A stretch of DNA of 64,000 nt from a virus, in IMG/VR virus record IMGVR_UViG_3300025120_010946, positions 1 to 64,000 of that record. One strand, written 5' to 3'. Below, piece after piece: positions 1 to 64,000 of this stretch. Numbering within the stretch: position 1 is the first letter of the stretch; every line of letters starts with the position of its first letter. Made by a program: the position numbers and the translations under genes. The notes under the pieces are model-generated. The model worked only from the letters and a program-made list of their open reading frames with translations. It was not told where the DNA came from and did not search any database.

Positions 1-318
1 CACTCAGTTGGCGTAGGAACATCGGTTCATTTCTTCCAGCAAAGCAAAATTATTGCTAGTTCACATACTTTTGAATATATCGGTGCCGGTAACACTATTA
101 CAGAGGCAACTCCAAAACGTGGTGGTGTTACTATTCAAGCAAATGAAGTTACTAAAACAAACGGGGGAAACGTCGTTTATACCAGCACTGATCAGTCTGG
201 TAACTTCAGAATAGGTGATGACTTACAAATAAACCAAAACACCGGTACAATTAGTGGTAGAGCATTCTCCAGAAGTTTGTTTACAGAAATGACACCGTTT
301 ATTTTAGCACTGAGTTAA
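1..318 (+). CDS. C-terminal part of a virion structural/tail-associated protein (5' truncated)
   Basis: Open frame 1 from the window edge: HSVGVGTSVHFFQQSKIIASSHTFEYIGAG...TSTDQSGNFRIGDDLQINQNTGTISGRAF...LALS, TAA 316-318; resembles cyanophage structural protein C-termini. Confidence 0.65.
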   Translation, partial: HSVGVGTSVHFFQQSKIIASSHTFEYIGAGNTITEATPKRGGVTIQANEVTKTNGGNVVYTSTDQSGNFRIGDDLQINQNTGTISGRAFSRSLFTEMTPFILALS

Positions 319-319
319 T

Positions 320-652
320 ATGGCACAATTAGCACTTAATAGATTTCAAACAGTTACTTTAGCACTAACTGATTCAGAGCAGACAATGTACACTGCACCG
401 ACAGGTTATACTGCTATTCTTCTGTATGCACATGTAGCAAATGTTGGTAGTGCCGACGCTACTGTTACAATGAAACATGCAAGATCAGGAACTGATACAG
501 AAATCATAAAAGGAGCGAACGTTCCTACTAATGATGCATTTGTTCCGTTAAGTGGAAAATTAGTTTTAGAAACAAGTGATGCAGTAAAAATTACTGCAAG
601 TGCAAACAGCACACTTAAGTGTATTTTAAGTATCTTAGAGACAGCAACATAA
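320..652 (+). CDS. Hypothetical protein, probably a small beta-rich virion protein
   Basis: 110-aa ORF tightly packed in the structural gene run. Confidence 0.6.
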   Translation: MAQLALNRFQTVTLALTDSEQTMYTAPTGYTAILLYAHVANVGSADATVTMKHARSGTDTEIIKGANVPTNDAFVPLSGKLVLETSDAVKITASANSTLKCILSILETAT

Positions 653-653
653 A

Positions 654-1019
654 ATGCCATACATCGTAGGTGCCTTAACAAAAACAAACTTAGATATGAC
701 GGGAGGTATCGTTCGCTCTGGAGTGACGACAACTGCCACTACAAATGAGACTGCGATTATATCTCTTTCTGCGCCAAAATATCAATCTGTTGAGTTTAAT
801 GTGCAAGCAACTCAATCAAGTAGTTTTAATTCTACTATCGTTAAGGCAATGCATGATGGTTCATCAGCATATGTAACGGAATATGGAACACTTCAAGTTC
901 CATCAGGAATTGCTACTTTCTCTGCTGACTTGAGTGGAGGACAACTAAGACTTTTGGCGTATCCTTCATCTGCCGGTTTAACAACCTTTAGTGTAATCTA
1001 CACTGCATTGAACGCATGA
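654..1019 (+). CDS. Hypothetical virion-associated protein
   Basis: 121-aa T/S/G-rich ORF with a TEYG..IATFSADL pattern like tail-associated domains. Confidence 0.55.
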   Translation: MPYIVGALTKTNLDMTGGIVRSGVTTTATTNETAIISLSAPKYQSVEFNVQATQSSSFNSTIVKAMHDGSSAYVTEYGTLQVPSGIATFSADLSGGQLRLLAYPSSAGLTTFSVIYTALNA

Positions 1020-1354
1020 AAACATTTAAGGAGTTTATTCGAGAAGCAGCACCTACAAACTCTACTGGGAGTGGTGTTGATAATTATATTCCATATCTGT
1101 TTAAGAATGAAGATGATGATGATTTAACTCAAGATTATCAAACACCTGCTGAACCAGGTGAGGCAAAATTTAGATTTTCAAACATATATCCAGTTTTAAA
1201 ACTTTCATTATCCAATAGTCAAGGTGATGGACCTAGTATTGATCAAATGGTTCATGCTTCAAAAGAATATACGCAATTAATGGATAATAATACAATTCAA
1301 AGAATACGTGATAATATAAAAAGATTTCAAACTGAAAGAATTCAAGACAATTAA
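1016..1354 (+). CDS. Putative internal head protein with T4-like capsid-targeting N-terminus and gp23 N-arm-like segment
   Basis: Starts MKTFKEFIRE, then AAPTNSTGSGVDNYIPYL, which matches gp23 ATPTNSTGSAVDNFDPVL. Confidence 0.6.
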   Translation: MKTFKEFIREAAPTNSTGSGVDNYIPYLFKNEDDDDLTQDYQTPAEPGEAKFRFSNIYPVLKLSLSNSQGDGPSIDQMVHASKEYTQLMDNNTIQRIRDNIKRFQTERIQDN

Positions 1355-1366
1355 AGAATTGGATTA

Positions 1367-1373
1367 CTAAATA
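1367..1373 (+). promoter_or_regulatory. T4-type late promoter
   Basis: Intergenic CTAAATA about 30 nt before the ATG at 1404. Confidence 0.6.
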
Positions 1374-1403
1374 CATATTGATTATTCTAATCCTAGGTGT
1401 ATT

Positions 1404-1967
1404 ATGAAAACTTTAAAATATCTGGGAATAGGGTTAGGAGCGATAGTTGGTATTGCTCACATTGGTGTTCTAGGGCATTTAATATCGAGAAAAGATCACG
1501 TTCAACCACCTATCATTAATTTTCCTGCAGGTGATTACTCATCATATAAGGTAGAGGCAGGTAAAGAAGGTTACAGTATAGAATATAGAGCAAACGATCC
1601 TGCTATTCTTGAGTCACAAAAATCCTTATCATTAGATAAAACTAAGAGAGGATTATTTGGTGGTGGTAATGAAAGTCGTCGGGAGTGGCGCAAAGATCAA
1701 TACACTATGGATGGCACTAGGAATCTAGGAGGTGCTGTAGACGGCGAGGGAAAGTCTGCAAAAGACATAGAGTGTATCGTGGCGGACGCTGGAGCACGGA
1801 GTCAAGGTGCAATGGCGGGAAGTAGTATTGCTGCTGGAGTTGGTGTTCCTGCTGTGATTGGCATCCCATATGTTGGATGGTTAGCAGCTGGGTGGATGTC
1901 TTTGTTAGGACAGAATGTTGGATCTGAAGCAGGATCTATCGTCAACTCTGCAATTAGTGATTGCTAA
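1404..1967 (+). CDS. Hypothetical membrane-associated protein
   Basis: N-terminal hydrophobic helix and C-terminal Gly/Ala-rich hydrophobic segment. Confidence 0.65.
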   Translation: MKTLKYLGIGLGAIVGIAHIGVLGHLISRKDHVQPPIINFPAGDYSSYKVEAGKEGYSIEYRANDPAILESQKSLSLDKTKRGLFGGGNESRREWRKDQYTMDGTRNLGGAVDGEGKSAKDIECIVADAGARSQGAMAGSSIAAGVGVPAVIGIPYVGWLAAGWMSLLGQNVGSEAGSIVNSAISDC

Positions 1968-1970
1968 ATA
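1964..1970 (+). promoter_or_regulatory. T4-type late promoter
   Basis: CTAAATA overlapping the upstream stop, before the ATG at 1993. Confidence 0.6.
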
Positions 1971-1992
1971 ATATTAAGACTATTATTTTCTT

Positions 1993-3387
1993 ATGAAAAA
2001 ATGTCCAGCTGGACAGTATTACTGTTTTACTAGTAAGAAATGTAAAAAAATTCCCATGGGATATCATGTGGGTGGAAGGGGTATGCTTGAACCAGATACC
2101 GATACCAATAAAAAAGGTAATGGTAATGGCAATGGCAATGGTAACGGTGGCAATGGTAATGGTGCCGGTAACGGTGGCAATGGTAATGGTGCCGGTAACG
2201 GTGGTGGCGGTAACGGTGGTGGTATGGGAGAACAAGTAGTCCATGAAGGTGGTAACCTTCGTCAGTGGTTCAAAGGATCCAAATCAAAAGATGGTAAAGG
2301 TGGTTGGGTAAATGTCCGTACTGGCGGAACATGTGCAAGTGATGAACCTGGAGAGGGAACTCCTAAGTGTGTTTCTTCTGCAAAAAGAGCAAGTATGACA
2401 AAAGCAGAAAGAGATTCTGCTGCTAGAAGAAAAACAAAAGCAGATCCTGGACAACAACAAAAAACGGGTGCTGCTAAACCAACTTATGTAAAAACTGATA
2501 GTCCTAGAAAGATGAAGAACGAAGAAATCGAACTCATTCAAGAAAAGGACAAAAAAGGTAAAGGTAGTGGATCAAAAGACGCCTGTTACCACAAAGTAAA
2601 ATCTCGTTACAGTGTTTGGCCTAGTGCATATGCGTCAGGAGCACTAGTCAAATGTCGTAAGGTAGGCGCTGCAAACTGGGGAAACAAGTCTGAAGAACTT
2701 TCCTGGGATGAACTAACAGAGAAGTGCTGGCCTGGATACGAGAAAAAAGGAATGAAGACAATGTTTGGAAAAAGATATCCAAACTGCGTTAAAAAGAAAG
2801 CAACCAGAAAAGAGCAGGTTGAAGAAGCAGTAAGACTCCCCGCTAAAACTGGTAATATTATTGATGTAAATTTTGTCTTTAGAGGAAGAGGCTTCAGTCT
2901 TAAAATGTTCTTCCCTAAAGTAGGAATTCCAAGTAGATCTGATGTAATGGATCAGATCGATAAAGTATATCCTGGCGCAAAACTAACGTATTTCAGAGTC
3001 GCTGACTATGAACCAGGACAACCACTCCTCAGAGTTTCAGAAGAAACAGAAGACAAAAGAGGAGAAACTATTGCAGATTATGCAAATGACGGAAAAATAT
3101 CAGAAGGACAAATTGTGGATTCCGAGGGGGCACTAGGAGAGGGTGCTGCTTGGACTAAAAAGTCTGGTAAGAATAAAGAGGGTGGACTTAACGAAAAAGG
3201 GCGTAAGTCTTATGAAAGAGAAAACCCAGGTTCTGATCTTAAAGCACCATCTAAAAAGAAAGGAAACAAAAGAAGAGCATCATTCTGTGCAAGAATGAAA
3301 GGTATGAAAGCAAAACTAACTTCTGCCAAAACTGCAAGAGATCCAGATAGCAGAATTAACAAAAGTTTGAGAGCTTGGAACTGCTGA
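1993..3387 (+). CDS. Modular basic protein, probable internal head (poly)protein
   Basis: 464 aa; Lys/Cys-rich modules separated by acidic (L/I/V)xE junctions; Gly-Asn linker. Confidence 0.65.
   Translation: MKKCPAGQYYCFTSKKCKKIPMGYHVGGRGMLEPDTDTNKKGNGNGNGNGNGGNGNGAGNGGNGNGAGNGGGGNGGGMGEQVVHEGGNLRQWFKGSKSKDGKGGWVNVRTGGTCASDEPGEGTPKCVSSAKRASMTKAERDSAARRKTKADPGQQQKTGAAKPTYVKTDSPRKMKNEEIELIQEKDKKGKGSGSKDACYHKVKSRYSVWPSAYASGALVKCRKVGAANWGNKSEELSWDELTEKCWPGYEKKGMKTMFGKRYPNCVKKKATRKEQVEEAVRLPAKTGNIIDVNFVFRGRGFSLKMFFPKVGIPSRSDVMDQIDKVYPGAKLTYFRVADYEPGQPLLRVSEETEDKRGETIADYANDGKISEGQIVDSEGALGEGAAWTKKSGKNKEGGLNEKGRKSYERENPGSDLKAPSKKKGNKRRASFCARMKGMKAKLTSAKTARDPDSRINKSLRAWNC
2116..2223 (+). repeat. Gly-Asn low-complexity coding repeat including a 27-nt tandem duplication
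   Basis: GGTAACGGTGGCAATGGTAATGGTGCC at 2140-2166 and 2167-2193, partial third copy to 2204. Confidence 0.9.
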
Positions 3388-3394
3388 ATAAATT

Positions 3395-5041
3395 ATGCCT
3401 GATAATGTATACCTTGGTAATCCAAATCTAAAAAAAGCAAATACGCCGATTGAATTTACTGAAGAGCAAATCATTGAGTTTGTTCAGTGTCAGGATGATC
3501 CTGTTTATTTTGCCAATAAGTATGTAAAAATTGTTAGTTTGGATGAGGGACTTGTTCCTTTTACACCATATAAATTTCAAGAGAAGTTAATTCATAATTT
3601 TCATGAGAATAGATTTAACATCTGTAAAATGCCGCGACAGACTGGCAAAAGCACTACAGTTGTTTCTTATCTTCTTCATTATGCGATTTTCAATGCCAGT
3701 GTTAATATCGGCATACTTGCTAACAAAGCAGCAACTGCTAGGGAACTTTTAGGAAGATTACAAACTGCGTATGAGAATCTTCCTAAATGGATGCAGCAAG
3801 GTATTATGGTATGGAACAAAGGTTCTTTGGAGTTAGAAAATGGAAGTAAAATATTGGCAGCGTCTACGTCTGCAAGTGCTGTCCGAGGTATGTCATTTAA
3901 CATCCTCTTTCTCGACGAGTTCGCGTTCGTACCAAACCATATTGCTGACTCATTCTTTGCCTCTGTTTATCCTACTATTACTTCTGGTAAAAACACCAAG
4001 GTAATTATTGTTTCTACGCCACATGGTATGAATCACTTCTACCGCATGTGGAGTGATGCAGAGAAGGGTAGAAATGAATATCTACCTACTGACGTTCACT
4101 GGAGTGAAGTACCTGGTAGGGATGAAGCATGGAAAGAACAAACAATTGCAAACACATCTGATCAACAATTTAAAATTGAGTTTGAATGTGAATTCTTAGG
4201 ATCAATCGATACATTGATTGCTGCTAGTAAGTTGAGATCACTAGTATATGATGCTCCTATTATATCAAACGCTGGATTAGATGTATATGAAGAACCCCAA
4301 AAGGATCATGATTATGTTATGACTGTTGATGTAGCTCGTGGAGTTGGTGAAGATTATTCTGCTTTTGTATGTGTAGATATCACTTCTTTTCCACATAAAG
4401 TTGTGGCAAAATATAGAAACAATGATATAAAACCAATGTTATTTCCAAATATAATTTGGGAAGTGGCAAAGAAATATAATAGCGCATTTATTTTGTGTGA
4501 AGTAAATGATATTGGAGATCAAGTAGCATCACTACTTCATTACGATTTAGAATATCAAAATGTTCTTATGTGCTCCATGCGCGGCAGAGCAGGACAAGTT
4601 GTAGGACAAGGATTCTCTGGAAAAAAGACACAGTTAGGTGTCAAGATGTCCAAGACTGTTAAAAAAGTAGGATCTCTCAATCTAAAAGCAATGATTGAAG
4701 AGAACAAATTACTTTTTCATGATTTAGATATTATATCAGAACTAACCACCTTCATATCAAAACATAATTCATTTGAAGCAGAAGATGGATGTAATGATGA
4801 TTTAGCAATGTGCCTTGTAATTTATGCATGGTTGGTTGCACAAGACTATTTTAAAGAACTTACTGATCAAGATATTAGAAAGAGATTATATGAAGAACAA
4901 AAGAATCAGATAGAACAAGACATGGCACCATTTGGATTTTTAAATGATGGTTTGGATGATGATAGTTTTGTTGATGGTGATGGAGATAGATGGACAACAG
5001 CAGAATATGGAGATCGTTCATACATGTGGGAGTATAGATAA
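3395..5041 (+). CDS. gp17: Terminase large subunit
   Basis: YLGNPNLK N-terminus, Walker A PRQTGKST, Walker B LFLDEFAF, nuclease DVARG and DDLAM motifs. Confidence 0.98.
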   Translation: MPDNVYLGNPNLKKANTPIEFTEEQIIEFVQCQDDPVYFANKYVKIVSLDEGLVPFTPYKFQEKLIHNFHENRFNICKMPRQTGKSTTVVSYLLHYAIFNASVNIGILANKAATARELLGRLQTAYENLPKWMQQGIMVWNKGSLELENGSKILAASTSASAVRGMSFNILFLDEFAFVPNHIADSFFASVYPTITSGKNTKVIIVSTPHGMNHFYRMWSDAEKGRNEYLPTDVHWSEVPGRDEAWKEQTIANTSDQQFKIEFECEFLGSIDTLIAASKLRSLVYDAPIISNAGLDVYEEPQKDHDYVMTVDVARGVGEDYSAFVCVDITSFPHKVVAKYRNNDIKPMLFPNIIWEVAKKYNSAFILCEVNDIGDQVASLLHYDLEYQNVLMCSMRGRAGQVVGQGFSGKKTQLGVKMSKTVKKVGSLNLKAMIEENKLLFHDLDIISELTTFISKHNSFEAEDGCNDDLAMCLVIYAWLVAQDYFKELTDQDIRKRLYEEQKNQIEQDMAPFGFLNDGLDDDSFVDGDGDRWTTAEYGDRSYMWEYR

Positions 5042-5271
5042 TGGATCTTGATGGACAAATTAAACTTGGACATCTGCTCCTTAATGATAGAAAATGTAGA
5101 GTTTGTGGAGAAACAAAAAATCTTATAGAGGGATATTACAGAACTAGAAAGGATAGAGGAGCAGTTGCTTCATCATATTCATATGAATGTAAGGATTGTA
5201 CTATTAAAAGAATAGTGAGTAGTAGAAAGAAACAAACACTATTTGTAGATTATACTTATCCAGATTGGTAG
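5041..5271 (+). CDS. Small Zn-finger protein (like the N-terminal domain of EndoVII/HNH nucleases)
   Basis: CRVC...ECKDC motif, 76 aa, no catalytic domain visible. Confidence 0.6.
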   Translation: MDLDGQIKLGHLLLNDRKCRVCGETKNLIEGYYRTRKDRGAVASSYSYECKDCTIKRIVSSRKKQTLFVDYTYPDW

Positions 5272-5308
5272 TTCACGTCTCATTTCCCCGATGAAAATAC
5301 TTTTAATT

Positions 5309-5315
5309 CTAAATA
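5309..5315 (+). promoter_or_regulatory. Late promoter for gp18
   Basis: Intergenic CTAAATA upstream of the tail sheath gene. Confidence 0.7.
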
Positions 5316-5347
5316 TCTAAAGATAAACTGAGACAACGGAGAAAAAA

Positions 5348-7549
5348 ATGGCGACTCCTCAACTATCTCCAGGGATACTTGTAAGGGAGGTTGATCTTAC
5401 CGTAGGAAGAGCTGACAATGTTCTTCAAAATAACGGTGCGATTGCTGGACCTTTTAGTTTAGGTCCTGTTTCTGAAGCAATTGATATCACCACAGAAGAA
5501 GAATTTATTTCAACATTCGGACAACCTATTTCAACCGATAGACACTACGAATATTGGATGACTGCATCATCTTTCCTCTCTTATGGTGGAAGACTTAAAG
5601 TTGTCAGAGTAGACGGTGCTAACCTCAACAACGCAAATGCTGGTGTAGGATTGGCATCCACAGCAGTTAAGATCAAAAACTTTGATGATTATAATGCCAA
5701 TTATCAGTCAGCGACTGATTTTTATTATTCTGCAAAAAATCCCGGAACTTACCTGAATGATCTTAAGGTAGCTACCATCGATGATTTTGGTGATCAAGTC
5801 ATTGGACTTTCAACTAATGATCCTGGACTTTCAAATCTTAAAGTTGGATTTGGTGTTACCATGGCGCTCAGTGGAACTGAGGCTGGTATTGGAACAACTA
5901 AATCTGTTGATGGATTCCTGAAGGGAATTATCACTGGAGTTACCACGGACTCTACAAACGGCGCGAGTAGCATCGTTGTTAAAGTTGTATCCAGAGTTTC
6001 TGGACAAAATACTGAAACTGCAACTTCTTATGCTCAATCTGATCCACTAAGATCTTTCCAACCTGGATCTGCTATTATTCCTGTTAATAACTCAGGAATT
6101 AATACTGGTAAAGGAATTGGGGTATTTGCAGGAGCTGCTGGTACAGTAACTGATTGGTATGACGGACAAACTCTTGGATTGACAAACGCTACAATTTTCT
6201 GGAAAGAAATTGCACCTAAACCCACAACATCTCAGTATGTATCTGATAGAAGTGGTAAAAATGACTCAATGCATGTCGTCGTTGTAGATGACACAGGTAG
6301 TGTGACAGGAATTAAGGGTAATATCCTTGAGAGAAATACATTCATCTCTAAAGCAACTGATACAGTTTCTGCTATTTCATCACCTGAGAGAACTTACTAT
6401 AAAGATTTCCTTTCATTAGGATCTAAGTATCTCTATGCTGGAGGAAATGTTTCTGCTGCACGCGATACTTTCCATCTGACTGAACCTGTTGCTACAGGAT
6501 TCTCTACAGCATTTACTAAGTTTACTACAGCAGAAGGACTTTTTGGACAGTTAGCACAAGACACAACATTCAGTGCTATCGGCAATAAGACTTATACCCT
6601 TACAAATGGTAAGGATTATAGTGGAACAAATAACACAGGAATGTCTGCATCTCTTGGTGATCTGACAGCTGGTTATGAACTTTTTGCTAACAAAGATGAG
6701 ATTGAAGTAAACTTCCTTCTCATGGGTCCTGGATGCTCAACCGAAGCAGAATCACAGGCAAAAGCACAGCAACTTATTTCTGTTGCTCAAGGTAGAAAAG
6801 ACTGTATTGCAGTTATTTCCCCCGATAGAAACAACGTTGTTGATGTTTCATCTACAACAGATCAAACAAACAACATCGTTAGATTCTTCAGTACTTTAAA
6901 TTCCTCTTCATTCGCAGTCTTTGAAAGTGGGTATAAGTACATGTATGATAGATTCAACAATCAATTCCGTTATATCCCAACTAATGGAGACGTTGCTGGA
7001 TTGATGGTTAGAACTGAAATTGATCAGTTCCCATGGTACTCACCTGCTGGACAGCAAAGAGGTGTTCTTAACAATGCAATTAAACTTGCATACAACCCCA
7101 ATAAAGCACAAAGAGATTCTCTCTATGAAGCAAGAGTCAACTCTATTGTAACTTTACCAGGAGTTGGAACTGTTCTTTATGGTGATAAGACTGCATTGAA
7201 CTTTGCTTCTGCGTTTGATAGAATCAACGTTCGCCGTCTGTTCCTTACAGTTGAAAAAGCACTTGAAGGACTTGCTAATGATCAACTCTTTGAGTTCAAT
7301 GATGAGATTACTAGATCTTCCTTCACCAATGCTGTTGAACCTTACCTTCGCGATGTTCAAGCAAAGAGAGGACTTTTTGACTTCCGCGTCATTTGTGACT
7401 CCTCCAATAACACTCCTGAAATCATTGACAATAATGAATTCAGAGCAGATATCTTCCTCAAGCCCACCAAATCAATTAACTATGTTACTTTGACGTTCGT
7501 CGCCACACGAACAGGTGTTGCTTTTGAAGAAGTTACTGGCAGAGTTTGA
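5348..7549 (+). CDS. gp18: Tail sheath protein
   Basis: LSPGILVREVDLT N-terminus; PWYSPAG, FDRINVRRLF and FEFND motifs. Confidence 0.97.
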   Translation: MATPQLSPGILVREVDLTVGRADNVLQNNGAIAGPFSLGPVSEAIDITTEEEFISTFGQPISTDRHYEYWMTASSFLSYGGRLKVVRVDGANLNNANAGVGLASTAVKIKNFDDYNANYQSATDFYYSAKNPGTYLNDLKVATIDDFGDQVIGLSTNDPGLSNLKVGFGVTMALSGTEAGIGTTKSVDGFLKGIITGVTTDSTNGASSIVVKVVSRVSGQNTETATSYAQSDPLRSFQPGSAIIPVNNSGINTGKGIGVFAGAAGTVTDWYDGQTLGLTNATIFWKEIAPKPTTSQYVSDRSGKNDSMHVVVVDDTGSVTGIKGNILERNTFISKATDTVSAISSPERTYYKDFLSLGSKYLYAGGNVSAARDTFHLTEPVATGFSTAFTKFTTAEGLFGQLAQDTTFSAIGNKTYTLTNGKDYSGTNNTGMSASLGDLTAGYELFANKDEIEVNFLLMGPGCSTEAESQAKAQQLISVAQGRKDCIAVISPDRNNVVDVSSTTDQTNNIVRFFSTLNSSSFAVFESGYKYMYDRFNNQFRYIPTNGDVAGLMVRTEIDQFPWYSPAGQQRGVLNNAIKLAYNPNKAQRDSLYEARVNSIVTLPGVGTVLYGDKTALNFASAFDRINVRRLFLTVEKALEGLANDQLFEFNDEITRSSFTNAVEPYLRDVQAKRGLFDFRVICDSSNNTPEIIDNNEFRADIFLKPTKSINYVTLTFVATRTGVAFEEVTGRV

Positions 7550-7583
7550 TTTTAAGATACAATAAACACGGAGGACACAACTA

Positions 7584-8243
7584 ATGGCAAACTTAAGAAC
7601 AATCACTAACTTTAAATCCGCCCTCAGAGGGGGCGGTGCTCGTCCTAATCTATTTGAAATTGACATCACCGGATGGCCTGGTGGTGAAAATATGGGTAAC
7701 TTTGGTAATGATGCTAAGGAAGAGTTTCAATTCCTTTGCAAAGCAGCTGCTCTGCCTTCTTCTAACATTACTCCAATTGAGATTCCTTTTAGAGGAAGAA
7801 CTCTCAAGGTTGCTGGTGATAGAACTTTTGATACCTGGACTATTACAATTATCAATGATGAAAACTTCAGACTTAGAACTAAGTTTGAGCAGTGGATGAA
7901 TGGTATCAACAAACTGACTGATGGATCTGGTGCAACTAACCCAGGTTCATATATGGGCAATGCTGTTGTTCATCAACTCGGTAGAGGTGCTAATCAAGGT
8001 AGAAATTCAATCACTAACTCAGGTGGTGGTGACGGAAGTGGTGGACGTGATAACATTCGTCCTCTCAGAACTTATTACTTTAGTGATATTTTCCCAACTG
8101 AAGTTTCCGAAATTGGACTATCTTATGACAGCACTGATACCATTGAAGAGTTCACTGTAACCTTCCAAGTTCAGTACTGGGTTGCTGGTACAAATAGTAC
8201 AAATGGTGGACCTGCTGATCAACGCAATAACGTAACCAGATAA
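7584..8243 (+). CDS. gp19: Tail tube protein
   Basis: GGARPNLFE, FRGRTLKVAGDRTFDTW, IEEFTVTFQ. Confidence 0.96.
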   Translation: MANLRTITNFKSALRGGGARPNLFEIDITGWPGGENMGNFGNDAKEEFQFLCKAAALPSSNITPIEIPFRGRTLKVAGDRTFDTWTITIINDENFRLRTKFEQWMNGINKLTDGSGATNPGSYMGNAVVHQLGRGANQGRNSITNSGGGDGSGGRDNIRPLRTYYFSDIFPTEVSEIGLSYDSTDTIEEFTVTFQVQYWVAGTNSTNGGPADQRNNVTR

Positions 8244-8248
8244 ATCAG

Positions 8249-8255
8249 ATAAATA
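8249..8255 (+). promoter_or_regulatory. Late promoter for gp20
   Basis: Intergenic ATAAATA. Confidence 0.6.
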
Positions 8256-8281
8256 GTCAAATAAAAGACTACTAATAAATC

Positions 8282-9949
8282 ATGGCTAAGTTATTTGGGT
8301 TCTCGATTGAGGATACCGAAAAAACTCCACCTAACGTTGTTTCCCCCGTTCCTCCTAATAATGAGGACGGGGTAGATCACTATATGACAAGTGGATTTTT
8401 TGGGCAATATGTTGATATTGAAGGAGTCTACAAAACAGAGTTTGATTTAATCAAACGATATCGTGAAATGGCATTACATCCAGAGTGTGATAGTGCTATT
8501 GAAGATGTGGTAAATGAAGCAATTGTAGCAGACACTCATGATACTCCTGTAGAAATTGAACTTTCAAATCTTAATGCTAGTGACGGAATTAAGAAAAAAA
8601 TAAGAGAAGAGTTTAAATATATTTTAGGATTATTGGATTTTGACAAAAAAGCACATGAAATCTATAGGAATTGGTATATTGACGGAAGACTTTACTACCA
8701 CAAAGTCATTGATTTAAAAAATCCTCACGAAGGTATTCAAGAATTACGTTATATTGACGCAATGAAAATGCGTTATATACGTCAGCAGAAGAAAAAACCT
8801 AATGATAGTCGTTTAGGAAATATTAATAGTGGAAATAATAATCCCATGGAATATGAATTCCCTGAGATTGAAGAATATTTCCTTTACAATCCAAAATCTG
8901 GATATCCTTCTCAAACTGCTGGAGCTCAAGGAGGAAATTCTGGTGTTAAATTTTCTAAAGATTCAATCACATATTGTTCATCTGGACTTGTAGATCGTAA
9001 TAAAGGATCAACTCTTTCATATCTTCATAAAGCAATCAAATCACTCAATCAACTTCGCATGATTGAAGATGCGCTTGTAATCTATAGATTGTCTCGCGCA
9101 CCAGAACGTCGTGTTTTCTACATTGACGTTGGTAATCTGCCTAAAGTAAAAGCAGAACAATATTTACGCGATGTTATGAATCGCTATCGCAATAAACTTG
9201 TATATAATGCACAAACAGGTGAGATTCGCGATGACAAAAAATTTATGTCTATGATGGAAGACTTCTGGCTTCCTAGGCGTGAAGGTGGAAGAGGAACTGA
9301 AATCTCCACTCTCCCTGGTGGACAAAACCTTGGTGAGATTACTGACATTGAATATTTTAAAAAGAAACTTTATAAGTCACTTAACGTACCTATTTCCCGT
9401 ATTGAAGGAGATGGTGGATTTAACCTAGGAAGATCTTCTGAAATTTTAAGAGATGAGGTAAAATTCAGCAAATTTGTTGGACGTTTAAGAAAAAGATTCT
9501 CTGGCTTGTTTAATGACATGCTAAAGACTCAACTTTTACTTAAAAATATCATTACTCCTGAAGATTGGGACATAATGAATGAGCACATTCAATATGACTT
9601 TCTTTATGATAATCACTTTGCTGAACTTAAAGATGCAGAGTTAATGAATGAAAGACTCACTCTTGTCGCAACAGCAGAAGCTTATGTTGGTAAGTATTAT
9701 TCTCAAGATTATTTGAGGAGAAAAGTTCTTCGTCAAACTGATCAAGAAATTTTAGAACAAGATCAACTAATTAAATATGAAATTAAATCTGGAATAATTC
9801 CTGATCCTGCAGAAATGCAAATTGATCCTGAAACTGGACAATCAGTACCCGGAAATGCATCAATGGATTTAGGAAAACCAGTAATGGAACCGGAAGTTGA
9901 TGGTTCTTCTACTGAAGCTCCTGAACTACCCAAGGGTGGGGAAATATAA
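8282..9949 (+). CDS. gp20: Portal protein
   Basis: YRLSRAPERRVFYIDVGNLPK, EDFWLPRREGGRGTEI. Confidence 0.98.
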   Translation: MAKLFGFSIEDTEKTPPNVVSPVPPNNEDGVDHYMTSGFFGQYVDIEGVYKTEFDLIKRYREMALHPECDSAIEDVVNEAIVADTHDTPVEIELSNLNASDGIKKKIREEFKYILGLLDFDKKAHEIYRNWYIDGRLYYHKVIDLKNPHEGIQELRYIDAMKMRYIRQQKKKPNDSRLGNINSGNNNPMEYEFPEIEEYFLYNPKSGYPSQTAGAQGGNSGVKFSKDSITYCSSGLVDRNKGSTLSYLHKAIKSLNQLRMIEDALVIYRLSRAPERRVFYIDVGNLPKVKAEQYLRDVMNRYRNKLVYNAQTGEIRDDKKFMSMMEDFWLPRREGGRGTEISTLPGGQNLGEITDIEYFKKKLYKSLNVPISRIEGDGGFNLGRSSEILRDEVKFSKFVGRLRKRFSGLFNDMLKTQLLLKNIITPEDWDIMNEHIQYDFLYDNHFAELKDAELMNERLTLVATAEAYVGKYYSQDYLRRKVLRQTDQEILEQDQLIKYEIKSGIIPDPAEMQIDPETGQSVPGNASMDLGKPVMEPEVDGSSTEAPELPKGGEI

Positions 9950-9952
9950 ATA
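9945..9952 (+). promoter_or_regulatory. Late promoter (full T4 consensus)
   Basis: TATAAATA overlapping the gp20 stop. Confidence 0.75.
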
Positions 9953-9980
9953 AAACATAGTAAGTAAATTGACTATTCAC

Positions 9981-10214
9981 ATGGATGAACTTATGGATAT
10001 GATGGTATCCGATGAATCTCCTTCGCAAATAAGCGATAAGATTAAGGATATTTTAATGGGAAAAGCTGCCGAAAGGATTGATACATTTCGTCCTATGGTA
10101 GCAAATGGTGTGTTTGGTGAAGATGATATTGAAGTTGAAGATGATGAAGAGGAAACTCTTGAAATCGCCAACGAATTAGAAACCGAAGAAGAAACCGAAG
10201 AGGACTCTGAATAA
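9981..10214 (+). CDS. Acidic prohead core protein (gp67-like position)
   Basis: Small, very acidic ORF directly after the portal; ATG 9981 preferred over TTG 9969. Confidence 0.65.
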   Translation: MDELMDMMVSDESPSQISDKIKDILMGKAAERIDTFRPMVANGVFGEDDIEVEDDEEETLEIANELETEEETEEDSE

Positions 10215-10777
10215 TGGCACATCGCACAGTTGGTGTCGGACAAAGTATTGCTACAGGTAGCACTAATCAAAAAAGTGCTGCTATTGCAGTAAAATCAAAC
10301 GTTTTAAGAATTACCGCAAGAGGTGGTGATGCTCACGTTGCAATTGGTACTGAACCAGTAGCAGCTGAAACCGATTATCTTATTCCTGCTGGAACAAGTG
10401 AAACTCTGGGAATTACTAAAGCTTCTCAAAGAGTTAGAAGTGTTGAAACGTTAGGCACAAAAACAATTGTCACTTGTCCTGAGGGCACTCAACAACCATT
10501 TGGTGTTGGTGATTGCGTAAGTCTTGAGACAAATCTTGCAGATAGCAACTGGGCGACGATAATTAATCATGTTGGGGTAGATTCTATTGATCAAACAGCA
10601 GATTATGATGGATCTTTTAGTACTAGAGTTACCCTAAGTGCTAATACTGGCACCATTTCTACAGCGTTTTCTGATAATGACGCTACTCTTCGTAGATCGA
10701 TCAAAGTAGGTGCTGTTTCACCTGATAATGCTGGATCTATTTTCGTTCAACAAGTACAAATTACCGGAGTAGCCTGA
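10214..10777 (+). CDS. Hypothetical virion protein
   Basis: 187-aa ORF translationally coupled between the gp67-like gene and gp21. Confidence 0.65.
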   Translation: MAHRTVGVGQSIATGSTNQKSAAIAVKSNVLRITARGGDAHVAIGTEPVAAETDYLIPAGTSETLGITKASQRVRSVETLGTKTIVTCPEGTQQPFGVGDCVSLETNLADSNWATIINHVGVDSIDQTADYDGSFSTRVTLSANTGTISTAFSDNDATLRRSIKVGAVSPDNAGSIFVQQVQITGVA

Positions 10778-11427
10778 TGAAACTTATCAGAGAAGAAATC
10801 GAATCAGTCGAATTTCTTGTAGAATCAAAGAACGGCAAGAAATCAATGTATATTGAGGGGATTTTCCTTCAAGGAAACATTAAAAACCGTAATGGTAGAA
10901 TGTATCCTATGGAAACTCTTCGTAGAGAAGTTGGTAGATACAATGAAAATAATGTTCAAGCAGGTAGAGCACTTGGTGAACTTGGACATCCTGATGGACC
11001 TACTGTCAATCTAGATCGAGTATCTCATAAAATTGTTTCTCTAAGAGAATCTGGTTCTAACTTTATCGGTAAAGCAAAAATTCTTAGCACTCCTATGGGT
11101 AAAATTGCATCTTCTCTTATAGGAGAAGGTGTAAAGCTTGGTGTTTCTTCTCGTGGAATTGGATCTTTAAAAATGACAAGAGAAGGTGTTAACATAGTCG
11201 GTGACGATTTTATGTTGGCAACTGCTGCTGATATCGTTGCTGATCCTTCTGCACCTGATGCTTTCGTTGAAGGCATTATGGAAGGTAAGGATTGGGTATG
11301 GGATGGTGGTATTCTTCGTGAGAGGTATGCCGATAAAACATATAGAGAAATTAACACTCTAGTCACCCAAAAACAACTCGATGAAAAGAAATTAGATCTT
11401 TTCAACGATTTTCTTAATAATATCTGA
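10777..11427 (+). CDS. gp21: Prohead protease
   Basis: MKLIRE start, NRNGRMY, ALGELGHP, GVSSRGIGS, DIVADPSAPDA. Confidence 0.97.
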   Translation: MKLIREEIESVEFLVESKNGKKSMYIEGIFLQGNIKNRNGRMYPMETLRREVGRYNENNVQAGRALGELGHPDGPTVNLDRVSHKIVSLRESGSNFIGKAKILSTPMGKIASSLIGEGVKLGVSSRGIGSLKMTREGVNIVGDDFMLATAADIVADPSAPDAFVEGIMEGKDWVWDGGILRERYADKTYREINTLVTQKQLDEKKLDLFNDFLNNI

Positions 11428-11452
11428 TATTAAGTATAAAATTTATTAATAC

Positions 11453-11463
11453 ATAAATAAATA
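11453..11463 (+). promoter_or_regulatory. Late promoter(s) for gp22/gp23
   Basis: ATAAATAAATA (two overlapping TAAATA). Confidence 0.7.
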
Positions 11464-11498
11464 TAGTTTTAAAAAAACGGAAACGGAGCTGTTCAAAA

Positions 11499-12587
11499 AT
11501 GTCTCGTGGTACAAAATTACAAGAAATGGAAGTAGGCAATGTAAAGCAGTCCAAAACTGCTGCTAACGCTAACGCTAAGCCTGGCGATTCTATGCCCACT
11601 CTGTCCGGAGCAACTCCTGGACAGTCTGGTACATATGAAGATCTCGGAGGTCCTACCCCTGAGAACTATAAGCCTGATGATGATTCTGCCAAGTTAAACA
11701 TACCTGGCAAAACCCTCAAGCAAGTTAAGGACGTAGTAAACGCAAAAGCCAAACCTGCCATGGCAGCTCCTGCCGAGGAAGTAGAAACTGACGAACCCAT
11801 TATCGAAGAAGAATCAGTAACTGATGAAGTAGTATCTGAAGAAGAAACTACCGAAACTGTTGCTGAGTATAACGTCGAAGAAGATGTTAATGCTCTTCTC
11901 AGTGGTGAAGAACTCACCGAAGAATTCAAAGAAAAGGCAAAAACCATCTTTGAAGCAGCAATCACTGCTAAGGCTGCTTCCATTGAGGAAGCAATCGAAG
12001 CTAAGTACGCTGCTGCACTTGCTGAAGAAGTTGCCTTAGCAAAAGAATCACTCGCTGAGCGTGTAGATTCTTATCTTGAGTATGTCTCTGACGAGTGGTT
12101 TGAAGAAAACGCACTTGCCATTGAGAACGGACTCAAGACTGAAATGACTGAATCATTCCTTGAAGGAATGAAGGGTCTTTTTGAAGAACATTATGTATCA
12201 ATTCCTGAAGAAAAATATGATGTGCTTAACAGCATGGTAGAAAAACTTGATGATATGGAGACAAAACTCAACGAGCAAATCGAGAAAAATATTGCCCTGA
12301 ATGGCAGACTCAGTGAGTCTGTTGCAGACGGTATTCTTGATGAAGTTTCTGAAGGACTCGCGTCTACTCAGAAGGAGAAGCTCGCCTCACTTTCCCAAAG
12401 TGTAGAGTTTGAAAGTGAACAATCTTATCGTGAAAAGCTAGGAACACTTAAGGAATCTTATTTCCCTAAGAACAATGCTCCTGCTGCTAAAACTGAAACA
12501 CTGTCTGAAGGTGAAACCCATGATCATCAGCAATATACTGATACCATGAGTTCATATCTCAGATCTCTGGGAACTTTTAGCAAATGA
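11499..12587 (+). CDS. gp22: Prohead scaffold protein
   Basis: Acidic coiled coil; FKEKAKTIFEAA, VDSYLEYV; located between gp21 and gp23. Confidence 0.95.
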   Translation: MSRGTKLQEMEVGNVKQSKTAANANAKPGDSMPTLSGATPGQSGTYEDLGGPTPENYKPDDDSAKLNIPGKTLKQVKDVVNAKAKPAMAAPAEEVETDEPIIEEESVTDEVVSEEETTETVAEYNVEEDVNALLSGEELTEEFKEKAKTIFEAAITAKAASIEEAIEAKYAAALAEEVALAKESLAERVDSYLEYVSDEWFEENALAIENGLKTEMTESFLEGMKGLFEEHYVSIPEEKYDVLNSMVEKLDDMETKLNEQIEKNIALNGRLSESVADGILDEVSEGLASTQKEKLASLSQSVEFESEQSYREKLGTLKESYFPKNNAPAAKTETLSEGETHDHQQYTDTMSSYLRSLGTFSK

Positions 12588-12632
12588 ATTTAAAATTAAA
12601 TCAAACAAAAACTTACACTAGGTAAAAAGCAA

Positions 12633-14033
12633 ATGTTCCATTCCGAGCATCTGCAGGAAAAGTGGGCACCCCTTCTTGAGTATGATGGACTTGACTCCAT
12701 CAAGGATCCTCATAGAAAGGCTGTAACTGCCGTCCTGCTTGAAAACCAAGAAAAATTTCTGAAGGAGTCTTCCTCCTTTGAGACTGGTGGATCCCTCCTA
12801 AGTGAGGCTACTCCTACCAACTCAACAGGTAGCGCCGTAGATAACTTCGATCCCGTTCTGATCTCTTTGATCAGACGCTCAATGCCTAACCTGATCGCAT
12901 ATGATCTGGCTGGCGTCCAACCAATGAGTGGACCTACTGGACTCATCTTCGCGATGCGTTCCCGTTATGCCAATCAAACCGGAAACGAAGGATTCTACAA
13001 CGAACCCGATTCCGCATGGAGTGGACAGAACTTCGGTCGTAACCTTACTGGTGGTTTCTCTGATACCGCCGCTGGTATGGGTACTACCGCTCAGGCTGGC
13101 AACAACCCTGCACTCCTGAACCCCACCTCCTCCGCTAACACTAGTGGTGGTGGAACCGACGCTTATAACGTTGGACAAGGCATGACAACTGCCGAGTCTG
13201 AAGCACTCGGAGATGCAGATCAGAACGCCTTCAATCAGATGGCTTTCTCTATTGAGAAAGTTACTGTAACTGCTAAGTCCAGAGCACTGAAAGCAGAATA
13301 CAGCCTTGAGCTTGCTCAAGACTTGAAAGCGATCCATGGACTGAACGCTGAAGCGGAACTCGCCAACATTCTCTCTACTGAGATTCTGGCTGAGATCAAC
13401 CGCGAAGTGATCAGAACCATCTACAAGGTTGCTGAGCAAGGTGCTGTACAAAACGTCGCACAATCCGGTGTATTCGATCTAGACATCGATTCCAACGGAC
13501 GCTGGAGCGTTGAGAAGTTCAAAGGACTTCTGTTCCAAATCGAAAGAGATGCTAACGCGATTGCACAAAGAACTCGTAGAGGAAAGGGCAACACGATCCT
13601 TTGTTCTGCTGACGTTGCTTCTGCACTCACCATGGCTGGTGTACTTGATTACACCCCTGCTCTTAACGCCAACCTCACCGTTGACGACACCGGTAACACC
13701 TTCGCTGGTGTTCTCCAAGGTAAGTATCGTGTATATATCGATCCTTATTCTGCTAACCTTACCTCAGGTAATCAGAGCCCAGGTAACCAGTACTACGTCG
13801 TAGGATACAAGGGATCTTCCCCTTATGACGCTGGACTGTTCTATTGCCCATATGTTCCCCTTCAAATGGTTCGTGCCGTTGGAGAGGACACCTTCCAGCC
13901 TAAAATCGGATTCAAGACTCGTTACGGCATGGTTGCGAATCCCTTCGCTGAAGGCACCCAGGCACAACTCGGCGCTCTTAACATCAACGCCAACCGTTAC
14001 TACAGACGTGTTGCAGTTAAGAACCTCATGTGA
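12633..14033 (+). CDS. gp23: Major capsid protein
   Basis: FDPVLISLIRRSMPNLIAYDLAGVQPM, KSRALKAEY, YDAGLFYCPYVPL. Confidence 0.99.
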   Translation: MFHSEHLQEKWAPLLEYDGLDSIKDPHRKAVTAVLLENQEKFLKESSSFETGGSLLSEATPTNSTGSAVDNFDPVLISLIRRSMPNLIAYDLAGVQPMSGPTGLIFAMRSRYANQTGNEGFYNEPDSAWSGQNFGRNLTGGFSDTAAGMGTTAQAGNNPALLNPTSSANTSGGGTDAYNVGQGMTTAESEALGDADQNAFNQMAFSIEKVTVTAKSRALKAEYSLELAQDLKAIHGLNAEAELANILSTEILAEINREVIRTIYKVAEQGAVQNVAQSGVFDLDIDSNGRWSVEKFKGLLFQIERDANAIAQRTRRGKGNTILCSADVASALTMAGVLDYTPALNANLTVDDTGNTFAGVLQGKYRVYIDPYSANLTSGNQSPGNQYYVVGYKGSSPYDAGLFYCPYVPLQMVRAVGEDTFQPKIGFKTRYGMVANPFAEGTQAQLGALNINANRYYRRVAVKNLM

Positions 14034-14062
14034 TATAATTTCCTTACGTGTGAAGGAAGTGC

Positions 14063-14089
14063 AAGGGAGTCTTCGGACTCCCTTTTTTT
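14063..14089 (+). terminator. Rho-independent terminator after gp23
   Basis: AAGGGAGTC-TTCG-GACTCCCTT plus T-run; cUUCGg loop. Confidence 0.92.
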
Positions 14090-14091
14090 AT

Positions 14092-14098
14092 CTAAATA
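14092..14098 (+). promoter_or_regulatory. Late promoter for gp3
   Basis: CTAAATA right after the terminator. Confidence 0.65.
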
Positions 14099-14109
14099 AT
14101 TAGAAAACG

Positions 14110-14673
14110 ATGTCTTACGGCAATCCATTTGAGAATCAGATAAGTAATAGAAATTTTTTATCACCCACTGGTTTTAAGTTTACTCTTAGAAGAGCACCTA
14201 AAGTTGCTTTCTTTGGAAACTCAGCTAACTTACCGGCAATCTCTATGGGGACTGCTATTCAATCAACTTATCTAAAGGATATTGATCGTCCTGGTGATAA
14301 GGTTGATTTTGGTGATTTTAATCTTCGTTTTTTAGTTGATGAAAATTTAGAAAACTACTTAGAAATTTTCAATTGGATAAGAGGACTTGGGTATCCAGAA
14401 AGTTTAAAAGAAATATATGACTTTCAAGGAGGAGTTGAAAACTTTCTCCAACCTCCTAATTCGGATTTAAATTTATTCTCTGACGCAACTCTACAAATTT
14501 TAACTAGTCACGAGAATCCTAATTTTAAAGTGGTATTTCAAGATATGTTCCCTACTGAATTATCTACATTAAACTTTGATGCTACGAATGAGGATATTCA
14601 ATACTTTACAGCAGATGTCACTTTCAAGTATACTATCTACAATATAACTGATATGTCCGGCAAAAAATTATGA
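14110..14673 (+). CDS. gp3: Tail completion/sheath stabilizer
   Basis: NFLSPTGFKF, FLVDENLENYLEIFNW; position after gp23. Confidence 0.85.
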   Translation: MSYGNPFENQISNRNFLSPTGFKFTLRRAPKVAFFGNSANLPAISMGTAIQSTYLKDIDRPGDKVDFGDFNLRFLVDENLENYLEIFNWIRGLGYPESLKEIYDFQGGVENFLQPPNSDLNLFSDATLQILTSHENPNFKVVFQDMFPTELSTLNFDATNEDIQYFTADVTFKYTIYNITDMSGKKL

Positions 14674-15107
14674 GTCTTGATCTTGAAACTATTCAAGAGA
14701 TGTGGAAAAAGGATTCTGATATCGATAGGGATAACTTACATGAAGAGTCTTTAAAAATCCCATCTCTACATGCAAAATACTTTGAATTATATAATACTAT
14801 ATTTCTTCTTAGAAAGAAAGCAGAACAACAAAGAAAAAATATAAGACATGAAAGATATGAATATTATTCTGGAAAAGCAGATCCAGATACATATATTCAT
14901 GATCCTTTTCCCAAAAAAGTTAGAGATAAGGACACTATGCAAAAATATCTAGATGCGGATGAGAAACTTTCAGGAGTTTCTTTAAAAATAGATTATTATG
15001 ACACAATGCTTGTTTATATTGAGAGTATATTAAAACAAGTGAGTAATAGAACATATCATATCAAAAACGCGATTGAATTTATGAGGTTTAATTCAGGACT
15101 AGGATAA
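14670..15107 (+). CDS. uvsY: Recombination mediator UvsY
   Basis: IPSLHAKY, YLDADEKL, RTYHIKNAIEF; next to uvsW. Confidence 0.88.
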   Translation: MSLDLETIQEMWKKDSDIDRDNLHEESLKIPSLHAKYFELYNTIFLLRKKAEQQRKNIRHERYEYYSGKADPDTYIHDPFPKKVRDKDTMQKYLDADEKLSGVSLKIDYYDTMLVYIESILKQVSNRTYHIKNAIEFMRFNSGLG

Positions 15108-15316
15108 TGGAGGAGGAGTTCGAACCAAGTCAAGAATTTGATTACACAGTTAATCTAACAATAGACGACATTTATTTGTTGCACCACTGTGTTCTAAAAA
15201 GGATTGAAAATTGGGAAGGATCTCCAGCAAGACATCCGATGGAACAACAACATTTATGGATGTTGAGAGACTCTTTGTATAGAATGATATTAGAATATAA
15301 ATTTGAAAATATGTGA
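15107..15316 (+). CDS. Hypothetical protein
   Basis: 69-aa coupled ORF. Confidence 0.6.
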   Translation: MEEEFEPSQEFDYTVNLTIDDIYLLHHCVLKRIENWEGSPARHPMEQQHLWMLRDSLYRMILEYKFENM

Positions 15317-15322
15317 TAAATA
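15316..15322 (+). promoter_or_regulatory. Late promoter for uvsW
   Basis: Intergenic ATAAATA. Confidence 0.55.
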
Positions 15323-15333
15323 TTCATAGATGA

Positions 15334-16815
15334 TTGATCATCGTGAATACAACAGATCTTGTTATTTCCAAATCAAACGAAGTATTTTTAAAAATTAACA
15401 CTGAACCTCATATCGAATATGAGCTAAGAGATCATTTTAAATTTGAAGTTCCAAACGCCAAATTTATGCCACAATATCGTGGTAAAAATTGGAATGGAGA
15501 GATTCATTTATATGATATGCGTTCGAAGCAAATCTATGTCGGACTACTAGACAAGATTATTCAATTTTGTGAAAACTACAGATATAGTTACTCTTTTGAA
15601 AATAATAAATTCTACGGACAACCCTTTGAAGTAAATGATGAAATATCATTAGAGGGTGTCAAAGGATTTATGAATTCTATTTGTGCTCATACTCCACGTC
15701 AATATCAAATTGAGGGAGTATACGATGCTTTAAAGCACAATAGAAAGCTATTGATAAGCCCCACTGCGAGCGGCAAATCTCTGATGATTTATTCAATAGT
15801 AAGATATTATTTTGACAAAGGACAAAAAATTCTTCTAGTTGTTCCAACGACATCTCTTGTAGAACAGATGTACAAGGATTTTGATGACTATGGTTGGGAT
15901 GCTGAGTCATATTGTCACAAAATTTATAGTGGTAGGGAAAAGAACAGTGATGCTCCCGTCACTATTACCACATGGCAATCTATCTATAAGTTAGAAAGAA
16001 GTTGGTTTGAAGAATATGAAGTTGTGATCGGAGATGAAGCACATTTATTCAAGTCTAAGTCATTAATCAACATCATGACTAAACTTCATCATGCAAAGTA
16101 TAGATTTGGATTCACTGGTACTTTAGACGGCACTCAGACGCATAAGTGGGTGTTAGAGGGAGTTTTTGGACCTTCATATAAAGTGACAAGAACTGACGAA
16201 TTGATGAGACAAGGACACCTTTCTCAGTTGGATATTCAGTGTCTTGTTCTCAAGCATAAACCAAAATTGTTTGAAACTTATAATGATGAAATTGAATACC
16301 TTATTTCTCATGAGCAAAGAAATAAATTTATTACTAATTTATCACTTGATCTCAAAGGGAATACACTTATCCTTTTTGCAAGAGTTGAGGCTCATGGAGA
16401 GATACTCTACAATCAGATAAATAATAACAAGGGTGACAACCGAAAGGTATTTTTTGTACACGGTGGTATTGGTGCTGAAGAACGAGAATTAGTAAGAGAG
16501 ATTACCGAACGAGAAAACAACGCTATTATCGTTGCATCTTATGGAACTTTTTCTACAGGTATCAATATTAAAAATCTCCATAATGTTATCTTTGCCTCTC
16601 CAAGTAAGTCCAGAATCCGCAATCTTCAAAGTATTGGACGAGTTCTTAGAAAAGGAAAAGGAAAATTAAAAGCAACTCTGTATGATATTGCAGATGACTG
16701 CTCTACAAAAACAAAAAAGAATTATACATTAAACCATCTTATAGAAAGAATAAAAATCTATAACGAAGAAAATTTTAATTATGATATCATAACCATTCAT
16801 CTAAAAAGAACATGA
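15334..16815 (+). CDS. uvsW: SF2 RNA-DNA/DNA helicase UvsW
   Basis: SPTASGKS, GDEAH, FTGT, LQSIGRVLR. Confidence 0.96.
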   Translation: MIIVNTTDLVISKSNEVFLKINTEPHIEYELRDHFKFEVPNAKFMPQYRGKNWNGEIHLYDMRSKQIYVGLLDKIIQFCENYRYSYSFENNKFYGQPFEVNDEISLEGVKGFMNSICAHTPRQYQIEGVYDALKHNRKLLISPTASGKSLMIYSIVRYYFDKGQKILLVVPTTSLVEQMYKDFDDYGWDAESYCHKIYSGREKNSDAPVTITTWQSIYKLERSWFEEYEVVIGDEAHLFKSKSLINIMTKLHHAKYRFGFTGTLDGTQTHKWVLEGVFGPSYKVTRTDELMRQGHLSQLDIQCLVLKHKPKLFETYNDEIEYLISHEQRNKFITNLSLDLKGNTLILFARVEAHGEILYNQINNNKGDNRKVFFVHGGIGAEERELVREITERENNAIIVASYGTFSTGINIKNLHNVIFASPSKSRIRNLQSIGRVLRKGKGKLKATLYDIADDCSTKTKKNYTLNHLIERIKIYNEENFNYDIITIHLKRT

Positions 16816-17231
16816 TAGAAGATGATTTTTACGCAACAATAAAATTAAAATCAGGTGAAGAAATATTTTGTAAAGTGGCTGCAGAGGAAGAAGAAGAAAG
16901 AACTATTCTAGTAGTGTCTAATCCTATTGTTATTAAAGAAATAAAAGGAAGAATTGGAATGATTGGATATAAGGTAGAACCTTGGTTAAGAACTAGTAGT
17001 GATGATATGTTCTTTTTAAATTTAAATGATGTATTAACAATGTCTGAGTCAACAGATATTGAGATGATTATGATGCATCAACAATATGTAAGGAAAGCAG
17101 ATAACGATCCTAATTCTGGATCTAGTAATCATAAACTTGATAAAAAGATGGGATATCTTTCTAGTGTAAATGATGCAAGAGAAATACTAGAGAAGTTATA
17201 TAATAGTTCTTCTAGTAAAGATATTAAGTAG
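16812..17231 (+). CDS. Conserved hypothetical protein, Sm-like small beta-barrel
   Basis: YATIKLKSGEEIFCKV...NPIVI...EPW pattern. Confidence 0.65.
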   Translation: MIEDDFYATIKLKSGEEIFCKVAAEEEEERTILVVSNPIVIKEIKGRIGMIGYKVEPWLRTSSDDMFFLNLNDVLTMSESTDIEMIMMHQQYVRKADNDPNSGSSNHKLDKKMGYLSSVNDAREILEKLYNSSSSKDIK

Positions 17232-17267
17232 TTAAGCTATAGCTGTCTCTTCAAACCCAACAAAGTT

Positions 17268-17296
17268 ATTCTACACAACTTTTAGATACTTGTCAA
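17268..17296 (-). promoter_or_regulatory. Antisense sigma70-type promoter
   Basis: Minus strand TTGACA-17 nt-TAGAAT. Confidence 0.55.
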
Positions 17297-17318
17297 GTAT
17301 ATGTTTTAGTGGTATACT
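17290..17318 (+). promoter_or_regulatory. sigma70-type promoter for gp55
   Basis: TTGTCA-17 nt-TATACT. Confidence 0.65.
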
Positions 17319-17343
17319 TTATACATAATGATGAGATATAGTT

Positions 17344-17889
17344 ATGATACAACCAGGCATGACTAAAAGAAAAAGATCAGAACATTATGTTAATAATAAA
17401 GAGTTTCTTGCTGCTCTGATTGAATATAGAACATTATCCGAAGTTTCATATAGAAAGAAATTTGGAAAGATTCTTTCAGAGCAAGACAAGTCAGAAAGAG
17501 CAAGAAGGTGGGATACTAAACCAACTATTCCAAGGTATATTGGAGAGTGTTTTCTTAAAATTGCAACTCACTTATCATTCAAACCAAATTTTGTGAACTA
17601 CATGTTCAAGGATGATATGGTTTCTGATGGTATTGAAAATTGTGTGCAGTATATTCATAATTTCAATCCTGAGAAGTCTCAGAATCCATTTGCATATTTT
17701 ACACAAATTATTCATTACGCTTTTTTGAGACGGATTCAAAGAGAGAAGCGTCAGTTAGAAATTAAAAACAAGATTCTAGAGAAGTCTGGATACAGCGAGG
17801 TGTTTGACGATAACAATACCCTTGACGGAGACAACTATTCCAACTATAATTCCATCAAGGATGCTGTCCACTCAAAACTTCGGTATTAA
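17344..17889 (+). CDS. gp55: Late-transcription sigma factor
   Basis: HYVNNKEFL, NPFAYFTQIIHYAFLRRI. Confidence 0.95.
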   Translation: MIQPGMTKRKRSEHYVNNKEFLAALIEYRTLSEVSYRKKFGKILSEQDKSERARRWDTKPTIPRYIGECFLKIATHLSFKPNFVNYMFKDDMVSDGIENCVQYIHNFNPEKSQNPFAYFTQIIHYAFLRRIQREKRQLEIKNKILEKSGYSEVFDDNNTLDGDNYSNYNSIKDAVHSKLRY

Positions 17890-18929
17890 TGAAAATTGCT
17901 ATCATTACTGATCAGCATTTTGGTGCTCGTAAAAACTCTAAACTCTTTCACAACTATTTTCTTAAATTCTACAATGATATTTTCTTCCCCTATCTAGAGG
18001 ATAATGGTATCACTACAATTGTAGATATGGGTGATACATTTGATAATCGCACTGGTATTAACTTTGGTGCCTTAGCATGGGCGAAAGATAATTACTACGA
18101 TAGACTTGAACAAATGGGAATTACCGTTCATACTATCGTTGGTAATCATACTGCATTTTATAAAAATACAAACGAAGTAAATGCTGTAGATCTCCTTTTA
18201 CGTGAATATAACAACGTTCGCATTTATTCTTCTCCTGAAGAAGCAATGTTAGGTGATTTAAAAATTCTTTTTATTCCATGGATCAATGAAGATAATAGTA
18301 AGAGCACTTTCACTGCTATTGAAAATACAAGTTGCAAGTGCGCGATGGGGCACCTTGAACTACGCGGATTTAGAGCTCATCGCGGCTGCGTCATGGAGCA
18401 TGGTTTTGAAAGCAAATTATTTAAGAAGTTCACCAAGGTCTTCTCGGGACACTACCACACTAGATCGGATGATCAGAAAATCTTCTACCTAGGTAATCCG
18501 TATGAGATGTTTTGGAATGATGTGAATGATACTAGAGGTTTTACAATATTTGATACTGAAACTCTAGAGCATACTCATATTGATAATCCATATAGAATGT
18601 TCTATAATATCTTCTATGAAGATAATGACTATCAAACATTTGATGCAAGAGAATATGAGAATAAGATTGTAAAAATTATCGTTAGAAAAAAATCAAACAC
18701 TAAAAAGTTTGAAAAGTTTATTGATAAATTGTACTCTGTCGGTGTTGCTGATCTCAAAACTGTAGAAAATTTTGAGGTGGGAGATCCTGAAGAGTTTGAA
18801 GTATTTGAGTCAGAAGACACTCTGTCTATTTTAGATAGATATATTCAAGAAGCGGAAATAAATCTTGATAAGTCCATTCTTCAAGACATTATGAGAAAAA
18901 CTTACCAGGAGGCATGTGAGTTAATTTAA
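17889..18929 (+). CDS. gp47: Recombination nuclease subunit (Mre11/SbcD-like)
   Basis: TDQHFG, MGDTFD, GNH and SGHYH metallophosphoesterase motifs. Confidence 0.95.
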   Translation: MKIAIITDQHFGARKNSKLFHNYFLKFYNDIFFPYLEDNGITTIVDMGDTFDNRTGINFGALAWAKDNYYDRLEQMGITVHTIVGNHTAFYKNTNEVNAVDLLLREYNNVRIYSSPEEAMLGDLKILFIPWINEDNSKSTFTAIENTSCKCAMGHLELRGFRAHRGCVMEHGFESKLFKKFTKVFSGHYHTRSDDQKIFYLGNPYEMFWNDVNDTRGFTIFDTETLEHTHIDNPYRMFYNIFYEDNDYQTFDAREYENKIVKIIVRKKSNTKKFEKFIDKLYSVGVADLKTVENFEVGDPEEFEVFESEDTLSILDRYIQEAEINLDKSILQDIMRKTYQEACELI

Positions 18930-19207
18930 TGTTTATTCTAACTGTAGAGGGGAAGGAAGATCATGGAGCTTACTCTGTTGTAGATGAGTCTGGAGAAAAA
19001 ATTCTCTACTTATTTGAGGAAGAAGATGATGCTTCTCGTTATGCCATGCAGTTAGAAGATGAACATGGATATCCAGATATGAATATTGTTGAAGTAGAAG
19101 ATGATATAATGCTTAAAACATGCCACATTCATGAGTGTGAGTATGCTATAATATCTAAGAACGACATCGTAGTTCCGCCAGAAACCGAAACATATGATTT
19201 TATTTGA
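18929..19207 (+). CDS. DUF3110-like (cyanobacterial-type) protein
   Basis: LYLFEEEDDASRYAMQLE resembles the cyanobacterial DUF3110 core. Confidence 0.6.
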   Translation: MFILTVEGKEDHGAYSVVDESGEKILYLFEEEDDASRYAMQLEDEHGYPDMNIVEVEDDIMLKTCHIHECEYAIISKNDIVVPPETETYDFI

Positions 19208-20906
19208 GAAGATTCGTTGGAAGAATTTTCTTTCAACGGGTAATCACTTTACTGAAGTTAAACTAAACGAAAACGGTAATACGATGATTATCGGCACTAA
19301 TGGTGCTGGTAAATCAACAATTCTTGATGCTCTTACCTTTTCTCTTTTTGGCAAAGCATTTCGTAAGATTAATAAACCCTTACTACCAAATACGGTTAAT
19401 GAGAAAGATTGCGTTGTAGAAGTTGAGTTTTCTATAGGAAACATTCTATGGAAAGTGGTAAGAGGTATTAAACCCGCCATTTTTCAAATTTATCGTAATG
19501 GTGAACAATTAAATCAAGACGCTGCAGCAAACGATCAGCAGAAGTGGTTTGAGAAAAATGTTCTAAAAATGAACTACAAATCGTTTACGCAGATTGTAAT
19601 TCTTGGTAGTAGCACCTTTGTGCCCTTTATGCAACTCTCTGCAATTAATCGCCGTGAAGTTATTGAAGATTTGCTTGATATCAAGATATTTTCTTCCATG
19701 AATTCTGTGATTAAAGGTAAGATTAGTGTTCTAAAAGACGAAATTAAGACTTTGAATTTAAAAAAAGAGTCTTTGAGTGACAAAGTGGCGATGCAAAGTC
19801 GTTTTATTGAACAATTGGAGTCTCAGGGTAAGGAAAATATCTCTAAAAATAAGGAAAAGGTAACTGAACAAAACAAATTGATTGATCTTTACCTTAAAGA
19901 AGTAGGTTTGACAGAAGAAAAGGTGTTTGGATACCTTAAAGAACAGGAATATGTCACTGGTGCAACAGAAAAACTGCGTAAATTGAGTGGGTTGAAGGGT
20001 AAAATCACTCAAAAAGCAGCAATGCTTACAAAAGAGCATAAGTTCTTCACAGAGAATACGGTTTGTCCTACATGTACACAATCAATCGAAGAGGACTTCA
20101 GAATAAATAAGATTGACGACGCTCAAAATGTAGCAAAAGAGTTGCAATCTGGTTTGAAAGATCTGGATGAGGCAATTAATGAGGAACAGGAGCGAGAGCG
20201 TCAATTTACAACCCTTTCAAAGGAGATTTCTAAACTACAGAATGGCATTTCTCAAAACAATGTTAGGATTACTGGATGTCAGAGACAAATCAGTAATCTG
20301 GAATCGGAAGTTCAAGAGCTTACCGAGCAACTTGCAAACCGAAATACTGAACATGAGAAGCTAGAAACCTTCAAAGACAATTTAAAAACTACATTTGACG
20401 ATTTAGCGTCAAGAAAGGACACAATTAACTACTACGATTTTTCGTATAGTTTGCTTAAGGACGGTGGAGTTAAAACAAAAATCATTAAGAAGTATCTTCC
20501 TCTGATTAATCAGCAGGTGAACCGTTATCTACAGATGATGGACTTTTATATTAACTTTACTCTTGATGAAGAATTTAACGAAACCGTTAAGTCCCCAATA
20601 CATGAGGATTTTTCCTATTCTTCTTTCAGCGAGGGAGAGAAGATGAGAATAGATCTAGCACTTTTGTTCACCTGGAGGGAAGTAGCAAGGATGAAAAACT
20701 CAGTAAACACCAATTTGCTGATAATGGATGAAGTATTTGACAGTTCTCTTGACGGATTTGGTACTGATGAATTTTTGAAAATTATTAGATTTGTTATTAA
20801 GGATGCAAATATTTTTGTTATCTCTCATAAAGAATCTTTATTTGATAAATTTGAAAATTTGATTAAGTTTGAAAAAGTAAAAGGGTTTAGTAGAATAGTT
20901 AGTTAA
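19194..20906 (+). CDS. gp46: Recombination ATPase subunit (Rad50/SbcC-like)
   Basis: GTNGAGKST, CPTC hook, SFSEGEK signature, IMDEVFD. Confidence 0.97.
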   Translation: MILFEKIRWKNFLSTGNHFTEVKLNENGNTMIIGTNGAGKSTILDALTFSLFGKAFRKINKPLLPNTVNEKDCVVEVEFSIGNILWKVVRGIKPAIFQIYRNGEQLNQDAAANDQQKWFEKNVLKMNYKSFTQIVILGSSTFVPFMQLSAINRREVIEDLLDIKIFSSMNSVIKGKISVLKDEIKTLNLKKESLSDKVAMQSRFIEQLESQGKENISKNKEKVTEQNKLIDLYLKEVGLTEEKVFGYLKEQEYVTGATEKLRKLSGLKGKITQKAAMLTKEHKFFTENTVCPTCTQSIEEDFRINKIDDAQNVAKELQSGLKDLDEAINEEQERERQFTTLSKEISKLQNGISQNNVRITGCQRQISNLESEVQELTEQLANRNTEHEKLETFKDNLKTTFDDLASRKDTINYYDFSYSLLKDGGVKTKIIKKYLPLINQQVNRYLQMMDFYINFTLDEEFNETVKSPIHEDFSYSSFSEGEKMRIDLALLFTWREVARMKNSVNTNLLIMDEVFDSSLDGFGTDEFLKIIRFVIKDANIFVISHKESLFDKFENLIKFEKVKGFSRIVS

Positions 20907-20973
20907 GAACTATTGCGTGACATCACGAAAAGGTTAAGTATAACAAGAACTTCATTAAGTTAGCATACGCTGA

Positions 20974-20980
20974 CTAAATA
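20974..20980 (+). promoter_or_regulatory. Late promoter
   Basis: Intergenic CTAAATA. Confidence 0.55.
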
Positions 20981-21048
20981 ATAACAGAATTGGAGAGAAC
21001 CATGCTCTAAGTCTCCTTCGTTATTATTTTATTGTATTGGAGAGTATC

Positions 21049-21231
21049 ATGCATAACATCATCTCACATAATCAACTAGCCGGTTGGAAACAGAGTGTGA
21101 ACCACTTACAAACAACTATCTCATCAGTAAACAATCAGAGTGATGCTCTGAACGACTATTACAACTGCCTGATTGAGTGTGATGAACGTCAACACATCTG
21201 TAAAAAAATCTGCAAATCAGTACTAGAGTAA
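21049..21231 (+). CDS. Small protein with a twin CxxxC C-terminal hairpin
   Basis: SD GGAGAG 21039-21044 then ATG 21049; CLIEC-x6-CKKIC. Confidence 0.7.
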   Translation: MHNIISHNQLAGWKQSVNHLQTTISSVNNQSDALNDYYNCLIECDERQHICKKICKSVLE

Positions 21232-21275
21232 ACCAAAGCAAAGAAAACGGGACACTAGGAGAACTGTCACTCAGC

Positions 21276-21298
21276 AACCCTCGCTTCGGCGGGGGTTT
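21276..21298 (+). terminator. cUUCGg hairpin, probable terminator
   Basis: AACCCTCGC-TTCG-GCGGGGGTT with only a short U-tract. Confidence 0.6.
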
Positions 21299-21328
21299 AG
21301 TATTATAGATGCATCAGCAGGGAAACCT

Positions 21329-23404
21329 ATGACAGTCAAGCATGAAATCAAATCACAACTTGCAAAACTCCTTGCAACAGAAGATCTGGTGGTAGAGCAC
21401 AGAAGGGTTTCCACTGCTCAGTTTGACGTTCATGATCGTGTTTTGACTCTTCCGATGTGGGACAAAGCAAGTAATATTGTATATGATCTTTTGGTGGGAC
21501 ATGAAGTAGGACACGCACTTTTTACTCCTGATGAGAATTGGTTAGAAAAGAAAAAAATTCCACCTCAGTTTGTGAATGTTGTGGAAGATGCTCGTATCGA
21601 AAAGTTGATGAAACGTAAGTATGCTGGACTATTAAAAACTTTCTACCATGGCTATAAGGAATTACAAGAAGAAGACTTTTTCTCTATATCTGACAGCAAT
21701 ATTTCTGATCTCAATCTTGCTGATCGTGCAAATTTATACTTTAAGATTGGTAATTTTATAGATTTTTCTTTCACCGATGAAGAGAAAGAAATTATTCTCA
21801 TGATTCAAAATTGTGAGACTTTTGATGAAGCATTGGATGCTGCTGAAGTATTATATAAACATTGTAAACAATCTAATAAACCTGAAAATAATAATCTTGA
21901 TGCTCCTCAATCCCAGCAGGAATCAAAAGAAGAACAAGAAGATCAAAGTGAAGAATCTAAACCCGAAGGGATGATTGAAGATTTCTCTCAAGGGGAAAGT
22001 GATGTGAGAAGTGAACCTGAGGTTCAAACTGCTGATTCTCTTTCAGAAAATATAAAGGGGTTAGTAGAAGAATATGGATCTGAAAATGTATATGTTGAGG
22101 TTCCTAATGTAAACCTTGATAGCGTCATCGCTTCAAATGTGGTTGTTCATGAATACATTGACTCCAAATTTGATTATCAAGAAAAACTTGGTTCTGATAT
22201 GGGATGTGATATTTTTGAGAAAGTTGATAGTGAATATTTTCAATTCAAACGCTCTGCACAGAAAGAAGTAAGTTATCTTGTAAAAGAGTTTGAATGTAAG
22301 AAAGCAGCAGACTCTTATGCCCGTGCCACCACAGCACGCACTGGTATTCTTGATTGCACTAAACTTCATACTTACAAATATAATGAGGATCTCTTTCGTA
22401 AGGTAACCACACTTGCGGACGGCAAAAATCATGGATTAGTGTTTATGCTTGATTGGAGTGGTTCTATGCAACATACTCTCTTAGACACTTGCAAACAGAT
22501 GTTTAATCTTCTGTGGTTTTGTAAGAAAGTTGGTATTCCTTTTGAAGTATATGCATTTACAAATGAGTGGTTCATTCCTGAGGACGGTAATCCTGCAAAT
22601 ATTGTTCCTCATTACGAAAAGAAAGAAAATCAACTTGTCGTTAATGATGATTTTAATTTGATGAACATTCTTACTAGTAAGACTTCAGTAAGAGAACTAG
22701 AGAAGCAGATGCTCAACGTATGGCGTCACGCAGTTTATTTTGACAAACCCTATCAAATGTATTATCAAATTGGTAGGAAGATGTCTCTCTCTGGTACACC
22801 TCTTAATGAGGCTCTGGTTTGTCTTCATCAAATTCTTCCTAAGTTTCAGAGAGATAATAAACTACAGAAAGTTCAATGTATTGTTTTGACGGATGGAGAG
22901 GCATGTCCTCTTGGATATCACAGGTATATCAAACGTTACTGGGAAAATAATACAGAGTTTTTAGGAATTGGACGTTTTGATCCTTACAAATCTACTCTTC
23001 GTGATAGAAAAACCGGTAACACGTATAAGTTTGATGGTGGATATTCTGTTTTTGTTGACGTTATGATAAAAAATCTTAAAGACAATTTTCCAAATGTTAA
23101 TTTTATTGGCATTCGTTTGCTTGCTCCAAGAGACGCTAATTCATTCTTGAAACTTTATTATGAGGGTATGCCTGAACTGTCTAAACTACAATCTGAATGG
23201 AGAAAGGAAAGAAGTTTTGTTATCCGCAACTCTGGATATGACGCATACTTTGGACTTTCTTGTAATGCTCTATCTCAAGACGTTGAGTTTGATGTTGATG
23301 AGGGTGCTACTAAGGCAAAGATAAAATCTGCATTTGCCAAAAGTCTCAAGATTAAGAAACTAAATAAAAAAGTTCTGGGAGAATTTATCTCCCTTGTGGC
23401 ATGA
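21329..23404 (+). CDS. HEXXH metallopeptidase plus VWA (CobT-like) domain protein
   Basis: HEVGH; MIDAS DWSGS...GTPL...TDGE. Confidence 0.85.
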   Translation: MTVKHEIKSQLAKLLATEDLVVEHRRVSTAQFDVHDRVLTLPMWDKASNIVYDLLVGHEVGHALFTPDENWLEKKKIPPQFVNVVEDARIEKLMKRKYAGLLKTFYHGYKELQEEDFFSISDSNISDLNLADRANLYFKIGNFIDFSFTDEEKEIILMIQNCETFDEALDAAEVLYKHCKQSNKPENNNLDAPQSQQESKEEQEDQSEESKPEGMIEDFSQGESDVRSEPEVQTADSLSENIKGLVEEYGSENVYVEVPNVNLDSVIASNVVVHEYIDSKFDYQEKLGSDMGCDIFEKVDSEYFQFKRSAQKEVSYLVKEFECKKAADSYARATTARTGILDCTKLHTYKYNEDLFRKVTTLADGKNHGLVFMLDWSGSMQHTLLDTCKQMFNLLWFCKKVGIPFEVYAFTNEWFIPEDGNPANIVPHYEKKENQLVVNDDFNLMNILTSKTSVRELEKQMLNVWRHAVYFDKPYQMYYQIGRKMSLSGTPLNEALVCLHQILPKFQRDNKLQKVQCIVLTDGEACPLGYHRYIKRYWENNTEFLGIGRFDPYKSTLRDRKTGNTYKFDGGYSVFVDVMIKNLKDNFPNVNFIGIRLLAPRDANSFLKLYYEGMPELSKLQSEWRKERSFVIRNSGYDAYFGLSCNALSQDVEFDVDEGATKAKIKSAFAKSLKIKKLNKKVLGEFISLVA

Positions 23405-23538
23405 ACTGGAAAGAAATAGCACTACAGAGCGAAACTGATCCAAAGATTCGTAAAGTTCTTTTAGAAGGACCTAAAAAACTCACAGATGCATGGTTGCTAG
23501 GTGCAATGATGTTTAAGTATGGACGGTATGCTAAGTGA
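23401..23538 (+). CDS. Small hypothetical protein (45 aa, not in ORF track)
   Basis: MNWKEIALQSETDPKIRKVLLEGPKKLTDAWLLGAMMFKYGRYAK; ATGA overlap with the upstream stop. Confidence 0.6.
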   Translation: MNWKEIALQSETDPKIRKVLLEGPKKLTDAWLLGAMMFKYGRYAK

Positions 23539-23599
23539 ACACTGGGGTGGTTTTGCCTCTCCTTTTTGTGTATAATATGAAAGTAAACAACAAAGGAAC

Positions 23600-24676
23600 A
23601 TGGGACTATCCAAGCAAACCATTATTAACTGTCTTCATGAATCCTATGGTGAATCAGTAACGTCTGCTGAAATCAAAGCATTTTGTCAGATGAATGATTT
23701 TAATTATCAAACCATTACCAACAAACTGACTGATTGTAAAGTCGGACGTGGTAAATGGAATTTAGAAGTAACTAAAGAAACTGTAGAAGAATTGGAAGTG
23801 ACTTATAATTCTCCTACAGCTTTACCAGCAGTTGAGCAAAATCTTGTCCCTGAGAAAGATGATACCTTCGTCAAGTTTGGTAACTTTGGTGATATTAAAA
23901 AAATTATTAAGTCCCGTGTATTTTATCCGACATTTATTACTGGATTGTCGGGAAACGGTAAAACGTTTTCTGTTGAACAAGCATGTTCTCAAATCGAAAG
24001 AGAACTCATCCGTGTAAATATTACAATCGAAACAGACGAAGATGATCTCATTGGTGGTTTCCGCCTTATTAATGGCGAAACCGTTTGGCATAACGGACCC
24101 GTTATTGAAGCCCTGCAACGGGGTGCTGTGCTGCTCCTTGACGAAATCGATCTTGCCTCAAACAAAATCCTTTGTCTCCAATCTATTCTCGAAGGAAAGG
24201 GGGTTTTCCTCAAGAAGATTGGCAAATGGGTTTCACCAGCAGAGGGTTTCCAAATATTTGCCACAGCAAATACCAAAGGTAAAGGTTCAGATGATGGACG
24301 ATTCATTGGTACTAATGTGCTCAACGAAGCATTCCTTGAAAGGTTCCCTGTAACCTTTGAACAAGAATACCCACCAACTACTATTGAAACTAAAATATTA
24401 GAAAAGTTTTGTGCTGATGTTGATTTTTGTAAGCGTCTGACGGACTGGGCTGACATCATTCGTAAAACATTCTATGATGGTGGTATTGAAGAAATTATCA
24501 GCACCCGCCGACTTGTCCATATCATGAAGGCATATAGCATTTTTGGCGATAAGGGAAAAGCAATTCAAGTTTGCATCAATCGTTTCGATGATGAAACTAA
24601 GCAAGCATTTTTAGAATTGTACGACAAGGTTGATGCTGATTTTGAAATGCCCATTGACGAAACAACTATCTCTTGA
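23600..24676 (+). CDS. cobS: MoxR-type AAA+ ATPase (CobS-like)
   Basis: GLSGNGKT, LLLDEID, ATANTKGKG, NEAFLERF, ISTRRL. Confidence 0.9.
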   Translation: MGLSKQTIINCLHESYGESVTSAEIKAFCQMNDFNYQTITNKLTDCKVGRGKWNLEVTKETVEELEVTYNSPTALPAVEQNLVPEKDDTFVKFGNFGDIKKIIKSRVFYPTFITGLSGNGKTFSVEQACSQIERELIRVNITIETDEDDLIGGFRLINGETVWHNGPVIEALQRGAVLLLDEIDLASNKILCLQSILEGKGVFLKKIGKWVSPAEGFQIFATANTKGKGSDDGRFIGTNVLNEAFLERFPVTFEQEYPPTTIETKILEKFCADVDFCKRLTDWADIIRKTFYDGGIEEIISTRRLVHIMKAYSIFGDKGKAIQVCINRFDDETKQAFLELYDKVDADFEMPIDETTIS

Positions 24677-24682
24677 TATACT
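24654..24682 (+). promoter_or_regulatory. sigma70-type promoter
   Basis: TTGACG-17 nt-TATACT with TGn extension. Confidence 0.65.
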
Positions 24683-24687
24683 AAAGT

Positions 24688-25143
24688 ATGACTTCTTGGA
24701 GTTTCCTACACGACGTTATGTCTGAAAATAAATATGATGAAAATATTATTCTAACGAGTAGTATTAGTGAAGCAAGTGAATCTGATTACATTGATTTTTG
24801 GGGAGGTGATGATGATTTAATTTCACTTACAATTCCTGATCTTCCAACTCCCAATGGTAGAAGGAAGTACAGTGAAGATGAAATTATCAAAGAATTACAA
24901 GAGTACATTGGTAGAACATATCAACAGCATTATTCTGCTGGTGATGATAAGATTCAGACTCTTGATCTTATCGAAGCTTGTGGTGATGGTGAGGCATTCT
25001 GTCGCAGCAACATCCTCAAGTATGCGTCACGATATGATAAGAAGGGCACTGCCCGCCGTGACATTATGAAGATTCTGCATTATGCTGTCCTTCTAATGCA
25101 TTTCAATGACAAAAATGCAAAACGTGAAACTTACCCTCAGTGA
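24688..25143 (+). CDS. DUF3310-like protein (putative nucleotide kinase family) with acidic N-terminus
   Basis: HYSAGDDKIQTLDLI...FCRSNILKYASRYDKKG. Confidence 0.7.
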   Translation: MTSWSFLHDVMSENKYDENIILTSSISEASESDYIDFWGGDDDLISLTIPDLPTPNGRRKYSEDEIIKELQEYIGRTYQQHYSAGDDKIQTLDLIEACGDGEAFCRSNILKYASRYDKKGTARRDIMKILHYAVLLMHFNDKNAKRETYPQ

Positions 25144-25826
25144 TGAAAATTCGCAACCCTATGAAACTTTCTGATTCTACTCTTTCTCTTCTTAAAAACT
25201 TTTCTTCGATCAACCAATCAATTCTTTTTAAAGAGGGTAGTAAACTTCGCACTATTAGTGTGATGAAGAACATTCTTGCTGAAGCAACTATTAGTGAGGA
25301 ATTTTCTAAAGATTTTGGTATCTATGATCTCAACCAATTCCTTAATGGTATGAGTCTCCATAAAAAACCTGAACTTGATTTTGCTAATGATGGATATGTT
25401 GTGATCAGAGAAGGACGTTCTCGCTCCAAATATTTCTTTGCTGATCCTTCTGTCATTGTTACTCCTCCCGATAAAGAAATTTCTCTCCCTAGTGAAGATG
25501 TATGTTTCGAATTATCTACTCTAGTTCTTGAGAAACTTTTGAAAGCAGCTGCTGTTTATCAACTGCCAGATATCTCCGCTGTTGGTGAGAACGGTGTAGT
25601 AAAACTTGTTGTTCGTGACAAGAAGAATGATACTTCTAACGCTCATGAAGAAGTTGTTGGAGAAACTAATGCAGTATTTAATTTTAACTTCAAAGTAGAG
25701 AACATCAAGATTCTTCCTGGAACTTATGATGTAGTTGTATCTCAAAAACTTCTTGCTCGGTTCAATAGTAAGAATCATGATCTAATCTATTATATTGCTT
25801 TAGAACCTGATTCGACTTTTGAATGA
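25140..25826 (+). CDS. gp45: Sliding clamp (start possibly ATG 25161)
   Basis: MKLSDSTLSLLKNFSSINQSI, FGIYDLNQFL, YYIALE. Confidence 0.95.
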   Translation: MMKIRNPMKLSDSTLSLLKNFSSINQSILFKEGSKLRTISVMKNILAEATISEEFSKDFGIYDLNQFLNGMSLHKKPELDFANDGYVVIREGRSRSKYFFADPSVIVTPPDKEISLPSEDVCFELSTLVLEKLLKAAAVYQLPDISAVGENGVVKLVVRDKKNDTSNAHEEVVGETNAVFNFNFKVENIKILPGTYDVVVSQKLLARFNSKNHDLIYYIALEPDSTFE

Positions 25827-26350
25827 ATATCTTTGTGACTTCTCCCAGTCCTTGGGAGTCTGCCAGGGTTTTGCCTGACAAACACATTGTCAAGATGCCC
25901 TTGGAGACATGTCAGATGCTTGCTATTGTATGCTCTGACAAATGGGGACATAACTTCGGCACTCTTCCTAGAGCAGACGGTACTCCCTATGCTACTGAGA
26001 AGGGTGCTTTTCGTAATCACCCATGTACTATCTGGGCGAATGAGTTTGTAACTAACTGGCAATGGTTGCTTGCTCATGGACTTGCTATGTGTGATGAGTA
26101 CACTGCTCGCTATGGTAAGGTTCACACCTGCCAGAAAACTCTCTTAGCAGCAAAGGAGATACTTCCTACTGCAGATCCTCAAGGACGTAGTGGAAAAGAC
26201 ACAACACCCTTTGTATTTGCTGGACCTGATGAGTTTAAGTTGGATACTTCAATATCCATCTTTGACAAATATAAGATGTATATTGCATCTAAACCATGGG
26301 TATGCGATAATTACCTTCGGTTGCCACACCGCAAACCTGACTGGATTTGA
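25823..26350 (+). CDS. Pyrimidine-dimer DNA glycosylase-like (DenV-related) protein
   Basis: MNIF...DKHIVKMPLETCQML, NHPCTIW, EYTARYGKVH. Confidence 0.65.
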   Translation: MNIFVTSPSPWESARVLPDKHIVKMPLETCQMLAIVCSDKWGHNFGTLPRADGTPYATEKGAFRNHPCTIWANEFVTNWQWLLAHGLAMCDEYTARYGKVHTCQKTLLAAKEILPTADPQGRSGKDTTPFVFAGPDEFKLDTSISIFDKYKMYIASKPWVCDNYLRLPHRKPDWI

Positions 26351-27297
26351 TTATGCGTGATGAATTTCTGTGGGTAGAGAAATATCGCCCACGTAAAATT
26401 GAAGAATGTATTTTACCACCAAGTATTAAAAAGACTTTTCAAGACTTCCTAGATAAAGGAGAAGTTCCTAATCTTCTACTCTCAGGTCCTGCAGGATGTG
26501 GGAAAACCACAGTTGCTAAAGCATTGTGTAACGAACTAGGAGTAGATTTTTATGTCATCAATGGATCCGATGAGGGACGGTTCTTGGATACTGTCCGAAA
26601 CAATGCGAAGAATTTCGCTTCGACCGTCTCGCTTTCGTCAACTGCAAAACACAAAGTCATCATCATTGATGAAGCAGATAACACAACCAATGATGTACAA
26701 CTCCTCCTACGGGCGTTTATTGAGGAGTTTAGTAGTAACTGCAGATTTATCTTTACCTGCAATTATAAAAACAAAATTCTTGAGCCCCTCCACTCGCGAT
26801 GCGCCGTTGTCGAATTTTCCATTAAGGGAAAAGAGCGACAGGCAATTGCAGCCTCATTCTTCAAACGTATCCAACAAATCTTGGATACAGAAGGTGTTAA
26901 ATATGATAACAAGGTCCTGGTAGAACTTATTAACAAACACTTCCCAGATTGGAGACGTGTTCTTAATGAATGTCAAAGATATTCTTCAGGAGGATCTATT
27001 GATGCTGGAATACTTGCGACGTTCTCAGATGTTAAAGTCAATAATCTTATTCAGAACCTCAAATCAAAGAACTTTGCAGAAGTTCGGAAGTGGGTGGTGG
27101 ATAACCTGGATAATGATTCTGGTGTACTTATGCGTCGTATTTACGATGCTCTTTATACATCCCTGGCAAACTCTAGTGTTCCTGCTGCTGTGCTTATTCT
27201 TGCTAAGTATCAATACCAAATGGCATTTGTAGCGGATCAAGAAATAAACATGCTCGCATGTTTAACTGAGATTATGGTAGAATGTGAGTTTAAATGA
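26347..27297 (+). CDS. gp44: Clamp loader large subunit
   Basis: WVEKYRP, GPAGCGKT, IIDEAD, LHSRC. Confidence 0.96.
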   Translation: MIMRDEFLWVEKYRPRKIEECILPPSIKKTFQDFLDKGEVPNLLLSGPAGCGKTTVAKALCNELGVDFYVINGSDEGRFLDTVRNNAKNFASTVSLSSTAKHKVIIIDEADNTTNDVQLLLRAFIEEFSSNCRFIFTCNYKNKILEPLHSRCAVVEFSIKGKERQAIAASFFKRIQQILDTEGVKYDNKVLVELINKHFPDWRRVLNECQRYSSGGSIDAGILATFSDVKVNNLIQNLKSKNFAEVRKWVVDNLDNDSGVLMRRIYDALYTSLANSSVPAAVLILAKYQYQMAFVADQEINMLACLTEIMVECEFK

Positions 27298-28145
27298 AGT
27301 CTTTTAAAACACCATTGAGATATCCTGGTGGCAAGTCTCGTGCTTGCACAAAGATGGATGTTTACATCCCAGATCTTCGCGATTATAAAGAGTATCGGGA
27401 ACCTTTTCTTGGTGGTGGTAGTGTTGCAATTCACATTACTAAAAAGTATCCACATCTTGACGTGTGGGTAAACGATCTGTATGAACCTCTCTATAACTTT
27501 TGGAGAGTTCTCCAAGATGATGGATATAATCTATATAAGAAACTTCAGGAACTTAAATCTAGATATCCTGATCCTATTTCTGCAAAAGGTCTTTTCCTTG
27601 AATCAAAAGAGTATCTAAATGATGAATCCAATAATGACGCTTTATGGCGTGCTGTCAGTTTTTATACTGTCAATAAGTGTTCTTTTTCTGGTCTCACCGA
27701 GTCATCCTCCTTCAGCAAACAAGCAAGTGACTCAAACTTCTCAATGCGAGGAATTGAAAAACTACAAGGATACACAAAGATAATTGAGAACTGGAAGATC
27801 ACCAATCTTAGTTATAAACAAATACTTTGTGATGATAAATCAACTTTCATCTACTTAGATCCTCCTTATGAGATTGGAAGTAATCTTTATGGCAAACGAG
27901 GTAGTATGCATAAAGGATTTGATCATGATCAATTTGCCAATGACTGTGATCGTTCTGTTAGTAATCAACTGATATCCTACAATTCATCTCAACTTATCAA
28001 AGAAAGATTTGATGGGTGGCAAACTGGTGAATTTGATTTAACATATACTATGCGATCTGTTGGTGAGTATATGCGTGAACAAAAAGATCGTAAGGAACTT
28101 TTACTTTTTAATTATGGAATTAAAGGATTGGCTGAACTCAATTAA
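27294..28145 (+). CDS. dam: DNA adenine methyltransferase (Dam/D12 class)
   Basis: PLRYPGGKS, EPFLGGGSV, DPPY. Confidence 0.9.
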   Translation: MKSFKTPLRYPGGKSRACTKMDVYIPDLRDYKEYREPFLGGGSVAIHITKKYPHLDVWVNDLYEPLYNFWRVLQDDGYNLYKKLQELKSRYPDPISAKGLFLESKEYLNDESNNDALWRAVSFYTVNKCSFSGLTESSSFSKQASDSNFSMRGIEKLQGYTKIIENWKITNLSYKQILCDDKSTFIYLDPPYEIGSNLYGKRGSMHKGFDHDQFANDCDRSVSNQLISYNSSQLIKERFDGWQTGEFDLTYTMRSVGEYMREQKDRKELLLFNYGIKGLAELN

Positions 28146-28482
28146 TTTTACGAAGGAAGATTTATCTGAGGAAGTTAAATCCTACCCTCCTTACATTATC
28201 AATCGTTGTTTATCTGGACATCTAGATTGTGTGTTGTTTGCTAATGAGATGAATAAGCATCATCACCTAGATAAAGATATGCAATATAAATTTTATCTAA
28301 ATAGTCTGAGGAAAAAGAAGAGATTTTCTCCCTGGCTCCGTAAGGATAAAGTCACGGATCTCGAAAGTGTCAAACAATACTATGGTTATAGTAATGAAAA
28401 GGCATCTCAAGCTCTGAAAATCCTGACGAATGAACAGATTAATTTTATTAAACAACGACTTGACATTGGAGGAGCAAAATGA
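28114..28482 (+). CDS. gp62: Clamp loader small subunit
   Basis: YPPYIINRCLS, KRFSPW, YYGYSNEKA; ATG 28114. Confidence 0.92.
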   Translation: MELKDWLNSINFTKEDLSEEVKSYPPYIINRCLSGHLDCVLFANEMNKHHHLDKDMQYKFYLNSLRKKKRFSPWLRKDKVTDLESVKQYYGYSNEKASQALKILTNEQINFIKQRLDIGGAK

Positions 28483-28919
28483 GTAATACTGTGGAACCTC
28501 AGTATCACTGGACTCAAGATCAGATGATCGAAGTTTTACTTAATGAACCAGATGATTTCTTAAAAGTTAGAGAGACTTTGACAAGAATAGGAGTTGCTTC
28601 TAGGAAAGAGAAGAAACTTTATCAGTCTTGCCATATTCTTCATAAACAGGGCAAGTATTATATTGTTCACTTTAAGGAATTATTTGCACTTGATGGTAAG
28701 CACGCGAATCTTTCTATTAACGACGTTCAACGCCGCAATCGTATTGTACGTTTACTTTCTGACTGGGGATTGATTTCTATTGTAGATGAGGAAACGGTTC
28801 TTGATATCGCACCGTTGAATCAAATCAAAGTTCTTTCTTATAAGGATAAGGGAGATTGGGTGCTTGAACAGAAGTATAATATTGGAAAAAAGGGAAAGGA
28901 AAGTGCCCAGCAGCAGTAA
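28479..28919 (+). CDS. regA: Translational repressor RegA
   Basis: DDFLKVRETLTRIGVAS, LYQSCHILHKQGKYYIVHFKELF. Confidence 0.97.
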   Translation: MSNTVEPQYHWTQDQMIEVLLNEPDDFLKVRETLTRIGVASRKEKKLYQSCHILHKQGKYYIVHFKELFALDGKHANLSINDVQRRNRIVRLLSDWGLISIVDEETVLDIAPLNQIKVLSYKDKGDWVLEQKYNIGKKGKESAQQQ

Positions 28920-29010
28920 GAAATATCCGAAATCAACATTTGGTTTTGGCAATGATGGCTTACCGACTGTCAGTATTGGGCAAATATTTGAGTAAAACCG
29001 AATAAAAATG

Positions 29011-29036
29011 AGCGGGTTTCAACACCCGCTTTTTTT
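29011..29036 (+). terminator. Rho-independent terminator after regA
   Basis: AGCGGGT-TTCAAC-ACCCGCT plus T-run. Confidence 0.85.
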
Positions 29037-29046
29037 GTGCTTCTTG

Positions 29047-29111
29047 TATAATTAGTAGTGGATGCCGTAAGGGTCCTCACAACACACTCTCGCTTAAGAA
29101 GGAGAAGTTAA
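29047..29111 (+). promoter_or_regulatory. hsp20 -10 box and structured 5'UTR (ROSE-like thermometer candidate)
   Basis: TATAAT 29047-29052; GNRA hairpin 29060-29076; TCTC(G)CTT pairs with SD AAGGAGA. Confidence 0.55.
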
Positions 29112-29543
29112 ATGACTAACTTGATGAAGTTTAATGCTGCTGACTTAGATCAGCTGATGGATAAAATCACCCGCAATTCTATCGGGATTGATGACTATCT
29201 AAACAACGTCTTTCATGCCCAAACACAAGGTAACTATCCCCCATATAATGTTGTACAATTAAACAACACAGAGACTAAACTTGAGATTGCTCTGGCTGGA
29301 TTTTCAAAAGATGAAATCAAAGTTTATACAGAGTATGGTAAACTCACAGTCAAAGGGGAGAGAGAGGCAACCACCGAGGAGGGACAATACCTTCATAAAG
29401 GACTTGCCCATAGGAACTTTGAACGATCCTGGACGCTTGCTGAGGGCACGGAGGTGACTGATGTGACTTTTGAAAACGGACTTCTCGCTGTTGTTGTGAA
29501 GAAGATTGTTCCTGAACACCATGCTCGTAAGGACTATCTCTAA
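29112..29543 (+). CDS. hsp20: Small heat shock protein (IbpA-like)
   Basis: NYPPYNV, EIALAGF, YLHKGLAHRNF, FENGLL. Confidence 0.96.
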   Translation: MTNLMKFNAADLDQLMDKITRNSIGIDDYLNNVFHAQTQGNYPPYNVVQLNNTETKLEIALAGFSKDEIKVYTEYGKLTVKGEREATTEEGQYLHKGLAHRNFERSWTLAEGTEVTDVTFENGLLAVVVKKIVPEHHARKDYL

Positions 29544-29577
29544 ATAGAAGCGGCTACCTAAAAATATCGTCGCCGTT

Positions 29578-29618
29578 GGGGGGCAACTGGCAAAATCCAG
29601 TTGACGCCCCCCTTTTTT
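29578..29618 (+). terminator. Terminator hairpin after hsp20
   Basis: GGGGGG-CAACTGG / CCAGTTG-(ACG)-CCCCCC plus T6. Confidence 0.8.
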
Positions 29619-29629
29619 ATTGCTAGAAT
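29601..29629 (+). promoter_or_regulatory. sigma70-type promoter for the gp43 operon
   Basis: TTGACG-17 nt-TAGAAT with TGn, embedded in the terminator. Confidence 0.65.
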
Positions 29630-29650
29630 GATGGAAGGTATGAACTAAAG

Positions 29651-30016
29651 ATGACTGTAAAACTTTTGCTGTTAAAGTCTGGTGAAGACGTTATTGCTGA
29701 TGTCAGTGAGATGGCAGTCGGTGAAGACGCGGATAGAAAAGTCCTTGGATATTTTCTGGATAAACCCTGTGTTGTTAAAATCTTAAACACAGAACGACAA
29801 GAGGAAGGAAATAAAAAAGCAGCATTTAATGTTTCGCTTTATCCTTGGTGTCCTCTAGCTGCAGATAACGTTATCCCTCTTACTGTAGAATGGGTGGTAA
29901 CGATAGTCGAACCTAAAGAAAAACTCAAAGAAATGTATTTGGAGGATGTAGTTGGAAATGAGCAACAAACTAGTGAAAGTGATTCTACTGACGAACAACG
30001 AGAAACTGATCAGTGA
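29651..30016 (+). CDS. Conserved hypothetical protein, Sm-like
   Basis: VKLLLLKSGEDVIADV...KPCVV...YPW. Confidence 0.65.
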   Translation: MTVKLLLLKSGEDVIADVSEMAVGEDADRKVLGYFLDKPCVVKILNTERQEEGNKKAAFNVSLYPWCPLAADNVIPLTVEWVVTIVEPKEKLKEMYLEDVVGNEQQTSESDSTDEQRETDQ

Positions 30017-30218
30017 GATTGAAGAAGTAGGTGCTGATGTTGGTGAACCCGATTGTAAGTTAATTAATCCTATGGAAATATGTGAGGGTAACATGCTCTC
30101 TCCATGGATGATAGATCACACCATGGAAGACTCATTTATGATTAGTTCGGATAAGATTATTACACTTGCTAATCCTATGCCAACATTACTTGAAAAATAC
30201 TTAGAACAGACTAAATGA
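29958..30218 (+). CDS. Conserved hypothetical protein, Sm-like
   Basis: VKVILLTNNEKLISEI...LINPM...SPW; ATG 29958. Confidence 0.65.
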   Translation: MSNKLVKVILLTNNEKLISEIEEVGADVGEPDCKLINPMEICEGNMLSPWMIDHTMEDSFMISSDKIITLANPMPTLLEKYLEQTK

Positions 30219-32713
30219 AATTTTACACCAACGTTCAGTTGATCGGTAATCAGTTTTTGGTTCGTGGAGTTGAAGACGGAAAAAGATTTGAGATCAGAGA
30301 CAGTGAGTTTCGTCCCACTCTTTTTGTCAATAGTAAAAGGGGAACCAAGTACAAAACGCTGAATGGTGAAAGTGTAGAACCAATTCAACCTGGTGCTGTT
30401 AGAGATTGTCGCGATTTCTATAAAAAATATCAAGATGTTGAAGGATTTTCAATCTTTGGAAATGATAGATACATCTATCAATACATTTCGGAAAAATATC
30501 CTGAGAATGAAATCAAGTTTGATATTAGTAAAATAAAACTAATCACAATTGATATTGAGACTGCATCGGAGAATGGATTTCCTGATGTTGAATCCTGCCA
30601 GGAAGAAATCCTTGCGATCACAATTCAAGATTACACCACGAAGAAGATTGTTACGTGGGGTGCAAAACCTTTTGTTAATAAACAAAAGAATGTAACCTAT
30701 CATCATTGTCCAACTGAACATCAACTTCTTTCTTCTTTTATTAATTATTGGATGATTGATGTTCCTGATGTTGTGACTGGATGGAATATTCAACTTTATG
30801 ATATACCTTATATTTGTAAACGACTTAATCGGGTGCTTGGTGAAAAACTGATGAAGCGTTTTTCGCCCTGGGGACTTGTGAGTGAGGGTGAAACTTATAT
30901 TCAAGGGCGCAAGCATACTACATTTGATGTGGGTGGTGTATGTCAACTGGATTATCTTGACTTATATAAGAAGTTTACATATAAAGCACAAGAATCATAT
31001 CGTCTTGATTATATTGCTTTTGTGGAACTCGGGCAAAAGAAACTTGATCACTCTGAGTATGAAACTTTCAAAGATTTTTATACTCATGGGTGGCAGAAAT
31101 ATATTGAATATAACATTGTTGACGTAGAACTCGTTGATAGGTTGGAAGATAAGATGAAACTTATCGAACTTGCTTTGACAATGGCTTATGATGCTAAAGT
31201 CAACTATAACGATGTGTTCTATCAAGTTCGAATGTGGGATAACATCATTTATAACTACTTAAAGAAACGTGATATAGTTATTCCACCAAAGAGAAATACT
31301 GATAAAAACGAAAAGTACGCAGGTGCTTATGTTAAGGAACCGATTCCGGGAAAGTATGATTGGGTTGTGTCTTTCGATCTCAACTCTCTCTATCCTCATC
31401 TTATTATGCAGTACAACATCTCTCCAGAGACGCTTCTGGATGAGAGACATCCCACAGCTTCAGTTGATAGAATTCTTAAAGAAGAAATAAATTTTGAACT
31501 CTATAAGGACAATGCGATTTGTGCCAACGGTGCAATGTATCGTAAAGATGTCCGTGGGTTTTTGCCTGAGTTGATGGAGAAGATGTATGGGGATCGAGTT
31601 GTCTTTAAAAAGAAAATGCTCGCGGCAAGACAACAATATGAAAAAACCCCCACCATAAAACTTGAGAAAGAGATTGCCAGATGTAATAACATTCAAATGG
31701 CTAAAAAGATCTCTCTTAACTCTGCTTATGGTGCTATTGGTAATCAATACTTTAGATATTATAAACTAGCAAACGCAGAAGCAATCACGTTGTCTGGACA
31801 AGTTTCAATCCGTTGGATTGAGCAAAAGATGAACAAATATCTAAATAATCTGTTAAAAACAGAAGACGACGATTATGTCATCGCATCAGATACAGATTCC
31901 ATCTATCTTAATATGGGACCTGTTGTTGATAAATTTCTTGCTAATAGCTCTAGCGACAAAGCAAAGATTGTGGAGTTACTTGATATGGTTTGTAGTGACA
32001 AATTGGAACCGTATATTGACAAGTGTTATTCGGATTTGGCGACGTATGTATCGGCATACGATCAAAAAATGCAAATGAAGCGTGAGAATATTGCTGATCG
32101 TGGTATTTGGACTGCGAAGAAGCGATACATTCTAAACGTGTGGGATAGTGAGGGTGTCCGATATGAAGAACCTAAACTAAAAGTGATGGGTATTGAATCT
32201 GTTAAATCATCAACTCCAGCTCCTTGTCGTAAAATGTTGAAGGATGCTTTTAAAATTTTGATGACTGGGACTGAAGATGAGATGATTAAATTCATTGATG
32301 ACAGTCGTGATCAATTTAAGAAACTTCCTCCTGAAGATGTTTCTTTTCCACGCTCTGTCTCTGATGTTGTGAAATATAGATCACACTCTACTATCTACAG
32401 CAAAGGAACTCCTATTCATGCTAGGGGAGCACTTCTTTATAATCACTACATCAAAGAGAATAAACTAGATTCCAAATATTCTTTAATTCAAAATGGAGAA
32501 AAGATTAAGTTCTGTTATTTGAAAAAACCAAATCACATTCATGAAAATGTAATATCTTTCATTCAATACTTTCCTAAGGAATTAAATCTTGACAAGTACG
32601 TTGACTATGACTTACAATTTGAGAAATCATTCCTTGAACCACTGAAATCCATCCTAGATTCTATTGGATGGAATGTAGAAAAAACTGTAAACCTTGAACT
32701 TTTCTTTGGATAA
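30215..32713 (+). CDS. gp43: Family B DNA polymerase
   Basis: Exo DIET, SFDLNSLYPH, KISLNSAYG, ASDTDS. Confidence 0.99.
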   Translation: MKFYTNVQLIGNQFLVRGVEDGKRFEIRDSEFRPTLFVNSKRGTKYKTLNGESVEPIQPGAVRDCRDFYKKYQDVEGFSIFGNDRYIYQYISEKYPENEIKFDISKIKLITIDIETASENGFPDVESCQEEILAITIQDYTTKKIVTWGAKPFVNKQKNVTYHHCPTEHQLLSSFINYWMIDVPDVVTGWNIQLYDIPYICKRLNRVLGEKLMKRFSPWGLVSEGETYIQGRKHTTFDVGGVCQLDYLDLYKKFTYKAQESYRLDYIAFVELGQKKLDHSEYETFKDFYTHGWQKYIEYNIVDVELVDRLEDKMKLIELALTMAYDAKVNYNDVFYQVRMWDNIIYNYLKKRDIVIPPKRNTDKNEKYAGAYVKEPIPGKYDWVVSFDLNSLYPHLIMQYNISPETLLDERHPTASVDRILKEEINFELYKDNAICANGAMYRKDVRGFLPELMEKMYGDRVVFKKKMLAARQQYEKTPTIKLEKEIARCNNIQMAKKISLNSAYGAIGNQYFRYYKLANAEAITLSGQVSIRWIEQKMNKYLNNLLKTEDDDYVIASDTDSIYLNMGPVVDKFLANSSSDKAKIVELLDMVCSDKLEPYIDKCYSDLATYVSAYDQKMQMKRENIADRGIWTAKKRYILNVWDSEGVRYEEPKLKVMGIESVKSSTPAPCRKMLKDAFKILMTGTEDEMIKFIDDSRDQFKKLPPEDVSFPRSVSDVVKYRSHSTIYSKGTPIHARGALLYNHYIKENKLDSKYSLIQNGEKIKFCYLKKPNHIHENVISFIQYFPKELNLDKYVDYDLQFEKSFLEPLKSILDSIGWNVEKTVNLELFFG

Positions 32714-32883
32714 TGGACTTGCCTATTAGCGACAACGAACTTGCCACTATTATTAGTGCATTGAGATTAGGTGGCGATACGTCTCTTTATCAAAAATTGA
32801 ATAAGATCAAGGAGGTTAGGGATGCAAATCCTGGAGGACCTTACAAGAAAATACTTAGAGAACAACACGGGATGGTGATTTGA
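32713..32883 (+). CDS. Small hypothetical protein (56 aa, not in ORF track)
   Basis: MDLPISDNELATIISALRLGGDTSLYQKL...; TAATG coupling to gp43. Confidence 0.6.
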   Translation: MDLPISDNELATIISALRLGGDTSLYQKLNKIKEVRDANPGGPYKKILREQHGMVI

Positions 32884-33036
32884 ATGATTAATGAAAACGT
32901 ATCATCAATAGATAGAATTGCTGATGCACTTGAACGAATTGCAACAGTTTTAGAAACTGGTGCTCACATCAACATTGATCATGCACATGTTGATGAAATA
33001 CATGGTGAGGTTATTACTCACCCTAAAAATTTTTAG
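32884..33036 (+). CDS. Small His-rich hypothetical protein (50 aa, not in ORF track)
   Basis: MINENVSSIDRIADALERIATVLETGAHINIDHAHVDEIHGEVITHPKNF. Confidence 0.55.
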   Translation: MINENVSSIDRIADALERIATVLETGAHINIDHAHVDEIHGEVITHPKNF

Positions 33037-33049
33037 TTTTTAATTTATT

Positions 33050-34051
33050 ATGGATTTCCTTAAAGAGATTGTAAAAGAGATTGGAGATGAGTACACCCAA
33101 CTGGCAGCAGACATCGACGAAACCGAAACTTACGTGGACACGGGTTCGTACATCTTTAACGGACTTTGTTCAGGTAGCATATTTGGTGGTGTATCTGGGA
33201 ATAAGATTACTGCCATTGCTGGCGAGTCTTCTACTGGCAAGACTTTCTTTAGTCTCGCTGTGGTTAAGAATTTTCTGGATAGTAATCCTGACGGTTACTG
33301 TTTGTACTTTGACACTGAAGCAGCAGTTAATAAGTCTCTTCTCACAAGTAGAGGGATTGATTTACAACGTTTCGTTGTAGTGAATGTAGTTACTGTTGAA
33401 CAATTCAGACAGAAAGCACTACAAGCTGTTGATATCTACCTTAAAACATCAGAGGAAGATAGGAAACCCTGTATGTTTGTGCTAGACTCTTTGGGTATGT
33501 TATCTACAGAGAAAGAGATTCGTGATGCTCTTGATGACAAACAGGTTCGTGATATGACTAAATCACAGTTGGTTAAAGGAGCTTTCAGAATGTTAACCCT
33601 GAAGTTGGGACAGGCTAAAATTCCAATGATTGTTACTAACCACACTTACGATGTTATTGGATCTTATGTACCTACGAAAGAAATGGGTGGAGGTAGTGGA
33701 CTCAAGTATGCTGCATCTACAATCATCTATCTCAGTAAAAAGAAAGAAAAGGATGGAACGGAAGTCGTTGGAAATCTTATCAAGGCTAAGACTGCTAAGT
33801 CGCGTTTAAGTAAAGAAAATAAAGATGTTACTGTTCGTCTTTTCTATGATGAGCGTGGACTTGATAAGTATTATGGTTTGCTGGAACTTGGAGAACTCGG
33901 TGGACTTTGGAAGAATGTGGCTGGACGCTATGAAATGGATGGCAAGAAAGTCTATGCTAAGGCAATTTACAAAGATCCAGAACAATATTTTACCCCAGAG
34001 ATAATGGAAAAACTGGATCAAATTGCTAGTGAAGAATTCAGTTATGGATAA
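33050..34051 (+). CDS. uvsX: RecA-like recombinase UvsX
   Basis: AGESSTGKT, FDTE, LDSLG, MGGGSGLKYAAS. Confidence 0.96.
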   Translation: MDFLKEIVKEIGDEYTQLAADIDETETYVDTGSYIFNGLCSGSIFGGVSGNKITAIAGESSTGKTFFSLAVVKNFLDSNPDGYCLYFDTEAAVNKSLLTSRGIDLQRFVVVNVVTVEQFRQKALQAVDIYLKTSEEDRKPCMFVLDSLGMLSTEKEIRDALDDKQVRDMTKSQLVKGAFRMLTLKLGQAKIPMIVTNHTYDVIGSYVPTKEMGGGSGLKYAASTIIYLSKKKEKDGTEVVGNLIKAKTAKSRLSKENKDVTVRLFYDERGLDKYYGLLELGELGGLWKNVAGRYEMDGKKVYAKAIYKDPEQYFTPEIMEKLDQIASEEFSYG

Positions 34052-35417
34052 TGTTGAATTTTTAGTTCTTAGAAACTTACTTCATAATGAGGAATATGTC
34101 CGTAAGGTAATTCCGTTTATAAAATCAGATTACTTTGAGAATCGTAGTCAAAAGGTTGTATACGAAGAGATTCTTAAGTTTGTAGAGCAATACAATAAAC
34201 CAGTTACCAAAGAAATTCTTTGTATCGAAACAGAGAAGCGTCAGGATATCACTGATAGTGATTTTAAAGAAATTACCCAACTCATTTCTTCATTAGAAGA
34301 AGCACCTACAGAGTTTGAATGGTTAATATCTACTACTGAAAAGTGGTGTCGCGATCGTGCTATCTATTTGGCACTGATGGAATCTATTTACATTGCTGAT
34401 GGTAATGATGAAAAGAAAAATAGAGATGCCATTCCAACTATTTTATCAGATGCTTTAGCAGTATCATTTGACAGCCATGTAGGACATGATTACCTTGAAG
34501 ATTATGAGGCAAGATATGAATCTTATCATAGGAAGGAAGATAAGATCCCGTTTGATCTTGACTATTTTAATAAAATTACGAAGGGTGGTTTGCCGAATAA
34601 AACACTTAACATTGCTCTCGCTGGCACTGGTGTCGGCAAAAGTTTGTTTATGTGCCATATGGCAGCTTCCTCACTCTTGGGAGGGAAAAACGTATTATAC
34701 ATCACGCTTGAAATGGCTGAGGAGAAAATTGCGGAGCGAATTGATGCTAACCTTCTTAATGTTAACATCCAGGAGATAACTGATCTACCTAAACAGATGT
34801 TTGAAAGCAAGGTAACAAAACTTGCTGAGAAGACTCAAGGCACTCTTATAATTAAAGAGTATCCAACTGCTAGTGCTCATGCTGGACATTTCCGTGGACT
34901 TCTTAATGAACTCGCTATTAAGAAATCATTTCGTCCTGACATTATTTTCATTGATTACCTTAATATATGTGCTTCCAGCAGGTATCGCGGAAACAGCAAT
35001 GTCAATTCATATTCATATATTAAAGCGATTGCTGAAGAGCTTAGAGGACTCGCTGTCGAAGCGAAAGTACCTATCGTATCTGCCACCCAGACTACCCGTT
35101 CTGGTTATGGCAGCTCTGATGTGGAGCTTACTGATACTAGTGAGTCCTTTGGCTTGCCTGCTACTGCTGATCTTATGTTTGCCCTTATTTCAACTGAAGA
35201 ACTCGAATCCTTGGGACAGATTATGGTGAAGCAATTGAAGAATCGATATAATGATGCAAATGTCAATAAGAGATTTATGGTTGGTATTGATCGTTCTAAG
35301 ATGCGTCTTTACGATTGTGAACAGTCGGCGCAGAATGATGTGGTTGACAGTGGGCAAGAAGAAGAGTATAATTATGATGAAAAACCTAAAAAATCATTTG
35401 AGGGATTTAAGTTTTGA
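34044..35417 (+). CDS. gp41: Replicative DnaB-like helicase
   Basis: AGTGVGKS, IFIDYLNI, SATQTTRSG, QLKNRY; ATG 34044. Confidence 0.97.
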   Translation: MDNVEFLVLRNLLHNEEYVRKVIPFIKSDYFENRSQKVVYEEILKFVEQYNKPVTKEILCIETEKRQDITDSDFKEITQLISSLEEAPTEFEWLISTTEKWCRDRAIYLALMESIYIADGNDEKKNRDAIPTILSDALAVSFDSHVGHDYLEDYEARYESYHRKEDKIPFDLDYFNKITKGGLPNKTLNIALAGTGVGKSLFMCHMAASSLLGGKNVLYITLEMAEEKIAERIDANLLNVNIQEITDLPKQMFESKVTKLAEKTQGTLIIKEYPTASAHAGHFRGLLNELAIKKSFRPDIIFIDYLNICASSRYRGNSNVNSYSYIKAIAEELRGLAVEAKVPIVSATQTTRSGYGSSDVELTDTSESFGLPATADLMFALISTEELESLGQIMVKQLKNRYNDANVNKRFMVGIDRSKMRLYDCEQSAQNDVVDSGQEEEYNYDEKPKKSFEGFKF

Positions 35418-35785
35418 ACGGTTACTATTCGGTATTTAATCCCAGAGGTGAAAAAATTGCTGATTGTGGTAGTCAAAAAGATGCTGTCAATCTTCTCAAT
35501 ATGAGAAACAATAGATGGGAAGGACATTACTATATGTTTAATCCCCTTCCCGGTGATATAGTAGATATGAGTCCTTCTAAATCTTTTCCAACAAATAGTA
35601 TTGTAGTAGCCGATGGTTATAGCAGTAAAGATATCGTCGTTAATATGGACGGCGGTGTTGGTGGTAGTTGGAAAGAAGTTTCTGATGAAGAATTTGACGT
35701 GATGTTTCCTGATCAAAAACTATCAACCCAACAATCTCTCCCTGAAAATCAACAACAACCATTCACCCCCGAATATCAAGGATAA
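35414..35785 (+). CDS. Hypothetical protein
   Basis: TTG start overlapping the gp41 stop; 123 aa. Confidence 0.55.
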   Translation: MNGYYSVFNPRGEKIADCGSQKDAVNLLNMRNNRWEGHYYMFNPLPGDIVDMSPSKSFPTNSIVVADGYSSKDIVVNMDGGVGGSWKEVSDEEFDVMFPDQKLSTQQSLPENQQQPFTPEYQG

Positions 35786-36270
35786 TGGATAGACTCCAAC
35801 TTAAAATTGAAGCAAACTCACCTTATAATGATGGGTGGACTAAAGAATTTTATCGCGAACAATTAAAAAAGAAAACTATGAACAATTACACTGAATTTGT
35901 TAAGCAAACTACCAGTGCTCCAAGTCTTGATTATGCAGTCATGGCAAATCGATTGGCAGAACTTGAAGCGAATGGAGTTAATACTACTCAACTCTTAACT
36001 GCTGCTCTTGGGTTATCTGCAGAAGCAGGTGAGTTTACTGAAGTTGTAAAGAAGATTGTTTTTCAGGGTAAACCTTATAGTGAAGATAATGTCTTTCATA
36101 TGAAACGTGAACTGGGTGATATCTGTTGGTATCTTGCTCAAGCATTCATGGCATTGGACACCAACTTTGATGAGATTCTTGATATGAATATTGAGAAACT
36201 CTCTGCTAGATATCCTGAGGGAACTTTTGATGCGTATTATTCTGAAAACCGTAAGGAAGGTGATGTCTGA
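35785..36270 (+). CDS. mazG: MazG-like NTP pyrophosphohydrolase
   Basis: GLSAEAGEFTEVVKK, ELGDICWY, NIEKLSARYP. Confidence 0.92.
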   Translation: MDRLQLKIEANSPYNDGWTKEFYREQLKKKTMNNYTEFVKQTTSAPSLDYAVMANRLAELEANGVNTTQLLTAALGLSAEAGEFTEVVKKIVFQGKPYSEDNVFHMKRELGDICWYLAQAFMALDTNFDEILDMNIEKLSARYPEGTFDAYYSENRKEGDV

Positions 36271-36389
36271 TGGATAGTGCAGTTCATGCATGGAATACTA
36301 TGAGTTACGGAGAAGGATTTCTTTTCTCCGTTTGGTTATTGGGAATGTATTTTATTAAACTAAAAATGGATCAGAGGTTTGGAAGATGA
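36270..36389 (+). CDS. Small membrane protein (39 aa, not in ORF track)
   Basis: MDSAVHAWNTMSYGEGFLFSVWLLGMYFIKLKMDQRFGR; coupled at both ends. Confidence 0.55.
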   Translation: MDSAVHAWNTMSYGEGFLFSVWLLGMYFIKLKMDQRFGR

Positions 36390-36580
36390 ATATTAAATTA
36401 GGACTGCGTGAAGCAGCAGCACTCAGGCAGTCTTTGTATCTTCAAACTAAAGATGACTCTTTCGAATTTCCTTCTGAACGTGTCAGAGAATTGAGAGGAA
36501 TAATTTTAAAACTTGACTCTGAAATTGAAGTAGAACTTGAAAAACAACAGGACACTAAAGATGAAACTACTAACACTTGA
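36386..36580 (+). CDS. Hypothetical protein
   Basis: 64-aa coupled ORF. Confidence 0.55.
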   Translation: MNIKLGLREAAALRQSLYLQTKDDSFEFPSERVRELRGIILKLDSEIEVELEKQQDTKDETTNT

Positions 36581-36785
36581 GGATTATCAAAAGGCTGGAG
36601 AAACGTTCTGGCCTAAGTATTGGTACGTATCTAAAGAACTTGGTGAAAATGCAAAACCAGAACAAGTTCTTAAAGTTATGGAAGCAGTCGGTGGACTTGC
36701 GTTAAAACTTGCTCTAGAGCAAAAAGAAAAAGAAGGTCCATTCGGATTTAATAAAAAGAAGGAAGATGATTCAGACAGCAACTGA
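36561..36785 (+). CDS. Hypothetical protein
   Basis: MKLLTLEDYQKAGETFWPKYWY; ATG 36561. Confidence 0.65.
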   Translation: MKLLTLEDYQKAGETFWPKYWYVSKELGENAKPEQVLKVMEAVGGLALKLALEQKEKEGPFGFNKKKEDDSDSN

Positions 36786-37017
36786 CAGAATAGAAGTACC
36801 AGAAGGTGCTAACTTGATTGATGATGTTTTTTATGTTTGGAAAACTAGGTATGGATTGTATTCGTCAATGACTAAGCAAGGTCGTCATATGATGACTGGT
36901 GCTACCGAAGATGGTGTTACTGTATTGACACGTTGGCACCTTAAGTGTGAGCAAGATGGTACGTTAGAACAATATACTAGAGTTGTTGGTGATTCTTTTG
37001 TTGGAGTAAAACTCTAA
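36766..37017 (+). CDS. Hypothetical protein
   Basis: 83-aa ORF. Confidence 0.6.
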   Translation: MIQTATDRIEVPEGANLIDDVFYVWKTRYGLYSSMTKQGRHMMTGATEDGVTVLTRWHLKCEQDGTLEQYTRVVGDSFVGVKL

Positions 37018-37020
37018 ATA
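37014..37020 (+). promoter_or_regulatory. Late promoter
   Basis: CTAAATA 9 nt before the ATG at 37030. Confidence 0.55.
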
Positions 37021-37029
37021 GTTAAAAAA

Positions 37030-38208
37030 ATGGCTACTGGTGTAAAGGAAGGTAGTATAATCGAAGGGATCATGGCGATGTATATTGCCATGATCTTTGC
37101 TGACCCTGATGATGGGGAGAACATGCAAAAAGTAAAATCAAATATAAGTAAACTTAGAAAAGAAACAGTATTGTTGGAGAACATTAAACCAAGAATTGGT
37201 ATCAAAAGATTGTTCCCCCAAGATGATCCATTGGGATATGAAATTGCCCCTGGTAATAGTAATCTCAATCCTAACATGTCTAATGGGCAACCATATTTTA
37301 TTCAGCAGAGAGGTGATAATCCTGCCGATTACATTCAAGTTGGATTGGAAGTTTATCTCAAACCTGCAGAAGTTTATCCTGGATTTGGTGATGAATATTC
37401 TAAGTATGTTGAAGAAAAAAGAGATTATGGAAAATTAGCAAAAAAAGTAGATAATCTAATTGCGTCTAGAGGATCTATTCTTTTTAGAAGACTAATCATC
37501 GCAAAGAAAAAATTTCTTTTAAATAAAGAAACTGATGTCATAAGGTATAATGTTTTAGCTGACGGAGTAACCGGAGAGCAAGCAGATGGTAATGTCAAAG
37601 CGGATATCATTGTAACTATTTTTGCTAATGGGCGAGAATTAATTAAAGATCAAATCAATATCTCTGTCAAGAGCGACTCATCAACTGTTGCCAACCTTGG
37701 AGTCATTAAAGGTTTGGAAGCAATGTATTCAGTCATTTCTCCCAGAGGAAAAACAGCAGTAAAAGCAAATACATTATTGGCAAATATTAAGGCTGCCAAA
37801 AGAGATGCGAAACTTCAATATGTTTCTGCATTATTTGAATTACTTTCTGATAATTTAGTTAATAGTGATGATCCAAAATTTACTGATAGAGCTTTTAATT
37901 TTATAGAGGAAGCGATCTTTGGAGATGATATGGCACAGGTTGTTGATGTAAAATCCTCTGGTGGTAAAGTAAAAGAAATGCAACCAGGACAATTTGCAGC
38001 GTATAGAAAATATGGAGATAAAGGGAAACCAATTAAATTGGTTGCAAAGAAAATGGCAGGTGATATTAGAATAATGCCAAAAGGAGAATCTAATAGTAAT
38101 AATTTTATTTTTAAATTTAGATTTAAGAAAAGAAACTATAAAGATGGATCGGGACAATATGTAGATAAAATTATGATTGAGACAGGCAAACTCACTTACG
38201 CTAAATAA
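37030..38208 (+). CDS. Hypothetical protein, possible PD-(D/E)XK nuclease fold
   Basis: N-terminal helix EGIM, then KADII...ISVKS. Confidence 0.5.
   Translation: MATGVKEGSIIEGIMAMYIAMIFADPDDGENMQKVKSNISKLRKETVLLENIKPRIGIKRLFPQDDPLGYEIAPGNSNLNPNMSNGQPYFIQQRGDNPADYIQVGLEVYLKPAEVYPGFGDEYSKYVEEKRDYGKLAKKVDNLIASRGSILFRRLIIAKKKFLLNKETDVIRYNVLADGVTGEQADGNVKADIIVTIFANGRELIKDQINISVKSDSSTVANLGVIKGLEAMYSVISPRGKTAVKANTLLANIKAAKRDAKLQYVSALFELLSDNLVNSDDPKFTDRAFNFIEEAIFGDDMAQVVDVKSSGGKVKEMQPGQFAAYRKYGDKGKPIKLVAKKMAGDIRIMPKGESNSNNFIFKFRFKKRNYKDGSGQYVDKIMIETGKLTYAK
38201..38207 (+). promoter_or_regulatory. Late promoter
   Basis: CTAAATA upstream of the ATG at 38230. Confidence 0.6.
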
Positions 38209-38229
38209 GATATAGGAAATCATATATAA

Positions 38230-39519
38230 ATGAAAAGTTTCTTCCAGTTCCTTAGTGAAGCGGAATCACAAGCTGCAACACAGGCGAGAAAACTTGGACT
38301 AAAGGGCGACGGACATGGCGGTTGGTTAAATCGTTCTGGGGAGTTTGTTGCTAAAACAGAAGATGGTAAATTAAAATTCTTTAATAAAAATCAGAAACCA
38401 GGTAAAGATCCAGATCAAACTCCAAATACAAAGAAAGTAACTCCGGTTCTCAAGACAAAAACAATGTCTGTGAACAAAGAACCACAAAGTAAAAAGAAAG
38501 GTGGTGAAGAGGAGACTGGTGGTGAAAAAAAGGCAAATAGTGATACCCTCACTCTTGCTTTTGGTAGATTTAATCCTCCTACCGTAGGGCATGAAAAATT
38601 ATTTCAGATGGCTAAGAGAACATCTGAGGGTGGAGATTTAAAAATTTACCCATCTAGGACACAAGACGCGAAGAAAAATCCTCTTGATGCTGACATGAAA
38701 GTTTCTTATATGAAAAAAATGTTCCCTGACTTTGAAGAGAACATTATTAATGATGACGAGATGCGATCTATTTTTAATGTACTTCAAACTGCTGATGGTG
38801 AATATAAAAATGTAAATATCATTGTTGGATCTGATCGTCAATCAGAGTTTGAAAGTCTTGCTACAAAGTATAATGGTGAGTTGTATAATTTTGATAACAT
38901 CCGTGTTGTTTCTGCTGGAGCAAGAGACTCTGACGCTGATGGTGTGGAGGGAATGTCTGCATCAAAGATGAGAAAAGCAGTAATTGATGATGACTATGAA
39001 GAATTTAAAAAAGGAGTTCCTAAGTCAGTTGCTGATGCTGATACACAATCACTATATGATGCAGTTCGTTCAGGAATGAAAATTAAGAAACAAAAAGTCA
39101 CTGCTGAAATGTGGGAGATTGCTCCTAAGTATGATCAAAGGGGATTAAGAGAACAATATGTAAATGGATTTATTTACAAAATGGGTGACATTGTTGAAAA
39201 TCTTAATACCGGATTGATTGGTAAGATTATTCGTAGAGGGACAAATCATCTTATTTGTGTGACTGAGCAAGAATATATGTTTAAATCTTGGATTCGTGAT
39301 GTAATGGAATACACTGAGAAGTCTATGAATAGAAGAATGAGATTGCCTGGAAAACCCAACACCCTTATTGGAACTGGTGGATATTACAAAACTGCTGTTG
39401 CAGCAACTCCAGGATCTCAAGAGGGAGCAAAAAATGTTGCTCCTGGTGGGAAAGTATATAACGGATATTCTAATTCTCTTAAGTTCATAAATAAGTACAA
39501 AGCTAAAAGTAGTAGATAG
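38230..39519 (+). CDS. Cytidylyltransferase-like (HIGH-superfamily) nucleotidyltransferase
   Basis: FGRFNPPTVGHEKL, IVGSDR, GMSASKMR. Confidence 0.85.
   Translation: MKSFFQFLSEAESQAATQARKLGLKGDGHGGWLNRSGEFVAKTEDGKLKFFNKNQKPGKDPDQTPNTKKVTPVLKTKTMSVNKEPQSKKKGGEEETGGEKKANSDTLTLAFGRFNPPTVGHEKLFQMAKRTSEGGDLKIYPSRTQDAKKNPLDADMKVSYMKKMFPDFEENIINDDEMRSIFNVLQTADGEYKNVNIIVGSDRQSEFESLATKYNGELYNFDNIRVVSAGARDSDADGVEGMSASKMRKAVIDDDYEEFKKGVPKSVADADTQSLYDAVRSGMKIKKQKVTAEMWEIAPKYDQRGLREQYVNGFIYKMGDIVENLNTGLIGKIIRRGTNHLICVTEQEYMFKSWIRDVMEYTEKSMNRRMRLPGKPNTLIGTGGYYKTAVAATPGSQEGAKNVAPGGKVYNGYSNSLKFINKYKAKSSR
39487..39493 (+). promoter_or_regulatory. Late promoter
   Basis: ATAAATA about 30 nt before the ATG at 39522. 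Confidence 0.55.
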
Positions 39520-39521
39520 CC

Positions 39522-41030
39522 ATGCCTAATGGAATCGGTAAGAACCCCCTTGATGATATTTCAAAGGTATACTTACAAACTGTGCGTGAATCTTACAAAG
39601 TAGAACCACCTCAGGAGAAGTTAAAAACTGATCGTGATATGTTCAATATCCCTAAGGATGAACAGAAAGCTGCTAAAGAACGTTTGTTAGCGAAGGCTGC
39701 TGCTAAACGTGAAAAGATGAAAGTGGAAGCACTTGATCCTGTAGGTAAAGAAGATGGTGATGTTGATAATGATGGAGACAAAGATAAATCAGATAATTAT
39801 TTGTTAAAACGTCGTAAGGCAATTGCCAAAGCGATGAAAACTCGTAAGGAAGAGATTGAAGTTGAAGAGGGTTTCAAGGAACTCTCAAGAGATAAGAGAA
39901 ACAAGATGTTCCGTAAGGCAGGTAACCTGTCACGTACAGCACTACAAGGTGGTGATGAAGGAACTGAGGCAGGCAAAAAATCTGGTAAGATTGTCAAGGC
40001 ACTGAACAAGGATGCTGAAAAGAATAATAGAAATGATGTGAAGAATGAGGAAGTTGAGCAGGTAGATGAGAATCGTCGTGCTGCCGCCGCTGCTGGTGGA
40101 TATAAGGATGACTCCAAGAAACAGACTGATCCTTCTAAGGATGGGTTCACTGGTATCTCTGGTAGCATCAAAGATATTATGAGACAAAATAAAGAGATTG
40201 AAAAAAGAAATAAAATGAAGAAGGAAAGTTACTCCAGTTGGAGGAATGATCTTCGTGAAATAATGGATGATGAAGAAAGTGGTAAAAAAATTAAAGAGAA
40301 GAAAGTAAAAAATAAAGTAATCATCAACCCTAAACTTGGAGAAGCAATACAAGAAATTGGTGGCACTCTGATTGAGTCAATCAAAGAAGAAGATTTTGAT
40401 GATATTGTTGAAAGTGTTTATCTTGAATTAATTGGTGAAGGATATTCAAATGATGATGTTGAAGAGGCGATTGAGTTTGCTCTAACTGAACAACTTAATG
40501 AAGTAAGTGATAGTTACTATGATTCTGCTGTAAAAACATCTAAAGATGCAGATGCTAAGAATAAAAGAGCGGAAATGATGAAGAGAGTTAAAGGACGCCT
40601 TAAATTTATGAAGAGAAGGGCTGGAGAAGTTGCTGGTAATGTTAAAAAGAAAGCTGCCACCGCAGCAGTTGATGTTGCCTTCGCTGCCGATGCAGCAAAG
40701 GACAAGGTAAAGAGTGCTGCCTCTACTGCTAAGAAGAGAGTTGCTGATGCACCCAAAGTTGCTAAAGCAGGTATCAAGAGTAGAATTAAAAAAGCAGCAT
40801 TGGGCGTTGCAAAACGCATGGGTGAAGAGACTGAAGATTCCTTGAAAGATCGTCGCATGGAACGTGGTGGTGTTGACGGCAACAACCGTTACAAGAGTGC
40901 TACTAAAAATGTTGCTATGGGTGGTGGAAAGAAAAAACCCTATGATGGTATGTCTGCACTTGAGAAAGTAAAGGCAAGCATCCGTGCCAAGCATGGACAG
41001 GGTGCTATCATGGATACCAAGAAGAAGTAA
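39522..41030 (+). CDS. Charged modular protein, probable internal head protein
   Basis: 502 aa, K/E/D-rich, DGDVDNDGD motif, many (L/I/V)xE junctions. Confidence 0.6.
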   Translation: MPNGIGKNPLDDISKVYLQTVRESYKVEPPQEKLKTDRDMFNIPKDEQKAAKERLLAKAAAKREKMKVEALDPVGKEDGDVDNDGDKDKSDNYLLKRRKAIAKAMKTRKEEIEVEEGFKELSRDKRNKMFRKAGNLSRTALQGGDEGTEAGKKSGKIVKALNKDAEKNNRNDVKNEEVEQVDENRRAAAAAGGYKDDSKKQTDPSKDGFTGISGSIKDIMRQNKEIEKRNKMKKESYSSWRNDLREIMDDEESGKKIKEKKVKNKVIINPKLGEAIQEIGGTLIESIKEEDFDDIVESVYLELIGEGYSNDDVEEAIEFALTEQLNEVSDSYYDSAVKTSKDADAKNKRAEMMKRVKGRLKFMKRRAGEVAGNVKKKAATAAVDVAFAADAAKDKVKSAASTAKKRVADAPKVAKAGIKSRIKKAALGVAKRMGEETEDSLKDRRMERGGVDGNNRYKSATKNVAMGGGKKKPYDGMSALEKVKASIRAKHGQGAIMDTKKK

Positions 41031-41230
41031 TGCCTGCCGTATCAAAGGCACAGCAAAGGTTTATGGGTATGGTTTATGCCACCAAGAAAGGTGACATGAC
41101 TAACCCTTCTCCTGAGGTTGCCCAAGCAGCAGCATCCATGAAGAAGAGTGATGCGAAAGACTTTGCATCAACTAAGCATAAAGGACTTCCTAAAAAGAAA
41201 TCTCTTAAGGAGTTTTTAGAGAATATATAG
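41030..41230 (+). CDS. Small basic protein
   Basis: MPAVSKAQQRFMGMV...DFASTKHKGLP...SLKEFLEN. Confidence 0.7.
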   Translation: MPAVSKAQQRFMGMVYATKKGDMTNPSPEVAQAAASMKKSDAKDFASTKHKGLPKKKSLKEFLENI

Positions 41231-41251
41231 TATTAGTAATTGAGATTTACC

Positions 41252-41452
41252 ATGCTTGCATTTTTACTTCCCTTGGCATCAAAAATTATTACTGATGCTA
41301 TTAATAAAATTCCTGAGAATGAAGAACTCGGTGAGAAAATGGTTGAGATCTGTCTTGTTATTCTTGCTAAGGCAGTTAAGTTAACCAAGACTGATATGGA
41401 TGATCAACTCTTAGAAGTTGTAACAAAGGCGATTAAATCGAGAGAAGAATAA
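41252..41452 (+). CDS. Conserved small hypothetical protein
   Basis: MLAFLLPLASK...LTKTDMDDQLL; ATG 41252. Confidence 0.65.
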   Translation: MLAFLLPLASKIITDAINKIPENEELGEKMVEICLVILAKAVKLTKTDMDDQLLEVVTKAIKSREE

Positions 41453-41454
41453 AT

Positions 41455-41462
41455 TATAAATA
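41455..41462 (+). promoter_or_regulatory. Late promoter (full T4 consensus)
   Basis: TATAAATA. Confidence 0.75.
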
Positions 41463-41495
41463 TCTTATAGCAAATAAATTATCGGCAGTTAAGAC

Positions 41496-42557
41496 ATGGC
41501 ACTCTGGGGCAATAAAGACAATATCACTGCAACAGGTAGAGTTACCTTGGATTATCAAACCGGTATTGTCACCGGTTCTAACTTAGAAGATCAAGGTAAT
41601 GGTACAAAGTTTGGTGAGACAGGTGAAGTTCAAGAAGGAGACATTATCCGTTTCGGTGTAATCGATAAACCTGGCGTTTATATGGGAGATGCTGTTGTTG
41701 TCTCTGTTGCCGGTACTACATCTCTCACTATTGGTTCCACTATGGGACTTGATGGTGTTGCTATTGGAAGAACCACATTCCAGGTTTCTCAGGCACCTAA
41801 ATCCACCGTTCTTGATCGTTCCTTTAGTGAGGACGATAATATCAATGATGGCGCACCAACGCTTGTTAACGAAATTATTAAAACAGCAAACTCTGCAACA
41901 GCAACCACAGGTGTAGGCGCATCTATTCTTGATGTTAAAACTACTCTCTTATCAACTGGTGGTGTTAAGGTTGGCGACTTCATCGTAAATGATGGAAATA
42001 ACATCAAAATCATTGGTGTAGGAACTGCTACCTTCCACGCTAACTTTAATAGTGGCATCGGTTCTGATAGAATTTTCGTTAATGGTACAGTTCCTGGTTT
42101 AGATACTGACAGTCTTATTCATAATTCTAATGGTAATCAACTCCTTGGTGTAACTGGTGTTGGTGCAACGTTCTTTACCATCGATCCTGTGTTAACGGCT
42201 GGCATTGCCACCAATGGCACTCTCCTTTTGGACTCCTTTGTTGATCAAGTATTTGCGTTTGATCATCACTTCGCTATTGGGCTTGAAAGTAATATCACTG
42301 CTGCTATTAGCGCAGGTGATGCTATCCAAGTTAAGAGACAAAAAGGTGGATACTCTAGAAATGTCTATGGTGTAGGCAAAACTGGAGTAGAAGACGCTGC
42401 TGGAGGTGTATATGAAACTAGTGCTGGATGGGTTGGTATTACAACCTACATAGACACTGAGGGTAACCTTAGAGTTAAGAGTGAAGTTCTGGTTGCCATG
42501 TCTGGCATCTCTACCGGTAACGTTCCTTCTTATCCCAATATTGAAAACGCTAACTGA
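41496..42557 (+). CDS. Virion structural protein
   Basis: MALWG N-terminus, G/T-rich beta content, AGWVGITTY...SEVLVAMS C-terminus; late promoter. Confidence 0.7.
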   Translation: MALWGNKDNITATGRVTLDYQTGIVTGSNLEDQGNGTKFGETGEVQEGDIIRFGVIDKPGVYMGDAVVVSVAGTTSLTIGSTMGLDGVAIGRTTFQVSQAPKSTVLDRSFSEDDNINDGAPTLVNEIIKTANSATATTGVGASILDVKTTLLSTGGVKVGDFIVNDGNNIKIIGVGTATFHANFNSGIGSDRIFVNGTVPGLDTDSLIHNSNGNQLLGVTGVGATFFTIDPVLTAGIATNGTLLLDSFVDQVFAFDHHFAIGLESNITAAISAGDAIQVKRQKGGYSRNVYGVGKTGVEDAAGGVYETSAGWVGITTYIDTEGNLRVKSEVLVAMSGISTGNVPSYPNIENAN

Positions 42558-42566
42558 TAGGATGTA

Positions 42567-42953
42567 ATGTTATTTAATGAGTTGAATTCGGAGAATTTTC
42601 TCCTCTTTGCAATTAAAAATTATGAAAATCCTCAGGCTGTAACAAGAGAAGATTTTGATAAAGATTTGAATCACTTTAAATATATTAAACGGTTGCTTAA
42701 ACGATATAAGTCAACTGGTGAATTAAAGACACATCTTCTCTTAAATCATTTTATTGTTCTTTACAATATTTTTGGTGAAGCAACAACTCCTATGTTATTT
42801 TATAAAATTGATGAGCAGGAACTTTGGGGTTGTCTTAAAACATTTGTATTGTTTTTAGATAAATTACCAGATTATCCACAAACCTATATTCATGATTTGA
42901 ATATAGATGAAAATTGTATGGAAAAACTTATTTTCTTTCACAATGAACAGTAA
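42567..42953 (+). CDS. Conserved hypothetical protein of T4-like phages
   Basis: FLLFAIKNYENP...FKYIKRLL...LLNHFIVLYNIFG. Confidence 0.75.
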   Translation: MLFNELNSENFLLFAIKNYENPQAVTREDFDKDLNHFKYIKRLLKRYKSTGELKTHLLLNHFIVLYNIFGEATTPMLFYKIDEQELWGCLKTFVLFLDKLPDYPQTYIHDLNIDENCMEKLIFFHNEQ

Positions 42954-43155
42954 ATCAGTAGATAAATTTTTATATCTTTTTAGAGAGATGATGGGTGCTG
43001 GTGCCTCTGGAGGTGCTCCTACTAATAATGTTGGTGATGGTAAGATCGCTGGTACTGCAGAGGCAGGCGATGATCCTCCTGTAAATTTGAAAAAGAAAAA
43101 AAGAAAACCTACTCCTGTAGGAAGATACGGTACACGTAGAACGTGGCGTAGATAA
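42943..43155 (+). CDS. Small protein with APTN motif and basic tail
   Basis: LFRE-MMGAG...APTNNVGDGKIAG...DDPPV-KKKKRK; ATG 42943. Confidence 0.65.
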   Translation: MNSKSVDKFLYLFREMMGAGASGGAPTNNVGDGKIAGTAEAGDDPPVNLKKKKRKPTPVGRYGTRRTWRR

Positions 43156-43556
43156 TGGAAGAAGAAGTAAAGGTTGCTGTCTTAGAAACGAGGTTGGAAA
43201 ACTTTGAAACTCTAGTTTCAAGGTTAGACTCTGCAATTGAAAAAATTGCTGAGGTAAATAATAATGTGTCTAGGATGTTAGCCGTCCATGAACAAAGAAT
43301 TTCTAAGCAAGAAGAAATCGACGAAGTATTGTTTGATAAAATCGACAAACTCCGTGATAAAATGGACAGCGATCATGACATCGTTACTCAACGATTATCA
43401 TTACTGGAACGGAAACTTTGGATTGGCATCGGAGCACTGGGAGCAATTCTAGTTCTAACAAATCCACAAGCAATCAAAACTCTTAAACCCTTGTTATCCT
43501 CCACCAATAGTGCTATAGTGGCACCAGCAGTTACTTTTGTGAATGGATCATATTGA
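43155..43556 (+). CDS. Coiled-coil protein with C-terminal transmembrane helix
   Basis: Heptad pattern followed by LWIGIGALGAILVL. Confidence 0.7.
   Translation: MEEEVKVAVLETRLENFETLVSRLDSAIEKIAEVNNNVSRMLAVHEQRISKQEEIDEVLFDKIDKLRDKMDSDHDIVTQRLSLLERKLWIGIGALGAILVLTNPQAIKTLKPLLSSTNSAIVAPAVTFVNGSY
43491..43519 (+). promoter_or_regulatory. sigma70-type promoter for primase/nrd genes
   Basis: TTGTTA-17 nt-TATAGT with TGn. Confidence 0.5.
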
Positions 43557-44511
43557 TTCTAAGTATGTTGGATTTATATCCGCACGCTTAGAAAAATTCA
43601 AAAGAGTAAAACCAAATCTTTACAACTTTCGTTGCCCTGTTTGTGGTGACTCAAAGAAGCATAAGAATAAAGCACGGGGTTATATTTACTCAGTAAAGGT
43701 TAACACTAACTTTAAGTGCCATAATTGTGGTGCTTCAATGTCTTTTAACAACTTTCTGAAACATGTTGATCCTGTTATTCATAAACAATATTCATTAGAG
43801 AAGTTTAAAGAAGGACATACTGGCAAAAACTTTGTTGTTGACGAACCAGTATTTAAATTTGAAACACCTAAATTCAAGAAGAAGATAAATTTACCAAAGG
43901 CATCGGAGAATCCCAGTGCAGACGGATATCTTACTGCTAGAAAACTCAACTCAAATGATTTTTACTATGCAGAAAACTTTAAGAAATTTGTAAATACACT
44001 TAAACAAACTTTTAATAGTGTAAAGCATGATGAAGAGAGGATAATAATTCCACTTTATTATGAAAAGAACTTAATTGGATTGCAGGGGAGATCTCTAGGA
44101 TTAAGCACGGTTAAATATATCACGGTAATGATTAATGATGACGCACCAAAAATCTACGGACTCGATAACATCAGAAAGGATGCTCCAGTCTATATCACAG
44201 AAGGACCTTTTGACAGCACGTTCATTCGCAACTCGATTGCTATGTGCGGAGCTGATGCTGATGTTGATCGTTGGGGGATTAGCAACTGTGTTTGGATTTA
44301 TGATAATGAACCAAGGAACAATGAAATCGTCAGGCGGATTGGACGCACAATCGATAATGGCGACTCCGTAGTTATCTTTCCATCATACATTCAAGAAAAA
44401 GATATAAATGATATGGTGATCGCTGGACATGATGTTCAAAAGATCGTAGAATGTAACACCTATAGTGGTTTAGAAGCTAAACTTAAATTCAACACTTGGA
44501 AGAAAATATGA
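43543..44511 (+). CDS. gp61: DNA primase
   Basis: CPVCGDS...CHNC Zn finger, TEGPFDS, YDNEPRN, KDINDM. Confidence 0.96.
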   Translation: MDHIDSKYVGFISARLEKFKRVKPNLYNFRCPVCGDSKKHKNKARGYIYSVKVNTNFKCHNCGASMSFNNFLKHVDPVIHKQYSLEKFKEGHTGKNFVVDEPVFKFETPKFKKKINLPKASENPSADGYLTARKLNSNDFYYAENFKKFVNTLKQTFNSVKHDEERIIIPLYYEKNLIGLQGRSLGLSTVKYITVMINDDAPKIYGLDNIRKDAPVYITEGPFDSTFIRNSIAMCGADADVDRWGISNCVWIYDNEPRNNEIVRRIGRTIDNGDSVVIFPSYIQEKDINDMVIAGHDVQKIVECNTYSGLEAKLKFNTWKKI

Positions 44512-46805
44512 GCAACGGCATCAAGGTTAAAAAAAGAGACGGTAGAATTGAATCTCTTGATTTGGATAAAATGCATCTCATGGTAGAAGAGGCATGTCAA
44601 AGTCTTGCTGGAGTATCTGCAAGTCAAGTGGAGATGCAATCTGGTATTCAATTTTATGATGGTGTTACCACTGATGAAATTCAAGAAATTTTGATTAGAT
44701 CCGCAAGTGATTTGATTGATCTTGATCATCCAAACTATCAGTTTGTTGCTGCTAGGTTACTCCTGTTTGCTGTTAGAAAGCAATTGTATGGAAAGATGAG
44801 ACAACTTCCTCATCTTGAAAAGCATATTGTGGATTGTACTTCCAAAGATGTTTATGACAAAGAGATTTTTGTTAAATATTCAAAGGAAGAAATAGATAAA
44901 GCAAATTCCTTTATCGATCACCATCGAGATTTTATGTTCACTTACGCAGGATTGCGTCAAGTTGTAGATAAGTATCTTGTTCAAGATCGTAGTGGTGGTG
45001 GAGTTTATGAAACTCCCCAGTTCATGTATATTATGATTGCTCTAACTATTTTTGCAGAATATCCAAAAGACACCAGAATGTCTTACGTCAAGAGGTATTA
45101 TGACGCAATCTCCAAACACAAAATCAACATTCCCACACCTATCATGGCAGGAGTGCGAACTCCACTTCGACAATTTGCTAGCTGTGTTCTTGTTGATGTT
45201 GATGACACCCTCGATAGCATCTTTACTTCTGATATGGCTATCGGCAGATACGTTGCACAAAGGGCGGGAATCGGTATCAACGCAGGTCGCATCCGTGGAA
45301 TCAACGCTAAAATCAGAGGTGGAGAAGTTCAGCACACAGGTGTTGTACCATTCCTCAAAAAATTTGAAAGCACTGTCAGATGTTGCACTCAAAATGGCAT
45401 CCGAGGTGGATCAGCAACTGTCCACTTCCCAATCTGGCACCAAGAAATAGAAGACATTCTTGTTCTTAAGAATAATAAAGGCACAGAAGACAATCGAGTG
45501 AGGAAACTTGACTACTCAATCCAACTTTCAAAACTTTTTTACGAACGTTTCATTGCAGATGGGGAGATTAGCTTATTCTCACCGCACGACGTACCAGGTT
45601 TGTATGATGCTTTTGGTACTGATACATTTGACGATCTCTATGTACGCTATGAATCAGATGAGTTTACTCCAAAGAAAACTATCGGAGCACAGGAACTAAT
45701 TTTAGATCTACTGAAAGAGAGGGCAGAGACTGGACGTATTTACATCATGAATATTGATCACTGTAACTCACATTCTTCCTTTAAAGATAAGATTGAGATG
45801 TCTAATCTTTGTCAAGAGATCACTTTACCTACCCATCCCCTTAATCATATTGATGATGAGTATGGTGAAATCGCACTTTGTATTCTCTCAGCTATCAATG
45901 TTGGGAAAGTAAAGTCTGATGAAGAACTTGAAAATCTTTGTGATCTTGCTGTACGTGGACTTGAAGAACTAATTGACTATCAGAAGTACCCTGTGAGGGC
46001 GGCAGAGATCGCTACAAGGGCACGTAGATCTCTTGGTATTGGTTTTATTGGTTTAGCACATTACCTTGCTAAACTGGGGTATGTATATGACTCTCAGGAG
46101 GCGTGGGATGCTGTTCATGGACTTTCTGAAGCGTTTCAATATTATCTTTTGAAGTCCTCCAATAAACTTGCTGAGGAAAAAGGACACTGTGAATATTTTG
46201 GACGTACAAAGTATGCTGACGGTATTCTTCCTATTGATACATATAAGAAAGATGTAGATGAAATTTCTTCTGAAAAGTTGGTTCATGATTGGGAGACTCT
46301 TCGCGCATCTATTTCCACCCACGGACTACGGCATTCAACATTGTCTGCTCAAATGCCATCAGAGAGCAGTTCCGTTGTGTCAAACGCAACAAATGGAATC
46401 GAGCCACCTAGAGACTATTTGTCCATTAAAAAAAGCAAAAAGGGACCGCTTAAACAGGTGGTTCCGTCCTACGGATCTTTAAAGAATAATTACACACTTC
46501 TGTGGGAAATGCCCAATAATCGTGGGTATATTAATATTGTTGCTGTAATGCAAAAATTCTTCGATCAAGCAATCAGCGGCAATTGGAGTTATAACCCCGA
46601 GAATTATCCTGACAACGAAGTACCAGTGTCCGTCATGGCACAAGACTTTTTGACTACATATAAGTACGGTTGGAAAACCTCTTACTACCAGAACACGAAC
46701 GATCTTAAGTCTGATGAAGTAGAGGATGACAAAGAAAAACTGAATACTATGTTATCAGAACTAGAGAATGCTGATGAAGGTGAATGTGAATCCTGCGCGG
46801 TTTGA
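44508..46805 (+). CDS. nrdA: Class Ia ribonucleotide reductase alpha subunit
   Basis: ATP cone VKKRDGR, QFASCVL, SNLCQEI, KTSYY, C-terminal CESC. Confidence 0.98.
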   Translation: MSNGIKVKKRDGRIESLDLDKMHLMVEEACQSLAGVSASQVEMQSGIQFYDGVTTDEIQEILIRSASDLIDLDHPNYQFVAARLLLFAVRKQLYGKMRQLPHLEKHIVDCTSKDVYDKEIFVKYSKEEIDKANSFIDHHRDFMFTYAGLRQVVDKYLVQDRSGGGVYETPQFMYIMIALTIFAEYPKDTRMSYVKRYYDAISKHKINIPTPIMAGVRTPLRQFASCVLVDVDDTLDSIFTSDMAIGRYVAQRAGIGINAGRIRGINAKIRGGEVQHTGVVPFLKKFESTVRCCTQNGIRGGSATVHFPIWHQEIEDILVLKNNKGTEDNRVRKLDYSIQLSKLFYERFIADGEISLFSPHDVPGLYDAFGTDTFDDLYVRYESDEFTPKKTIGAQELILDLLKERAETGRIYIMNIDHCNSHSSFKDKIEMSNLCQEITLPTHPLNHIDDEYGEIALCILSAINVGKVKSDEELENLCDLAVRGLEELIDYQKYPVRAAEIATRARRSLGIGFIGLAHYLAKLGYVYDSQEAWDAVHGLSEAFQYYLLKSSNKLAEEKGHCEYFGRTKYADGILPIDTYKKDVDEISSEKLVHDWETLRASISTHGLRHSTLSAQMPSESSSVVSNATNGIEPPRDYLSIKKSKKGPLKQVVPSYGSLKNNYTLLWEMPNNRGYINIVAVMQKFFDQAISGNWSYNPENYPDNEVPVSVMAQDFLTTYKYGWKTSYYQNTNDLKSDEVEDDKEKLNTMLSELENADEGECESCAV

Positions 46806-47394
46806 TAAACTAAATATTCGTCAGTATAGTTCGGGATTAATTGATGAAGAGATTAATGATCTAATTAAATTAAGTGAAAATGCAAAGGGAGATCCATTTA
46901 GACCTGGTTTTCAGTGTTCTATCTTTGGTGATCCTGATGATACGCACTTTCCTTTATTTTTAGGAGACTTTGATAAACCTGTTGTAAAAAAATTAGAACA
47001 ATCTTTTGTTAATGCCTGTCAAAATTATTTAAATTTGAAGGGGAATTATGAAGCAAGGGGATGGATTTCTGTCAGTTGGACTGATTTTGAAATCGATTTG
47101 CAAAATCAAGGTAGAACAACTAAAGTCGGTCCTTTCTGGCACAATCATACTTATGACAGAGGTAGGTATGATTATTATCGGTTGTCTGGTGTACTATACT
47201 TAACCCTTCCTGAGGGTTCAACAACAACCAGATTTTCTAATCAACCCGATATTAAAAAGAAAGATTTTTTTGATCTGCCCTATATCATAAATGAGTGGTT
47301 TATCTACCACGCCATGTTACCCCATTTACCGGGGGATCCTGGGAAGACAAATAAAAAAAGAATATGTGTAGCAGCAGACTATTGGATTAAGTAG
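46768..47394 (+). CDS. Putative 2OG-Fe(II) oxygenase
   Basis: WHNH...SGVLYL...LPH...RICVAAD cupin pattern; overlaps the nrdA 3' end. Confidence 0.65.
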   Translation: MLMKVNVNPARFDKLNIRQYSSGLIDEEINDLIKLSENAKGDPFRPGFQCSIFGDPDDTHFPLFLGDFDKPVVKKLEQSFVNACQNYLNLKGNYEARGWISVSWTDFEIDLQNQGRTTKVGPFWHNHTYDRGRYDYYRLSGVLYLTLPEGSTTTRFSNQPDIKKKDFFDLPYIINEWFIYHAMLPHLPGDPGKTNKKRICVAADYWIK

Positions 47395-47401
47395 GAAACT
47401 A

Positions 47402-48568
47402 ATGGATTTTAAACTCAACGAAAAGAAAGTTGAAGGCATGACTGTCTTTAACACCGAACAAGTAAATACCAAAAAGCAACCAATGTTTTTTGGTAAACCA
47501 TTGGGTGTTCAGAGATATGATTCATACAAATATCCTATATTTGATAAACTTACTACACAACAATTAGGATACTTTTGGCGTCCTGAGGAGGTGTCTTTAC
47601 AAAAGGATCGTGGTGACTATCAGACTCTTCGCCCAGAGCAGAAGCACATCTATACTTCTAATCTGAAGTATCAGATCATGCTTGACTCTATTCAAGGTCG
47701 TGGACCTGGAATGGCATTCATTCCTTACTGTTCCTTACCTGAACTAGAAGCATGTATGGAGGTATGGGGATTCATGGAAATGATCCATAGTCGCTCCTAC
47801 ACATACATCATTAAGAACATCTATGCAGATCCTTCAGAGGTATTTGATAAGATTGTTACTGATCCTCGCATCCTAGAACGTGCTAGCAGCGTTACAGAGG
47901 CATATGATGATTTCATCAATAGTGCTCAGACATGGGGTAATGGCAACATGTGGAGGGAAGACTTTAGAACTTCTCCATCCTCACAATGGGAAATTAAAGA
48001 TGTGAAACGCAAACTTTACAGAGCAGTTGCTAATGTCAACATACTGGAAGGTATTCGTTTTTATGTTTCTTTTGCTTGTAGTTTCGCCTTCGGTGAGCTC
48101 AAACTTATGGAGGGATCCGCTAAGATCATCTCCCTTATTGCAAGAGACGAGAACCAACACCTTGCCATCACCCAAAACATTTTGAACAAATGGAAACAGG
48201 GTGATGATCCTGAAATGAAACAGATCATGAAGGAAGAAAAGGAGTGGACATACAAAGCCTTTGATCGTGCTGTTAATGAAGAGAAAAGATGGGCAGATTA
48301 CTTGTTCAAAGATGGATCAATGATTGGATTGAATGATAAACTTCTTCAGCAGTATGTTGAGTGGATCGCTAATCGTCGTCTTGTGGCTGTAGGTTTGGAG
48401 CGTCAGTATGACATCCCAGCCAGTAACAACCCTCTGCCATGGACACAGCATTGGATCTCCTCTAAGGGACTTCAGGTGGCACCACAGGAGACTGAGGTGG
48501 AGTCCTATGTGGTTGGTGGAATCAAGCAAGATGTGAAAAAGGACACATTCAGTGGATTCCAACTCTGA
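47402..48568 (+). CDS. nrdB: Ribonucleotide reductase beta subunit
   Basis: FWRPEEV, EMIHSRSY, LEGIRFYVSF, RDENQH, APQETE. Confidence 0.98.
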   Translation: MDFKLNEKKVEGMTVFNTEQVNTKKQPMFFGKPLGVQRYDSYKYPIFDKLTTQQLGYFWRPEEVSLQKDRGDYQTLRPEQKHIYTSNLKYQIMLDSIQGRGPGMAFIPYCSLPELEACMEVWGFMEMIHSRSYTYIIKNIYADPSEVFDKIVTDPRILERASSVTEAYDDFINSAQTWGNGNMWREDFRTSPSSQWEIKDVKRKLYRAVANVNILEGIRFYVSFACSFAFGELKLMEGSAKIISLIARDENQHLAITQNILNKWKQGDDPEMKQIMKEEKEWTYKAFDRAVNEEKRWADYLFKDGSMIGLNDKLLQQYVEWIANRRLVAVGLERQYDIPASNNPLPWTQHWISSKGLQVAPQETEVESYVVGGIKQDVKKDTFSGFQL

Positions 48569-48606
48569 TGTGTGCTTAAATAGGGGAAACGACTTTTTGT
48601 ATAATT

Positions 48607-48768
48607 ATGCCTAAGAATGAATTGAAAAAGGAAGAGTTGAAAAATCGTGTACTTCAATTAAAAAATGATGTATACGAAGAACCTGCTACTATATGGCAGG
48701 GGGATCGAGATATGGCACATAAATATCTCGATAAGGTATTAAACATTATTGATGAGTATCGATATTGA
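48607..48768 (+). CDS. Small hypothetical protein (53 aa, not in ORF track)
   Basis: MPKNELKKEELKNRVLQLKNDVYEE...AHKYLDKVLNIIDEYRY. Confidence 0.6.
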   Translation: MPKNELKKEELKNRVLQLKNDVYEEPATIWQGDRDMAHKYLDKVLNIIDEYRY

Positions 48769-49204
48769 TTATGAGAATCCATGGATCTATTTGGGTGTTC
48801 CCTTTGATGGTAGCCTTATTCGGGACAACTACGGTTTTGTTTATAACATTACCAATCTCACAAACCAACGACAATACATTGGGAGAAAGTATTTTTGGCA
48901 GCACAGAACGCCCAAAGGAAAGAAACGAAAAGTAAAATCCGAATCTGATTGGAAAAAATACTATGGCTCTTGTCCAGAACTTAAAGAAGACATTGAACGG
49001 ATTGGTAGACAAAATTTTAGTCGCAACATCCTTACATTACATAAAACATCTGGCAAAACTAACTACGAAGAAACAAGACAACTTTTTATCAACGGAGTCC
49101 TTACCGAATCCCTTGACAACGGAACCCCAAAGTTCTACAATAGTAACATCCTCAGCAGATACTTTAGAAAAAATTACTATGGATCCAGTGATGCAAGCTC
49201 GTGA
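48752..49204 (+). CDS. NrdA.1-like GIY-YIG-domain protein
   Basis: YGFVYNITNLTNQRQYIGRK, SDWKKYYGS. Confidence 0.75.
   Translation: MSIDIDYENPWIYLGVPFDGSLIRDNYGFVYNITNLTNQRQYIGRKYFWQHRTPKGKKRKVKSESDWKKYYGSCPELKEDIERIGRQNFSRNILTLHKTSGKTNYEETRQLFINGVLTESLDNGTPKFYNSNILSRYFRKNYYGSSDASS
49113..49141 (+). promoter_or_regulatory. Internal sigma70-type promoter probably driving the tRNA cluster
   Basis: TTGACA-17 nt-TACAAT. Confidence 0.55.
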
Positions 49205-49370
49205 TTGGGCAATCAAACGTATTGATAACATGTCCGATGTTGATAATGCAGGGCAAGTCTATGACAAACTTGCTTTGATAGATGAATGGTATGAATGGTT
49301 CGATCTTGACAAAATGGATGGAATGGATTACCTTGTACTTGAAGATCAAACAGAAGAATCTGAAATTTGA
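49179..49370 (+). CDS. Hypothetical acidic protein
   Basis: MDPVMQARDWAIKRI...EWYEWFDL; ATG 49179. Confidence 0.6.
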   Translation: MDPVMQARDWAIKRIDNMSDVDNAGQVYDKLALIDEWYEWFDLDKMDGMDYLVLEDQTEESEI

Positions 49371-49380
49371 CTTTATTTTT

Positions 49381-49454
49381 GTTTCAGTAGCTCAGTGGAA
49401 TAGAGCAACTGCCTTCTAAGCAGTCGGTCGTAGGTTCGAATCCTACCTGAGACG
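49381..49454 (+). tRNA. tRNA-Arg(UCU)
   Basis: Cloverleaf GTTTCAG/CTGAGAC, ACTGC-CTTCTAA-GCAGT, TTCGAAT T-loop; no CCA. Confidence 0.95.
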
Positions 49455-49455
49455 C

Positions 49456-49585
49456 TAACGGAATTGGCAAACTACTTCCGTGCTCACATCTCCGAGAGAA
49501 AAAAGAATCGGAATAAACCCGTGTGGGAAAGGGTGGGATCCCCTTGGTGCCCCGTTGTTGACTGATCACCAACAACGGTATTTTT
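49456..49585 (+). ncRNA. Candidate structured non-coding RNA between tRNAs
   Basis: Five predicted helices in a GC-enriched 130-nt spacer. Confidence 0.5.
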
Positions 49586-49657
49586 GCGGGATTAGTTCAG
49601 TGGTAGAACGTCAGCCTTCCAAGCTGAATGTCGTCGGTTCGAATCCGATATCCCGCT
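49586..49657 (+). tRNA. tRNA-Gly(UCC)
   Basis: GCGGGAT/ATCCCGC, TCAGC-CTTCCAA-GCTGA, U73. Confidence 0.95.
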
Positions 49658-49673
49658 TCCCTCCAAATGTATT

Positions 49674-49868
49674 ATGTCTGAACATGATTTTGGAGGACTT
49701 GAAAGTCATCCTGTCAACATACTAAGATTGATTAGTGAATTGGAAGGATCATCCCAAATGTGTAAATATATGGGGTTTCAAGATGATATGGATACTCTCA
49801 ATGAAATGAAGAAGAGATATTATAAACTCTACTTCAAAACAAAAAAAGAGTATGATAATCCTCTATAG
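49674..49868 (+). CDS. Hypothetical protein
   Basis: 64-aa ORF; its stop lies inside tRNA-Asn. Confidence 0.6.
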   Translation: MSEHDFGGLESHPVNILRLISELEGSSQMCKYMGFQDDMDTLNEMKKRYYKLYFKTKKEYDNPL

Positions 49869-49931
49869 CTCAGTTGGTAGAGCAGGTGACTGTTAATCAC
49901 CCTGTCCCTGGTTCGAGTCCAGGTGGAGGAG
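49859..49931 (+). tRNA. tRNA-Asn(GUU)
   Basis: TCCTCTA/TGGAGGA, GGTGA-CTGTTAA-TCACC, G73. Confidence 0.95.
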
Positions 49932-49956
49932 TTCCAATTACTCTGCAACATTGATT

Positions 49957-50406
49957 ATGGAAGAAAATCTATGGTATTGTACATACCACAGATCAAAAAA
50001 TTATCGATGGGGCAGTGGTAATTGGTGTATTACTGAAGATTTAGAAAAAATTCATTATCTTTTTTTAGAAGATATTCTTCATCTTTTAACGAAAGAAAGA
50101 TTGAAACCCGTTTTATTAAAGTCTATTGGATGGAGAGATAAACATGTTTTTCCAGAACCTTGGGTAACAGAAAGGTATGACTTATGTGATATGCGATGCC
50201 CTGGCATTATTACAAATGGACCCAACCCTTACGATAATAAATATCGAATGGTTGATGGCAGACATAGAATACATAAACTGTTAACTAACGGAATAAAAAA
50301 AAGTAATTATTATGTTATTGAATGGGATGAACTAAAAGATTTCTTTTTAGAAAGTAATGATAGTGTAGTTATTGAGAGATTAGATCGATATATGATGCTT
50401 CCGTAG
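49957..50406 (+). CDS. ParB/Srx-like domain protein
   Basis: PGII...YRMVDGRHRIHKL motif; ATG 49957. Confidence 0.6.
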   Translation: MEENLWYCTYHRSKNYRWGSGNWCITEDLEKIHYLFLEDILHLLTKERLKPVLLKSIGWRDKHVFPEPWVTERYDLCDMRCPGIITNGPNPYDNKYRMVDGRHRIHKLLTNGIKKSNYYVIEWDELKDFFLESNDSVVIERLDRYMMLP

Positions 50407-50419
50407 ATTAGGAAGAACC

Positions 50420-50491
50420 GGGCGAATAGCTCAGAGGTAGAGCACCTCCTTTACACGGAGATTGTCGGGGGTTCGATCCCCTCTTCGCCCA
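50420..50491 (+). tRNA. tRNA-Val(UAC)
   Basis: GGGCGAA/TTCGCCC, CTCC-TTTACAC-GGAG, A73. Confidence 0.93.
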
Positions 50492-50513
50492 TGTCGAATT
50501 CAATGTATGTCAA

Positions 50514-50762
50514 ATGATTATCGTAAGATGCAAAGAATGTAACAAAGAAATTGTCAGTAGCAACAAGACACAAGTCTGTAGTTGTTCTAACATGATGAGT
50601 GTTAAGGGAGATAAAGTTTCTGCAAGAGACTTATCTAAAATCTTAATGATTGACAATGATTCTTTACAAAAAAATAAGTCAGTGTTATCAAATCAGGACT
50701 TAGCCTTTCAAGAAGAACGTAAAAAGAGAAAAGTACGTAAATTGGACTTTGATGTTCGTTAA
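50514..50762 (+). CDS. Zn-ribbon hypothetical protein
   Basis: CKEC...CSC motif. Confidence 0.65.
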   Translation: MIIVRCKECNKEIVSSNKTQVCSCSNMMSVKGDKVSARDLSKILMIDNDSLQKNKSVLSNQDLAFQEERKKRKVRKLDFDVR

Positions 50763-50791
50763 ATATTAATGTAGGCATTCTTTCTACCATC

Positions 50792-50947
50792 ATGCATCCA
50801 GACGAAACTGCCAATTGGGCAATCATCAAAGAGACTTTTGAGGAAAACGGCACAACAGACAACTACTATTATAAGCGAGCTTGTGCTATAGTAGGAGGGC
50901 AACCAGATCCAATGAAATATCTTCCAAATGTCTCACAGGATGGATGA
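50792..50947 (+). CDS. Small conserved cyanobacterial/cyanophage-type protein (51 aa, not in ORF track)
   Basis: MHPDETANWAIIKETFEENGTTDNYYYKRACAIVGGQPDPM. Confidence 0.6.
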   Translation: MHPDETANWAIIKETFEENGTTDNYYYKRACAIVGGQPDPMKYLPNVSQDG

Positions 50948-51110
50948 AATCATACCTGAGCACTATGTAACTGAAAAGCAGTGCCAGGAAATGATTGACA
51001 AAGCAATTGACAAACACAATAAAACTGCTACAATTATAAGTGCCATCCTAGGTGGAATCCTTTTGGCATTTTATTCCCATGGAGTTCTTTCTTTAGTTGG
51101 AAGAGTTTAA
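50928..51110 (+). CDS. Small membrane protein
   Basis: C-terminal hydrophobic helix IISAILGGILLAFY. Confidence 0.6.
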   Translation: MSHRMDEIIPEHYVTEKQCQEMIDKAIDKHNKTATIISAILGGILLAFYSHGVLSLVGRV

Positions 51111-51185
51111 GGGACTGTCGCATATTGGTTAATGCGCTCTGCTTATAACGGAGTCAACTGGGTTCAATTCCCAGCAGTCCTACCA
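51111..51185 (+). tRNA. tRNA-Ile(UAU)
   Basis: GGGACTG/CAGTCCT, CTCTG-CTTATAA-CGGAG, A73 plus encoded CCA. Confidence 0.88.
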
Positions 51186-51258
51186 GGGGGCTTAGCAATC
51201 TGGTGAATGCAGCAAACTCATAATTTGCCTAAGGCGAGTTCGATCCTCGCAGCCCCTA
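51186..51258 (+). tRNA. tRNA with CAU anticodon (elongator Met or Ile2)
   Basis: GGGGGCT/AGCCCCT, GCAAA-CTCATAA-TTTGC; lacks the initiator GGG/CCC stem. Confidence 0.88.
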
Positions 51259-51287
51259 TTGACAAACATACATAAGTCAGTTATAAT
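51259..51287 (+). promoter_or_regulatory. Perfect sigma70 consensus promoter
   Basis: TTGACA-17 nt-TATAAT immediately after the tRNA. Confidence 0.8.
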
Positions 51288-51309
51288 TGAATCGTCAACA
51301 CACAAGACA

Positions 51310-51525
51310 ATGACACTGACTAGCAAATTCAAGAAGGACGTACAGACTCTCCGCAGTGCAGCAAATGGAGAAATCTTTCTCGATGTAAAGAATCCAAAAC
51401 TTTTCAAAAAAGTTCGAAAGTTTTATGAAAGTATTGGTGTTGTTTTTTCGGGTGATGCACTCGATGATTATGATATCTTGATGGAACAAATCTCTGTCGA
51501 TCTTGAATCTGTAGAGGTAGTGTAA
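51310..51525 (+). CDS. Host-like small hypothetical protein
   Basis: MTLTSKFKKD...PKLFKKVRKFYESIGVVFSGDALDDYDIL; ATG 51310 lies downstream of the promoter. Confidence 0.7.
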   Translation: MTLTSKFKKDVQTLRSAANGEIFLDVKNPKLFKKVRKFYESIGVVFSGDALDDYDILMEQISVDLESVEVV

Positions 51526-51680
51526 TGGCATGGACTGAGCAAGAAACAGCAGAATATTTCTATCGCGAAACACTGGTTGACGCTGGTGTTCCTCTTGATA
51601 AAATTGAACCACTAGATGGATCTTCTGAATCCCTAATCAAAAAAATCAATGCCTACTTCCAAGATCAAAGTTCTTTTTGA
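51525..51680 (+). CDS. Small hypothetical protein (51 aa, not in ORF track)
   Basis: MAWTEQETAEYFYRETLVDAGVPLDKIEPL...; TAATG coupling. Confidence 0.5.
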   Translation: MAWTEQETAEYFYRETLVDAGVPLDKIEPLDGSSESLIKKINAYFQDQSSF

Positions 51681-51891
51681 ACGTGCTGCTTTCCGTTTTA
51701 TTGAAAAAGGTATTCTAGAAAATGGAATGCCAGACTATCGCTTGCAGGAACAAGACTACTACAATCGAAAATGGTTTGATGTTTACCTGTTCGACAACCA
51801 GGCACAATGCCTTCTAGCAATGGAAGATGCAGAGTATCCTAAGTGGTTGACAGGTAAACCTTGTTACGTCAAAGACGTTGTATCTAAATAG
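51649..51891 (+). CDS. Hypothetical protein
   Basis: GILENGMPDYRLQEQDYYNRKWFDVYLFDN. Confidence 0.65.
   Translation: MPTSKIKVLFERAAFRFIEKGILENGMPDYRLQEQDYYNRKWFDVYLFDNQAQCLLAMEDAEYPKWLTGKPCYVKDVVSK
51884..51890 (+). promoter_or_regulatory. Late promoter
   Basis: CTAAATA before the ATG at 51915. Confidence 0.55.
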
Positions 51892-51914
51892 TCATATAGA
51901 ATTCTTTACCAACT

Positions 51915-52139
51915 ATGTCAACAAAAGGAACGGCAGCAAAATCTGTAAGTGGTGCAGCGATGTCAAAATATGATGTCGAAGTGGAAGCAAGACTCCAGGC
52001 ACTTGAATCACATACACATGATAAAAGTGATAATGGTGGAGGTGGAGTAGATCCTGAGAAATTTGCTGCACTTGAAGCAAGATTTCAAAAACTTGTAGAA
52101 AAAGTTTCCTACAAACTTGGCGGTGACTACTACGTCTGA
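51915..52139 (+). CDS. Hypothetical protein
   Basis: AAKSVSGAAMSKYDVEVEARLQALE. Confidence 0.65.
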   Translation: MSTKGTAAKSVSGAAMSKYDVEVEARLQALESHTHDKSDNGGGGVDPEKFAALEARFQKLVEKVSYKLGGDYYV

Positions 52140-52145
52140 TATAAT
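52117..52145 (+). promoter_or_regulatory. sigma70-type promoter of the glycan operon
   Basis: TTGGCG-17 nt-TATAAT with TGn. Confidence 0.6.
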
Positions 52146-52167
52146 TACTAAGTAAAAACTATTCATC

Positions 52168-53256
52168 ATGTCTGAATATAAGAAAACAGCACTGGTTCTG
52201 GGTGCTGGTGGTTTCATTGGAAGTCATATGGTAAAACGACTCCGCGAAGAAGGGTACTGGGTTCGTGGAGTCGATCTTAAGCAACCAGAATTTTCATCAA
52301 CTAGGGCAAATGAGTTTGTGCAAGGTGACTTGCGTGATGTAGAATTTGTTCGTCGTGTCATTCAATTCAAAGGATATCAGGGGAACTTCTATAACTCTGT
52401 TCCGTATCAATATATCCAACCTTTTAACGAGATCTATCAGTTTGCTGCTGATATGGGAGGTGCAGGTTACATCTTTAGTGGTGATCACGATGCTGATGTC
52501 ATGCATAACTCCTGCTCTGTTAATCTAAATGTGCTTGAAGAAGTTCGTAAACTGAATGAGACTTTTAATGGTGAAGTAAAAGAGTGGACAGAAGCAAATA
52601 GACCTCTTTGGTTGCAACCAACCAAGATCTTCTACAGTTCTTCTGCTTGCATGTACCCCGAACATAATCAACTAGATCCTGATAACCCAGACTGTCGTGA
52701 AGAATCAGCATACCCCGCAGCACCAGACTCCGAATACGGATGGGAGAAACTCTTTAGTGAGCGTCTCTACTTTGCTTACAACAGGAACTATGGTATTCCT
52801 GTTCGTGTCGCTCGTTACCATAACATCTTTGGACCCGAGGGAACCTGGGACGGTGGAAAGGAGAAAGCTCCAGCTGCAATCTGCCGTAAAGTCGCTGAAT
52901 TATCACCACTCGGCGGATCCATCGAAGTGTGGGGAGATGGCTTACAGACTCGTTCCTTCCTGTTCATTAATGAATGCATTGAAGCAACTCGACGACTGAT
53001 GGATAGTGACTTCATGGGTCCTGTTAATATTGGTTCTGAAGAGATGGTTACCATCAATCAACTTGTAGATACTGCTGCTCGCGTTGCGGGTAAAAAAGTT
53101 ACTAAAGATCATATTGATGGACCTCTTGGTGTTCGTGGAAGAAACTCAAATAACGATTTGATTCGTGAGAAACTTGGATGGGATTACTCTCAGACACTTG
53201 AAGAAGGAATTCGTTTGACTTATAATTGGATTGCTAAGCAGGTGTCCTCACGATGA
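52168..53256 (+). CDS. GDP-mannose 3,5-epimerase-like extended SDR
   Basis: GAGGFIG, AADMGGAG, SSSACMYPE, YGWEK, GGKEKAPAAICRK, GVRGRNS. Confidence 0.85.
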   Translation: MSEYKKTALVLGAGGFIGSHMVKRLREEGYWVRGVDLKQPEFSSTRANEFVQGDLRDVEFVRRVIQFKGYQGNFYNSVPYQYIQPFNEIYQFAADMGGAGYIFSGDHDADVMHNSCSVNLNVLEEVRKLNETFNGEVKEWTEANRPLWLQPTKIFYSSSACMYPEHNQLDPDNPDCREESAYPAAPDSEYGWEKLFSERLYFAYNRNYGIPVRVARYHNIFGPEGTWDGGKEKAPAAICRKVAELSPLGGSIEVWGDGLQTRSFLFINECIEATRRLMDSDFMGPVNIGSEEMVTINQLVDTAARVAGKKVTKDHIDGPLGVRGRNSNNDLIREKLGWDYSQTLEEGIRLTYNWIAKQVSSR

Positions 53257-54107
53257 TTATTACAGTATTGGGTTCAAGTGGACAGATAGGTGCTTATCTT
53301 TCGAGTCATCTTCGTGATAAGGGACATGAAGTCATTGAGATTGATAAAGAGTTGGGATCTAGCCATAACTTGACTGTCATTCCAAATGAGTTTGTTGAGT
53401 TGCAAATTAAACGCTCTGACTTTGTATTCGTCTTAGCGTTTGATGTTGGTGGATCTAGATACCTAAAGAAGTATCAGCATACGTTTGATTTTGTTAATAA
53501 CAATACTCGTATGATGGCAAACGTATTTACGATGCTTGAGAAGCATCATAAACGTTTTGTCTTTGCTTCTTCTCAAATGAGTAACATGAGTTACTCTCCT
53601 TACGGTGTTCTTAAGAGAGTTGGTGAACTCTATACCTCAACATTGAAAGGACTTACAGTTAAGTTCTGGAATGTTTACGGTATTGAGAAAGACATGGACA
53701 AAGCACATGTCATTACTGATTTCATCCGTAAAGGATTTGAAGAAACTAAATTTGAGATGTTGACTGATGGCACTGAAGAACGTCAGTTTCTCTATGCTGA
53801 GGACTGTTGTGAGGCACTAGAAACAATCATGGATAACTATACGGACTTCAAACCAGAAGATCCTCTCCATATTACGTCATTTAATTCTAGTACTGTTAGA
53901 GAAATCGCTAACATTATTCAAGGATGCTTTGGATTGATTGGAAATCATGACGTAGTCATTAAGTCTGGACTTGCTAAAGATAGTGTTCAGATGGATAAGA
54001 GAAACTCACCAGACACTTATATTCTTGACTGGTGGATTCCTAAAACCACTATTGATGTGGGTATCAGAAAAGTATTTAATGAAATGAAAAAGAACTATGG
54101 CTACTAA
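53253..54107 (+). CDS. NAD-dependent nucleotide-sugar epimerase/reductase
   Basis: GSSGQIG, YGVLK, NVYG, RQFLYAED. Confidence 0.8.
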   Translation: MIITVLGSSGQIGAYLSSHLRDKGHEVIEIDKELGSSHNLTVIPNEFVELQIKRSDFVFVLAFDVGGSRYLKKYQHTFDFVNNNTRMMANVFTMLEKHHKRFVFASSQMSNMSYSPYGVLKRVGELYTSTLKGLTVKFWNVYGIEKDMDKAHVITDFIRKGFEETKFEMLTDGTEERQFLYAEDCCEALETIMDNYTDFKPEDPLHITSFNSSTVREIANIIQGCFGLIGNHDVVIKSGLAKDSVQMDKRNSPDTYILDWWIPKTTIDVGIRKVFNEMKKNYGY

Positions 54108-54894
54108 TCTTTCCGAAATTAGAAACTTTATTAATGAACCTCATTGTGATCTTGGTGTCAATGCCTGGGCTCTTGCAGAATTGGTAAAGACATTTAAGAA
54201 TGCAAGATTTTTGGATCTTGGTGTGCGTCTTGGCGCATCATCAGCGATTATGTCTATCGATGCAAATGAAAACAATAATCAAGTATGTGGTTGTGACTTG
54301 ATGTTTGATGGTTTTCAACGTAATGGTGCTCGTTTCGTTGAAGAAAATTATATTTGCTATCAAGCAGATAGTGTAACTCTTGGTAAAAACTGGGACGAAG
54401 ATCCTTTTGATATCATCTTTGTTGATACAATTCATACTCGTGAGCAAGTCCTTGCCGAAATGTATTATTGGATCAATCACATTAAAGAAGGTGGATATTT
54501 TATTTTCCATGATTCTCATTGGATAGGTTCGGGTGGTGAAGATAACCCGGTACAAGAAGATACTTATGGTGATACCATTGGTGGTAAATTATGGAAGCGT
54601 CCTGACGTAGCAGTTACAGATTTCTTTGGACTGTCTAGTAGCGTTCGTGAATTGGGTGACTACGAGGATGAAAATATCAAAATAGATCATTATAAACCAA
54701 GTCATGGTATGACTTTTGTTCAAATTAAAAATCTTGATTCCATCAATGAATTTAAGAAAAATGTTGATTGGAAACAAGTTTTTGAGATTCGTAATTGGTT
54801 GAATGATCTTCACTTTAATCCAGAGAATCCTAACTTTGTTGATTGGCAACAAGACATTACCAACATTGAAAATGAATTAGTTCTTAATCCATGA
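54097..54894 (+). CDS. Class I SAM-dependent methyltransferase
   Basis: FLDLGVRLGASS, FDIIFVDTIH, GGYFIFHD. Confidence 0.8.
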   Translation: MATNLSEIRNFINEPHCDLGVNAWALAELVKTFKNARFLDLGVRLGASSAIMSIDANENNNQVCGCDLMFDGFQRNGARFVEENYICYQADSVTLGKNWDEDPFDIIFVDTIHTREQVLAEMYYWINHIKEGGYFIFHDSHWIGSGGEDNPVQEDTYGDTIGGKLWKRPDVAVTDFFGLSSSVRELGDYEDENIKIDHYKPSHGMTFVQIKNLDSINEFKKNVDWKQVFEIRNWLNDLHFNPENPNFVDWQQDITNIENELVLNP

Positions 54895-55721
54895 CATTTG
54901 AAGTATCACATTGGAGTGGCAGGTTAGGTAATAACATCCAACAGGTTGCTAACTGCTTAATGGCTGCTGAAGGTTATAAGTCTGTCTTTAGACAGAAACT
55001 TGATCATGATATTATCAGCAATTTTAAAGTTGATTTTCAAGAAATGTCTCACACTTCGCAGTGGGCAGGAAAGGGAAGGTATTATTCATGGGAACCTTTG
55101 ATTCATTGTGAGAAAGGTATTCATGAAGGCAGTAATGAAACGGGTGTAGAGGTAGATTTTATTTACAAAAACATGCGTCGTATTTGTAAAAATCATATCG
55201 CACCAAATCTAAAACTTCCTGAAAAAGAAGTGATAGGTGAAGATACTATTGTCATGCATTTAAGGAGTGGTGATAATTATCATCGTATCTTTGATCCACC
55301 GACTAACTATGTTCCCAATCCTCTAATTTTTTATTTAAATTTAATTGAGAGTTTTGATAAGTGTATCCTCATTACAGAACCTGATGATAAGAACCCAATC
55401 GTTCATGAGTTAAAAAAAATTGATAAGGTTCAGATTCAATCTTCCTCTGTTGCTGAGGACTTTGCAACATTGATGAGTGCAAAAAATCTTGCACTTTCTG
55501 GTGTTGGTACATTTGCAATAGCAGCATCTTTATGTTCCAGTAAGATAGAAAATCTATTCACTACAGATTTGCTGTTGACTGAACACCTAAATTATACTAT
55601 GCTATTCAACACAGATGTTGAAGTTCATGTTATGGAACTGGGTGAGGATTATATTCCAGTCATTCCGTGCAGTTGGGCGAACACTGAAGAGCAAAGACAG
55701 TTTATTCTAGATTATAGATGA
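54891..55721 (+). CDS. GT11-like (alpha-1,2-fucosyltransferase-like) glycosyltransferase
   Basis: GRLGNNIQQ, MHLRSGD, EDFATLM...GTF. Confidence 0.65.
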   Translation: MTFEVSHWSGRLGNNIQQVANCLMAAEGYKSVFRQKLDHDIISNFKVDFQEMSHTSQWAGKGRYYSWEPLIHCEKGIHEGSNETGVEVDFIYKNMRRICKNHIAPNLKLPEKEVIGEDTIVMHLRSGDNYHRIFDPPTNYVPNPLIFYLNLIESFDKCILITEPDDKNPIVHELKKIDKVQIQSSSVAEDFATLMSAKNLALSGVGTFAIAASLCSSKIENLFTTDLLLTEHLNYTMLFNTDVEVHVMELGEDYIPVIPCSWANTEEQRQFILDYR

Positions 55722-56707
55722 AAATCTTCGTTACAGGTTGTGCTGGTTTGCTTGGAGCAAACTATGCTCGACACCTCCTTGCCTCTGGGCATGAAGTAAT
55801 AGGTATTGATGATCTCTCTGGAGGGTACAAAGCGTTTGTGCCTAAAGGGGAGAAATTTAGTTTCGTAAAATTAAACCTAGAAAAAAGAAAAAAAGTTGTT
55901 GAACTTTTTAAAGAACATCAACCTGATGTTCTCATTCATTTTGCGGCGTATGCAGCTGAAGGACTATCTCCTTTTATTCGTAATTTTAATTATCGTAATA
56001 ACCTTATTGTTTCCGCTAATCTAATCAATGAGTGTATCACCTACGGAACGAAAGTCATATTTACTTCTAGTATGGCAGTCTATGGTGATCAAGAACCACC
56101 CTTTACCGAAGATAAACGTCCACAACCTATTGATCCATATGGTGTGGCAAAATATGCGGTAGAGTGTGATTTAAAACTCGCTCATGAACAGTTTGGACTT
56201 CGATATAATATTGTTCGTCCTCATAATGTTTTGGGAGTATATCAAAACATCTGGGATAGATATCGCAATGTGATTGGAATCTTTATTCGTAAAGCACTTA
56301 ACGGACAACCCATTCTTGTATATGGTGATGGAGAACAAACTCGTGCGTTTTCTGATATCAAATATTACATGGAACCATTTGATAAACTTCTGACGGATTT
56401 TGATGGTGAGACATTCAATATTGGTGCTGATAAATATTTTTCTCTTAATGAAGTCGCACTAACAGTTCAGACTGTCGCTTTCAAATATGGTTATGATGTT
56501 CCTATTGAGTATGGAGAACCACGCCATGAAGCTAAACATGCTTTCTGTGATCACACAAAAGCAAAATCAATGTTGAACTTTAAAGATCAAACAAATCTTG
56601 CAGAGTTAATTGAGAGTATGTTCATTTGGGCAATGAAGCAACCAAATCGTAAAGTTAAGAGTATGGAATACGAAGTCACAAAAGACATTTATGATTATTG
56701 GAAATGA
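55718..56707 (+). CDS. NAD-dependent nucleotide-sugar epimerase/dehydratase
   Basis: GCAGLLG, SSMAVYG, PYGVAK, YGDGEQTRAF. Confidence 0.88.
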   Translation: MKIFVTGCAGLLGANYARHLLASGHEVIGIDDLSGGYKAFVPKGEKFSFVKLNLEKRKKVVELFKEHQPDVLIHFAAYAAEGLSPFIRNFNYRNNLIVSANLINECITYGTKVIFTSSMAVYGDQEPPFTEDKRPQPIDPYGVAKYAVECDLKLAHEQFGLRYNIVRPHNVLGVYQNIWDRYRNVIGIFIRKALNGQPILVYGDGEQTRAFSDIKYYMEPFDKLLTDFDGETFNIGADKYFSLNEVALTVQTVAFKYGYDVPIEYGEPRHEAKHAFCDHTKAKSMLNFKDQTNLAELIESMFIWAMKQPNRKVKSMEYEVTKDIYDYWK

Positions 56708-57399
56708 CTGATTTAGAAGTACTAGAGGGGCAGTATCCCACAGGATCTGAAAGGTATTTTGCCGATAAACATGATCGATTAAAGTATAAATTTTCTGGAT
56801 CTGAGGATGTTATTGAAAACCATTCTCAATCAATGCAAGACATGTTTGTTCTTTCTGTATTAGATGGAAAGACGAATGGAGTTTATGTAGAGGTTGGAGC
56901 AGATCGCCCAAGAGTAATCAATAACACTTGGTTACTTGAATCAATGTATGATTGGATGGGTGTTTCTTTTGAGATTGATCCAATTAAAGTTGATTACTTT
57001 AATACTATTAGGAGAAACAAATGCATATGTGCCGATGCTACAGAATTTGACTATAAGTTTTTATTTGAAGAGAGGAACTACCCAAAACAAATTGATTATT
57101 TGCAATTAGATTGTGATCCTCCTGAGGTTACTCTTGCATGTTTAAAAAAGTTACCTCTTGACGACTACAGATTTTCTATAATTACCTTTGAGACAGATCT
57201 ATATGCTGGTGGACATGCAGTTCAGAAAGAGCAATGGGAAATTCTATGTAGTTTGGGATATAAAAGAATTGCAAAAAATGTAAATAATGAAGGTAATCCA
57301 TATGAAGATTGGTGGATTGATCCTTTAATCATATCTGAAGATAGATGTGTACCTTTTATGATTGATGATGTGGAATTTAGTAAAATTGTTTTAAACTGA
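56698..57399 (+). CDS. FkbM-like methyltransferase
   Basis: SQSMQDMFV, YVEVGA, NNTWLLE, IDYLQLDCD. Confidence 0.75.
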   Translation: MEMTDLEVLEGQYPTGSERYFADKHDRLKYKFSGSEDVIENHSQSMQDMFVLSVLDGKTNGVYVEVGADRPRVINNTWLLESMYDWMGVSFEIDPIKVDYFNTIRRNKCICADATEFDYKFLFEERNYPKQIDYLQLDCDPPEVTLACLKKLPLDDYRFSIITFETDLYAGGHAVQKEQWEILCSLGYKRIAKNVNNEGNPYEDWWIDPLIISEDRCVPFMIDDVEFSKIVLN

Positions 57400-58001
57400 T
57401 GTTATTAGACTTTAATCGACTCAAGCAAGAACACAACGTAAACATCACGGGTGTTATCCATGTTGGTGGACATATTGGTGATGAACTTGAAGAATATCGT
57501 GGTGTAGAAAACTTAATTATTTTTGAACCACAAAAGCATTGCTATGATCAACTTGTAGAAAAAGCAGAGCGTATTGGTTTACCTGGTAAGTTTGTAAATT
57601 GTGCTCTAGGAAATTTCATTGGTGAAGCTGAAATTACCTCTGATCCAACTGGACTTACTGGATCACTATTAGAACCTGGATTAGTTGTAGACTATCCTGA
57701 CATTGTGTTTAGTGAGAAGTTTATGGTTGATGTTTCTAAAATGGATGAAGAAATTCCTTCAGATCATCCGTATAACTTCCTGAATATGGACGTTCAGGGG
57801 TATGAATTAGAGGTTCTGAAGGGCGGAACTACCACACTTGAGAAGATCGAGTATGTTATGACTGAGGTTAATCGTGCTGAGGTTTATAAAAAGTGTGCTA
57901 TGATTGAAGAACTCACCGAATTCTTGGCACAATACAACCTTGTAAAAGTTGCCGAAGCATGGCATGGCGACTGGGGTGATGCATTTTACATTAAGGGATG
58001 A
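57399..58001 (+). CDS. FkbM family methyltransferase
   Basis: HVGGHIG, FEP, MDVQGYELEVLKG. Confidence 0.85.
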   Translation: MLLDFNRLKQEHNVNITGVIHVGGHIGDELEEYRGVENLIIFEPQKHCYDQLVEKAERIGLPGKFVNCALGNFIGEAEITSDPTGLTGSLLEPGLVVDYPDIVFSEKFMVDVSKMDEEIPSDHPYNFLNMDVQGYELEVLKGGTTTLEKIEYVMTEVNRAEVYKKCAMIEELTEFLAQYNLVKVAEAWHGDWGDAFYIKG

Positions 58002-58861
58002 ACATGAAAGTTTTTGATTCGTTTATTTTTTTCAACGAACTTGAGTTGCTTGAGATGCGTCTCAACATCTTAGGAGACGTTGTAGACAAGTTTGTTCTTA
58101 CAGAATCTCCTTATACTGTCAGTGGTAATGAAAAACCATTGTATTATGAGGAGAATAAAGATAAATTTGCTAAGTGGAGTGATAAGATTGTTCACAATAT
58201 TACAGAAGAAATTCCAAATGACTTCTCTAATATGATGGAGAAGAGTAAGTTTCATATTGGTTATGGTGAACTTGATCCATATGGACAACGTTTTATTGAT
58301 CTTCCTATCCGTTTCCAACGTGCTGTCTATAATCGTAATGCTAGTTGTTTTGGCATTGAGAAAGCTGGTGCTGAAGATGGTGACATCGTGATGACTAGTG
58401 ATGCTGATGAAATTATCAACCCACTTGTTCTTGAGGATCTATTCTGGTTTGATCCTAGTAAACATTACACAACTATTTGCAATGCTTATTACTTTAAACT
58501 AAACTTCTTATATCAATGTGACTGGATGGGAACGAGACTTTGTACTTGGAAACACCTGAAAGGAACCACTATTGATCAGCATCGGCAAGATCATGCTAAT
58601 GCTTATAAGATTACTAATGGTGGTTGGCACTTCAGTTTCTTAGGAAACGCTGAAAACTTTAAACTGAAACTTGCTTCCTATGAACACACAGAGAACAATA
58701 TCGCATCTAACACTGACAACGCAGAAGAAAAGATAGAACAAGGACTCGATCCTATCGGTAGAGGAATGACATATGAAGCAGTCCCTATCGACGACAGTTA
58801 TCCAGAATATATTCAAAATAACCAGGAAAAGTACGCAGAATTTATTAAACCATGGAACTAA
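57998..58861 (+). CDS. GT17 (MGAT3-like) glycosyltransferase
   Basis: FFNELELLEMRL, ESPYTVSGNEKP, SDADEI, GWHFSF. Confidence 0.8.
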   Translation: MNMKVFDSFIFFNELELLEMRLNILGDVVDKFVLTESPYTVSGNEKPLYYEENKDKFAKWSDKIVHNITEEIPNDFSNMMEKSKFHIGYGELDPYGQRFIDLPIRFQRAVYNRNASCFGIEKAGAEDGDIVMTSDADEIINPLVLEDLFWFDPSKHYTTICNAYYFKLNFLYQCDWMGTRLCTWKHLKGTTIDQHRQDHANAYKITNGGWHFSFLGNAENFKLKLASYEHTENNIASNTDNAEEKIEQGLDPIGRGMTYEAVPIDDSYPEYIQNNQEKYAEFIKPWN

Positions 58862-59778
58862 TTGAAGGTGTAGCACTGTCTAGACTTTGTGATTACTCAT
58901 TTGGTGATCAAGCTGGACAGTGGAGCAACATTCACACACACTTTATGAAGGATGCAAATTTTATAAACGTTGAGTTTGCTTCCAAAGTATTTGAAATAAA
59001 GAAAAGTAGAGATTATATGACTCTCTTTATTGATAATATTCGTTTATATAAAAGAGATATAGTTGAAGTAAAGGAGAGTGATAAATCAGTTGTAAATGCC
59101 ATGATGGAGAATAGTGATCTCCTTAAATTATGTGGCGAATTTCCAGAAATGAACTTTATCATCTTTACAAATTTGGAGGACACTCCTCTTGATGAGTATG
59201 TCTTTGATTCTATACCTGATAATGTTCTACGTATCTGTGCTGCTAATTCCATGGTATGGGGAGACAAAGTAATTCCGGCTCCCTATGGAGTTCAGAGACT
59301 CATGTCTTACAATGATGATAGGATTCAGGTTCTTAAGTCATACATGACTAAAGAAAAAATGCCTACAGCGTTTAGATTGTTGTATGTTGGTATTAATGAA
59401 AACTCTCATGAAGAGAGAACTGGATTAACTAAAAAGTTTCTTGATAACCCATGGGCAACTGTGGAGACGGAGAGAGTTAATTTTGAAACTTATCTTGATA
59501 GGATGTGGCGGTGTAAGTTTGTCTTATGTCCTAGAGGAAACGCTATTGATTGTCATAGAAACTGGGAAACAGTTTACATGGGTAGAGTTCCTGTGATGAA
59601 GAGGAATCCTTATCTTGAAGAATTATATGCACCATATCAAGTTCTTTGGGTAAATGATTACTCTGAAGTGACTGAACAACTTTTATTGGACAACAATCAA
59701 CTTTTTCTTGACGCTCAAAATGTTGATCTTAGTTCTCTTGATCTTAATAATTTTTTTGAAAAATGGAAAAAACCTTAG
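58852..59778 (+). CDS. Exostosin/GT47-like protein
   Basis: KFVLCPRGNAIDCHRNWETVYMGRVPV. Confidence 0.65.
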   Translation: MELIEGVALSRLCDYSFGDQAGQWSNIHTHFMKDANFINVEFASKVFEIKKSRDYMTLFIDNIRLYKRDIVEVKESDKSVVNAMMENSDLLKLCGEFPEMNFIIFTNLEDTPLDEYVFDSIPDNVLRICAANSMVWGDKVIPAPYGVQRLMSYNDDRIQVLKSYMTKEKMPTAFRLLYVGINENSHEERTGLTKKFLDNPWATVETERVNFETYLDRMWRCKFVLCPRGNAIDCHRNWETVYMGRVPVMKRNPYLEELYAPYQVLWVNDYSEVTEQLLLDNNQLFLDAQNVDLSSLDLNNFFEKWKKP

Positions 59779-60458
59779 TAGTATCAAATCACAATTCTGA
59801 CTTAGAGTGGTTAAACACCACTTACGATTATGGGTTTTCTCCTGACAACACCATCATCTATGATAGAAGCGATGAGGTAAAGGACTGGAGTCACCTGGGT
59901 AAAAACATTAGATCACCTAATGTTGGTGAGAATATCTACGACATTATGCGTTATATTGTAGAGCATTATGAAAATCTCCCTGATGTCTGCATCTTTATCA
60001 AGGGTAATATGTTTCAGCGTCCTGAAGATAGGGGTGGTGCTGAGTATTATACAACTCATGATAGATTCTATCGTGCCCTAAGTGCAGAGTATTTTCTTCC
60101 TATTGAACGCTTCCATGATTCCACTGTCTTAGTTTGTAATGGTGGTGGATTTATTCAACCAACATGGGAGGCTGTTAGCAATCAGACAGTTTACACTAGA
60201 CATTTTGCGACATTCCCTCAAATGTTGAATAAACTGTTTATAGATCCACCAAATTTTCCTTATAATAGGTTCGCACCTGGGGGAAATTATGTTGTTCCCA
60301 GAGCAAATATTCTTAAATTTAGTAAAGAGTTCTATGAAAAACTGCAGTTCTATGTCTCATACGAACCACCTGAGGAGTTTCAAAGCACTTCTGGGGAGTC
60401 ATATTTGATTGAGAGACTTCTTTATATGATGTGGACAGAGGATTTGCAAGAATGTTAA
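59763..60458 (+). CDS. DUF3431-like putative glycosyltransferase
   Basis: LVVS...DLEWL, NVGEN, YIVEHYENLPD, ERL. Confidence 0.6.
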   Translation: MEKTLVVSNHNSDLEWLNTTYDYGFSPDNTIIYDRSDEVKDWSHLGKNIRSPNVGENIYDIMRYIVEHYENLPDVCIFIKGNMFQRPEDRGGAEYYTTHDRFYRALSAEYFLPIERFHDSTVLVCNGGGFIQPTWEAVSNQTVYTRHFATFPQMLNKLFIDPPNFPYNRFAPGGNYVVPRANILKFSKEFYEKLQFYVSYEPPEEFQSTSGESYLIERLLYMMWTEDLQEC

Positions 60459-61246
60459 GCGTCTATGGTGCAGGATATATTGGTGGTAGATATTGCCAGA
60501 TGTATCCAAAAGATACGCATGTTATTCCTAGAGAGCAAAGATCTCCTGTATCTAAAGAGATTTTATATTTGATTTCTACGATTGACAATAGTAATATCCA
60601 TGACAATATTACATTAGACGTAGAAACAAATCTCCGTATTTTTTGTGAAGTGCTTGATCATTGTCGTAGTGATGATATCTGTATCAATTTTATTTCTTCT
60701 TGGTTCGTTTACGGGGATTGTGATCTTCCTGCAAAAGAAGATTCGATTTGTAACCCAAAAGGTTTCTATTCAATTACTAAAAAGTGTGCTGAGGATTTGC
60801 TGATTGACTTTTGTAGAACATATAAAGTAAAGTATAGAATAATGCGAATGCCCAATGTCGTTGGTGGAATTGATCCAAAGGCATCTCCAAAGAAAAATGC
60901 AATTCATTATTTAATTGAAGAACTTAAAAAGAATAATAACATCACTTTATATAATAATGGTGAAATTATTAAAGATATTATGCATGTTGATGATGTATGT
61001 AGAGGTATCAATAGAGTTATTAATGAAGGGGAATATAATACCATCTACAATATTGGAAGTGGACAGCAGACAACTCTTGGTGATATAATTAGAATAGCAA
61101 AGCATTTCTTAAATTCAGAATCTAAAATTCTGACAAAGAAAGCAATTACTCAAGATATGTTTCTTGACTCCTCAAAATTGAGGAAACTTGGATTTCAACC
61201 ACAAATATCTCAAACTGAAATTATCAGAGAACTATGTACCAACTGA
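60452..61246 (+). CDS. NAD-dependent nucleotide-sugar epimerase/reductase
   Basis: GAGYIG, SSWFVYG, YSITK; ATG 60452. Confidence 0.8.
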   Translation: MLSVYGAGYIGGRYCQMYPKDTHVIPREQRSPVSKEILYLISTIDNSNIHDNITLDVETNLRIFCEVLDHCRSDDICINFISSWFVYGDCDLPAKEDSICNPKGFYSITKKCAEDLLIDFCRTYKVKYRIMRMPNVVGGIDPKASPKKNAIHYLIEELKKNNNITLYNNGEIIKDIMHVDDVCRGINRVINEGEYNTIYNIGSGQQTTLGDIIRIAKHFLNSESKILTKKAITQDMFLDSSKLRKLGFQPQISQTEIIRELCTN

Positions 61247-62529
61247 TTGATACCTTTATTGAGTCAGCAAAGGAGATGGATGAGGATATCTTTCCTTTTA
61301 TGGCTAATAAAAATTGGGAAGAAGGTAAACCCGTTTACTATTCTGGACCTTACTGGGATGATGATGAGGCGAGAGAATTAATTTATGCTGTTATGAAGGG
61401 TAAGTGGTTATCCTCTGGTGAAAAAGTAAACAAGTTTGAACACGAATTCTCAAAGAAATTTGGTTATAAACAATCAGTGATGGTGAACTCTGGTAGTTCT
61501 GCTAATCTTGTAATGATTGCTGCACTGAAAAAATATTTTAATTGGGCAGACGGTGACGAAGTTATTGTATGTGCTTGTGGGTTTGCAACAACTGTTGCAC
61601 CCATTGTACAAGCAGGACTTAAACCTGTGTTTGTTGATATTGATTGGCATGATCTTAACTGGAATCTTAAAGAGGTTGAGGCAAAGATTGGTGATAGGAC
61701 TGTAGCTGTAATCTCATCACCAGTTTTAGGTAACCCTTATGATATGAATAAACTTTATGATATCTTAGACAAATATAAAATTGAACTTATTGCAGATAAT
61801 TGTGATAGTCTAGGTAGTAAGTATGACGGCAAATATCTTACTGAACGTGCTGTAGCTGCATCGTGTTCTTTTTATCCTGCCCATCATATTTGCACTATTG
61901 AAGGTGGTATGGTTTCCTCTGATAACAAGGCAATCATTGATCTGGCACGTAGTTTTGCGTGGTGGGGGCGAGGTTGTTATTGTGTAGGACAACAGAATCT
62001 TTTATCAAATGGTGTATGTGGACGACGATTTGATAAGTGGTTAGAAAATTATCCAGATATTGTAGATCATAAGTATGTCTTTGGGAATATGGGTTATAAT
62101 CTAAAACCTCTTGATCTTCAGGGAGCAGTTGGTTCGGTTCAACTCTTAAAGTTTGAAGATATCCATAATAAACGCCGCAATAATAAATGGAAAATTCATC
62201 AAATTCTAGAAAAAATCCCTGGAATTCGTGTCATAAATGAAAAATCAATTGCAGAGACAAGTTGGTTTGGTGTGCCTATTCTGTGTAATAATAAAAAATT
62301 AAAGCACTCTCTTGTCAAACATTTTGAAAATAATAAAATTCAAACTAGAAACTATTTTGCTGGAAATATTTTACTTCATCCTGGATATTCACATCTTGAT
62401 GACGCGAATAAATATCCAAACGCGAACCAAGTGTTGGACTTAGTGTTCTTCCTTGGATGTTCGCCTACAATCACCAATAAGATGATTGATTATATCAGCA
62501 AAGTGGCATCTGAATATGTTAGCAACTGA
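61234..62529 (+). CDS. rfbH: NDP-4-keto-6-deoxyhexose 3-dehydratase (RfbH/DdhC-like, DegT fold)
   Basis: NSGSSANL; SFYPAHHICTIEGG (His at the Schiff-base Lys position); WGRGCYC...C and DHKY. Confidence 0.75.
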   Translation: MYQLIDTFIESAKEMDEDIFPFMANKNWEEGKPVYYSGPYWDDDEARELIYAVMKGKWLSSGEKVNKFEHEFSKKFGYKQSVMVNSGSSANLVMIAALKKYFNWADGDEVIVCACGFATTVAPIVQAGLKPVFVDIDWHDLNWNLKEVEAKIGDRTVAVISSPVLGNPYDMNKLYDILDKYKIELIADNCDSLGSKYDGKYLTERAVAASCSFYPAHHICTIEGGMVSSDNKAIIDLARSFAWWGRGCYCVGQQNLLSNGVCGRRFDKWLENYPDIVDHKYVFGNMGYNLKPLDLQGAVGSVQLLKFEDIHNKRRNNKWKIHQILEKIPGIRVINEKSIAETSWFGVPILCNNKKLKHSLVKHFENNKIQTRNYFAGNILLHPGYSHLDDANKYPNANQVLDLVFFLGCSPTITNKMIDYISKVASEYVSN

Positions 62530-63406
62530 ATTTTTGCATGGACAAGGACTTGGAAATCAACTATTTGCATATGTAACAACTAGAGTTTTAGCCCGTAGAC
62601 TGGGTTATGATTTTGGTATTAAAGGACTTCAGAGTGCAGGAGACTCTAGGGTTAATCAAAAAGGTTTTTATTTTATGAACCTTGATTATGGTAAAGAGGT
62701 TCCTGATAATCTTGTTAGATATAGTGAATACAGACACGCATTACATACTGACAAATGGTTGCATACTGATATCCGTTTAACTGATAGGGGTTTATTATCT
62801 ATTCCTAACAATCATATAATCTATGGTAATTTTCAATCTGAAGATTACTTCTATGATGAGATTAATTTGGTTAAGGAGTGGTTAAAAGTTCGTGTCATGT
62901 ACGAACATAGTGATACAAATGGAAAGAACATCTGTGTTCTGAATTTTCGTGGTGGAGATATGATTGGCAATGCTGGTGCATATGTCCCTAGATCATATTG
63001 GATAAATGCAATGGAGCATATGTCACAATATAATCCAAATATGGAATATTGTATTGTAACTGATGATGTTGAGGCTGCTAGAAATATGCTTCCCGATATT
63101 CCAGCATATCATGTTGATGTGGCATGGGATTATGTTGCTGTTAAGAATGCAAGGAATGTTATTTGCACCACATCCACTTTCTCCTGTTTTCCTCTTTGGA
63201 CATCAAAGAATCTAGAGATGTGTATCGCACCTAAGTACTGGTTCCATCACAACCTTTCAAAAGGTTGGTGGAGTTTGGGATGTAGCATTTATAGTTATCC
63301 AACATTTTATATGGATCGAGAAGGAAAACTCTTTACACCAGACGAATGTAGGGTAGAATGGGATGAGTACAAAAAGAAATCAAACATTTACGATGGTGAT
63401 CTATGA
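62516..63406 (+). CDS. GT11-like glycosyltransferase
   Basis: GLGNQLFAY, GNFQSEDYF, NFRGGD, STFS, IAPKYW; ATG 62516. Confidence 0.75.
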   Translation: MLATEFLHGQGLGNQLFAYVTTRVLARRLGYDFGIKGLQSAGDSRVNQKGFYFMNLDYGKEVPDNLVRYSEYRHALHTDKWLHTDIRLTDRGLLSIPNNHIIYGNFQSEDYFYDEINLVKEWLKVRVMYEHSDTNGKNICVLNFRGGDMIGNAGAYVPRSYWINAMEHMSQYNPNMEYCIVTDDVEAARNMLPDIPAYHVDVAWDYVAVKNARNVICTTSTFSCFPLWTSKNLEMCIAPKYWFHHNLSKGWWSLGCSIYSYPTFYMDREGKLFTPDECRVEWDEYKKKSNIYDGDL

Positions 63407-64000
63407 TGCCAAAAATTAATCTACATGATGTTACTCTGATATCTGTAGACACCACAGATGATCTATCAGGCACTCTTAATGGTGTCTTTACTAGTATGTC
63501 TGGCATTAATTATGGTGCCGTCAAACTTATTACTACACAAGAACAAATTGATAAAAATCCAGATCTTGTGAAAGAAGGTGTCACGATGGAAACTTCTGTT
63601 CGTGATATTAAAAACTATAATGATTACAACTATTATGTAATCTATCATCTACATGAACATGTTGATACATCACATTGTCTGTTAGTTCAACCGGATGGTT
63701 TTGTATTATTCGCAGACAAATGGGATGATACTTGGCTTGAATATGATTACATTGGTGCTCCATGGGCATACGTAGAGGATGCATACATTGATCCTTTTGG
63801 CAATCATCATAGAGTTGGTAATGGAGGATTTTCTATGCGTAGTAAAAAATTCCTTGAAGTTCCTACAAAGGTAGAAGTGCCTTGGGAAACAAACAATAGT
63901 GACTTTTACTGGATGCCTGAAGGTATTGTGAACTATCATGAGGATGGTAATGTCTGTGTTCACAACAGACATATCTTTCAAGAACAAGGTATGAAATATG
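63403..64000 (+). CDS. DUF5672-like putative glycosyltransferase (3' truncated)
   Basis: Open to the window end: LLVQPDGFV, YDYIGAPW, VGNGGFSMRS, HED. Confidence 0.7.
   Translation, partial: MMPKINLHDVTLISVDTTDDLSGTLNGVFTSMSGINYGAVKLITTQEQIDKNPDLVKEGVTMETSVRDIKNYNDYNYYVIYHLHEHVDTSHCLLVQPDGFVLFADKWDDTWLEYDYIGAPWAYVEDAYIDPFGNHHRVGNGGFSMRSKKFLEVPTKVEVPWETNNSDFYWMPEGIVNYHEDGNVCVHNRHIFQEQGMKY

What the first reader, a model, noticed from the sequence alone, without database searches (positions are those of the whole stretch)
1016..43155. Candidate prohead-cargo system: dispersed late genes with T4-style capsid-targeting signals and gp21 cleavage sites
Seen: ORF 1016 starts MKTFKEFIRE, the nucleotidyltransferase at 38230 starts MKSFFQFLSE, ORF 41030 ends KSLKEFLEN, and ORF 42943 has FLYLFRE near its N-terminus. 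ORFs 1993 and 39522 are strings of basic modules split by (L/I/V)xE junctions. TAAATA late promoters precede 1993, 38230 and 39522. Established: T4 internal proteins carry a ~10-aa capsid-targeting sequence of the MKT(Y/F)xEFxxE type, are clipped by gp21 after (I/L)xE and are ejected into the host. Inference: this phage packages a defined set of effectors, mostly annotated 'hypothetical', and delivers them with its DNA.
Basis: partly seen in the sequence, partly recalled or inferred. Interest (0 to 1): 0.8.

Follow-up and report, generated by a model that had tools for sequence, protein, structure and literature searches.

The report
Head-loading tags on cyanophage cargo proteins
This T4-like ocean cyanophage puts the ten-residue tag that phage T4 uses to load proteins into its head on two late proteins, one of them an enzyme. 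It also strings small basic modules together with the motif that the head protease cuts, which would explain why such "non-structural" proteins turn up in purified cyanophage particles.

Summary
ORF1016 (MKTFKEFIRE) and the nucleotidyltransferase ORF38230 (MKSFFQFLSE) start with a T4-type capsid targeting sequence (CTS). These are the only two gene starts with that motif in the 78-kb contig.

- **Tag is portable:** the exact tag MKTFKEFIxE heads at least 118 viral-contig loci (43 unrelated families). A reversed-order control found none.
- **Late genes:** half of those loci have TAAATA within 60 nt upstream, against 2.9% background.
- **Machinery present:** gp21 protease, gp22 scaffold and gp23 lie in the window.
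- **Virion evidence by orthology:** orthologues of ORF1993, 38230, 39522, 41030 and 41496 are MS-detected virion proteins in S-SCSM1. The ORF1993 and 38230 families are also detected in S-SM1.
- **Junctions:** modules inside ORF1993 and ORF39522 also occur elsewhere as stand-alone CTS proteins, whose tag cut site aligns with a hydrophobic-x-Glu junction.

Cleavage and delivery into the host are untested. ORF39522's (L/I)xE sites cluster in one acidic segment. The ORF41030 motif is a C-terminal tail resembling gp21's own tail. Some proteins may be structural.

This scan has already reported the same theme on at least eight other cyanophage genomes. I found no paper linking the CTS to cyanophages. 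It is a new member of a known kind.

The parts
1016..1354 (+). ORF1016, 112 aa. It has a canonical CTS followed by a copy of the gp23 mature N-terminal arm. It overlaps the upstream ORF (ATGA) and has no promoter motif of its own.
1016..1045 (+). Capsid targeting sequence MKTFKEFIRE, with a predicted gp21 cut after Glu10
1046..1099 (+). Segment AAPTNSTGSGVDNYIPYL, 13/18 identical to gp23 residues 59-76, which follow the predicted gp23 cut site
1963..1970 (+). Late-promoter-like GCTAAATA, 22 nt upstream of ORF1993
   Evidence: motif NATAAATA per PMC2984593
1993..3387 (+). ORF1993, 464 aa, net charge +39. It is a chain of about six conserved modules ending in DUF6321. Its orthologue, S-SCSM1 gp029, is annotated 'virion protein', and its family T4-GC119 was detected in S-SM1 virions.
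10777..11427 (+). gp21 prohead protease (Peptidase_S77)
11386..11424 (+). gp21 C-terminal tail KKLDLFNDFLNNI, preceded by LDE. The tail is conserved in cyanomyophage gp21 and resembles both the CTS core and the ORF41030 tail.
11499..12587 (+). gp22 scaffold (T4_CASP), with 15 [LI]xE sites against 6.9 expected
12633..14033 (+). gp23 major capsid protein. The predicted maturation cut is after LLSE58, and the motif FL(S/Y)E|xPT is conserved in relatives.
37030..38208 (+). ORF37030, 392 aa, with TCTAAATA 9 nt upstream. It occupies a variable slot whose occupant in S-SCSM1 (gp282) is a virion protein. Function and cargo status are unresolved.
38200..38207 (+). Late-promoter-like GCTAAATA, 22 nt upstream of ORF38230
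38230..39519 (+). CTS-tagged nucleotidyltransferase of the HxGH type, with an NMNAT/PPAT-like fold; cyanophage core family T4-GC190. The layout is a CTS (38230-38259), a basic linker to about residue 100, a catalytic core at about residues 103-285, and a small beta domain.
39486..39493 (+). Late-promoter-like CATAAATA, 28 nt upstream of ORF39522 and inside the 3' end of ORF38230
39522..41030 (+). ORF39522, 502 aa, net charge +23. It has a conserved leader MxNGIGKNPLxDISKVYL..phi-x-E and shuffled modules. An acidic stretch at residues 246-327 is rich in cut sites. Its C-terminal module is homologous to a 70-aa stand-alone CTS family. Its orthologue, S-SCSM1 gp280, is a virion protein.
41030..41230 (+). 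DUF3008 protein, 66 aa, 84% identical to S-SCSM1 gp279 (a virion protein). Its C-terminal tail KSLKEFLENI lies at 41198-41227.
41496..42557 (+). Late virion protein with TATAAATA upstream. It is homologous to the S-SCSM1 gp277 'tail fiber protein', has no [LI]xE site, and is probably an external structural protein rather than head cargo.
42943..43155 (+). Small basic protein of 70 aa with a leader ending FRE and then an APTN motif. Relatives in other phages carry the canonical MKTFKEFIxE tag.

Best explanation
These genes form a T4-type prohead-core loading and processing system.

**Proposed steps.**
1. The genes are transcribed late from NATAAATA/CTAAATA-type promoters.
2. The N-terminal decapeptide (MK-T/S-F-x-x-F-I/L-x-E) of ORF1016 and of the nucleotidyltransferase ORF38230 binds the assembling scaffold core, so the proteins are enclosed when gp23 closes the shell.
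3. The gp21 protease then cuts after Glu10. It also cuts at hydrophobic-x-Glu junctions in the modular basic proteins ORF1993 and ORF39522, releasing small basic modules.
4. The DUF3008 protein ORF41030 probably enters through a C-terminal tail that resembles gp21's own C-terminal tail.
5. The processed proteins stay in the DNA-filled head, and at least some are expected to leave with the DNA at infection.

**Shown here:** the tags, their conservation and portability, the promoter motifs, the protease, scaffold and capsid genes, and homology to proteins detected by mass spectrometry in virions of related phages.

**Inferred:** binding to the core, cleavage at the named sites, retention in the head and ejection.
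For: 1. **Match to the T4 tag.** ORF1016 and ORF38230 match the T4 CTS MKTYQEFIAE at positions 4, 7, 8 and 10. They are the only gene starts with the motif in 78 kb.
2. **Reference genomes.** In five cyanomyophage genomes the DNA pattern for the motif hit 5 times, all on the forward strand and all at gene starts. Four hits are the nucleotidyltransferase and one is S-SCSM1 gp030. The control gave 0 hits.
3. **Conservation.** The tag is kept on nucleotidyltransferase orthologues down to 44% identity.
4. **Portability.** The exact tag MKTFKEFIxE is found in at least 118 IMG/VR loci, against 0 for the reversed residue order.
   - The 120 proteins fall into 43 unrelated families.
   - Synonymous codons vary freely: 77 distinct 30-mers among 121.
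   - The residue after Glu10 is Ala in 40, Ser in 32 and Glu in 18.
   - 69 of 118 loci carry T4-like core genes.
   - TAAATA lies within 60 nt upstream in 60 of 120, against 2.9% background.
5. **Machinery.** gp21 (Peptidase_S77), gp22 (T4_CASP) and gp23 are present. gp22 and gp21 are enriched in [LI]xE.
6. **Junctions.**
   - Stand-alone CTS-DUF6321 proteins align from their first mature residue to ORF1993 residue 385, just after LGE383.
   - In 58 short DUF6321 proteins the residue before the module is Glu in 58 of 58, and P3 is V, I, L, M or F in 47 of 58.
   - Four of five ORF1993 junctions keep phi-x-E in three homologues.
   - The C-terminal module of ORF39522 aligns with a 70-aa CTS family, with the tag over 'AKRMGEE'.
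7. **Virion mass spectrometry.**
   - S-SCSM1 annotation and paper mark gp029, NMNAT ORF91, gp280, gp279 and gp277 as virion proteins. These are homologous to ORF1993, 38230, 39522, 41030 and 41496.
   - In S-SM1, T4-GC190 gave 25 peptide counts and T4-GC119 gave 13.
   - The S-CREM2 paper notes frequent detection of cytidyltransferases in cyanophage virions.
8. **Cargo elsewhere.** The largest CTS cargo family is an S-AdoMet lyase, and another is ART-PolyVal.
Against: - There are no proteomic or N-terminal data for this phage, and the contig is uncultured.
- The authors of both MS papers state that carry-over of abundant non-virion proteins through CsCl purification cannot be excluded.
- Syn9 has the tag on its nucleotidyltransferase, yet the protein was not detected in Syn9 virions.
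- ORF1993 and its homologues have no CTS or conserved leader, so how they would be targeted is unknown.
- One ORF39522 junction, before ALDPVGKEDGD, lacks a consistent phi-x-E.
- The invariant Glu before DUF6321 could belong to the domain rather than to a cut site.
- The similarity of ORF42943 to gp23 is not significant (z 2.6-2.9).
- Ejection into the host is extrapolated from T4 only.
Confidence: 0.7

Rival explanations
1. The proteins are loaded and cut as proposed, but they are assembly or structural components rather than injected effectors. They would be auxiliary core or scaffold proteins replacing T4 gp67 and gp68, which cyanomyophages lack. Alternatively they would be DNA-condensing basic peptides or capsid-lining proteins that are degraded, expelled or retained in the head.
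For: - gp67, gp68 and gp24 are missing from cyanomyophages (PMC2984593).
- Residues 246-327 of ORF39522 are acidic, helical and dense in [LI]xE, like gp22.
- ORF1016 copies its own gp23 N-arm, and the copy co-varies in S-SM2: z 9.8 and 16.7 for cognate pairs, background for cross pairs.
- ORF1993 and ORF39522 are strongly basic.
Against: - The tagged nucleotidyltransferase is an enzyme with no obvious assembly role.
- Elsewhere the same tag carries an S-AdoMet lyase and an ADP-ribosyltransferase, which are typical host-directed enzymes.
- The polyprotein orthologues are still detectable in mature virions.
Confidence: 0.2
2. The N-terminal motif serves another purpose, for example an oligomerisation helix, a partner-binding helix or a translation-initiation context. 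On this reading the MS detections are carry-over of abundant late proteins, so nothing is specifically packaged.
For: - The MS papers themselves raise carry-over as a possibility.
- Syn9 virion MS did not detect the tagged enzyme.
Against: - Synonymous positions vary freely, so selection acts on the peptide rather than the RNA.
- The same peptide heads 43 unrelated families, nearly always followed by Ala, Ser or Glu as at T4 cut sites.
- It matches the experimentally defined T4 CTS at its functional positions.
- Two independent MS studies detected the same two families, and T4-GC190 gave more peptide counts than the portal.
Confidence: 0.07
3. The resemblance to the T4 tag is a chance similarity of short AT-rich N-termini.
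For: The motif is short and the genome is 37% G+C.
Against: - The reversed-order control found 0 loci, against at least 118 for the tag.
- The controls in five reference genomes gave 0 hits.
- Only gene starts carry the motif in this contig.
Confidence: 0.01

Closest known systems
[quoted passage not shown]
   Same: - An N-terminal decapeptide with an aromatic residue at positions 4 and 7, I/L at 8 and Glu at 10, followed by Ala or Ser.
- A gp21 homologue and a gp22 scaffold in the same genome.
- Late promoter motifs.
- The tag is portable across unrelated mature domains.
   Different: - The mature parts share no detectable homology with T4 IPs (no Pfam or PHROG link).
- The genes are dispersed rather than clustered.
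- Cargo includes a 429-aa enzyme and long multi-module proteins.
- Cleavage and injection are not demonstrated.
T4 Alt (packaged ADP-ribosyltransferase) and gp21 itself, both with C-terminal processing (PMC9026906)
   Same: - An enzyme carried in the head.
- Propeptides at the C-terminus as well as the N-terminus.
- Here gp21 ends in a conserved tail preceded by L-D/E-E, and the DUF3008 protein ends in a similar tail.
   Different: - The enzyme here is an HxGH nucleotidyltransferase, not an ART.
- The function of the C-terminal tail is inferred from sequence resemblance only.
Virion-associated NMNAT-like proteins or cytidyltransferases of cyanophages: S-SCSM1 ORF91 (PMC9602691), S-SM1 T4-GC190 (PMC3037559) and S-CREM2 ORF154 (PMC10665884)
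   Same: ORF38230 is the orthologue, 59% identical to S-SCSM1 ORF91 over the full length, with the same N-terminal tag.
   Different: Those papers report detection but, in the passages I read, give no loading mechanism and leave open whether the protein is truly packaged. The CTS supplies a mechanism.
Ejection and inner-body proteins of giant phages such as SPN3US, processed by the prohead protease (abstracts of PMC7411985 and PMC5694885)
   Same: Many head-internal proteins are cut by the prohead protease and enter the host cell.
   Different: - A different protease motif and different proteins.
- No decapeptide tag.
- I read only the abstracts.

Membership tests
T4-type CTS / gp21 prohead cargo system | N-terminal decapeptide with targeting residues at positions 4 and 7 and processing residues at 8 (I/L) and 10 (Glu) | tested here: met
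   ORF1016 has MKTFKEFIRE and ORF38230 has MKSFFQFLSE. The T4 rules come from PMC9026906. ORF1993, 39522 and 41030 do not have this feature.
T4-type CTS / gp21 prohead cargo system | A gp21-family prohead protease and a gp22 scaffold encoded by the same phage | tested here: met
   Peptidase_S77 at E 1.7e-34, T4_CASP at E 2e-78 and Gp23 at E 3.8e-152
T4-type CTS / gp21 prohead cargo system | The tag is portable across unrelated mature proteins | tested here: met
   At least 118 loci and 43 families; the reversed-order control found 0
T4-type CTS / gp21 prohead cargo system | Late expression | tested here: inconclusive
   Late-promoter-like motifs precede 1993, 38230 and 39522 and are enriched upstream of tagged genes elsewhere. 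No transcript data were examined. ORF1016 has no motif of its own.
T4-type CTS / gp21 prohead cargo system | Physical presence in purified virions | not testable with these tools
   This is known only for orthologues: S-SCSM1 annotation and paper and S-SM1 Table S8.
T4-type CTS / gp21 prohead cargo system | Cleavage after the tag's Glu by gp21 | not testable with these tools
   No peptide-level data are held for S-SCSM1.
T4-type CTS / gp21 prohead cargo system | Ejection into the host with the DNA | not testable with these tools
   Extrapolated from T4
NMN/NaMN adenylyltransferase (NMNAT) | Sequence match to curated NMNAT models above their cut-off | tested here: not met
   TIGR00482 scored 17.8 bits against a cut-off of 112, and TIGR01526 scored 16.6 against 341. 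There were no Pfam hits and no PDB sequence hit.
NMN/NaMN adenylyltransferase (NMNAT) | HxGH nucleotidyltransferase fold specifically closest to NMNAT | tested here: inconclusive
   The model core has pLDDT 72-92. Foldseek matches NMNAT (2qjo, 9fyb) and PPAT (5ts2, 1o6b) equally well, with TM 0.6-0.7 normalised to the target. The motifs FGRFNPPTVGH and MSASKMR are visible in the sequence.
DUF6321 / DUF3008 phage module families | Pfam match above the gathering score | tested here: met
   The ORF1993 C-terminus matches DUF6321 at 79.9 bits against 28.5. ORF41030 matches DUF3008 at 32.6 bits against 24.

The most novel reading that the evidence does not exclude
T4-like marine phages share a simple 'cargo grammar'. 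It consists of an N-terminal CTS, a C-terminal tail that copies the protease's own tail, and hydrophobic-x-Glu joints. With it, small basic modules and enzymes can be freely shuffled between stand-alone genes and polyproteins and still be loaded, cut and delivered. In this phage the flagship cargo is a pre-made NMNAT/PPAT-like nucleotidyltransferase that acts in the first minutes of infection, for example to restore NAD-type cofactors against depletion-based defence.
Probability: 0.3. Interest if true: 0.8.

Novelty: new member of a known kind. Interest (0 to 1): 0.55.

Why it matters
Three virion proteome papers read here report enzymes and 'hypothetical' proteins in purified cyanophage particles, and two of them could not say whether these are truly packaged. 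A T4-type loading tag and protease-cut joints give a concrete, testable mechanism. They also give a sequence rule for predicting virion cargo directly from metagenomic contigs. In related contigs that cargo includes an S-AdoMet lyase family protein and an ADP-ribosyltransferase. I found no open-access paper that links the CTS to cyanophages. The principle itself has been known in T4 for decades, and this scan has already met it on other cyanophage genomes.

Tried and rejected
- **ORF37030 as a nuclease.** I tested it as a restriction-endonuclease-like cargo.
  - The Atlas lead was weak: RE_HaeIII in 24% and RE_HpaII in 12% of cluster members.
  - It gave no Pfam, NCBIfam or PHROG hit.
  - The AlphaFold model has pLDDT 69. 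Foldseek found no PDB match, and VIA-align found only helical-bundle matches at Z below 7.
  - Its function stays open.
- **Substrate of ORF38230.** NMNAT and PPAT folds match equally well, so it is unresolved.
- **ORF42943 as a gp23-arm mimic.** The local alignment is not significant (z 2.6 and 2.9). Only the short APTN motif and the canonical tag on relatives support a link.
- **Peptide-level MS evidence for cleavage.** The S-SCSM1 supplement holds no peptide lists.
- **Published temporal class of the nucleotidyltransferase gene.** PMC7238727 did not give it.
- **S-PM2 as a natural control.** It has no tag and the enzyme was not detected there. Syn9 has the tag and also lacks detection, so the comparison is not diagnostic.
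- **The ORF39522 leader as a portable tag.** It heads only this one family, with variable module content, so it is not portable.


Full report
**What the window is.**
The window is the first 64 kb of a 78-kb contig from a T4-like cyanomyophage with 37% G+C. Its nearest deposited relatives are S-SM2, Bellamy, SynMITS9220M01 and S-SCSM1.

The gene order is T4-like:
- gp17 terminase at 3395
- gp18 at 5348, gp19 at 7584 and gp20 at 8282
- gp21 protease at 10777, gp22 scaffold at 11499 and gp23 at 12633
- replication genes up to about 37 kb
- a late block at 37030-43155, inserted before primase gp61 (43543) and NrdA

Pfam confirms Peptidase_S77, T4_CASP and Gp23.

**Checking the observation.**
- In the six-frame translation of the whole contig, xKx[FYW]xx[FYW][ILVM]xE occurs three times. 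Two of those are the starts of ORF1016 (MKTFKEFIRE) and ORF38230 (MKSFFQFLSE). The third is out of frame.
- The T4 capsid targeting sequence is MKTYQEFIAE. Positions 4 and 7 matter for targeting, and positions 8 and 10 for processing by gp21, which cuts after (L/I)-x-E (PMC9026906). Both ORFs fit at all four positions and are followed by Ala.
- xxTAAATA lies 22, 22 and 28 nt upstream of ORFs 1993, 38230 and 39522. It also precedes gp18, gp20, gp22, ORF37030 and ORF41496.
- 14 of 27 [AC]TAAATA on the + strand lie within 60 nt upstream of a start, although that space is 7.5% of the window. NATAAATA is the published cyanomyophage late-promoter motif (PMC2984593).
- ORF1993 (net +39) and ORF39522 (net +23) are strongly basic.

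**Is the tag real?**
In five reference cyanomyophage genomes the degenerate DNA pattern for the motif hit five times. All hits were on the forward strand and at gene starts, and the controls gave none.
- Four hits are the nucleotidyltransferase (S-SM2, S-SCSM1, Syn9, S-SM1).
- One is S-SCSM1 gp030, a 106-aa protein just upstream of terminase, much as ORF1016 sits a few genes upstream of gp17.
- The tag persists on nucleotidyltransferase orthologues down to 44% identity.
- S-PM2 is an exception, with a different N-terminal extension.

The same codons in reversed residue order gave none.
- The 120 proteins of at least 40 aa fall into 43 unrelated families.
- Synonymous positions use all codons, with 77 distinct 30-mers among 121. 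Selection is therefore on the peptide.
- The residue after Glu10 is Ala in 40, Ser in 32 and Glu in 18.
- 69 of 118 loci carry T4-like core genes.
- TAAATA lies within 60 nt upstream in 60 of 120, against 2.9% of random 60-mers.
- The largest cargo family is an S-adenosylmethionine lyase family, and another is ART-PolyVal.

**Virion evidence by orthology.**
The S-SCSM1 record and paper mark the following as detected by mass spectrometry in CsCl-purified virions:
- gp029, upstream of terminase
- the run gp282, NMNAT (ORF91), gp280 and gp279
- gp277

BLASTP links ORF1993 to gp029 (51% over the full length), ORF38230 to the NMNAT (59%) and ORF39522 to gp280 (49% over 218 aa). It also links ORF41030 to gp279 (84%) and ORF41496 to gp277.

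In S-SM1, Table S8 of PMC3037559 lists T4-GC190 (the cytidyltransferase) with 25 peptide counts. It lists T4-GC119, the ORF1993 family by the S-SM2 annotation, with 13. For comparison, the portal has 18 and gp21 has 8.

The S-CREM2 paper notes 'frequent detection' of cytidyltransferases in cyanophage virions. Both MS papers warn that carry-over cannot be excluded, and Syn9 virion MS missed the enzyme.

**The modular proteins.**
PHROG hits already show shared modules among ORF1993, 38230, 39522 and 41030.

*ORF1993.* Aligning it with S-SCSM1 gp029 and SSM2_109 gives about six conserved blocks separated by variable linkers. Four of the five junctions keep a hydrophobic-x-Glu followed by G, A, S or K in all three sequences.
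- Stand-alone 95-aa DUF6321 proteins with the canonical tag align from their first mature residue to ORF1993 residue 385, right after LGE383.
- Among 58 short DUF6321 proteins the residue before the module is Glu in 58 of 58, and P3 is V, I, L, M or F in 47 of 58, whatever lies upstream.
- S-SCSM1 gp030 is a tag plus the module that sits inside ORF1993 after VEE|AVRLPAKTGN.

*ORF39522.*
- Its C-terminal module aligns with a 70-aa stand-alone tagged family, with the tag lying over 'AKRMGEE'.
- Its ten [LI]xE sites all lie in one acidic stretch, residues 246-327, which resembles scaffold more than a linker.
- The junction before ALDPVGKEDGD has no consistent motif.
- Its leader MSNGIGKNPLNDISKVYL..phi-x-E is conserved, but only within this family.
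- ORF1993 has no leader at all.

**C-terminal tails.**
ORF41030 ends KSLKEFLENI.
- The same tail ends DUF3008 proteins of 66 to 275 aa with different inserted modules. It also ends a few proteins with another N-terminus.
- The window's gp21 ends KKLDLFNDFLNNI. Cyanomyophage gp21 proteins end ...KLNLFNEFLSNL, always preceded 13 residues from the end by L-D/E-E.
- The shared core, phi-x-E-F-L/I, is also the core of the N-terminal tag.
- T4 gp21 and Alt are known to be processed at the C-terminus.
- I therefore read the tail as a C-terminal core-binding element. This is inference only.

**ORF1016 and ORF42943.**
After its tag, ORF1016 reads AAPTNSTGSGVDNYIPYL. gp23, after its predicted cut LLSE58, reads ATPTNSTGSAVDNFDPVL.
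- The two are 13/18 identical, no other protein in the window exceeds 8/18, and only 4 of 13 shared residues use the same codon.
- In S-SM2 the pair is FLKE|TPTNSVGNGGYTSAGGQTVAGYD against MIAE|QPTNAVGNGGYTSSGGQTVAGFD.
- Cognate pairs score z 9.8 and 16.7. Cross pairs score at background.
- ORF1016 may therefore be a capsid-associated protein rather than an effector.

ORF42943 relatives in other phages carry the canonical tag (L036, L129, L056, L067). Its own similarity to gp23 is not significant.

**The enzyme.**
The core of ORF38230, residues 103-285, is modelled at pLDDT 72-92 and has the HxGH nucleotidyltransferase fold. It matches NMNAT and phosphopantetheine adenylyltransferase structures equally well. 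Curated NMNAT models score far below their cut-offs. The substrate is open.

**Earlier notes of this scan.**
The same theme was reported and followed up on at least eight other cyanophage genomes. A capsid-arm mimic, including T4 gene 61.1, was reported on several more. I reached my reading before consulting these notes, and my own tests agree with them.

**Verdict.**
Loading into the prohead and cutting by gp21 is the best explanation (0.7). Delivery as effectors is plausible for the enzyme but unproven, and a structural or scaffold-like role is a live rival for the basic polyproteins and ORF1016. I file it as a new member of the T4 internal-protein/CTS kind. It has notable variations: polyproteins, C-terminal tails and an enzyme cargo conserved across cyanomyophages.

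Noticed in passing
window 1046-1099 versus 12807-12860; L002:3501-3929 versus L132:3351-4754: ORF1016 and its S-SM2 homologue SSM2_108 each copy the mature N-terminal arm of their own gp23. Cognate pairs score z 9.8 and 16.7, cross pairs score at background, and the codons differ. This points to capsid-arm mimicry that co-varies with the capsid protein.
   Followed up: partly
window 11386-11424; gp21 homologues in L021, L035, L045, L073 and L132: The C-terminus of gp21 (KLNLFNEFLSNL type) is conserved and is preceded 13 residues from the end by L-D/E-E. It shares the core phi-x-E-F-L/I with the N-terminal tag and with the DUF3008 tail.
   Followed up: partly
window 37030-38208; L012:3459-4793, L013:3412-4731, L001:4680-5978: The slot just upstream of the nucleotidyltransferase holds proteins of about 390-440 aa that BLAST does not relate to one another. 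By eye all have an 'aDIxV ... (I/V)S(L/V)K' pair. The S-SCSM1 occupant is a virion protein. No fold or family match was found for the window's version.
   Followed up: partly
L001:6001-6048 (Bellamy gene 170): The deposited start of the Bellamy nucleotidyltransferase gene is 16 codons too far downstream, which cuts off the tag MKSLFQFLNE.
   Followed up: yes
window 39726-39776 (ORF39522 residues about 69-85) and homologues: The conserved segment DPVGKEDGDVDNDGDKD looks like a DxDxDG calcium-binding loop. It is present in all four homologues compared.
   Followed up: no
L012:9122-9307 (S-SCSM1 gp275): A 61-aa ORF two genes upstream of the primase gene is annotated 'major head protein'. It sits in the slot that ORF42943 occupies here. 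Earlier notes of this scan describe T4 gene 61.1, next to gene 61, as a capsid-protein mimic.
   Followed up: partly
IMG/VR loci L111, L031 and others: Cargo carrying the exact tag includes an S-AdoMet lyase family (27 of 120 proteins) and an ART-PolyVal ADP-ribosyltransferase. By eye it also includes a P-loop protein and a family with the motif YGPGLYGN...GVAHK.
   Followed up: partly
window 52168-63406: About twelve consecutive + strand ORFs sit here. Several have GxxGxxG starts typical of NAD-dependent sugar epimerases or dehydratases, which suggests a sugar-modification cluster.
   Followed up: no

What the first reader, a model, noticed from the sequence alone, without database searches (positions are those of the whole stretch)
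1043..1099. Small protein copies the predicted mature N-terminal arm of the major capsid protein
Seen: ORF 1016 residues EAAPTNSTGSGVDNYIPYL align ungapped with gp23 EATPTNSTGSAVDNFDPVL (12804-12860), 14/19 identical, while many synonymous codons differ. In both proteins the segment begins at a gp21-type (I/L)xE site. Inference: after maturation this protein exposes a surrogate gp23 N-arm that could fill vacant N-arm sites in the shell (for example around the portal vertex) or tether cargo to the inner capsid wall. Protein-level conservation argues for selection rather than a recent duplication.
Basis: partly seen in the sequence, partly recalled or inferred. Interest (0 to 1): 0.8.

Follow-up and report, generated by a model that had tools for sequence, protein, structure and literature searches.

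The report
Packaged phage protein copying capsid arm
A small accessory gene of a marine T4-like cyanophage encodes a probable head-packaged protein whose N-terminus, once the head protease has trimmed it, copies the trimmed N-terminus of the phage's own major capsid protein, and the copy has followed the capsid protein's changes from phage to phage, which points to an undescribed way of building extra proteins into phage heads.

Summary
P0001 (1016-1354) residues 10-28 match gp23 residues 58-76 at 14/19 (shuffles reach at most 9/19; BLASTP E 6e-7; HHalign E 6e-7). In both proteins the match starts at an (I/L)xE site. The gp23 site aligns with T4's known Glu65|Ala66 maturation cut. P0001 begins MKTFKEFIRE, 7/10 identical to the T4 capsid targeting sequence.

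In 10 phages the small protein's arm matches its own gp23 arm in sequence and length, including lineage-specific insertions (permutation p 1.7e-4; length r 0.91). Two pairings are mismatched. Codons at identical residues are no more alike than chance (47/150), so selection keeps the match, not gene conversion.

The gene is an accessory one, and the protein is acidic and predicted mostly disordered. The same cassette (leader, cut site, gp23-arm copy) sits on other cargos, which I verified here for T-even gene 61.1 and cyanophage phrog_3286. This scan has noted such mimics before on other DNA (T4 gene 61.1 and others).

Best reading: a modular head-incorporation and retention tag. Nothing in the searchable literature describes this.

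The parts
1016..1354 (+). P0001, 112-aa accessory head-protein candidate (start overlaps the stop of the upstream gene, ATGA)
   Evidence: ORF and translation. It has 127 word-index homologues and 94 clusters at 50% identity in 1.8 billion representatives, all with the same design. No Pfam or PHROG family matches.
1016..1045 (+). Leader M1-E10 (MKTFKEFIRE): T4 CTS-like propeptide ending in the gp21 motif I-x-E
   Evidence: 7/10 identical to the T4 CTS MKTYQEFIAE (PMC8442874). It has an aromatic residue at positions 4 and 7 (targeting) and I8/E10 (processing), as defined genetically in T4 (PMC9026906). AF2 predicts a helix at residues 4-10.
1046..1102 (+). gp23-arm copy A11-F29 (the finding; predicted new N-terminus after cleavage)
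   Evidence: 14/19 identical to gp23 58-76. It co-varies with the cognate gp23 arm in 10 phages.
1103..1129 (+). Acidic linker K30-T38 (NEDDDD)
   Evidence: Translation. An acidic patch is conserved in the family.
1130..1270 (+). Conserved core Q39-Y85 (QDYQTP...YPV.KL...DGPSID.MV.ASKEY). It is not related to gp23 and is predicted to be coil when the protein is modelled alone.
   Evidence: Invariant columns in A2. HHalign of the core against the gp23 body gives E 0.34. AF2 pLDDT is about 55-70.
1271..1351 (+). Variable C-terminal helix region. Longer relatives carry basic extensions here.
   Evidence: AF2 predicts a helix at 75-110. The family's C-terminal remainders have a median pI of 10.3.
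12633..14033 (+). gp23 major capsid protein (P0002)
   Evidence: Pfam Gp23 E 3.8e-152 and phrog_138.
12633..12806 (+). gp23 propeptide M1-E58, ending LLSE
   Evidence: Aligns with the T-even propeptide ending FLTE|A. T4 is cut after residue 65 (PMC9546572).
12807..12860 (+). gp23 mature N-terminal arm A59-L76, the template of the copy
   Evidence: In the wider population the arm has conserved anchors and a hypervariable middle.
10777..11427 (+). gp21 prohead protease, the presumed processing enzyme
   Evidence: Pfam Peptidase_S77 E 1.7e-34 and phrog_207.
11499..12587 (+). gp22 scaffolding core protein
   Evidence: Pfam T4_CASP E 2e-78 and phrog_237.
42943..43155 (+). Second arm-mimic gene of this phage. 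It is a phrog_3286 protein in the gene 61.1-equivalent slot upstream of the primase: leader ...LFRE, an APTN... arm of the long gp23 type, then a basic tail.
   Evidence: phrog_3286 E 3e-16. Its arm matches a long-arm cyanophage gp23 from residue 59 at 11/18, E 3e-4. The same module is the C-terminal part of the S-SKS1-type P0001 homologues. The primase lies at 43543-44511.

Best explanation
P0001 is an accessory protein of the prohead core of a T4-like cyanomyovirus. Its 10-residue leader, which resembles the T4 capsid targeting sequence, takes it into the scaffolding core. The head protease gp21 then cuts after I-R-E, just as it cuts gp23 after L-S-E. The new N-terminus is a copy of the cognate gp23 arm. 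I read 'leader + cut site + gp23-arm copy' as a modular tag for head incorporation and retention. By looking like the segment of gp23 that lies inside the prohead next to the core and the protease, the tag lets a cargo dock, be processed in step with gp23, and stay associated with the gp23 lattice. It therefore has to follow changes in the phage's own gp23 arm. The cargo in P0001 is an acidic, mostly disordered 11.6-kDa polypeptide with a strongly conserved linear core whose function is unknown. What is shown: the similarity, its position at the cut sites, the co-variation, the absence of DNA homogenisation, and the modularity. What is inferred: packaging, cleavage, and what the arm binds.
For: The leader is 7/10 identical to the T4 CTS, with the genetically defined key positions F4, F7, I8 and E10. 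gp21, gp22 and gp23 are all present. The gp23 cut site is supported by alignment to T-even FLTE|A. Homology spans the cut site and the arm only, 24 columns at E 6e-7. Every family member keeps leader-E-xPT[N/M]-variable-GPVAG[F/Y]D[K/P]xLF, with two different leader types. The arm matches the cognate gp23: diagonal sum 649 against 415 +/- 58 in permutations, p 1.7e-4; variable middle alone p 1.9e-4; length r 0.91; S-SM2 21/27 and G038 24/30 identical, with shared insertions. Only 47/150 identical residues share a codon (0.31; independent-draw expectation 0.31-0.44), whereas orthologues share 0.5-0.77. Modularity: the T-even gene 61.1 profile also hits its own gp23 at residues 60-102 (E 2e-11), and gp61.1 against gp23 is 14/31 in register with the cut. 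Cyanophage phrog_3286 carries a gp23-type arm before a basic tail and is fused to P0001-type proteins in S-SKS1-like phages. In T4, gp23 66-105 lies inside the unexpanded head, and length-determination mutations A66D, A94V and G97S implicate it in core contact (PMC9546572). The gene is accessory, like the T4 internal proteins (PMC9026906).
Against: There is no virion proteomics and no cleavage data for any family member. In T4 the 10-residue CTS alone is enough for packaging, so an added arm is not obviously needed (PMC9026906). Mature P0001 is acidic (pI 4.5), unlike the basic T4 internal proteins. Two of 10 pairings have mismatched arm middles: G019, and AG-345-O18 (the same pairing recurs in AG-341-P01), so exact matching is not obligatory. 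The window's own phrog_3286 arm is of the long type and does not track the short gp23 arm. At gene level, none of gp20, gp21 or gp22 co-varies with the arm once gp23 body distance is removed. The permutation test is not corrected for phylogeny, and metagenomic contigs can be chimeric.
Confidence: 0.5

Rival explanations
1. Surrogate lattice arm. After cleavage and expansion the P0001 arm occupies gp23 N-fist/N-arm sites that are vacant in the shell, for example next to the portal or at vertices. This would complete the lattice or rivet the rest of the protein to the wall.
For: The hypervariable arm middle is kept matched at the protein level for longer than synonymous sites take to saturate, as expected if it must fit the same lattice site. 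In T4 the 25-residue N-fist is ordered and contacts four subunits (PMC9958956). Exploratory windows in gp23 91-210 co-vary with the arm. P1 DarA/Hdf shows that protease-processed internal proteins can sit at defined penton-hexon sites on the inner wall. No gp24-type second capsid gene is found in this contig or in the complete genomes of S-SM2, S-SKS1 and G023.
Against: In T4 the arm ends up on the outside of the shell, whereas a core-loaded protein is inside (PMC9546572, PMC9958956). The gene is absent from most sequenced cyanomyoviruses, including close relatives at this locus, so it cannot be a general lattice requirement. Mismatched pairings exist. The same arm type sits on unrelated cargos. 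The co-variation windows are confounded by linkage.
Confidence: 0.2
2. Substrate mimicry only. The resemblance exists so that gp21 recognises and cuts P0001 with the same kinetics as gp23, and the arm has no role after cleavage.
For: The homologous block spans the cut site. Three proteins of this phage share leader-E-x(A)PTN, which suggests a prime-side preference. T-even gp61.1 aligns with gp23 in register with the cut.
Against: Co-variation extends 8-25 residues downstream of the scissile bond, into a hypervariable middle and including its length. gp21 does not co-vary with the arm. The T4 gp21 determinants are reported to be few and on the P side (PMC9026906).
Confidence: 0.12
3. Decoy. The arm copy titrates a factor that recognises the gp23 N-terminal region, either a host defence sensor of capsid protein or a phage or host modifying enzyme.
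For: The gp23 arm middle is hypervariable in the population, as expected under diversifying pressure. The mimic follows it. From my own knowledge, E. coli Lit is triggered by the Gol peptide in the N-terminal part of T4 gp23.
Against: The leader and cut site point to the head interior, not the cytoplasm. No candidate sensor or enzyme was identified. Nothing here tests this idea.
Confidence: 0.08
4. Neutral relic. A fragment of gene 23 was duplicated or repeatedly gene-converted into this gene and has no function.
For: Short patches can be moved by recombination in phages. The arm is low-complexity sequence.
Against: Codon sharing at identical residues is at chance level in all 10 pairs (47/150; binomial p 4e-9 against the orthologue level of 0.55), even where the genes lie about 500 bp apart in G038. 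The module is conserved in all 94 family clusters. Changes are parallel in the window and G005, with different codons.
Confidence: 0.05

Closest known systems
T4 internal proteins IPI, IPII, IPIII (and Alt) with the capsid targeting sequence
   Same: A 10-residue N-terminal leader of the same pattern (7/10 identical) ending in (L/I)xE for gp21. Small, non-essential and sporadically distributed late proteins of a T4-type head module.
   Different: No sequence similarity beyond the leader. Mature P0001 is acidic (pI 4.5), not basic. It carries a copy of the capsid protein's arm right after the cut, which the literature read here does not describe for T4 internal proteins. Packaging is not shown.
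T4-family gene 61.1 product (phrog_1823) and cyanophage phrog_3286, uncharacterised small ORFs next to the primase gene
   Same: The cassette has the same order: leader, (L/I/F)xE, copy of the phage's gp23 N-terminal arm. I verified this here for Mosigvirus AV118 and for window 42943-43155. S-SKS1-type P0001 homologues sit in this slot and contain phrog_3286 as their C-terminal part.
   Different: In gp61.1 and phrog_3286 the arm is followed directly by a short basic tail. P0001 instead has an acidic linker and a conserved 47-residue core, has a T4-IP-type leader, and has moved to the gp16-gp17 region. P0001 does not match either profile (E > 1).
Phage P1 DarA/Hdf
   Same: Internal head proteins trimmed at the N-terminus by the prohead protease and held at defined sites on the inner capsid wall. 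This is a precedent for a processed, wall-anchored cargo (PMC12810830).
   Different: No sequence relationship (no Pfam or PHROG hit for P0001). The P1 proteins are large and folded, and they bind through their own domains rather than through a copy of the capsid protein's arm.
gp24 vertex protein of T4 (a gp23 paralogue)
   Same: A second protein that shares gp23 sequence and is cut by gp21.
   Different: gp24 is a full HK97-fold paralogue. P0001 shares only 24 columns with gp23 and has no capsid fold. No gp24-type gene was found in these cyanophages.

Membership tests
CTS-bearing T4-type internal head proteins | N-terminal ~10-residue capsid targeting sequence resembling MKTYQEFIAE, with targeting residues at positions 4 and 7 | tested here: met
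   MKTFKEFIRE is 7/10 identical and has F4 and F7. There is also a weak, non-significant hit of residues 1-13 to phrog_2667 'internal head protein' (E 0.15).
CTS-bearing T4-type internal head proteins | gp21 cleavage motif (L/I)-x-E at the end of the leader | tested here: met
   I8-R9-E10. All family members end their leader in [LIVM]xE.
CTS-bearing T4-type internal head proteins | Cognate gp21 protease and gp22 scaffolding core encoded by the phage | tested here: met
   PF03420 at 10777-11427 and PF25623 at 11499-12587.
CTS-bearing T4-type internal head proteins | Small basic, DNA-associated mature protein | tested here: not met
   Mature P0001 has pI 4.5 and charge -6. The family's common part has a median pI of 4.1, and only the C-terminal extensions of longer members are basic.
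CTS-bearing T4-type internal head proteins | Physically present in proheads and virions, processed by gp21, ejected with the DNA | not testable with these tools
   No proteomic data were found for any family member.
gp61.1-type capsid-arm mimics (phrog_1823 / phrog_3286) | Leader + cut site + segment similar to the phage's own gp23 from the cut site onward | tested here: met
   P0001 against own gp23: 15/28, E 6e-7, in register with the cut. The reference case was checked: phrog_1823 hits AV118 gp23 residues 60-102 at E 2e-11.
gp61.1-type capsid-arm mimics (phrog_1823 / phrog_3286) | Sequence membership in the family profile | tested here: not met
   P0001 gives no hit to phrog_1823 or phrog_3286 at E <= 1. 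S-SKS1-type relatives hit phrog_3286 only through their C-terminal part.
gp61.1-type capsid-arm mimics (phrog_1823 / phrog_3286) | Position immediately upstream of the primase gene 61 | tested here: not met
   P0001 lies in the gp16-gp17 region, as does its S-SM2 homologue. Relatives in S-SKS1, AG-345-L05 and G023 are in the primase slot, and G038 has the gene two genes downstream of gp23.
Gp23/gp24 major capsid protein family (PF07068) | HK97-type capsid body homologous to gp23 | tested here: not met
   No Pfam hit. HHalign of the core against the gp23 body gives E 0.34. The AF2 model has no folded domain.

The most novel reading that the evidence does not exclude
T4-like phages have a general, unrecognised addressing system in which a free-standing copy of the major capsid protein's freshly cut N-terminal arm serves as a lattice-specific anchor. 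After gp21 trimming, the arm of the accessory protein takes part in the same arm-mediated contacts as gp23 arms, inside the prohead and possibly threaded into N-fist sites at expansion. Each phage's cargo is therefore keyed to its own capsid and must co-evolve with it. P0001 is the first example with a conserved non-basic cargo domain.
Probability: 0.25. Interest if true: 0.85.

Novelty: new variant of a known kind. Interest (0 to 1): 0.66.

Why it matters
How T4-type heads choose and hold their internal cargo is only partly understood. The 10-residue CTS is known, but its receptor is not. A second determinant that copies the capsid protein's own arm, and is kept matched to it by selection, would give a concrete and testable handle on several questions: what the pre-expansion gp23 arm binds, how accessory proteins are kept in or on the shell, and why the arm is hypervariable in ocean cyanophages. 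It would also give an uncharacterised T4 gene (61.1) and its relatives a candidate function, and could refine CTS-based protein packaging in T4 nanoparticle engineering. S-SM2 and S-SKS1 are cultured, so the key experiments are feasible.

Tried and rejected
- Deeper homology of P0001 to gp23 beyond the arm (QDYQTP...FRFSN against GVQPM...IFAMR) is rejected: HHalign of core against body gives E 0.34.
- Recent gene conversion is rejected by the codon analysis.
- Complex prediction with two copies of mature gp23 plus mature P0001 returned 'no answer' (score 0.00, controls not run). This is no evidence either way. The N-fist site in T4 is built from four subunits, which a two-copy job cannot reproduce.
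- AF2 of P0001 with a 35-row alignment gave pLDDT 60 and no fold worth searching, so no fold search was run.
- Pfam and PHROGs give no family for P0001. The ESM Atlas returned only unnamed viral clusters at scores below 0.9.
- gp20-centred IMG/VR loci (80) gave no contig with both genes.
- tblastn of the gp23 arm against 50,697 phage records found only gp23 genes, with one place per record at that sensitivity.
- Partial Mantel scans for a third-party partner found no gene-level signal in gp18-gp22 or downstream ORFs. Only the adjacent gp23 propeptide correlated, as expected from linkage. The 30-residue windows at the permutation floor (gp22 151-180, gp20 361-405, gp23 91-210) are exploratory only.
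- RNA runs: one 238-nt contig at about 95% identity lies inside P0001 in one oligo-dT marine library, and most cover falls on the neighbouring gene. This is not evidence of transcription.
- Literature searches for a capsid-arm mimic, for a cyanophage CTS and for gp61.1 found nothing relevant.
- No late-promoter motif lies directly upstream. The gene appears translationally coupled within a + strand operon.

Full report
**Setting.** The window is part of a 78-kb contig of a marine T4-like cyanomyovirus. The head module is complete: portal 8282-9949, gp21 protease 10777-11427 (PF03420), gp22 scaffold 11499-12587 (PF25623) and gp23 12633-14033 (PF07068). P0001 (1016-1354, 112 aa) lies upstream in the gp16-gp17 region. 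Its ATG overlaps the stop of the preceding gene. It matches no Pfam or PHROG family.

**Observation.**
- P0001 E10-L28 and gp23 E58-L76 are 14/19 identical without gaps, at exactly the reported coordinates.
- Shuffled P0001 never exceeds 9/19 in 3000 trials.
- BLASTP gives 15/28, E 6e-7.
- In the phage's own contig this arm is the only other tblastn hit of gp23.
- Ten of the 14 identical residues use different codons.
- Profile-profile comparison limits the homology to 24 columns that span the cut site and the arm (E 6e-7). The remaining core is unrelated to gp23.

**Cut sites.**
- The gp23 LLSE|A aligns with T-even FLTE|AEIGG, which is the experimentally known cut after residue 65 (PMC9546572).
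- P0001 begins MKTFKEFIRE. The T4 capsid targeting sequence is MKTYQEFIAE (PMC8442874).
- T4 genetics place targeting at positions 4 and 7 and processing at positions 8 and 10 (PMC9026906). P0001 has F4, F7, I8 and E10.
- Cleavage and packaging of P0001 are therefore well-founded inferences, not observations.

**Family.**
- Homologues are rare among isolates: S-SM2, S-SKS1 and three single-cell virus records out of 50,697 phage records.
- They are common in marine metagenomes: 209 IMG/VR loci, 127 word-index hits and 94 clusters at 50% identity.
- All members share one design: leader ending [LIVM]xE, then xPT[N/M], a variable Gly/Ser/Thr/Ala/Asn-rich middle, GPVAG[F/Y]D[K/P]xLF, an acidic patch, and a strongly conserved QDYQTP...DGPSID.MV.ASKEY core.
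- There are two leader types: the T4-IP-like 10-mer and a 15-17-residue amphipathic leader.
- The gene sits in three different places: the gp16-gp17 region, upstream of the primase, and two genes downstream of gp23.
- It is missing at this locus from several close relatives, including phage Bellamy, so it is an accessory gene.
- Alone, P0001 is predicted to be mostly disordered (pLDDT 60; helices 4-10 and 75-110). The mature form is acidic, pI 4.5.

**Co-variation.** I assembled 10 phages with both genes.
- The gp23 arm has conserved anchors and a hypervariable middle of about 8-24 residues in the population.
- The small protein's arm matches its own gp23 arm better than other phages' arms. 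The diagonal sum is 649 against 415 +/- 58, p 1.7e-4. The variable middle alone gives p 1.9e-4. Lengths correlate at r 0.91.
- Strong matches: S-SM2 21/27 with a shared insertion, G038 24/30, AG-345-L05 with a shared long insertion, and the window with its near relative G005, where both paralogues changed in parallel (STGS.V to SV..GGV).
- Exceptions: G019 pairs a long arm with a short one. AG-345-O18 has matched length but a different middle, and the same pairing recurs in a second single cell, AG-341-P01.
- The test is not phylogeny-corrected.

**Selection, not conversion.** At residues identical between the two arms, only 47 of 150 share a codon (0.31). The expectation for independent draws from each gene's codon usage is 0.31-0.44. 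Orthologues between these phages share 0.5-0.77 (binomial p 4e-9 against 0.55). This holds even where the two genes are about 500 bp apart (G038). The matching therefore persists at the protein level without DNA homogenisation.

**A wider cassette.** Earlier notes of this scan pointed to T4 gene 61.1 as a capsid-arm mimic. I tested that lead here.
- In Mosigvirus AV118 the gp61.1 profile (phrog_1823) hits gene 61.1 (E 1e-25) and also gp23 residues about 60-102 (E 2e-11).
- AV118 gp61.1 against its own gp23 is 14/31, E 6e-6, in register with the cut, and is followed by a basic tail.
- In the window, the ORF at 42943-43155, upstream of the primase, is phrog_3286 (E 3e-16). It has a leader, an APTN... 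arm like the long gp23 arms (11/18 from residue 59 of a long-arm gp23, E 3e-4) and a basic tail.
- That arm does not track the window's short gp23 arm.
- S-SKS1-type P0001 homologues sit in this slot and carry phrog_3286 as their C-terminal part. P0001 is thus linked by fusion or fission to the gp61.1-like cassette.
- The arm copy therefore occurs on at least three different cargos. That favours a generic tag function over a role specific to P0001.

**Mechanism.**
- In T4, gp23 66-105 lies inside the unexpanded head, is disordered after cleavage, and is implicated in core contact by the length mutations A66D, A94V and G97S. On expansion it moves outside and forms the N-arm and a 25-residue N-fist that contacts four subunits (PMC9546572, PMC9958956).
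- My best reading (confidence 0.5) is an extended head-incorporation and retention tag that mimics this segment.
The outside location of the mature arm, the accessory distribution and the mismatched pairs weigh against it.
- Substrate mimicry alone (0.12) does not explain co-variation far from the scissile bond.
- A decoy role (0.08) is untested.
- A neutral relic (0.05) is contradicted by the codon data.
- A search for a co-varying third partner among gp18-gp22 found nothing at gene level and only confounded local hints.
- The complex prediction gave no verdict.

**Novelty.** CTS-led internal proteins are known. A capsid-arm copy that co-evolves with the capsid protein is not described in the literature I could search. 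This scan has met the same kind of mimic before on other DNA.

Noticed in passing
window 38230-39519 (+): A 429-aa ORF starts MKSFFQFLSE|A, a second T4-CTS-like leader with an (L)xE site.
   Followed up: no
window 42943-43155 (+): A phrog_3286 protein in the gene 61.1-equivalent slot upstream of the primase. It has a leader ending LFRE, an arm like the long-type cyanophage gp23 arms, and a very basic tail (pI 10.5). Its arm does not follow the window's short gp23 arm.
   Followed up: partly
window 1993-3387 (+); L007, L061, L016: A basic 464-aa protein (pI 9.8) with a Cys-rich N-terminus, a long GNGNG repeat and a DUF6321 C-terminus. In relatives its N-terminal part lies directly after, or is fused to, the P0001-type gene (AG-345-O18, G019; the G005 small protein is 239 aa).
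   Followed up: no
gp23 arm, window 12807-12860, and P0129-P0247, L196-L275: The first 18-33 residues of mature gp23 are hypervariable in sequence and length across marine cyanomyoviruses whose gp23 bodies are 80-90% identical. They are flanked by invariant anchors (xPT[N/M] ... GP[T/V]AGFDPVL).
   Followed up: partly
one search hits H105-H113, H124: The short arm type (PTNSTG..[IV].NFDPVL) is shared with the gp23 of Methylophilales phage Melnitz, Pelagibacter phages Mosig and HTVC008M, and Stenotrophomonas and Rhizobium T4-like phages, so it is ancient outside the T-even group.
   Followed up: no
L277 1486-1980 (-), Mosigvirus AV118: In this T-even phage the gene 61.1 reading frame is open for 164 codons upstream of the primase gene, possibly because 61.1 and 61.2 are read through or are called from a TTG start. 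Only the last 54 or so codons match phrog_1823.
   Followed up: no
window 1404-1967 (+): P0004 (phrog_605) is a 187-aa protein with an N-terminal transmembrane-like segment and a Gly/Ala-rich C-terminus. It is far more widespread in cyanophages than P0001 (126 phage records at the DNA level) and is the part of this region best covered in RNA-library contigs.
   Followed up: no
S-SM2, S-SKS1, G023 complete genomes; window contig: Only one gp23-family gene was found per genome, with no gp24-type vertex paralogue. The pentons are presumably made of gp23 itself or of an unrelated protein.
   Followed up: partly
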